Source: Selaginella moellendorffii
Lineage: Eukaryota > Plantae > Lycopodiophyta
Reading direction: 5' to 3'
NCBI RefSeq assembly: GCF_000143415.4
Contig: NW_003314419.1
Span: forward strand, 220,111 to 248,900
Length of the DNA: 28,790 bases
Shown here: one piece after another, positions 1-28,790 of the stretch
How positions within the stretch are numbered: position 1 is the stretch's first letter
Layout: each line of letters opens with the position of its first letter
Notes under the pieces: model-generated
The model's database searches: none
What the model saw: only the letters and a program-made list of their open reading frames with translations
What the model was told of the DNA's origin: nothing
Made by a program: the position numbers and the translations under genes

Positions 1-1008
1 AGAAGAGTAGACTTTTACAACATTGATTGTAAAATTAATATAAATCATAACTGTAAATAGTATTTTTATAAATATTTTGATAAATATATGTTAAATTTGT
101 GTTATAGAAAAATAATTCATTTTTTATTATTAGAAACATAAAATAAATGTTATTATTTTTTATTATATATTAGTATGATATATAATTATATAATTTTATA
201 TTTAATGTTCTTTAAATTTAAGTATCAACAATTTATTTTTTAATAAAATAAAGTAAATACTAAAATGCAATAGTAACAGTTTACTCACAAATGACATACT
301 TAATACTAAAATATTTTTCTCTAAATTGAAATAAAAATTGAAATAGAAACTTATTTAATTTTTTTCTTTAATACATAATACATATGAATATTTGTACTTG
401 CATAGTAATTTAATAGTAATTTACTTTTAATTGGAGTTCATAGTTTTATCATAAAGCATTATTACCAGTTCATCTTAATACAATCATTATATCTGTAATA
501 TAATATTTATTTTTGGATGTACTTCTTTTCAAACATCTCTAATGTGGTGCAAATTTGTAGATAGATTTACTTAAGTATATTTTTAAATCTAAAGCCAAAA
601 ATATAATAGAATTCTATTATTCTTTCGTAAATTATGTTAAGATCATTACACTTAAGAAAAAATTAATATTAAACTTATTATTACAGTTCAGATAAAAATA
701 CTTTTGGTCAATATGCAATCAAAATTATAATTTCCCAAAATTAACCTATTATGTTTTGGTAGTATATAATTCTTTGGTTTTATTGAAACTCAATTGCTTT
801 TAACTCATGGCAGCAAACTTGTAGATGTGTTTAGGTTTGTGTAAATTTTTATAAAGGCAATAAAGAAATTCAAAATCATATTTAGTGATGATGAAAAAAT
901 AATCTTATCTTCCCCAACACTTGCATTATTATCTAATTGCATTATATTCCATTTCTCTGGAGATAAATAGTAGCAAAATTATAACAAATTTAACCTTGTA
1001 TACAATCA
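1..1008 (+). repeat. AT-rich subfamily-X subterminal repeat copy lacking the final hairpin
   Basis: Colinear diverged match to ~11190-12325 (e.g. aaatttaagtatcaa, gcaatagtaaca, ttctttggtttt..aaactcaattg, ataaaggcaataaa) and to 2790-3225. Confidence 0.8.
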
Positions 1009-3286
1009 AGTATTTCCTTCTCAAGTATTTTGTCCTTTCATCATTTAAATTCATAATAGTTATCTTTCAGATTATAAGTTAGAAATGTCTTACACACTCT
1101 TGATCTATTAGTAAAGTATGTTCTGTATTATAGGTGAATTGATATCTTTTATCTTATAAAATATTTAATATAAATATTTTTAAAATATTCTTTCTATATT
1201 TCTTAGCAGAGTTGTATTTTTCTCACAAATGTGATAAATAGATTTTCTCTATTTAGAAACCATTAAATTTTAGTATTTTAAATACTTAATCGACCATTTT
1301 GAACCAAGAAGATATTTTCCTTATGTTTTGATAGGGATTGAGATAATACAAATGCAGAAGAAATCTAGAGCAAGATCAAAAGACTTATGTAAACCATATG
1401 TTTTAACTATAGAAAATAAATCATTTCGTCAATATTGAGATAAAAGATAAAACTCATGTAAAGCTGCTGGTAAATTTAAGTAAGATTATGAGCAAAAAAC
1501 TGATTAAAAATATAAAAGACTCTGCTAATTTTTGAGATATTATTAAGATATGGATTTAAGATATCTTATAACATATTAGATACCATGTCATATAGTAGAT
1601 ATGAATGAATAGTTTTATCATGAAGCATTAGTACAGGTTTGTCTTAATACAAATATTATATCTCTAATGCAATTATTATCTATGGATGAAGATAAAAGAG
1701 AATATTAGTTTAAGAAGATCTATAAAGTTTCTCTTATGTAAAAGTTTCTTGAAATAGCTTTTCTATCTTTGGATGGATGGTAAAACTAGTGCATTGATAT
1801 TTTATTTTATGTTTCCTTATCTTCCATGATTTGTCATTGTAAGTATTATTTCTACAACAGCACAGAGGAGCCCAAAAGGTTGTTTATCTATGATATAAGA
1901 ACATAAACCTCTTAGTATATAAGGAGAAAGGTAAACAAGAAATACAACCTTAGATCCTTTATACATGCACAACTAAAGAAAAAATCTTGACACAATTAAA
2001 AGAAAAATACAAATAAAAAACACTTGATGCTAGATACTTATATTTAATTGACTCCACACTACAGTTTTAAAATGACTTAAAACTGCTCTATGAAGTATAT
2101 AAAATGTATAGACAAACTAATAATTGTCTATCATAAACTACTCATTGCTATCTCTTATGGCATGACATCCAGATGACAAATATTCCAAACCATCTTAAGT
2201 TCCACCAACTAATAAATTATAATGATATAACAAATGCATGATGCAATGAATATAGATGGTAGTAAATTCTTGAAAAAATTAACCTTGTATGCATTTAAAA
2301 TAGTAAGTTCGCCAACCAAGATACATTTTCAGCAGAGTTGGGATCCTTGCTATGGCAAGAGAGCATTGGTCTCAGGAGAGTTATGGTTATTAGCTTTCAT
2401 TCATGAGGGTGTAAATTTACAAAAACAGTATGGTGGATTATATGCAACAAAAAATAACAACTTAAAAGATGATATATAGAAAATTAAATATAAAGGGAAA
2501 GGATTTTTAAATAAAAGTGCACATTTTATTCCAATTGGTTAAGGGTATTAGGATACTTGGGGGGTTAAATATCTTAGGGTTTGATAAGGATGACCTCCCA
2601 AAATGTTGAAATTCAAGAGTTTTCTCAAATTAAACAAAACTTTCAGCTTCATATATATATAAAATGTATAAAGAATCTTACAATCTATTGTGTTGCAAAG
2701 AACTATTATGGATTTCTTAGATTTTGTGACTTTATATTTTCTTAATATATCTAGAACCATTCTCCATTGTTGGCTTATGAGGTTTAATATAAATGTGGTA
2801 GCAAGCTAGATAGATTTATTTATGTATGTTTTAAAATGTAAAACCAGACATATAATAGAAATTCTATTATTCTTTAGTAACCTATGAATGTTAGAGGCAT
2901 CATTATAGTTCAGATTAAAAGAATTTAACTCAGTATGCAATTAAAATTATAATTTCTCCAAACTAATCTATTATTTTTTTTGTAGTCTATGATTCTTTGG
3001 TTTTGTGAAAACTCAATTGCTTTTAAAGCATGGCAGAAATCCTGTAGATGTGTTTAGGGTGGTGCACTTTTTTATAAAGGCAATAAAAACATCAAATTCA
3101 AATTTAATGATAATAAAAAATGATCTTACTTCCCCAATACACATTATTATCTATTTACATTATTGTACATTTCTCTGGAGATGAATACTAGAAAATTTTA
3201 GATAAATTTAACTTTATAAATAATAAATTTTTCTAATATTGTAAAATTAGAAAAGAAGAATTATTTATCTTGGGTATGTTATATTT

Positions 3287-3312
3287 CCCAGTGGAGCTGG
3301 GGTCTTTGCTAG
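3287..3312 (+). other. Helitron 3' terminus (hairpin + CTAG), subfamily X
   Basis: CCCAGtggagCTGGG gtctttg CTAG t. Confidence 0.75.
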
Positions 3313-3599
3313 TACTCATATCATCATCATATCATCAAACTCTTTATTTAAAGTTGCTATTTTGGCATTGGCATCACATATTCCATTTTTTGAATATCCA
3401 TTTTTACTTATGGCAGATGCTCTCAATTCAACGATCCAGATTTTTGACGCTCCAAAGCAATGGTGCGGATTGTTACATGGTGGCAAAGAGCTTGGTTTTA
3501 GGTTTAAGAAACGGTTAATATGGCTGTCCGTATCTGGAGCATATTGGATGCTAAAATTTTATTGTGGGAGAAGAAGTGCATCGGATGAGAAGTAGAACT

Positions 3600-4290
3600 T
3601 TCCCGTCCCATATACTGTACATCCAAGACCTCAAGAAGAAGGTGACATCAGAGGTGATTTTTGTTTCAGAATTTCTGAACGATACAGGTATTGCTCAGAA
3701 GAAAAAACAAATTTACTGCTTCTCTAGGTACTCTAACATTCAAGCGAATCCAGGGTGCCTTGCAGCATTTTTCCAGTCCAGTGAAGCTGATCAATGGCAT
3801 CACAACAAAATCCAGTGAGTTTTGTTTTAGAAAAAAAAATGACTACCATCTTTGGATATGCCTGTACAGCTTGCTTTGTGTAGCTCTAGGAGATGTAGTC
3901 GAGGTTCTGGTTGGAATAGGTGGAGAGGCAAGAGCTCAGGCTGGGAAGCAACATCCTTGGAAGCTCTCCAAACAGGATCCGATTGATGCACATGTCTGCC
4001 TGGGTGGAGGTGCGCTCTCTGTTCCTCATTACCAGAGCTCACTGCCACAGATTCTGGAGAGTGCAAGAGACTGTTGGACTTCCAGGGAGTAGTTAGTGGA
4101 AAAGGTAGCTGACCTGTTTCATCACTTTGTTTCATTTCTGTGCTGCTGCAGAGTGACAACTTGCACACCAAGATAGAGGAGGATGAGAAAGAGAAGCTGT
4201 AGAAAAAGTAAGCCCACATCCCATCTCTGTGGCCATGTGTCTGAATCCATCTGTGTTGCAGGGAAGAGGAACGTCAGCTCCAGAAGAAGA
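3600..4290 (+). pseudogene. Unidentified multi-exon host gene fragment(s)
   Basis: GC-richer sequence with short GT..AG intron-like segments (e.g. 3688-3727) and a coiled-coil-like last exon (REEERQLQKKKKR). No family recognised. Confidence 0.4.
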
Positions 4291-4454
4291 AAAAGAGATG
4301 AGCAAAAGGCCGAGGTCGACAGTGACACTGATGAAAGGGAAATGACAGCGATGAAGGCGAAATTGACAGCGCTGGTATGGTTTGGCAGCTTCAATCAAAT
4401 CCAGTAAAAGATGAGAGGTGGCAGATGAACAGAAAAATAAAAAAACTGGGCAAG

Positions 4455-6329
4455 TTTGGGATCTCACCAGTATGGGGAAGACTGGGTAATGCTTTGCGTG
4501 TTTGTGTTTTTTCCAACCATGCTGTTCGTGATTCCAGCGGAAGTTCTCGAAGGCCAAGTTAATCTTTTGAGAGTCGAGCTAGGAGAAGTTCAACTCACAA
4601 AGCTCTTGGGAGGAAAGAGGTGGATCAGATGCCATGGTAAACACGTAAACCTCCTATTTTCTTTCATTTTTTTCTTCAGGAATTCCATCTCTTGTTGCCA
4701 AGCCGCTGGGGTGTAGGGAATTAAAATGCCTGATTTGGTAAATTCATGAAGCCTTGTTCCGCTTTTCCTGACGAACACTGTAGGTACTCCAAAGGCCTCA
4801 GCTACGATTCTATACTGGACTGGGACAGCAACGCTGCTTCTTGATCTTCCTCGCATACGTTATTATTCTTCTCAGAACTAGGTAGCCACAATTTTCACTA
4901 AAATCTAAAACAAGCACTGACTAAAGTCACGCAGATCCGAGTTCATTAAAAATCCTGGACCGCATAAGGTGCTGGTATAGTAGCATAAATTTTTTTTTAT
5001 GATGCTAATCAAAATCTCTCTCTTTTGCACTTCTTTTTAGGTGAAACTTATTCTTTTTTCTGACACAGAAGAGCGTGCATTTCCATTCAGAAGAGAAGCG
5101 GTCAAGAAGGACTCCGAGTTTATGTCTTTCGGATGTGTTTTGTGGAGGCAAGAGGAAGCTTCGATTTTGAAAAGCTGGTAGTTTTAGTGATAATCACGTG
5201 AATTGATTCATGCTTTTGCGTGTGGAGCAGGTTTGGATTAGAGTTGGCACCGGCAGTAGTTTTCATCAAAGATCCAGGTGTCCAGCCCATAACTGTTTAT
5301 GGTAAAAATCTTCTTTTCGGCAGCTTTGAGATGATTTCTTTCACTTTGCGGGTAAATTGCAGGTAAATTGCGTGACTCCTTCATGGAAACTGTGGAAGAA
5401 CATAAAGTTCATGGTAAGGACTATGTAGGCTCTTCCTCCTTTTGCTATCTTTTGAATTGCAATTTGATGTGTGTGCTTTTATTTCTTCCTCAGCTGCAAA
5501 GCATCACGGCTTCCAAACTTGGATGTGATCCCGCGGACTTCTCTGCAGCTGGAAAAGATGTAGAAACATGGTACTGCATTGTGGTTGCTGGAAGGCCTGG
5601 TTTTCAGCTTGATCAACTCTGCAGTGTAAGATTTTCTTTCTTGTTGTTTCTAGCTGACGAGTTTCTCATTTTAGACAATGAGAATTGTGTAAGTGAGGAC
5701 ATTGATAGCCAAAATTTTGCTGCTGCCACTGTATACAAAGACAAGCATTTGAGCCTATCAGGGCTTGACGGCGAAATGCAAAAGGTGGATACTTATATAG
5801 CTCGCTGGTTAATTAATCCTTGTTTTTGTGCAGAAATTTTGCTATTACTGCCTCCCTTCTGAACCCGTCCATGAGACTTGCAGGCCGAGGCAGTACCAAG
5901 TGCAAGACGTGGCAAGGATTTTGATGATACGTTTTAGAAGAGATCCAACATCAAAAGCCGGTGGTGAAGAGAATCAATACCTGGTGGCATTTGAATTATG
6001 AGGAGCCAGATTTAGCATCGATGCTTATTGCTCCATACAGTGATGCAAATGAAATCTCGGAGGTTGGTTGGTTTCATTTAGACTTTTTTCTCTTTTCTTT
6101 GCTATACCAAAGAGTTTTTCTGCAGGTTTTATCGTGAATTTCTAATAGTGTTCATGATGGCGACACAAATGAAATTCCATTCTTTGTAAGTGTTGTGGTG
6201 TTTTGAAAGTATGGAGAACTCTTGACTGTGGGATTTTGTTAGAATACTAAGTCGATGCCTGCGTTAATACCCGAGGAGCAAGCAGTCTTGATGCTCTCTT
6301 CAACACGGAATGCTGTGAGTGGAATGAGG
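4455..6329 (+). pseudogene. DNAJC16: DNAJC16-like (At1g18700-type DnaJ/thioredoxin-fold) gene fragment, copy 1; introns retained, J-domain absent
   Basis: Spliced exons read VELGEVQL / GIPSLVAKPLGC / LDLPRIRYY / VKLILFSDTEERAFPF..VLWRQEEAS (5041-5177) / LAPAVVFIKDPGVQP (5231-5301) / LPQLQSITASKLGCD..TWYCIVVAGR / LSLSGLDGEMQK / KFCYY..DVARILMIRF (5834-6062) / DGDTNEIPFF (6126-6185) / MPALIPE. This is colinear with the plant protein as I recall it. Frameshifts and a stop are present. Confidence 0.85.
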
Positions 6330-6574
6330 GGATTTATAAATAAAAGTTTGTTTAGAAATTACAGATTGTGCATGTTATTAGCTTCTATGCACTATTTGGC
6401 AGAACAAAAAGGGAACACTACATTTAATAGAGTATCCATGACTGTAAGCTTTTAATTTTGTTGATGTTTCTTGTAAAAAAAATTATAAATTGAGCTAAAG
6501 GACAAAAGAAAATGTAATTCAAAATAAAGATATTACATAAACAATCAAAAATTAAAGAAACGAGGAAGAACATT

Positions 6575-7150
6575 ACCAAAACTGACTCTCTTTGGCAATC
6601 CATGCAGCATTCCAGTTGTATGTCGAGAGTCTTCCTGCCAGAAGAACAAAGAAACTATGGTTATAAATCCAAGAGAAAAGCACTAGATTTACCGTCAGCA
6701 TCCACAATGTCATTGGGAAGAAGGATGAGGCAAAGCACAGTGAGACCAGACCAGACAATAAGAGCTTGATCATTCAGTTGCCATGATGCCAAGAGTCCCT
6801 GTGATTGCTTTGGTACTTCCCAAAGCTCTCATGTGTAGAACAGCTTGTGTGCCAAACAAATCCTTGCCAGGCGAGTAAGGGAAGTGATTAATCCCTGGTC
6901 CAAGCGAAAAAAAAGTAGGTGTTGTTGCAAATCACAAGAACTTACACGGGATTTTCTCACGTGAGGTCATGCAGCATCCATGTGAGCAGCAAGGAGAGTG
7001 CGAAGAGGCTGCAATACCCGATTCTTGCCAATCGGCAAGAGATGCTGCTCGCTAATCCCTCACAAGCCTGGCAAGCGTAAGCTGTGCAGCCGGACACTAG
7101 ACAAAATGTCGCCCACATCATCAGATGCTCGCTGGATCAAGAAGCAAAAC
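6575..7150 (-). pseudogene. Unidentified three-exon gene fragment, antisense to the element
   Basis: Minus-strand GTAA donors and AG acceptors at ~6945/6895 and ~6692/6635 join in consistent phase: ..HMDAA*PHVRKSR|GLITSLTRLARIC..DIVDADG|RLSTYNWNAAWIAKESQFW. The stops are TGA, plausibly from CGA. Confidence 0.45.
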
Positions 7151-7549
7151 CTTAGAATTTGATTACATTGTCCCTCGCTTTAGTTTTTTTTTTATAACAC
7201 TAATGCCATGTTGTTCTGTTGTAGATTTTCTATCGTTACAGAACTGAAAGGCAGAGAGTTTATGGTTGCAGTATTCTTGCAGTGATCTGGGTGGGATAAA
7301 TGTTGTATAGCTGTTTTACAGTTTTGGAGTCTATTGAAATATCCAGTGTTTGCTCGAAATTTCCCAGCGAGGAGCGCACTGGCAATGCAGCAGCTTTGTG
7401 CACTGGCGCTCTCAAGTTATCGTCACTGCAGCCACTGATATGATCGTGACTGGCCGCTCAATCGATCAGATGCCATATCTGAGCGCCAATGCCATACCAT
7501 TTTAAGGTTTCTTTTTCCTCCAAGTTGTCCAGATAGCCAGCTGAGTAAA

Positions 7550-8592
7550 TCCCAGGCTGTTCACTGGGAATCCACAGCAGTGTGGCAGTCACTGCCTTCC
7601 TGACATTCTCGAGTTTTCTCAAAAAGTGGTACCATGAGACGGTGCTCAAGCCGGGACAGCCTCCACTTCCACCGGGATCTTTGGCAACGTGGCTGCTTTT
7701 CTCAGAGGCTTCAAGTCTGGAAGACCGACTACATTGCAAAGTTGAGTGATCTTGTACTTTCTTTCGCTTGTTTAACTGTCGCTTNNNNNNNNNNNNNNNN
7801 NNNNNNNNNNNNNNNNNNNNNNNNNNNNNNNNNNNNNNNNNNNNNNNNNNNNNNNNNNNNNNNNNNNNNNNNNNNNNNNNNNNNAAATTTGTAAAGACAG
7901 CTTTGAGACAGGATGGCCGGAGAGCACTGTTGTGCTCATTGGACGAAATTTGTTTGCAGGGTTAACTGGAAAGAGCCACTTGAAGCTCCAAGCCCGCTGT
8001 GAACAATCCCAAAGCTCTCAAGCAGTATGTGCCCCTCATCGTCAACAACATAAAAGCGTCCCTTGTGAGGTGGTCTACGCAGGATAAGATCGTTCTTCTT
8101 ACCAGTAAGCAATTGTCTTAGTTTTCTTGTTGACACTGGTTTTTTCTGATATGACAGTTCACGTTTCTAACTGTCCTCTACATTTTATATGGGAAAGACT
8201 CCAGTCTCGACATGAAAGAGACTTTCTCCTTCTACTACATTGTCAACCAAGGCATTCAGGCTCTCCCCATCAACTTCCTCGGCACTGCCTACAACAAAGC
8301 CATATGCGTTGTACATAGCTTTGTGACGTTTTCTCATTTTCAGGCCGAGGCAAAAGCTCATCAAGCTTATCCAGGACGTGATCAACCAACGCTTCTGGAA
8401 AGCCGCAGGAAACAAGCATTCTTTTGTTGCTCATGGATCCGCCGGATGACAAAAAAGAGGTGCTGGAAGACGCTCATATCATTAGACATGCTCAACATGT
8501 ACATGAATGCTGGTCACGACTCAACGGCTCATGTCATCATGTGGCTGATGATTTCCTAAAGAAAAATCCATGATGTGCTTGAGAAAGTGAAG
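7550..8592 (+). pseudogene. KAO: Cytochrome P450 CYP88 (ent-kaurenoic acid oxidase-like) N-terminal ~60% fragment
   Basis: Reads WYHETVLKPGQPPLPPG / IFGNVAAFLRGFKSGRP / DSFETGWPESTVVLIGRN / PAVNNPKALKQYVPLI..RWSTQDKIVLLT / FTFLTVLYIL / NQGIQALPINFLGTAYNKA / RQKLIKLIQDVINQR / DMLNMYMNAGHDSTAHVIMW (I-helix) / DVLEKVK. These are CYP88 hallmarks. There are many frameshifts, no heme-binding region, and a 100-N gap inside. Confidence 0.85.
7785..7884. other. Assembly gap (100 N)
   Basis: N run. CYP88 is colinear across it. Confidence 1.
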
Positions 8593-9229
8593 ATAGACAT
8601 TTCCAATTTCATACAAACTTTCCTTCATACAAAATTTCTTCTTTAGGCCACATCCAGACTATTCTGTAAGAGTTTCAAAACTTCTGTAATTAAAAAAGAA
8701 AAAAGTATTCTACTGAATTGTACCTCATACAAGATGATACGCTGTGTATTCTCATGCCTCCACTGTTCTAATTCATCTCTGTCACTTCTGTATTTCGAAG
8801 GAAACACTATTTATAAAAACTCTACATTTATGGTTACCCTTTTCTCCAATGGACCTAATGATGACATGTTCAAGATAGAGACAAACTGGTAGGTATTCTT
8901 AAAGAACCATAGAACTGAACACCATCTCTTTAAGGGCAATCTATGAGGCGCTTGTGAGGCTCTGAAGTGTTAACCTCCTCTGGATATCTTTCAATAACAA
9001 GAAAAAACCTTTAACCTATGAAAGGTACTTTTTCACTGCTTCTTTCATGTTTTATGGAGTCAAGTTACAGCTTCTGGAATTCTATGAGCAGCATCTGAGG
9101 AATGTCTAGGGAATGAGAAATAGTAAGGTGTAGTATGATATTTTCTTGTTCTAATAAATAGTTAAATAGGAGTACATTGTACTGCCTGTTGTAGCCTTTG
9201 TGGCTTTGCTTGACTACAAAACAATGCTT

Positions 9230-9675
9230 ACAAAGTCAGAATGACACAAGCAGAGATTTCATAAAAAAAGTCAGTCTCTTGCCACTTCACTCTCAAACAA
9301 TGAAAGCAAATAATGAATCACCCAAGACAAAATGTGGAAGAAGAATAGAATTGGATTCAGCACCTTTGCGAATACCCAGACAGACACATATCCTTGCAAG
9401 AGGAAGAGATCTAACATCAGTTGCATTGCCTGACACTAGATTCAGGAGCTTCCTTAGAATGGCTTGTGGTGGCAGGGAGCATAGAAACATGAGTTCAGGC
9501 CACAAAGGTCACCATTTCAATCTTATTATCAAAGGGTCCTTAACAAATGTGTTACAATCCACTGCTACAAAAACTAACATCGTAAATTCGTGCAAATAAT
9601 GGTATCCTAAGATCACAATCTCCTATTTCAATAGTCCAAGCTAACACATTATTGCAAATGAGAAAAGATGAGACC
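9230..9675 (-). pseudogene. Unidentified decayed two-exon fragment
   Basis: Minus-strand splice-like signals at ~9675, 9578, 9538 and 9230 around a GC-richer patch. No family recognised. Confidence 0.25.
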
Positions 9676-11189
9676 TTGTAGTAAGTAGAAAAATAAGAAG
9701 TTGATAGTTGGCCTAAAGAAGGATTTTAGAGAAAAAACATATAATGGATTTGGCATTTGAAGCAAGAAAGAATAAGGAAGGTTGCTAATCTTATGAAAAA
9801 CATAGTAGTATTTATATTGGAAAGTAATTTTTTTTTCTGCTATTTAGAGAAATCTTTGGTGATGTAGATATTCCAAACATGCAATTCTTATGAATATCTC
9901 AAAAATATCATTATTGTTTTAGAAAACACTACTCTTGAAGACTTAAGAAACTACAAGAAAAAGCTTTGTTAGCTTCTTCTTGGATATGAAAGAAAAACTT
10001 GAGCTACCTTCTGCAGTTCCATAAGCTAAGGAGTCCTTGCTGGTACATCCAAGCACGATATTAGGTGAAGTTCCTTGGGTGTTAAGTCTTATCAAGTGTT
10101 GGGCTATTCAATGAGCACGATAAAAATTAAAAATAGGTTGAGAAAAAGGAGAAACAACATGTCTTACAAATAGCAGATAGGTTTTTTAAAAAAAGTTAGA
10201 ATTTATGCTAGGGTCCTCCCATGATTAATTTAAATGATGATATTAAAAAATATTACAATAATCCAGATAAATTCAAATAATACAGCTTTTTAATTATTGA
10301 TAATGTAAATACTGAATAGTTCTATTACTAATGCAGTAATATTAATGACATGCATTGGAAATTGGGATTAGAGCAGTAATAAAAAATGGAATTTTGTCAC
10401 ACATAATGACATCTTAACACTTCTATGACAATACAGATTTACTTCTTCTGGTAAGCAAAGAAAATCCATTATATCATTCACCATTATAATGTTCAGAAAA
10501 TGGTAATAATGTCAATAATAAGCACTATTTTATTATACCATGATAATAATTAAAAAAATGATAACATTTTATATATATATATATATAAAATATACCTTTT
10601 GCAATTACTCTCTGGAAGAGTTATTTATAATAATAAGGTTTTCAGAAAAACTTTTGACACTTCAAAGATGAAGAGTTAAAGGAAAAAGAAATAGCAAAAT
10701 TAAATATCCAGGTAAAATTAAAAGTAATGACATCTAATCAACATGAGTATACAATTGTGTATCGAAATAATTTCTAGAAATTTCATTATATTAAATAGTG
10801 TCACTAATGTATTGGTCAGATTTACTAAATAATTGTAATAACACTTCAAGAATTAACAAACTCCAGCTCCACTACAAACTCCAGCTTGAAGAAATTTTAT
10901 GAGTAATTTTATGTTCTAAATAAATTTATTTATAAACATTAAAAGTCAGTGAATTCACTTCATTTATCTACATATTTATATTAAACGAGAAAAGTAAGGT
11001 ATAATATATTTTACACTTATTGTAATGTACTGGTTAATGCAACCATGAAGTATTCACACTTTATTTATAATAATGGGTTTTACAACATGACAAATACATA
11101 TAACATGCACATACTTAAGGAAGTTTTAAAAATGTCATTAGTTTTTTAGGATATTTACAAGTACAATTAATTTTCTACAATGGATTTTT

Positions 11190-12411
11190 AGACTTATAGA
11201 TTTCTACAACATTTATATTAATATGTATATTACATGTTAATATAATATGTATATAACATGTTATAACTATTATCTCTAGAATTTGTTTTTTAAAACAGTT
11301 GGTATATTTATGATATGTTTCAATAATATGTTTTAATAAATTTAAAAATATAATAAAATATCATTCCTTTTTTTGTTTACATAGAAATATGAGATCTAAT
11401 TTTATAGATTTTATTTTATTTTATTTTAAATTTAAGTATCAATAATATAATATTTAATAGAAGAAATTAAATATATATTGAGAATAATGTGCAATAGTAA
11501 CATTTTACTCATAAAAGATAAGCCTAATAGTCCAGTATTTGTTTCTAAATTGAAAATATAAAATAAACTATAAAAATTAAAAATATTTAATATGACATTA
11601 AATAATGGATCCTATACAAAAAATAATTATTTTAATACATAAATATTAATAAAATCTACATGTTTATATTTAAAACATTAATATTTTTATATAATATATT
11701 AATCTGTAATCATGTCCTCCTTTATATAATTGCTGAATAATAAGTAGTGTTGAATCATTCAATAGTAATTTTTTTTATAAATTGGAATGTATAGTTTTAC
11801 TATAAAGCATTAGTAGAGATTTGTCTTAATACAATTGCATCTCTAATATAGTTATTATCTTTTGATGTACCTCTTTTCAAACACCTCTTATGTAGTGTGA
11901 GTATCTAGATAGATTTACTTATGTTTATTTGTAAATATAAATCGAGACACATAATAGAAATTCTCTTGTTCTTTATTAGACTATGAAAGTTAAAGGCAGC
12001 ATTATAGTTCAGATAAAAAAAAATAAAGCTCAGTATGTAATCAAGAAAATAATTTCCCCAAACCTATTTTTTTGGCAGTATATAATTCTTTGGTTTTGTG
12101 AAAACTCAATTGGTTTTAGATCATGGCATCAATCTTGTAGACATGTTTAGGGTTTTGTATCATTTTATAAAGGCAATAAAAAAATTCAAATTTAAATTTA
12201 ATAATGATTAAAAAATGATCTTATCTTTTCCAAAACTTGCATTTTTTATCTATTTGCATTATTGTGCATTTCTTTAGAGGTGAAGAGTAGCAAAATTAAG
12301 ATAAATTTAACTTTGTATACAATCAAAATTTCTAACATTGTAAAATTAGAAAAGAAGATGTATTTATCTTAGGTATACTATATCTCCCAGCAGAGCTGGG
12401 GTCTCTGCTAG
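11190..12411 (+). repeat. AT-rich subfamily-X subterminal repeat
   Basis: Homologous to 1-1008 and 2790-3312. Confidence 0.8.
12386..12411 (+). other. Helitron 3' terminus (hairpin + CTAG), subfamily X
   Basis: CCCAGCagaGCTGGG gtctctg CTAG t. Confidence 0.8.
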
Positions 12412-12487
12412 TACTCATATATTTAAACGAAAGAGCCAGTATAATAATAGCATATACTGGAGACACTTATTCTAGGTATATGCTGAG

Positions 12488-12503
12488 ATCTAACGGCCAG
12501 GAT
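12488..12503 (+). promoter_or_regulatory. Conserved ATCTAACGG..GAT quasi-palindrome in the 5' module (MSA/MYB-like AACGG core)
   Basis: Equivalent motifs lie at 3426-3441, 20819-20834, 25752-25767 and 28271-28286, all ~70-105 bp inside a 5' end. Function is not shown. Confidence 0.35.
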
Positions 12504-12767
12504 CTAATTGTCAAAGGTTGGAGAAAAATTTTATGTGGCTTTTTAGGGTTGGAAAAAATGCGTTCAGCGACACAAGAGGCAGCAGGCAGATGTACTCTCT
12601 CCTGGATTCTGTTCTTGCAGACTACATATTTTCCACTGGAGATTAGAATTAGATGCCTGATTCTTTGCGGATTGGCATTTTCTCTTTTTGTTTCTCAATT
12701 TATATTTTTCTCTGCCTTCCACGGATTGGTAGGTAAATCTGGAATTATGAATGCTTTTTTTCTTAGC

Positions 12768-13075
12768 ACCTCCAGCCAAGAGCAAGGAGAAGAAGAAGAC
12801 GGTGCTGCATCCTCCGGTTATTATCCTCCAGTGATTCTCAAGGAGCCACACCAAAAACTCTGGAAGAGGTTAGCAGTAGAACTTCTCATCGATTAATGGG
12901 AGGCAACTCAATATACCTGACTATAAACCATGGAGGCACTCTTCTCATAGCCCAGAAAAAATTCCAGAGAAGTGAAGAACCAATCTGGGATGACGACCAG
13001 CTCCAGCATCTGAGTCATCTCCTCTGGTTCCTCAGACGATGAGCTGCTCAAAGTCTTGTTGCTCATTCTCGTCAG
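12768..13075 (+). pseudogene. Unidentified exon fragment
   Basis: Bounded by ttcttAG and GTAAT. A long frame DSQGATPK..HGGTLLIAQKKFQRSEEPIWDDDQLQHLSHLLWFLRR*AAQSLVAHSRQ has a single TGA. Confidence 0.45.
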
Positions 13076-13114
13076 GTAATGTGCAGGTGTGCTACAAAAT
13101 TGAAAACTCATGTA

Positions 13115-13827
13115 GAAAAGGTTTTGTGGACAGTGAGGGTGTGAAGATTGTTAATATTTCTGTGGAAGGTCTAAGTCAAGCTACTATACATGTAGCACTA
13201 ACTCTGTGACGAAGAGCGTGTCAGATGGGTACGACTTCTTGTTTGGAGGTAAATCACTTTTTTAAATTAATCACGTATGTTACTAATCAAGTGGCATGGC
13301 AGGGTGCTGGAAAGACCTCCATATTATGCACTGTGGTGGCATAGCATGAACACTGATATCAACAATTTTTTTTCCAGACATCAAGTGTCATGAAAGCGTT
13401 TCCTGCAGTGTAGGATACATAGATTCAGTATTCAGTAGGCGTTAACTTTCAGGTAAAAATTTCTTCCTTACTCTGCTTTGATTGGTTTACCAATTGGTTC
13501 CATATAGGACCTATCATATGAAGAAGAGCAGCTGAAGAATGGTTTGTTGAGAGCAGATCCATATAAAGTCTTGACTTGGTAATTCTCGTGCACAATCTGG
13601 CTCACAAGAGTACCAGGCTACGACAACAGGCTGCCGATCACTCTCGACCAGCTCTTGGCACCCTCCTGGACGAGATCACTACTGCTGAGGTCCCTTTCGT
13701 TTTAGATCTTGCCATGAGTGCCGACTGGCATCAGCTTTCAAGCGTTACAGCCATGGACGTGTACAAGTCCACTCCCGACTTGACAAAGTCCCAGGAACTG
13801 CAGAGACTGGGACATCGTTGGAGGAAG
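13115..13827 (+). pseudogene. C-terminal P-loop region of plant lipase class 3 family protein (At3g07400-type), fragment
   Basis: EGLSQATI..LE|GAGKTSIL (Walker A split by intron 13249-13302)..VGVNFQ|DLSYEEEQL..LDLVILVHNLAHK..RPALGTLLDEITTAEVPFVL..VYKSTP is colinear with the recalled GAGKTSL..GVNLQ..DLIILVHNLSH..PALALLLDE. Stops and frameshifts are present. Confidence 0.75.
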
Positions 13828-13889
13828 GTCTCTTTTTTATATCGATTTTTTGTTTTCACCATTTTTGCAGAAAAAATTAGTGGAGATGA

Positions 13890-14298
13890 TCTGGATAAGG
13901 AGAAGTGGCGATTGATCGTTTGTAGTACCTCCAAGCATGACCTGGAAAGGGTGGTTAGTCTGAAGAGGTTAGAGTGAAATGTAACTTTGTTTTCCCAGCT
14001 AGCTTGGGCGGAGTATGGATTGATGAATTGGCTATCAGAAATATACAGAGCTATCCAAGGTTTACAGTTTGTCATGAAACTTGTTTTGCAAGTGCTGGCC
14101 CACGAGAATGGCTGGCAGCTCTTTATTCAGCGGGAGTTCCTTGTGCTGTTGCCTCCACAATGGATCAGATTAGCTGTTGGATGCACTCATCAGAATGGGT
14201 CTCGACAAGAGTGAGGCCGTTAGACACGTTGTGCATGGTTTTAATACAATAGTTGTTAACTCTAGGCAGTTGTCACAGAAGAGGATGGAATGGACTCC
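13890..14298 (+). pseudogene. HAD-superfamily hydrolase (At3g10970-type chloroplast phosphatase) fragment
   Basis: LAWAE..LSEIY / GPREWLAALYSAGVPCAVASTMD / LDALIRMGLDK / AVVTEEDGMDS matches the recalled GLRDWLDAV..IPCAVVSNLD..ALERMGL..AVVSEEDGMES. Confidence 0.75.
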
Positions 14299-14310
14299 AC
14301 CACGGATTGG

Positions 14311-14387
14311 GAGCTGGATCCTTTGTCCTGGAGGCCAGAGTGGCCACGAGCTAGATCCTTTGTCCCAGAGACTAGAGTGGCCACGAG
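14311..14387. repeat. 37-bp tandem duplication (2 copies + 3 nt)
   Basis: gagctggatcctttgtcctggaggccagagtggccac / gagctagatcctttgtcccagagactagagtggccac / gag. Confidence 0.9.
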
Positions 14388-16554
14388 ATGGAAGGGTTAA
14401 GGCTAGGGTTTATGCAGAATGTGGTGGTGGTAACACATCACAGCCGAGCACCTCTCTCTGTTCGATCACTGGTCCGCAAAGATCTTGAGGAGATCCTTCC
14501 AGCAAACGATCTTATCGATATCAATATCGAGGAGCCACTGAAAAATAATCTAGAGTAACTTCAGCCAAAGAGATTGATTGAGCTCTCCAGTTGCCAAAGA
14601 CCCGACTACCATTGCTTTGGCAGCCTCTGCTCAAGATGTCCTCTGGTGAATTCCAAATATCTTCACACCCAGCTCAACGAGCTAATCCAAGCGACGTGCT
14701 AAGTAGTGAGTGCCTCACTCTCATGCTTTCCTGTTCATTAAAGTTCCTGTTTTTCCAGTTTTATTGTTAATCCAAAGTGGAAGTTTAGCTCTTTGTTTCA
14801 CAGATTTATAAAGCTGACCTACCCAAGAGAGTTCAAAAGTCAGAGTCACGTCTCCAACTAGAGGCTTAAGTTCTGCAGCCTTGAAAACCCCAGGAAGCAA
14901 TCTTCTACTTCCGCAGAGCCTATCACCTCCACTTCACAACCACGGCCTCATTGCTCACCTGCCTCTTATTGTTTTTTTTACCTCTTCTTGTCCTTTTGGT
15001 AAGAGCAGCAGTAACAAAAGCAAGCTTCCGAAGGAAACATGTGCTCACTAGGGGAGGTCTTCTTAGCTGTTAGAGTAGAGCATAGGAAATTATACAAGGA
15101 AGGCAATCTCCAAGGAAGTATGGAGCAGTAGATGGAAGCTTTAGGCCCTTGATGTAGTTCTTTTTTATTTTTCCCAATTTTTTAGATATCACATTGCCTA
15201 GAGCTGGAATATTATAAAAGAAGGTAACAATTCATTTACAGCTAATGGATTTAAGTCCTTGCTCTGTTTTCTAGCTTTAACAGAACCCACTGATAAACTT
15301 TATAGTAATGCAAAACATTAAGAGATTACTGGGAACAATGATCTATTATTGAACCACCATGATCTATTGCTGTAATATGACCAAAGTAGGCTGAGGCTGG
15401 TTATTGTCTTATGGTGATTTTGCTCTGGTTGTGGGACATGCAATGGAATGGTATCCAATGCAACTTGGTAGCTCTGAAGATCAAGCCCTATGAAATATCA
15501 AAGAAGTATATATGAACAGTAAAGAATATAAGTATCAACCTTCATTGTGATAATTGTGTTACTAAAAAACTGTCATGGCAAACACAGATATATAACATGA
15601 AATAACAGTGTGTTACATCGAGAAACACTTAGTTTGCAAGATTAATCTTATTGTATACCAATTATTAGATGGTAGAATAAACTAGAGTATACAATATGTA
15701 TTTGGGAAAGTCTATAAATTCTAAACACATTTCAAAATTATAAAAAAAAGACTAATCTTAATGAATAACAACTATTAGATAGTAGAATATCCCAAATATC
15801 TAAGTATAATCTAGGTACATCAACTACCCTTTTCGTTTACATAAGCAAACCAAAAACATTTTATAATTATAGTATTTCTATTTATATATCAAACAGGAAT
15901 ATAAGAAACTCCATATAAAACATTCTACCTTTTCTTTGATCAAATAACCATGTAATTGTATAATTGTCTCTGACCATAAACGGTTGGGCTTTTTTAAAAT
16001 AATTCCAAAAATGTTATTGAAACACTACTAACACCACTAAAGTAACAAAATATAAATTATAATATAATATTTCTATATTGGCTTGACTAAAATTTACTAA
16101 ATATAAAGAAAGAATTCTTTGAAAGCCCAATTCTATTAAAACTTGAAAATTTAATAAGAAAGTAAAGTGAATATTTATAAAATAATTTAAAATATATTTA
16201 TTCATAAAAGAATATTTATAATATTAAAAAAAATATTTAAGTAGAATATTATCAACAAATAATATAATAATATATTATTTTTTATTTTTCATTTTAAATT
16301 ATTAAAATAATTAAATATTTCCAAATAATTATTGCACTATTATGTAGTTTCAAACAAGAATAATAATATCTTAATAAATACTTTATAATTTATGATTAAT
16401 TAAGTATTATTTTAATTTTTTAATAAAAGTGGGGTTTTTAGCTCATGATTCATCCATTAATTTTCTCCTTCTGCATATTATTATAAAAGTAGATTAATTT
16501 TTAAAAAACTATGACTAATAGTGTTATCCTTTCGATAAAGGTTTCAGAAAAGTT

Positions 16555-16657
16555 TGTTATGCATGTTATGATTAATATTAACATTTTATATATAAATATG
16601 AATATAAAATTTTAGAAATTACTAAATAACAGAAATGTACATGACACTCTCAGCAAA
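16555..16657 (+). repeat. Internal subfamily-Y 3' end truncated in the hairpin loop
   Basis: gttatgcatgttatgatt...aattactaaataacagaaatgtacatgacactctcagcaaa matches 17333-17434 and stops at the loop. Confidence 0.65.
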
Positions 16658-17329
16658 TATATATTTGGAAATTTTTATAGCTAAAACTTCTGTATCTAAC
16701 TATAAATAACTATGATGCATCAAAAAGTGTTTGTAAAATATATATTTACTCTAGAATAACTCAATCACAAAAATTATTATTAATGGTAATTGTGATCTTA
16801 TATACTGATAATTAATTCTCTATAATAGATTTATGACACATAAAAGTTAGTTCTCAATATAATGAGTTGACCAATTTAGCATTTATCCTGTGTATGAGAA
16901 ATTATTGTAGCACAGGTGGTTTTCACCCTTTATCTTATGGTGATTTACCATGATGATTTATGGTGATTTACCAAAGTTATATGACATTCCTAATTCTGCC
17001 ACCACTTAGCATCAGTGTTGTTAATGCTGCTGCTGGATGTTCAATACTGCACATAATTTGTACAATAGCAGTTGATATCTAATAGATATTCTCATTTGAT
17101 TTTTTAACTAGGGTTTGGTTAAGAACACGTGGGAACTGACTTGTCATGTCAAGAAAATGAATTGTCATATGTAAAGCTACTTATATTTCTATATCTCCAT
17201 CTAATTTCTGATACTACATTATAAAAGTTAATTACACTTGTATGATGAATGATGATATATCCCAAATTGGCAGTCTTGTCCAAACCACTAAAGGTGCTAA
17301 ATATCTCTGATGTGTGTTTTTATATTAGA

Positions 17330-17450
17330 ATTGTTATGTATGTTATGATTAGTATGAACTTTTCAAATATAAAGATGAATATGAACTTTTCAGAATTACT
17401 AAATAACAAAAATGTACATGACACTCCCAGCAAAGCTGGGACTTGTGCCT
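17330..17450 (+). repeat. Internal, defective subfamily-Y 3' end (hairpin intact, CTAG lost)
   Basis: TCCCAGCaaaGCTGGGA (17425-17441) is followed by cttgtgccttgg instead of cttttgctag. The ~100 bp upstream resembles 20660-20722 and 25550-25637. Confidence 0.7.
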
Positions 17451-18430
17451 TGGATGAGTGTGATTGAATATATTGCCAATAGCAGTAATTTTAGCATGTA
17501 GGGTTTGTTTCAGATATCTCTATTGACCATGCATTCTAGGGTTGCTAGATCACAAGTTTCTGTGACAACTCATGTTAATCACTACAAGTAGTCAGTACCT
17601 TTCTCTTTGTTAATCCATTATCAGATTCTTTGTTAATTTTTCTTTTTCTCTCTTGGCAGGATTTCTGGAAATAGCATAATCTAGCATATAATACAATGCT
17701 TGTGGAAAATGAGTATCCTCTAAGGCAGGCTTGCTCAAGAATATTTAACATAACATTAGCATAACCATACAAGTTAACAAATGGTTAACAAATGGTATGG
17801 TTAATTTTATGCAGGTTCAAACTTTAATTATAATCCTCTATATTTCATTGGCTATAACCTTTGTAAACCAAGCTCATATAAGTGTCATGATAAATAGTTA
17901 TCTCAAACATGTTGTAAACTTTATAAAGACTCAATCCAATACAGCTCACTAATAAAATAAAATAAAATAAAATAAAAACCTAATATAAAATTTAATCTCC
18001 CTCAACCACATATTTTCCTTGTATAAGAATTAAATGTCCAATATAAAACCATTGGAGCTGTGAATGTTGTAGGAAATAAAAAAAAACTTTATACATGTTA
18101 TGGCCCTTATTATTTCAGTAACATGACAAAGAAAACCTATTTTAGGTGTTGAACTCGCACTATTGATTCTTGGGTATGGGCATCAAGGAGAATGTGAAAG
18201 ATACATTGAATAGAGGTAGGCAATGCTAGAGAATTGCTATAGCAAGAGGAAGGTATGTCATGGCCAGGACCAAATCAATGTCAAGAAAGCTAGGGCAATG
18301 ATGAGGTAGGTAACTTTTCTTTGAGGTTAATAGTACATGGAATGATCCATAATAAAGTGTGTAATGGGCAGCGATGGTGATGAGATGAACAGTCTGCCTC
18401 TTGAATTCAGGGCAAATAGGTCCCTCAACC

Positions 18431-18920
18431 ATGGCAACAACAACACTAATTCCTGTATTAGATGATGATGCTGGGTATTGGTGCCTCTTGTGAGTGCCAT
18501 TATCAACCCACGGGCAAATGCATAAAATGAACAGAGTGTGGAGGAATCTTGTCTCCAGTGCCAAGTTTTATGACAATTGTTCTGTATAAGGATTGATTGA
18601 AGGTGTACTGGTGGTAACAGTGTTTCTCAAATATGGGAAAGAGGTCTTGATCATTCAATCCTAGAAGTGCCAAGAAAGTGTGGATGATTATAGTACATAG
18701 GAGAATTTGTGTGTCAAGCTCTTGACAGAAAGTTCTATATTGATCTACACATGAATCGATGGAGTTCTTTGGCATCAATGTTGTGTCCTTGAAAGTTGTG
18801 TGCATATGTGGTTATGGATGGCCAACTCTATGTAGTGGGTGGTGCTTATATGGGGACGCATCCAATAGCCAAGATACTCAATCCAGTGGATGATCAATAG
18901 GATCCTCTACCATTGCTGAT
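18431..18920 (+). pseudogene. F-box/Kelch-repeat protein pseudogene (may extend decayed to ~19450)
   Basis: F-box: MATTTLIPVLDDDAGYWCLL*VPLSTHGQM..NRVWRNLVSSAKFY. Kelch: NRWSSLASMLCP*KLCAYVVMDGQLYVVGG..ILNPVDDQ*DPLP. Multiple stops, so it is absent from the ORF track. Confidence 0.85.
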
Positions 18921-19474
18921 TTTATCCTACCCTTGTCATCAATGACAATAAAATAATTATGAAAGATAGTGGTTGCTTCTTCAGATCAACATTTGTTTTT
19001 TATTAGCACAAGATTTGTCTTGAAAAGAGATGAATATAATTGCATTGCATGGGCGACACTTCTTTGTACACTTCAAATAATTCTACAAGCCCAACATGTA
19101 TGGATTGTTGAGGCAATAACATTTGGACATTGGCTCAATGTGGTGAACACTTCTCAAGCAGATAACTACAAGCTAATGCTCTGCTCAACAAGCTGCTAGA
19201 AGAACATCTGGGCAATCTCAAGAAATTGCAAAGTTGTGTCAGTGATTCAAGATAATAGCACTGAACCAAAGTGATAGATGTTTACAATCTTGATGTGCCA
19301 TTGGTGAATACCAATGAATACCAATGAAATGTCCTTCAAGGTTAATATAATTACAGAATATGTATTAAAATATCATGGTACAGACAATCAGGTCTGCTTT
19401 GCCATACCTTCACTTTCAAAACTTTCAACATACAACCTATTAAATCTCATGCTTGAATATCTTATATATTTGTT

Positions 19475-19573
19475 TCTTAACTTTTCAAATATAAAGAAAC
19501 AGAAGAAATGAAAAGCCGAATAAGGAACTTTACCAAATTACTTAACAACTGAAATGTATATGACACTCCCAGC
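19475..19573 (+). repeat. Internal subfamily-Y 3' end truncated after the left hairpin arm
   Basis: aacttttcaaatataaaga...aattacttaacaactgaaatgtatatgacactcccagc matches 17357-17431. Confidence 0.65.
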
Positions 19574-19639
19574 TTCACTTCTGAGACTGAGATTTCTCTT
19601 TTTTCATATTATCAACAAAAGTATATACAAATTTATATG

Positions 19640-20750
19640 ACTATTAATACAATCATCAATGATTAAACATATTGAGATTTTAATTGGCTCAGATGTAGTC
19701 TAAGATTTATGTAATATCATAAATTTTCTAACATTTTTTCGAACATTGTAATTATATATGAAAAAAATAATAAGGTATAAATATCATTGAGACAACATTA
19801 GTACAAGAACCATCTAAAGAAATGTGATTCACCATCAATTGAACTTTAATTAAATTAAATCTATCTATATACCATTTATGAATTTTCTGGTATATTATAT
19901 TTTTAGAATAAAGAAAAAGTTTATATATCATCATTACCTCAGTATAGAGTAAAACCTTGCCATTCATTTATCATTATAAATTTCAGCCTTTAAAGCATTG
20001 TAACAAATCCTTAATTTTAAATATAAATCCATGAAAATAGAGAGATAATAACTTATTTTGCATTAGCATTCTCTCTATTAAAAACACATACAGAAATAAT
20101 GCTAATGATATAAAGTAGAATACTTCTAATATTAAATATTACTCTCAAAATGTAAGAATATAAGTATTAGGAATAAGGGAATATCAAAGATAAATATGTA
20201 AAATTTTGAAATTTTCCTAAAAAAATATAACACATAAAGGTAATTTCTATCACTTAGTATCATGCAATTCCAAAACCTTCAGTCTAAAGAGATGAAAAAT
20301 AAAACTCCATAAAAATGGTTATATTTTTTTAATTTTATAAGATGTATATAGTTTAAGTGAGTTTTAAATCTTTATTTTTGAAATCATTACTTAAGAAACA
20401 CATTTTTTATTAAGAGGAAAAATTGTAGATCAATTATATGGAGATTTCAAATAAAAAGTAAAGTTACCAAGCCTCAATATTTAATTGACTCATCTGGCCA
20501 TGGAATCCCACAGTGAAAAATTCCATTTATAGAAGATCATGCAGCACTCAGAGTTTTAAATGTTATATTATGTTATAAGTTAAATTTATTATATTATTTA
20601 TTATGTTATATTTGTAGAAAAGATTTTGAATATAAATATTATATTATGTTATGTTAACTATGTATGTTATAATTATGATTTCAACTTTTTGAAATACTAA
20701 AACATCAAGAATAAACACGATGGTCCCAGCGCAGCTGAGACTTTTGCTAG
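19640..20750 (+). repeat. AT-rich subfamily-Y subterminal repeat
   Basis: Homologous to ~24570-25664 (ctcagat.tagt.taagattt, ttgagacaacatta, gactcat.tggccatgg, cagagttttaaatgt). Confidence 0.8.
20723..20750 (+). other. Helitron 3' terminus (hairpin + CTAG), subfamily Y
   Basis: GTCCCAGCgcaGCTGAGAC ttttg CTAG t (one stem mismatch). Confidence 0.75.
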
Positions 20751-20943
20751 TATTTAAATAAAAGAGCCTGTATAACAATAGCATATACTGGGGATGCTTA
20801 TTCTGGGCATATGCCAAAATCTAACAGTTGAGATTAAATAATGAAGAGTTGTGACTTTTAGGATCATAAAAAATATTAAATGCCTTTTAGGGCTGGAAGG
20901 AAAGCAATGCACGAGGAGAGAGCATTGGTAGTGGGAAGGTACT

Positions 20944-20944
<1 letters not shown>

Positions 20945-21016
<72 letters not shown>
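20945..21016. repeat. Compound microsatellite (TG)12(AG)16 AA (AG)7
   Basis: Read directly from the sequence. Confidence 0.95.
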
Positions 21017-21017
<1 letters not shown>

Positions 21018-21022
21018 TGAAA

Positions 21023-21370
21023 TTGAAGAAGAAAAAAGGAATACACGTTGCCTTTGAGACAATCAAACGCGAGCTAGGGGAGTTTCAGAAACAGAAGCAG
21101 ACTGCCTTGAATCAGATCGACATCGCAATCACACTTTACATACATCAAGTAAGTTAGTATTCTCCCCTTGTCGTTGATTTCCAGCTTACTGGCGTGCCAC
21201 AGGTCGAGTATATCGAAAATGCTGCGATTCCCAAAGACCTGTCTGGTGGCCTCGTCTTTACAAATGCCTCGTTGAAGCAACTGAGAGCGACAATTGAGAG
21301 GCACGTAGCCAAGAAGGCGGCACTGAGGAGATTGCAAAAGGACCTGCGAAAGGAGTACGCCAGCAAGAGA
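21023..21370 (+). pseudogene. CFAP44: CFAP44 (WDR52) cilia/flagella-associated protein, C-terminal coiled-coil fragment; 2 exons
   Basis: ELGEFQKQKQTALNQIDIAITLYIHQ|VEYIENAAIPKDLSGGLVFTNASLKQLRATI (intron 21149-21202, in phase) matches the recalled CFAP44 segment YQREKQQRLNEL..IPLKLHQIEY..IPSDLSGTLVFSN..LRRLQERI. Confidence 0.8.
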
Positions 21371-21374
21371 TACC

Positions 21375-21840
21375 TCCTCCGCCTCTCAACATGGAGCTCT
21401 TCTTCTCCATAGCCAACCATAGCATGATGCGCCTGCAAGAACTTGGTTGAGAGGCTGCTCCAGTTGCCATGGGGATCCCATTACCGATGGAAGCAAATCC
21501 TCCAGAACATATGCATGGATCCACCTTGGCCCTGCCCAGCCAGTGGATTTGCTGAAGAGCTCGCTCATCACTTGCCTGGCAGGGAAACCTTTTCTCAGCA
21601 CGTGGATGTGATTCCAGTAAGTGCTGCAAATGTAGTCCTCCTTGAGTGCCTTGACGAATCCCGTGGACACGGCCTCCTGTCCATTGCTGGACAAATACAA
21701 ACATCTTGCTCCTATAATACATCTGACCAGGGATGACGTCCTCATAGAGCCCCAATTACTCCTCCCTTGTCACGAGGTGGAGAGATGCCTTGGCAGAGGC
21801 CGCTGTGGGGGGCGGCAGCAGCACAGCTGATCCATGGAAA
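21375..21840 (-). pseudogene. UDP-glycosyltransferase (GT1) internally deleted fragment, antisense to the element
   Basis: Across frames, in order: [47 protein letters not shown] (end of PSPG box), KFL. The core HCGWNS is missing. Confidence 0.55.
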
Positions 21841-22149
21841 TCCTGGCCCTCCTGCCCGTAAACGCGCTGCTCCTGGCTACCACACTGGAAGATTGCATAT
21901 AAGAATGTCTGCCAAACCATCCATAGCAGCATATCAGCCGTGCTACCTTTCTCCTTTCAAAGCTGATGGTTTTTGCAATGTATTGAAAATACCTGTAGTT
22001 ACTAAAAAGAACTTTGAAAACTTTTATACATATGAATTCCTCAAAAGCACTGCTGCGAGCTTAGAGTGCTAAACTATGGGTATCCATTTGGTAAGTTATT
22101 TTAATGCTTTTATTATTAGTTTTTATGTTTTATTTGTAGGTTTATTAGG

Positions 22150-23070
22150 TTTTGATCTGGTCTACAAACCTGTTCGGCTTTGGGTGCAGGTTCATTTAAA
22201 AAAGGTCTGCAAGGGGAGCTTGTGGCTGCTACAGATCTCTGAGTGAATCGGACGAGTAAAAGACTGAGCGAAGGCTGGGCTTTTATGTAAGGTGCCTTTC
22301 TGGTACCTTCATCTGCTTTTCAAGTTCATCAGTCACTCAACTTGATTCAAAATGCAGGAAAAGCTGGGCAGAAAAATGCGTATAATGAATAAAGCACTGA
22401 TCTGATCTCTTCTCCAGCATCGCCGAATCTTCTCCCCTGTGCACAACAAAGTGGAGCTCGCATCTTTGCTAAGTCCGTGTCTTGGGCCAGGCACTGTATC
22501 ACAATATCGTCACCATCTCAATGCTTTCGTAGACAATGAGAGAAAGAACCTCAAGAAAACATGGCTTTGGGTGGATCTTCAATGTAGAAAGTAGATTAAA
22601 TGCAAATGGTCAGCATGGCCTTATACAAGCTTGATGATTTCCTCATTCTCTTGTGGAATTCATCGAGAATCTGAGCAAACGTGGACTGTATCTTTGCTGC
22701 TCAGTGCTTGGCACAATCTTCGTATGGCAACCTTGGGTTCTTGCTTAACTTGCAATGTTTTGGAGGGCTAAACTAAGTACATTAAACCTATTGCCGACTA
22801 GATTATCAGCTGGCCATCATTGTATATACAATAAAGTCTCCTGGCTAACAAGCCCTTGTCTCCTTTCCAATGTCTTTCCTACATTACGCAGGCAATTCAG
22901 TCGTGCCTCAAGGTTGATGGACCAAGACAATTCGGTTCGCAGCTCTGGCATTGGAGGTGGCACATCTGTTTCTTGTTTATCCAAAAAATGCCCTCCACTT
23001 TGGTGTCTTAGGCTGCTGCATCTCCACATAAATTTTGTCTCTCTATGGACGTGGCATGACAAAAGAAAAT
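22150..23070. pseudogene. Unidentified gene fragments (+ strand ~22150-22740; probable - strand exon ~22785-23050)
   Basis: GC-richer coding-like patches with short intron-like segments. No family recognised. Confidence 0.3.
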
Positions 23071-24347
23071 TGCAGCGACCTATAAACTCACTTCTCTGTC
23101 TCATTGAGACTCACACAAAAGAGCCAACCAGGCAAGTTTCTTATGCTCAAGTCTGACAATCATTTTTCTGGTGTTTATATTACAAAACAGACAAATAATA
23201 ACATCAATTATTGATTTTGATTTCCTGTTTTTACACAATGCATTAATGAAGCTAAGAACTATTATTTCCCTCAAAAAGGCCTGGAAGAACAAAACTGAAG
23301 CACCAGCTGCTGGTTGGTTTTATTTTTTTCTAGCAGCAAGGTTGTTTTTCTGTAGAGACAAAAATTGATCTGGAATCCTAGATGTTCCTATAGACACAAT
23401 CAAGGTCATGTAAGGAATGCTGTGTAAGGGATCAGAGCCTTGACTGTGGCACTAGATTCAACCAAGAGTATTGTTCTTAGCCAGGACTCAGGACCAAACA
23501 CTTCAATGATGACATGGATTATTATTATAGCTAAGTCTATCACTGACTTAAAGGTATACAGCCATTTCTCCATATGATCTTTACCATTTGTTGAATTTAG
23601 TTGCATGAGAATCCTCTAGAAACATTAAGAGCCAAAGTGCTAACATAAGTATCAGATTTGGACAAGCTGAGAGTTCCTTATAGGAGGCTACAGAAAGAAA
23701 CTTCAAACCATTACCATGTCAAGAGGACTTCACTTTCCCTCAATGTTTCCAAAAGCCCTTTTATGAAATGTAATGGATATGCACCTGTCTGTAGAAACTT
23801 TGAAAGCTAAAGCACATTCTCAATAAATCAGAACCTACTTTAATTTCTCTGATAATGAGTAAACCAAAATAATCCTACTCTTTCCAAACAAATATACTCT
23901 TTACTTGTGAATTGATGTTCTTCTCCTTGGTGGAGCACTTCTTTCTCTAAATACACACAAACTTTGCACTATAATTAAAAAATTGCTTTATACTTGAATG
24001 AAAGTGGGCTTCCATTTCATGCATAGACTCAATATAATCTCTGCAAATGAGAAATATAAAAGAGTAACTTTTAGTTAATAATAATGGTATATTCGGTTTT
24101 CTTATTTCTTATAAAATGTTTTAAAATAGTATTAGACTATTTCTTATGATCTTAATATGTATTAAAATTATTAGCACTAAACATTAATCCAAAAACTACT
24201 CTCTCCATTACTCATAAATTTTTACAAGTATACCATAACTTATTTAAAACTATTCATTTCAAAAATTATTGAAATATCTAAAGAAATCACTAAAAATATA
24301 ATTAAATTTTCTCTTGGAAATTTTTTAATTTTATTTTAATATATAAT

Positions 24348-24372
24348 TTCCAGCAGAGCTGGAATCTCAGCA
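24348..24372 (+). repeat. Internal degenerate subfamily-X-like hairpin without CTAG
   Basis: TTCCAGCagaGCTGGAA tctcagca, compared with ctCCCAGCagaGCTGGG gtctctgcta at 12384. Confidence 0.5.
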
Positions 24373-24942
24373 TAATCACACTTCATTAATAAAATTAAAC
24401 ATAATTTTGTTATACAAATATGGTATATAGCAGAGACATAAAAAAATATACTATAACATTAAATTAAATAAGTACAGCCTATAGAACATGAAATATTTCA
24501 TAAGTTAAAATAGAAGAGTTGAATAGCACCAGCTATTTTAACTTGTAAATTAGTTTTAATTTTGAAAATAATCTTATAATATATATTACACATTCATCAA
24601 TAAATCTAATCACATTGAGTTGTCAATTACCTCAGATATAGTGTAAGATTTGTGCAATATCATAAAGTTATAATACCGTTTTTAAGACTAATAAGTTGTG
24701 CATTGATACATGAAAAACGTTTTTAAAAAATATAATCATATAAAGGTAAAATCATGATTGAGACAACATTACACACAATACAAAAGGCTACCATCTGAAA
24801 AAAAATGTCATTCATCATCACTTATACTTTTATTATTATTAAATTAATCTATAGAACTTTCTTAAATTTTCTGATATAGTATGATTTTGAAAAAAGATTC
24901 TGTATCATGCATACCATAATATCAGAGTAAAAATTTAACTTT

Positions 24943-25191
24943 NNNNNNNNNNNNNNNNNNNNNNNNNNNNNNNNNNNNNNNNNNNNNNNNNNNNNNNNNN
25001 NNNNNNNNNNNNNNNNNNNNNNNNNNNNNNNNNNNNNNNNNNNNNNNNNNNNNNNNNNNNNNNNNNNNNNNNNNNNNNNNNNNNNNNNNNNNNNNNNNNN
25101 NNNNNNNNNNNNNNNNNNNNNNNNNNNNNNNNNNNNNNNNNNNNNNNNNNNNNNNNNNNNNNNNNNNNNNNNNNNNNNNNNNNNNNNNNNN
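24943..25191. other. Assembly gap
   Basis: N run within the subfamily-Y subterminal repeat. Confidence 1.
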
Positions 25192-25637
25192 TAGTGTGTT
25201 TTAAATCTATATTGTTTAACATCATTATATTTTAGTGTTTTTAAATAATAGTTACTTTATTAAGCGGAAAAATGTTAGAGTTGAATGAATCATGAAGAAA
25301 GAATATTTTATAGATTTCAAATAAAAGAAAAACTTAGTTACCAAATCTCAATGTCTAAATGACTCATTTGGCCATGGGATTTCATAGTGAGGAATTCCAT
25401 TTATAAAAGATCCAAGACTTCTGTCAACAATCAGAGTTTTAAATGTGATTTAATGTTATGAGTTATATTTATTATATTTTGATGTGTGGTTGTGATAGAG
25501 TCAATTGTAGAAGGGATTTTTAATATAAATATTATATTATGTTTAACTATGTATGTTATCATTATGATTATGTTAAAAATTATAATTATGATCACAACTC
25601 TTTGAAATTACTAAAATATCAGAAATAAACATGATGC

Positions 25638-25664
25638 TCCCAGCGTAGCTGGGACTTTTGCTAG
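25638..25664 (+). other. Helitron 3' terminus (hairpin + CTAG), subfamily Y
   Basis: TCCCAGCgtaGCTGGGA cttttg CTAG t. Confidence 0.8.
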
Positions 25665-26124
25665 TACTCCCTTATTTAAACGTGCTATTGGCATGTGGCA
25701 TATGGCGTCTTTTATTCCAGTTTTAGAATATTATTTCTGAATATACTTATAATCTAACGGTTCAAATTCAAAAACTTCAAATAGATGGCATAGATCAGGT
25801 GCCAAAGGGGTGGCAACGCTTCAATGTGATTTTAATGACGCTCCAAATTAAGGAAATTTTTAGGGCAGATTGTGAGCTGCAAAAGTCTTACCTCTATTCT
25901 CCCTGCGGTTCAGCTTTAAAATATTACTATGTTCAGCTTTAAAAGACGAGCGAAAGGCCCTTCCCGTCTGTCATTTTTGCACGAGGTCGATAGTGACACT
26001 GATGAAAGGGAAATGACAGCGATGAAGGCGAAATTGACAGCGCTGGTATGGTTTGGCAGCTTCAATCAAATCCAGTAAAAGATGAGAGGTGGCAGATGAA
26101 CAGAAAAATAAAAAAACTGGGCAA

Positions 26125-28010
26125 GTTTGGGATTTCACCAGTATTGTTTGTGTTTTTTCCAACCATGATGTTCGTGATTCCAGCGGAAGTTCTCGAAGGC
26201 CAAATTAATCTTTTGAGTCGAGCTAGCAGAAGTTCAACTCGCAAAGCTCTTGGCAGGAAAGAGGTGGATCAGACGCCATAAACACGTAAACCTCCTATTT
26301 TCTTTCATTTTTTTCTTCAGGAATTCCATCTCTTGTTGCCAAGCCGCTGGAGTGTAGGGAATTAAAATGCCTGATTCGGTAAATTCATGAAGCCTTGTTC
26401 TGCTTTTCCTGACGAACACTGTAGGTACTCCAAAGGCCTCAGCTACGATTCTAGACTGGACTGGGACAGCAAGGCTGCTTCTCAATCTTCCTCGCATTCA
26501 TTGTTCTTCTTCTCAGAACTTGGTAGCCACAAAATCTAAAACAAGCACTGACTAAAGTCACGCAGATCCGAGTTCATTAAAAATCCTGGACCGCATAAGG
26601 TGCTGGTATAGTATCATAAATTTTTTTTTATGATGCTAATCAAAATCTCTCTCTTTTGCACTTCTTTTTAGGTGAAAGTTATTCTTTTTTCTGACACAGA
26701 AGAGCGTGCATTTCCATTCAGAAGAGAAGCAGCCAAGAAGGACTCCGAGTTGATGTCTTTCGGATGTGTTTTGTGGAGGCAAGAGGGAGGTTCGATTTGG
26801 AAAAGCCGGTAGTTTTAGTGATAATCACGTGAATTGATTCATGCTTTTGCGTGTGNNNNNNNNNNNNNNNNNNNNNNNNNNNNNNNNNNNNNNNNNNNNN
26901 NNNNNNNNNNNNNNNNNNNNNNNNNNNNNNNNNNNNNNNNNNNNNNNNNNNNNNNNNNNNNNNNNNNNNNNNNNNNNNNNNNNNNNNNNNNNNNNNNNNN
27001 NNNNNNNNNNNNNNNNNNNNNNNNNNNNNNNNNNNNNNNNNNNNNNNNNNNNNNNNNNNNNNNNNNNNNNNNNNNNNNNNNNNNNNNNNNNNNNNNNNNN
27101 NNNNNNNNNNNNNNNNNNNNNNNNNNNNNNNNNNNNNNNNNNNNNNNNNNNNNNNNNNNNNNNNNNNNNNNNNNNNNNNNNNNNNNNNNNNNNNNNNNNN
27201 NNNNNNNNNNNNNNNNNNNNNNNNNNNNNNNNNNNNNNNNNNNNNNNNNNNNNNNNNNNNNNNNNNNNNNNNNNNNNNNNNNNNNNNNNGACGATGAGGA
27301 TCGTGCAAGATGAGCTCGTAAGTGAAGACATTGATAGCCACAATTTTGCTGCTGCCACTCATACAAAGACAAGCGTTTGAGCCTATCATGTCTTGACGGC
27401 GAAATGCAAAATGTGGATACTTATATAGCTCACTGGTTAATTAATCCTCGTTTTTGTGCAGAAATTTTGCTATTACTGCCTCCCTTCTGAACCCATCCTT
27501 GAGACTTGCAGGCCGAGGCAGAACCAAGAGCAAGACGTGGCAAGGATTTTTATGATACGTTTTAGAAGAGATCCAAACCATCAAAAGCCGAGAATCAATA
27601 CCTGGTGGCGTTTGGATGATGAGGAGCAAGATTTAGCATCGATGCCTATTGCTCCATACAGTGATGCAAATGAAATCTCGGAGGTTGGTTGGTTTCACTT
27701 AGACTTTTTTCTCTTTTCTTCTCTCTTTTTTGCTATACCAAAGAGTTTTCCTGCAGGTTTTATCGTGGATTTCTAATAGTGTTCGTAACAGCGACACAAA
27801 TGAAATTCCATTCTTTGTAAGTGTTGTGGTGTTTTGAAAGTTTGGAGAACTCTTGACTGTGGGATTTTGTTAGAATACTAAGTCAGTGCTGCGTTAATAC
27901 CCGAGGAGCAAGCAGTCTCGATGCTCTCTTCAACACGGAATGCTGTGAGTGGAATGAGGAGGAGCTTGATAGACAAAGTGAACAGTTTAGTTGTGGATCT
28001 TATGGACTTT
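26125..28010 (+). pseudogene. DNAJC16: DNAJC16-like gene fragment, copy 2 (contains a 434-N gap)
   Basis: 25982-27959 aligns to 4311-6329 and carries different lesions from copy 1. The frame continues ~50 bp further (MRRSLIDKVNSLVVDLMDF). Confidence 0.85.
26856..27289. other. Assembly gap (434 N)
   Basis: N run. The flanks correspond to 5224 and 5674 in copy 1, which are 449 bp apart. Confidence 1.
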
Positions 28011-28170
28011 CAATGATAAGATTCCAATTATGTAAGTACCCTGAGATCTGTTATCAATATAATTATCAAGTATAAAAACATGAGCATGATATGATATACG
28101 AATCATATAAATCAACTGTAAATACGTTACATATTTGTACGTATGTTTATTTGACATAAGCTTAACCACA

Positions 28171-28790
28171 TCATCATCATCAAACTCTTTATTTAAAGTT
28201 GCTATTTTGGCATCGGCGTCACATATTCCATTTTTCGAATATCCATTTTTACTTATGGCAGATGCTCTCAATTCAACGATCCAGATTTGTGACGCTCCAA
28301 AGCAATGGTGCGGATTGTTACATGGTGGCAAAGAGCTTGGTTTTAGGTTTAAGAAACGGTTAATATGGCTGTCCGTATTTGGAGCATATTGGATGCTAAA
28401 ATTTTATTGTGGGAGAAGAAGCGCATCGGATGAGAAGTAGAACTTTCCTGTCCCATATACTGTACATCCAAGACCTCAAGAAGAAGGTGACATCAGAGGT
28501 GATTTTTGTTTCAGAATTTCTGAACGATACAGGTATTGCTCAGAAGAAAAAACAAATTTACTGCTTCTCTAGGTACTCTAACATTCAAGCGAATCCAGGG
28601 TGCCTTGCAGCATTTTTCCAGTCCAGTGAAGCTGATCAATGGCATCGCAACAAAATCCAGTGAGTTTTGTTTTAGAAAAAAAAATGACTACCATCTTTGG
28701 ATATGCCTGTACAGCTTGCTTTGTGTAGCTCTAGGAGATGTACTCGAGGTTCTGGTTGGAATAGGTGGAGAGGCAAGAGCTCAGGCTGGG
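28171..28790 (+). mobile_element. Helitron-like unit U5 (5' part), near-identical copy of the U1 start; runs off window
   Basis: 28171-28790 matches 3321-3945 with about 9 substitutions by eye plus a 5-bp indel. Homology begins at a TC preceded by A, as expected for a Helitron 5' end. Confidence 0.7.

Follow-up and report, generated by a model that had tools for sequence, protein, structure and literature searches.

The window analyzed here, 28,790 nt of Selaginella moellendorffii DNA, consists of non-autonomous Helitrons stacked head-to-tail, and the evidence from this one window makes it probable that each unit is a composite, multi-terminus element built in layers. Composition falls from 5′ to 3′ in blocks, the AT-rich 3′ parts consist largely of a common tail and of blocks closed by dead terminators, and the recognizable cargo is already broken. 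The spikemoss stack belongs to a known composite type; a dated record of captures, as an earlier sequence-only reading of the same DNA had proposed, is not proven.

Results

True termini end at 3312, 12411, 20750, and 25664. All four consist of CCCAGNNNAGCTGRG, then N6–7, then CTAG, in keeping with the Helitron 3′ signature (CTRR with a short GC-rich hairpin within about 10–12 nt before it). They delimit three complete units, as the sequence-only reading had recognized, each opening with about 120 nt of related 5′-end sequence; a 5′-end HMM located this conserved region in five units (E = 3.5e-26 for unit 1 and 3e-22 for unit 2), and 12420–12494 in the 5′ end of unit 2 is 84% identical to 20751–20825 in that of unit 3. 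Junctions between units are precise joins of CTAG to the next 5′ end, with CTAG followed by TACTC... or TATTTAAA.... Helitrons characteristically start with TC and insert between host A and T, with target-site duplication absent; at three junctions TC is among the first 5 nt, and the units abut, so that the host A/T flank is hidden. Two tail families, alpha and beta, are paired with related 5′ ends. No 3′ terminus was found in unit 4 before the start of unit 5. A Pfam search of about 70 ORF pieces, in which decayed remnants are only limitedly detectable, returned no Rep or helicase domain, and the absence of a RepHel gene marks the units as non-autonomous, dependent on a partner element that is autonomous. 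Tandem-repeat, Rfam, and tRNA scans of the window returned nothing relevant.

Table 1. Features of the stacked Helitron units in the window
Feature	Position	Strand	Remarks
Unit 0, 3′ part of the upstream unit	1–3312	+	Three alpha-type tail pieces and a dead terminus
Unit 0 alpha-type tail piece	93–1013	+	Truncated before hairpin
Unit 0 alpha-type tail piece	1601–1689	+	
Unit 0 dead terminus	2255–2353	+	Homologous to true ends, E = 1.4e-5; CTAG absent
Unit 0 alpha-type tail piece	2791–3312	+	True hairpin and CTAG
Junction, TCA-type stubs, then conserved unit 1 5′ end	3313–3459	+	5′-end HMM
Unit 1 young cargo (blocks A, B, and C)	3460–8513	+	
Block A	3460–4283	+	CpG o/e 0.27
Block B	4284–6344	+	Recurs in unit 4, 95–97% identity at aligned positions
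Block C	6345–8513	+	Includes P450 pseudogene fragment
Unit 1 middle block	8514–10211	+	GC 0.35, CpG o/e 0.19
Possible dead terminus	10186–10211	+	Very weak call
Unit 1 AT-rich part	10212–12411	+	Ends in true hairpin and CTAG
Unit 1 alpha tail	11301–12411	+	76–82% identical to unit 0 tail
Unit 2 conserved 5′ end	12412–12540	+	HMM
Unit 2 young cargo	12541–15012	+	GC 0.44, CpG o/e 0.43; fragments unnamed
Unit 2 middle block, then AT block	15013–16657	+	Dead terminus at end of AT block
Dead beta-type terminus 1	16553–16657	+	Hairpin cut, without CTAG
Unit 2 block closed by dead beta-type terminus 2	16658–17448	+	
Dead beta-type terminus 2	17322–17448	+	Hairpin intact; CTTGG in place of CTAG
Unit 2 CpG-poor block with Kelch fragment	17449–19573	+	GC 0.35, CpG o/e 0.11
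Dead beta-type terminus 3	19468–19573	+	Closes block 17449–19573
Unit 2 beta tail	19574–20750	+	True hairpin and CTAG; homologous to unit 3 tail
Unit 3 5′ end, (GT)n(GA)n run, young cargo	20751–22949	+	5′ end is 20751–20880
Unit 3 middle block, then AT block	22950–24374	+	Dead terminus at end of AT block
Alpha-like dead terminus	24349–24374	+	Perfect 7-bp hairpin, z = −2.9; CATA in place of CTAG
Unit 3 beta tail	24375–25664	+	True hairpin and CTAG; contains assembly gap
Unit 4, 5′ end and block B′	25665–28165	+	B′ is 25941–27977
Unit 5, (TCA)5, then copy of unit 1 5′ end and block A	28166–28790	+	Runs off window

Three composition classes, whose coordinates agree with those given in the sequence-only reading, make up the units: young blocks (GC 0.44, CpG o/e 0.49), middle blocks (GC 0.35, CpG o/e 0.11), and AT blocks (GC 0.22). 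Across 200-nt windows GC declines with 5′-to-3′ position in units 1–3 (Spearman rho −0.67, −0.57, and −0.77; p from 5e-7 to 1e-4). The contrast, though real in each of the three complete units, is blockwise; a one- or two-step fit beats a straight line, and the number of CpGs in 200 nt steps down near 8514 in unit 1 (4.6 to 0.7), near 15013 in unit 2 (4.2 to 0.5), and near 22950 in unit 3 (4.9 to 0.45). What had been described as a decay gradient is thus confirmed as a fall in GC and CpG, though as steps rather than as a smooth slope. Nor do age proxies increase monotonically the farther a block lies from the 5′ end, as a chronological grading of the cargo would have it: trends within the young blocks are not significant (rho +0.14, +0.37, and −0.58), and the block closest to the 5′ end of unit 1, block A, has a CpG o/e of 0.27 versus 0.52–0.60 in blocks B and C behind it. 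Unit 2 is non-monotonic, with GC back up to 0.30–0.41 at 17449–19573. CHG depletion is absent in the young, middle, and AT classes alike.

At least 1.1 kb of each AT-rich 3′ part is a tail common to the units (68–82% identity). Alpha tails are 76–82% identical over at least 0.9–1.1 kb, a length limited by the window edge, and beta tails 69–80% over about 1.1 kb; identity climbs toward the terminator in both families (72% to 82% in alpha, 69% to 80% in beta). A three-copy alpha alignment gives a majority consensus GC of 0.240, with individual copies at 0.23–0.25, and contains 42 GC-to-AT versus 38 AT-to-GC substitutions, for an implied equilibrium GC of 0.22. By these values the common ancestor of the tail copies was already at 24% GC, and the tails have reached mutational equilibrium, at about 22% GC.

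Five dead terminators, on the same strand as the true ones and without CTAG, end at 2353, 16657, 17448, 19573, and 24374. Beta-type dead termini 1–3 match the true termini with nhmmer E values from 1e-12 to 2e-25, and a degenerate terminus pattern has seven matches versus 0.7 expected; the call at 24349–24374 (pattern search plus hairpin) and especially that at 10186–10211 are weak. Mean GC in the 400 nt upstream of nine termini is 0.258 versus 0.344 window-wide, a value as low being reached in 34 of 10,000 random position sets. Internal pseudo 3′ termini of this kind, same-strand and with CTAG not intact, are the mark of multi-terminus composites. The AT-rich 3′ parts had been interpreted as aged cargo; they prove instead to be common tail for at least 1.1 kb per unit, and other blocks end in dead terminators. 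The sequence-only reading had itself named Helitron backbone as the identity of AT-rich DNA that would speak against it, and the tails and dead terminators come close to this, though no RepHel remnant was found. The 5′-end HMM detected no relic 5′ ends after dead termini in the window, and the search for dead termini came up empty at the transitions from young to middle blocks (near 8514, 15013, and 22950). Three stretches (10212–11300, 15613–16550, and 23950–24340) have no homologue elsewhere in the window and could be unit-specific old cargo. Extra homology among the AT-rich blocks was rejected; permissive self-BLAST gave only low-complexity matches of 57–62% in both orientations.

Cargo previously called fresh is already broken. 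A PDH-E1alpha pseudogene fragment at 21455–21797(−), 0.7–1.0 kb from the 5′ end of unit 3, carries one stop and one frameshift, and a KAO-like P450 pseudogene fragment at 7887–8616(+) in unit 1 carries a frameshift. The former is 91% identical at the amino acid level to SELMODRAFT_432175 and the latter 81% identical to XP_024523329, though both comparators are themselves degenerate and the two values, coming from different units, are rough points. An exhaustive search with the P450 ORF recovered a related 291-aa protein. The stop-ridden F-box/Kelch gene noted earlier survives as a decayed Kelch-repeat fragment with stop codons at 18694–18897(+), whose Pfam match (E = 0.002) falls under the curated cut-off. 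Apart from E1_dh (E = 8e-6), Pfam returned only weak Kelch matches among the roughly 70 ORF pieces, and most of the cargo is unnamed; no Pfam domain was recognized in the middle block of unit 1 (8514–10211), a PDB sequence search with seven pieces gave zero matches, and none of 10 ATG ORFs matched in an exact protein look-up.

CpG sites differ at 6 of 15 positions between two copies diverged by 1.4%, and at 16 of 51 at 3–5% divergence. CpG decay here is thus fast, and CpG-free blocks have been resident much longer as repeat DNA; together with tails at about 22% GC equilibrium, this upholds the earlier claim that the 3′ parts are older than the 5′ parts. The first 620 nt of unit 1 recur at 28169–28790 in unit 5 with 98.4% identity. 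Block B of unit 1 and block B′ of unit 4 are far more alike (Table 1) than the 5′ ends of the same two units, at about 75%; because block B stands behind two different 5′ ends, modules move between lineages. In unit 4 about 275 nt separate the 5′ end from B′, while unit 1 has an extra 820 nt, block A, before B.

Discussion

Whether Helitrons capture host DNA by end bypass, by filler DNA, or by chimeric transposition is unsettled. If the units are layered composites, the 5′-most layer would be the conserved end of about 120 nt, the second comparatively recent host-derived DNA (pseudogene scraps at ordinary genome composition), and the third at least one old Helitron 3′ module, an AT-rich tail with a live or dead terminator. 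The AT-richness of the tails would reflect the mutational equilibrium, about 22% GC, of repeat DNA that has been resident for a long time and is presumably methylated, a state attained before the divergence of today's tail copies. The terminator-bearing tail would be the part inherited along the Helitron lineage, and we infer that new DNA enters upstream of it. It may do so by internal capture between conserved ends, of the filler-DNA type, or by read-through of a younger element, or of a younger 5′ end, past its own failed terminator into an older downstream Helitron (end bypass, chimeric or nested formation); either route would leave old DNA at the 3′ side. Simple read-through within a stack, one complete element running into the following complete one, did not make these composites, relic 5′ ends being absent after the dead termini.

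The young-to-old order had been presented as conflicting with end bypass. This conflict does not hold, because sequence age differs from capture time: read-through into a pre-existing Helitron also attaches old DNA on the 3′ side, both in the Tempel 2007 model as outlined in Thomas et al. (2014, PMC4224331), where end bypass uses another copy's terminator, and in the nested-Helitron model (PMC3288121). Composition alone cannot decide the capture model, because inherited tail and dead terminators make up most of the old 3′ DNA, and every such model is compatible with their 3′ placement.

The sequence-only reading explained the same order by cargo always being inserted behind the 5′ terminus and pushed 3′-ward, leaving a young-to-old record. 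A preference of Selaginella Helitrons for acquiring DNA immediately behind the 5′ terminus, e.g., by template switching soon after rolling-circle replication initiation, seems to us rather unlikely, though it would account for a polarity that is identical in the three complete units, for the middle blocks of units 1 and 3, which stand between young and AT blocks and are intermediate in GC, for the fact that all unit-specific young DNA precedes every tail and is found no more than a few kb from the 120-nt 5′ end, and for block A, which separates the 5′ end of unit 1 from B, unlike the arrangement in unit 4. Against it stand the lack of trend within the young blocks, the stronger CpG depletion of the 5′-most block A, the non-monotonic unit 2, and the stop and frameshift of an E1alpha fragment lying so near a 5′ end; moreover, the oldest parts are family tails and dead terminators rather than cargo, and composition alone, which depends also on the state of the DNA at capture, is no clean clock. 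Were uptake 5′-biased, elements would lengthen at the front end, leaving in the body a coarse young-to-old stratigraphy; simple terminator bypass does not predict such a bias.

An improbable reading takes the contrast as one of source or function instead of age, with tails inherently AT-rich, perhaps kept so as an aid to unwinding or termination, and cargo of host composition. The ancestral tail composition equals the present one, tail identity increases toward the terminator, and rice Mothra Helitrons are described as low-GC (PMC4683698). However, 22% GC follows from the substitution spectrum alone, without any need for selection, and differences of 18–31% between tail copies suggest little constraint beyond the last 30–100 nt. 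Middle blocks, including the Kelch pseudogene, are host-like DNA minus CpG and part of its GC, which shows real decay inside the elements. It is hardly credible that blocks were mis-joined at assembly gaps, of which the region has three. The flanks of gap 24943–25191 are collinear with the unit 2 tail (19642–19954 and 20356–20752), its 249 N comparing with about 400 nt expected from that tail, and gap 26856–27289, within B′, is collinear with 5225–5688. At gap 7785–7884 continuity is unproven; a P450 N-terminus-like piece (PPGS), seen by eye only, precedes it and the P450 exon piece starts directly after it, from 7887 onward, so P450 continuity across the gap is plausible. The composition steps lie away from the gaps, and the inter-unit junctions are precise.

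The layered composites favored here resemble maize helA (Dong et al., 2011, PMC3288121), in which pseudo 3′ termini without CTAG occur in 28.7% of elements and are attributed to nested Helitrons, and in which 1.3 kb of 3′ sequence is common to related elements. Both systems have internal pseudo 3′ termini that share homology with the true end and in which CTAG is not intact, a true CTAG terminus downstream of these, about 1.1–1.3 kb of common 3′ sequence, gene-fragment cargo, and Helitrons adjoining or sitting inside other Helitrons. Unlike maize helA, the present elements have a lycophyte host and tails at 22% GC, versus about 44% for cargo-like DNA in the genome, and no pseudo 5′ termini were found in this window; the block age contrast seen here is not described for maize helA (PMC3288121). 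Chimeric and compound Helitrons, including HelibatN539, which borrow the 3′ end of a different copy (Thomas et al., 2014, PMC4224331), share with these units 5′ and 3′ ends of different lineages with foreign DNA between; here, in contrast, the joining event is inferred and the downstream partner's relic 5′ end is absent. The filler-DNA model of Han et al. (2019, PMC6544945), in which DNA is captured internally, step by step, between ends that are conserved, likewise involves a conserved 5′ end (131 bp there versus about 120 nt here), a conserved 3′ end, and units that differ in internal blocks.

Consistent age polarity within elements would be a cheap genome-wide discriminator of capture models, and in the lycophyte Helitrons of this window polarity exists as coarse blocks. 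The window also yields a local estimate of repeat decay for this genome, in which GC equilibrates at about 0.22 and CpG is lost very rapidly.

Composition along the units

GC and CpG decrease from 5′ to 3′ in all three complete units of the window (units 1, 3313–12411; 2, 12412–20750; and 3, 20751–25664), with Spearman rho for GC of −0.67, −0.57, and −0.77, respectively. The profile is stepwise, with no slope: CpG counts per 200 nt fall in unit 1 from 4.6 to 0.7 (near 8514), in unit 2 from 4.2 to 0.5 (near 15013), and in unit 3 from 4.9 to 0.45 (near 22950). Pooled by class of block, GC and CpG observed/expected (o/e) are 0.44 and 0.49 for the young class, 0.345 and 0.11 for the middle class, and 0.22 and 0.18 for the AT class; CHG depletion was found in none of the three. 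Unit 2 is non-monotonic: its AT block extends to 16657, GC then rises to 0.29–0.41 until 19573, and it falls again thereafter.

The sequence-only reading had proposed that cargo is added next to the 5′ end and ages toward the 3′ end, leaving a chronological record. As a block pattern its observation is confirmed, and its interpretation is partly supported. The polarity from young 5′ to old 3′ sequence holds, whereas the graded chronology does not: no trend was found within young blocks, and the 5′-most block of unit 1 (3460–4283) has a CpG o/e of 0.27, versus 0.52–0.60 in the blocks behind it. The Kelch fragment that it named is broken by stops, with Pfam support (E = 0.002) below threshold.

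Termini and AT-rich tails

All Helitron units in the window lie on the same strand, arranged head to tail, with a related ~120-nt 5′ region beginning a few bases after each true 3′ terminus. A Pfam search of these units found no Rep or helicase domain; they are therefore non-autonomous. Five more same-strand homologues of the 3′ termini were identified, all without CTAG; a sixth candidate (10186–10211) gave too weak a signal and was left out.

Coordinates of unit ends, dead termini, and recognizable gene fragments
Feature	Position	Strand	Remarks
True 3′ termini	ends 3312, 12411, 20750, 25664		short GC-rich hairpin, then CTAG
5′ region (n = 5)	3334, 12414, 20750, 25666, 28179
Stub run	3313–3338		TAC TCA TA TCA TCA TCA TA TCA TCA
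Stub run	28166–28181		(TCA)5
Dead terminus, unit 0	2255–2353	+	E = 1.4e-5
Dead terminus, unit 2	16553–16657	+	nhmmer E within 1e-12 to 2e-25
Dead terminus, unit 2	17322–17448	+	nhmmer E within 1e-12 to 2e-25
Dead terminus, unit 2	19468–19573	+	nhmmer E within 1e-12 to 2e-25
Dead terminus, unit 3	24349–24374	+	perfect 7-bp hairpin; CATA replaces CTAG
KAO-like cytochrome P450 fragment	7887–8616	+	frameshift near 8445–8525
Kelch fragment	18694–18897	+
Pyruvate dehydrogenase E1alpha fragment	21455–21797	−	one stop, one frameshift

A degenerate terminus pattern returned 7 matches against 0.7 expected. Over the 400 nt preceding each of the nine termini, GC averages 0.258, versus 0.344 for the window, and a value that low was reached in 34 of 10000 random position sets; AT-rich blocks therefore generally are the DNA leading up to a Helitron terminator, live or dead. 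In maize, this anatomy is reported for 28.7% of helA elements and was ascribed to nested Helitrons (PMC3288121), and the units in the window are a lycophyte example of this known multi-terminus composite Helitron.

A large share of the AT-rich 3′ DNA is common to several units. The alpha tail, the 3′ family of units 0 (upstream, 1–3312) and 1, aligns at 76–82% identity between unit 1 (11301–12411) and unit 0 (93–1013 and 2791–3312); it is at least 1.1 kb long, because the match reaches the window edge. Units 2 and 3 end in beta tails that share 69–80% identity across ~1.1 kb. In the alpha alignment (n = 3 copies), the majority consensus has a GC of 0.240, the same as the copies (0.23–0.25), and 42 GC-to-AT changes are balanced by 38 AT-to-GC changes; the present AT-richness of the tail therefore predates the divergence of the copies. 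From the rates, the expected equilibrium GC is 0.22. These alignments indicate a tail that was inherited within the family and stands at mutational equilibrium, not cargo eroded inside each unit; what had been taken for aged cargo in the AT-rich 3′ parts consists largely of shared tails, with ancestral GC already low, and dead terminators.

5′ cargo and a shared module

The E1alpha fragment is the sole Pfam-supported fragment in any young block. It is 91% identical (41/45 amino acids) to SELMODRAFT_432175, itself a degenerate E1alpha model; the P450 fragment matches XP_024523329 ("ent-kaurenoic acid oxidase 2"), a degenerate model of 291 aa, at 82 of 101 amino acids. Both relatives are S. moellendorffii entries. 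The disruptions in both fragments speak against fresh 5′ cargo: the young blocks are younger, yet not fresh copies. The XP_024523329 model reads HIQVSNCPL, matching apparent intron or frameshifted DNA at 8150–8180; the model probably represents a pseudogene or a further copy of the P450 fragment carried by a Helitron.

Block B of the unit 1 young cargo (4284–6344), a 2-kb module, is 95–97% identical at aligned positions to its unit 4 counterpart B′ (25941–27977), whereas the 5′ ends ahead of them share only ~75% identity; on the left, the homology stops abruptly near 4283 and 25940. This similarity suggests either that modules move from one Helitron lineage to another or that a single source was captured repeatedly. 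Both copies carry a 20-nt tandem repeat (2.4 copies) at the start of the block (4323–4371, 25994–26042). CpG is a fast clock here: the first 620 nt of unit 1 diverge by 1.4% from the copy at 28169, yet 6 of 15 CpG sites differ, and B and B′ diverge by 3–5%, with 16 of 51 CpG sites differing.

Origin of the age order

The relative age order, young behind the 5′ end and old beside terminators, is well supported; the mechanism put forward in the sequence-only reading is not. Were a Helitron with a failed terminator to read on into an older one, the sequence newly joined at its 3′ side would be old DNA. Old 3′ DNA thus poses no conflict with end bypass, contrary to the sequence-only reading, because sequence age is not capture time. 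PMC4224331 credits the read-through model to Tempel et al. (2007) and also describes the HelibatN539 case; Dong et al. (PMC3288121) proposed formation from nested elements. Filler-DNA internal capture between conserved ends (PMC6544945) would likewise leave the inherited tail oldest. None of the dead termini is followed by a relic 5′ end, which leaves read-through between complete neighbouring elements of the stack unsupported; a better fit would be bypass after insertion into the AT-rich tail of another Helitron. No dead terminus was found at young/middle boundaries.

Assembly gaps and minor features

The flanks of the gap at 24943–25191 match the unit 2 tail (19642–19954 and 20356–20752) with order and orientation kept; 249 N are written, versus ~400 nt expected from that tail. 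The gap at 26856–27289 is the counterpart of 5225–5688 in unit 1. At 7785–7884, a P450 exon piece starts 2 nt past the gap, and the piece 5′ of it reads by eye as a P450-like membrane anchor with a PPGS motif, an identity for which Pfam, PDB, and tblastn gave no confirmation; continuity across the gap is plausible.

Unit 1 and its 98.4% copy both have a TCA/TA stub run directly ahead of the 5′ end. Hairpin and CTAG are absent at 27978–28165, ahead of the unit 5 start; either unit 4 is truncated or unit 5 inserted within its body. The unit 3 5′ end is followed immediately by a ~70-nt (GT)n(GA)n microsatellite (20946–21017). The dead terminators at 16554–16657, cut within its hairpin loop, and 17331–17434 share 86% identity across 104 nt, at a spacing of exactly 777 nt, and may reflect either a duplication or two related elements. 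The alpha-like dead terminator at 24349–24365 keeps a perfect hairpin by paired changes (arms TTCCAGC/GCTGGAA versus TCCCAGC/GCTGGGA in live ends), which one C-to-T change per strand would yield.
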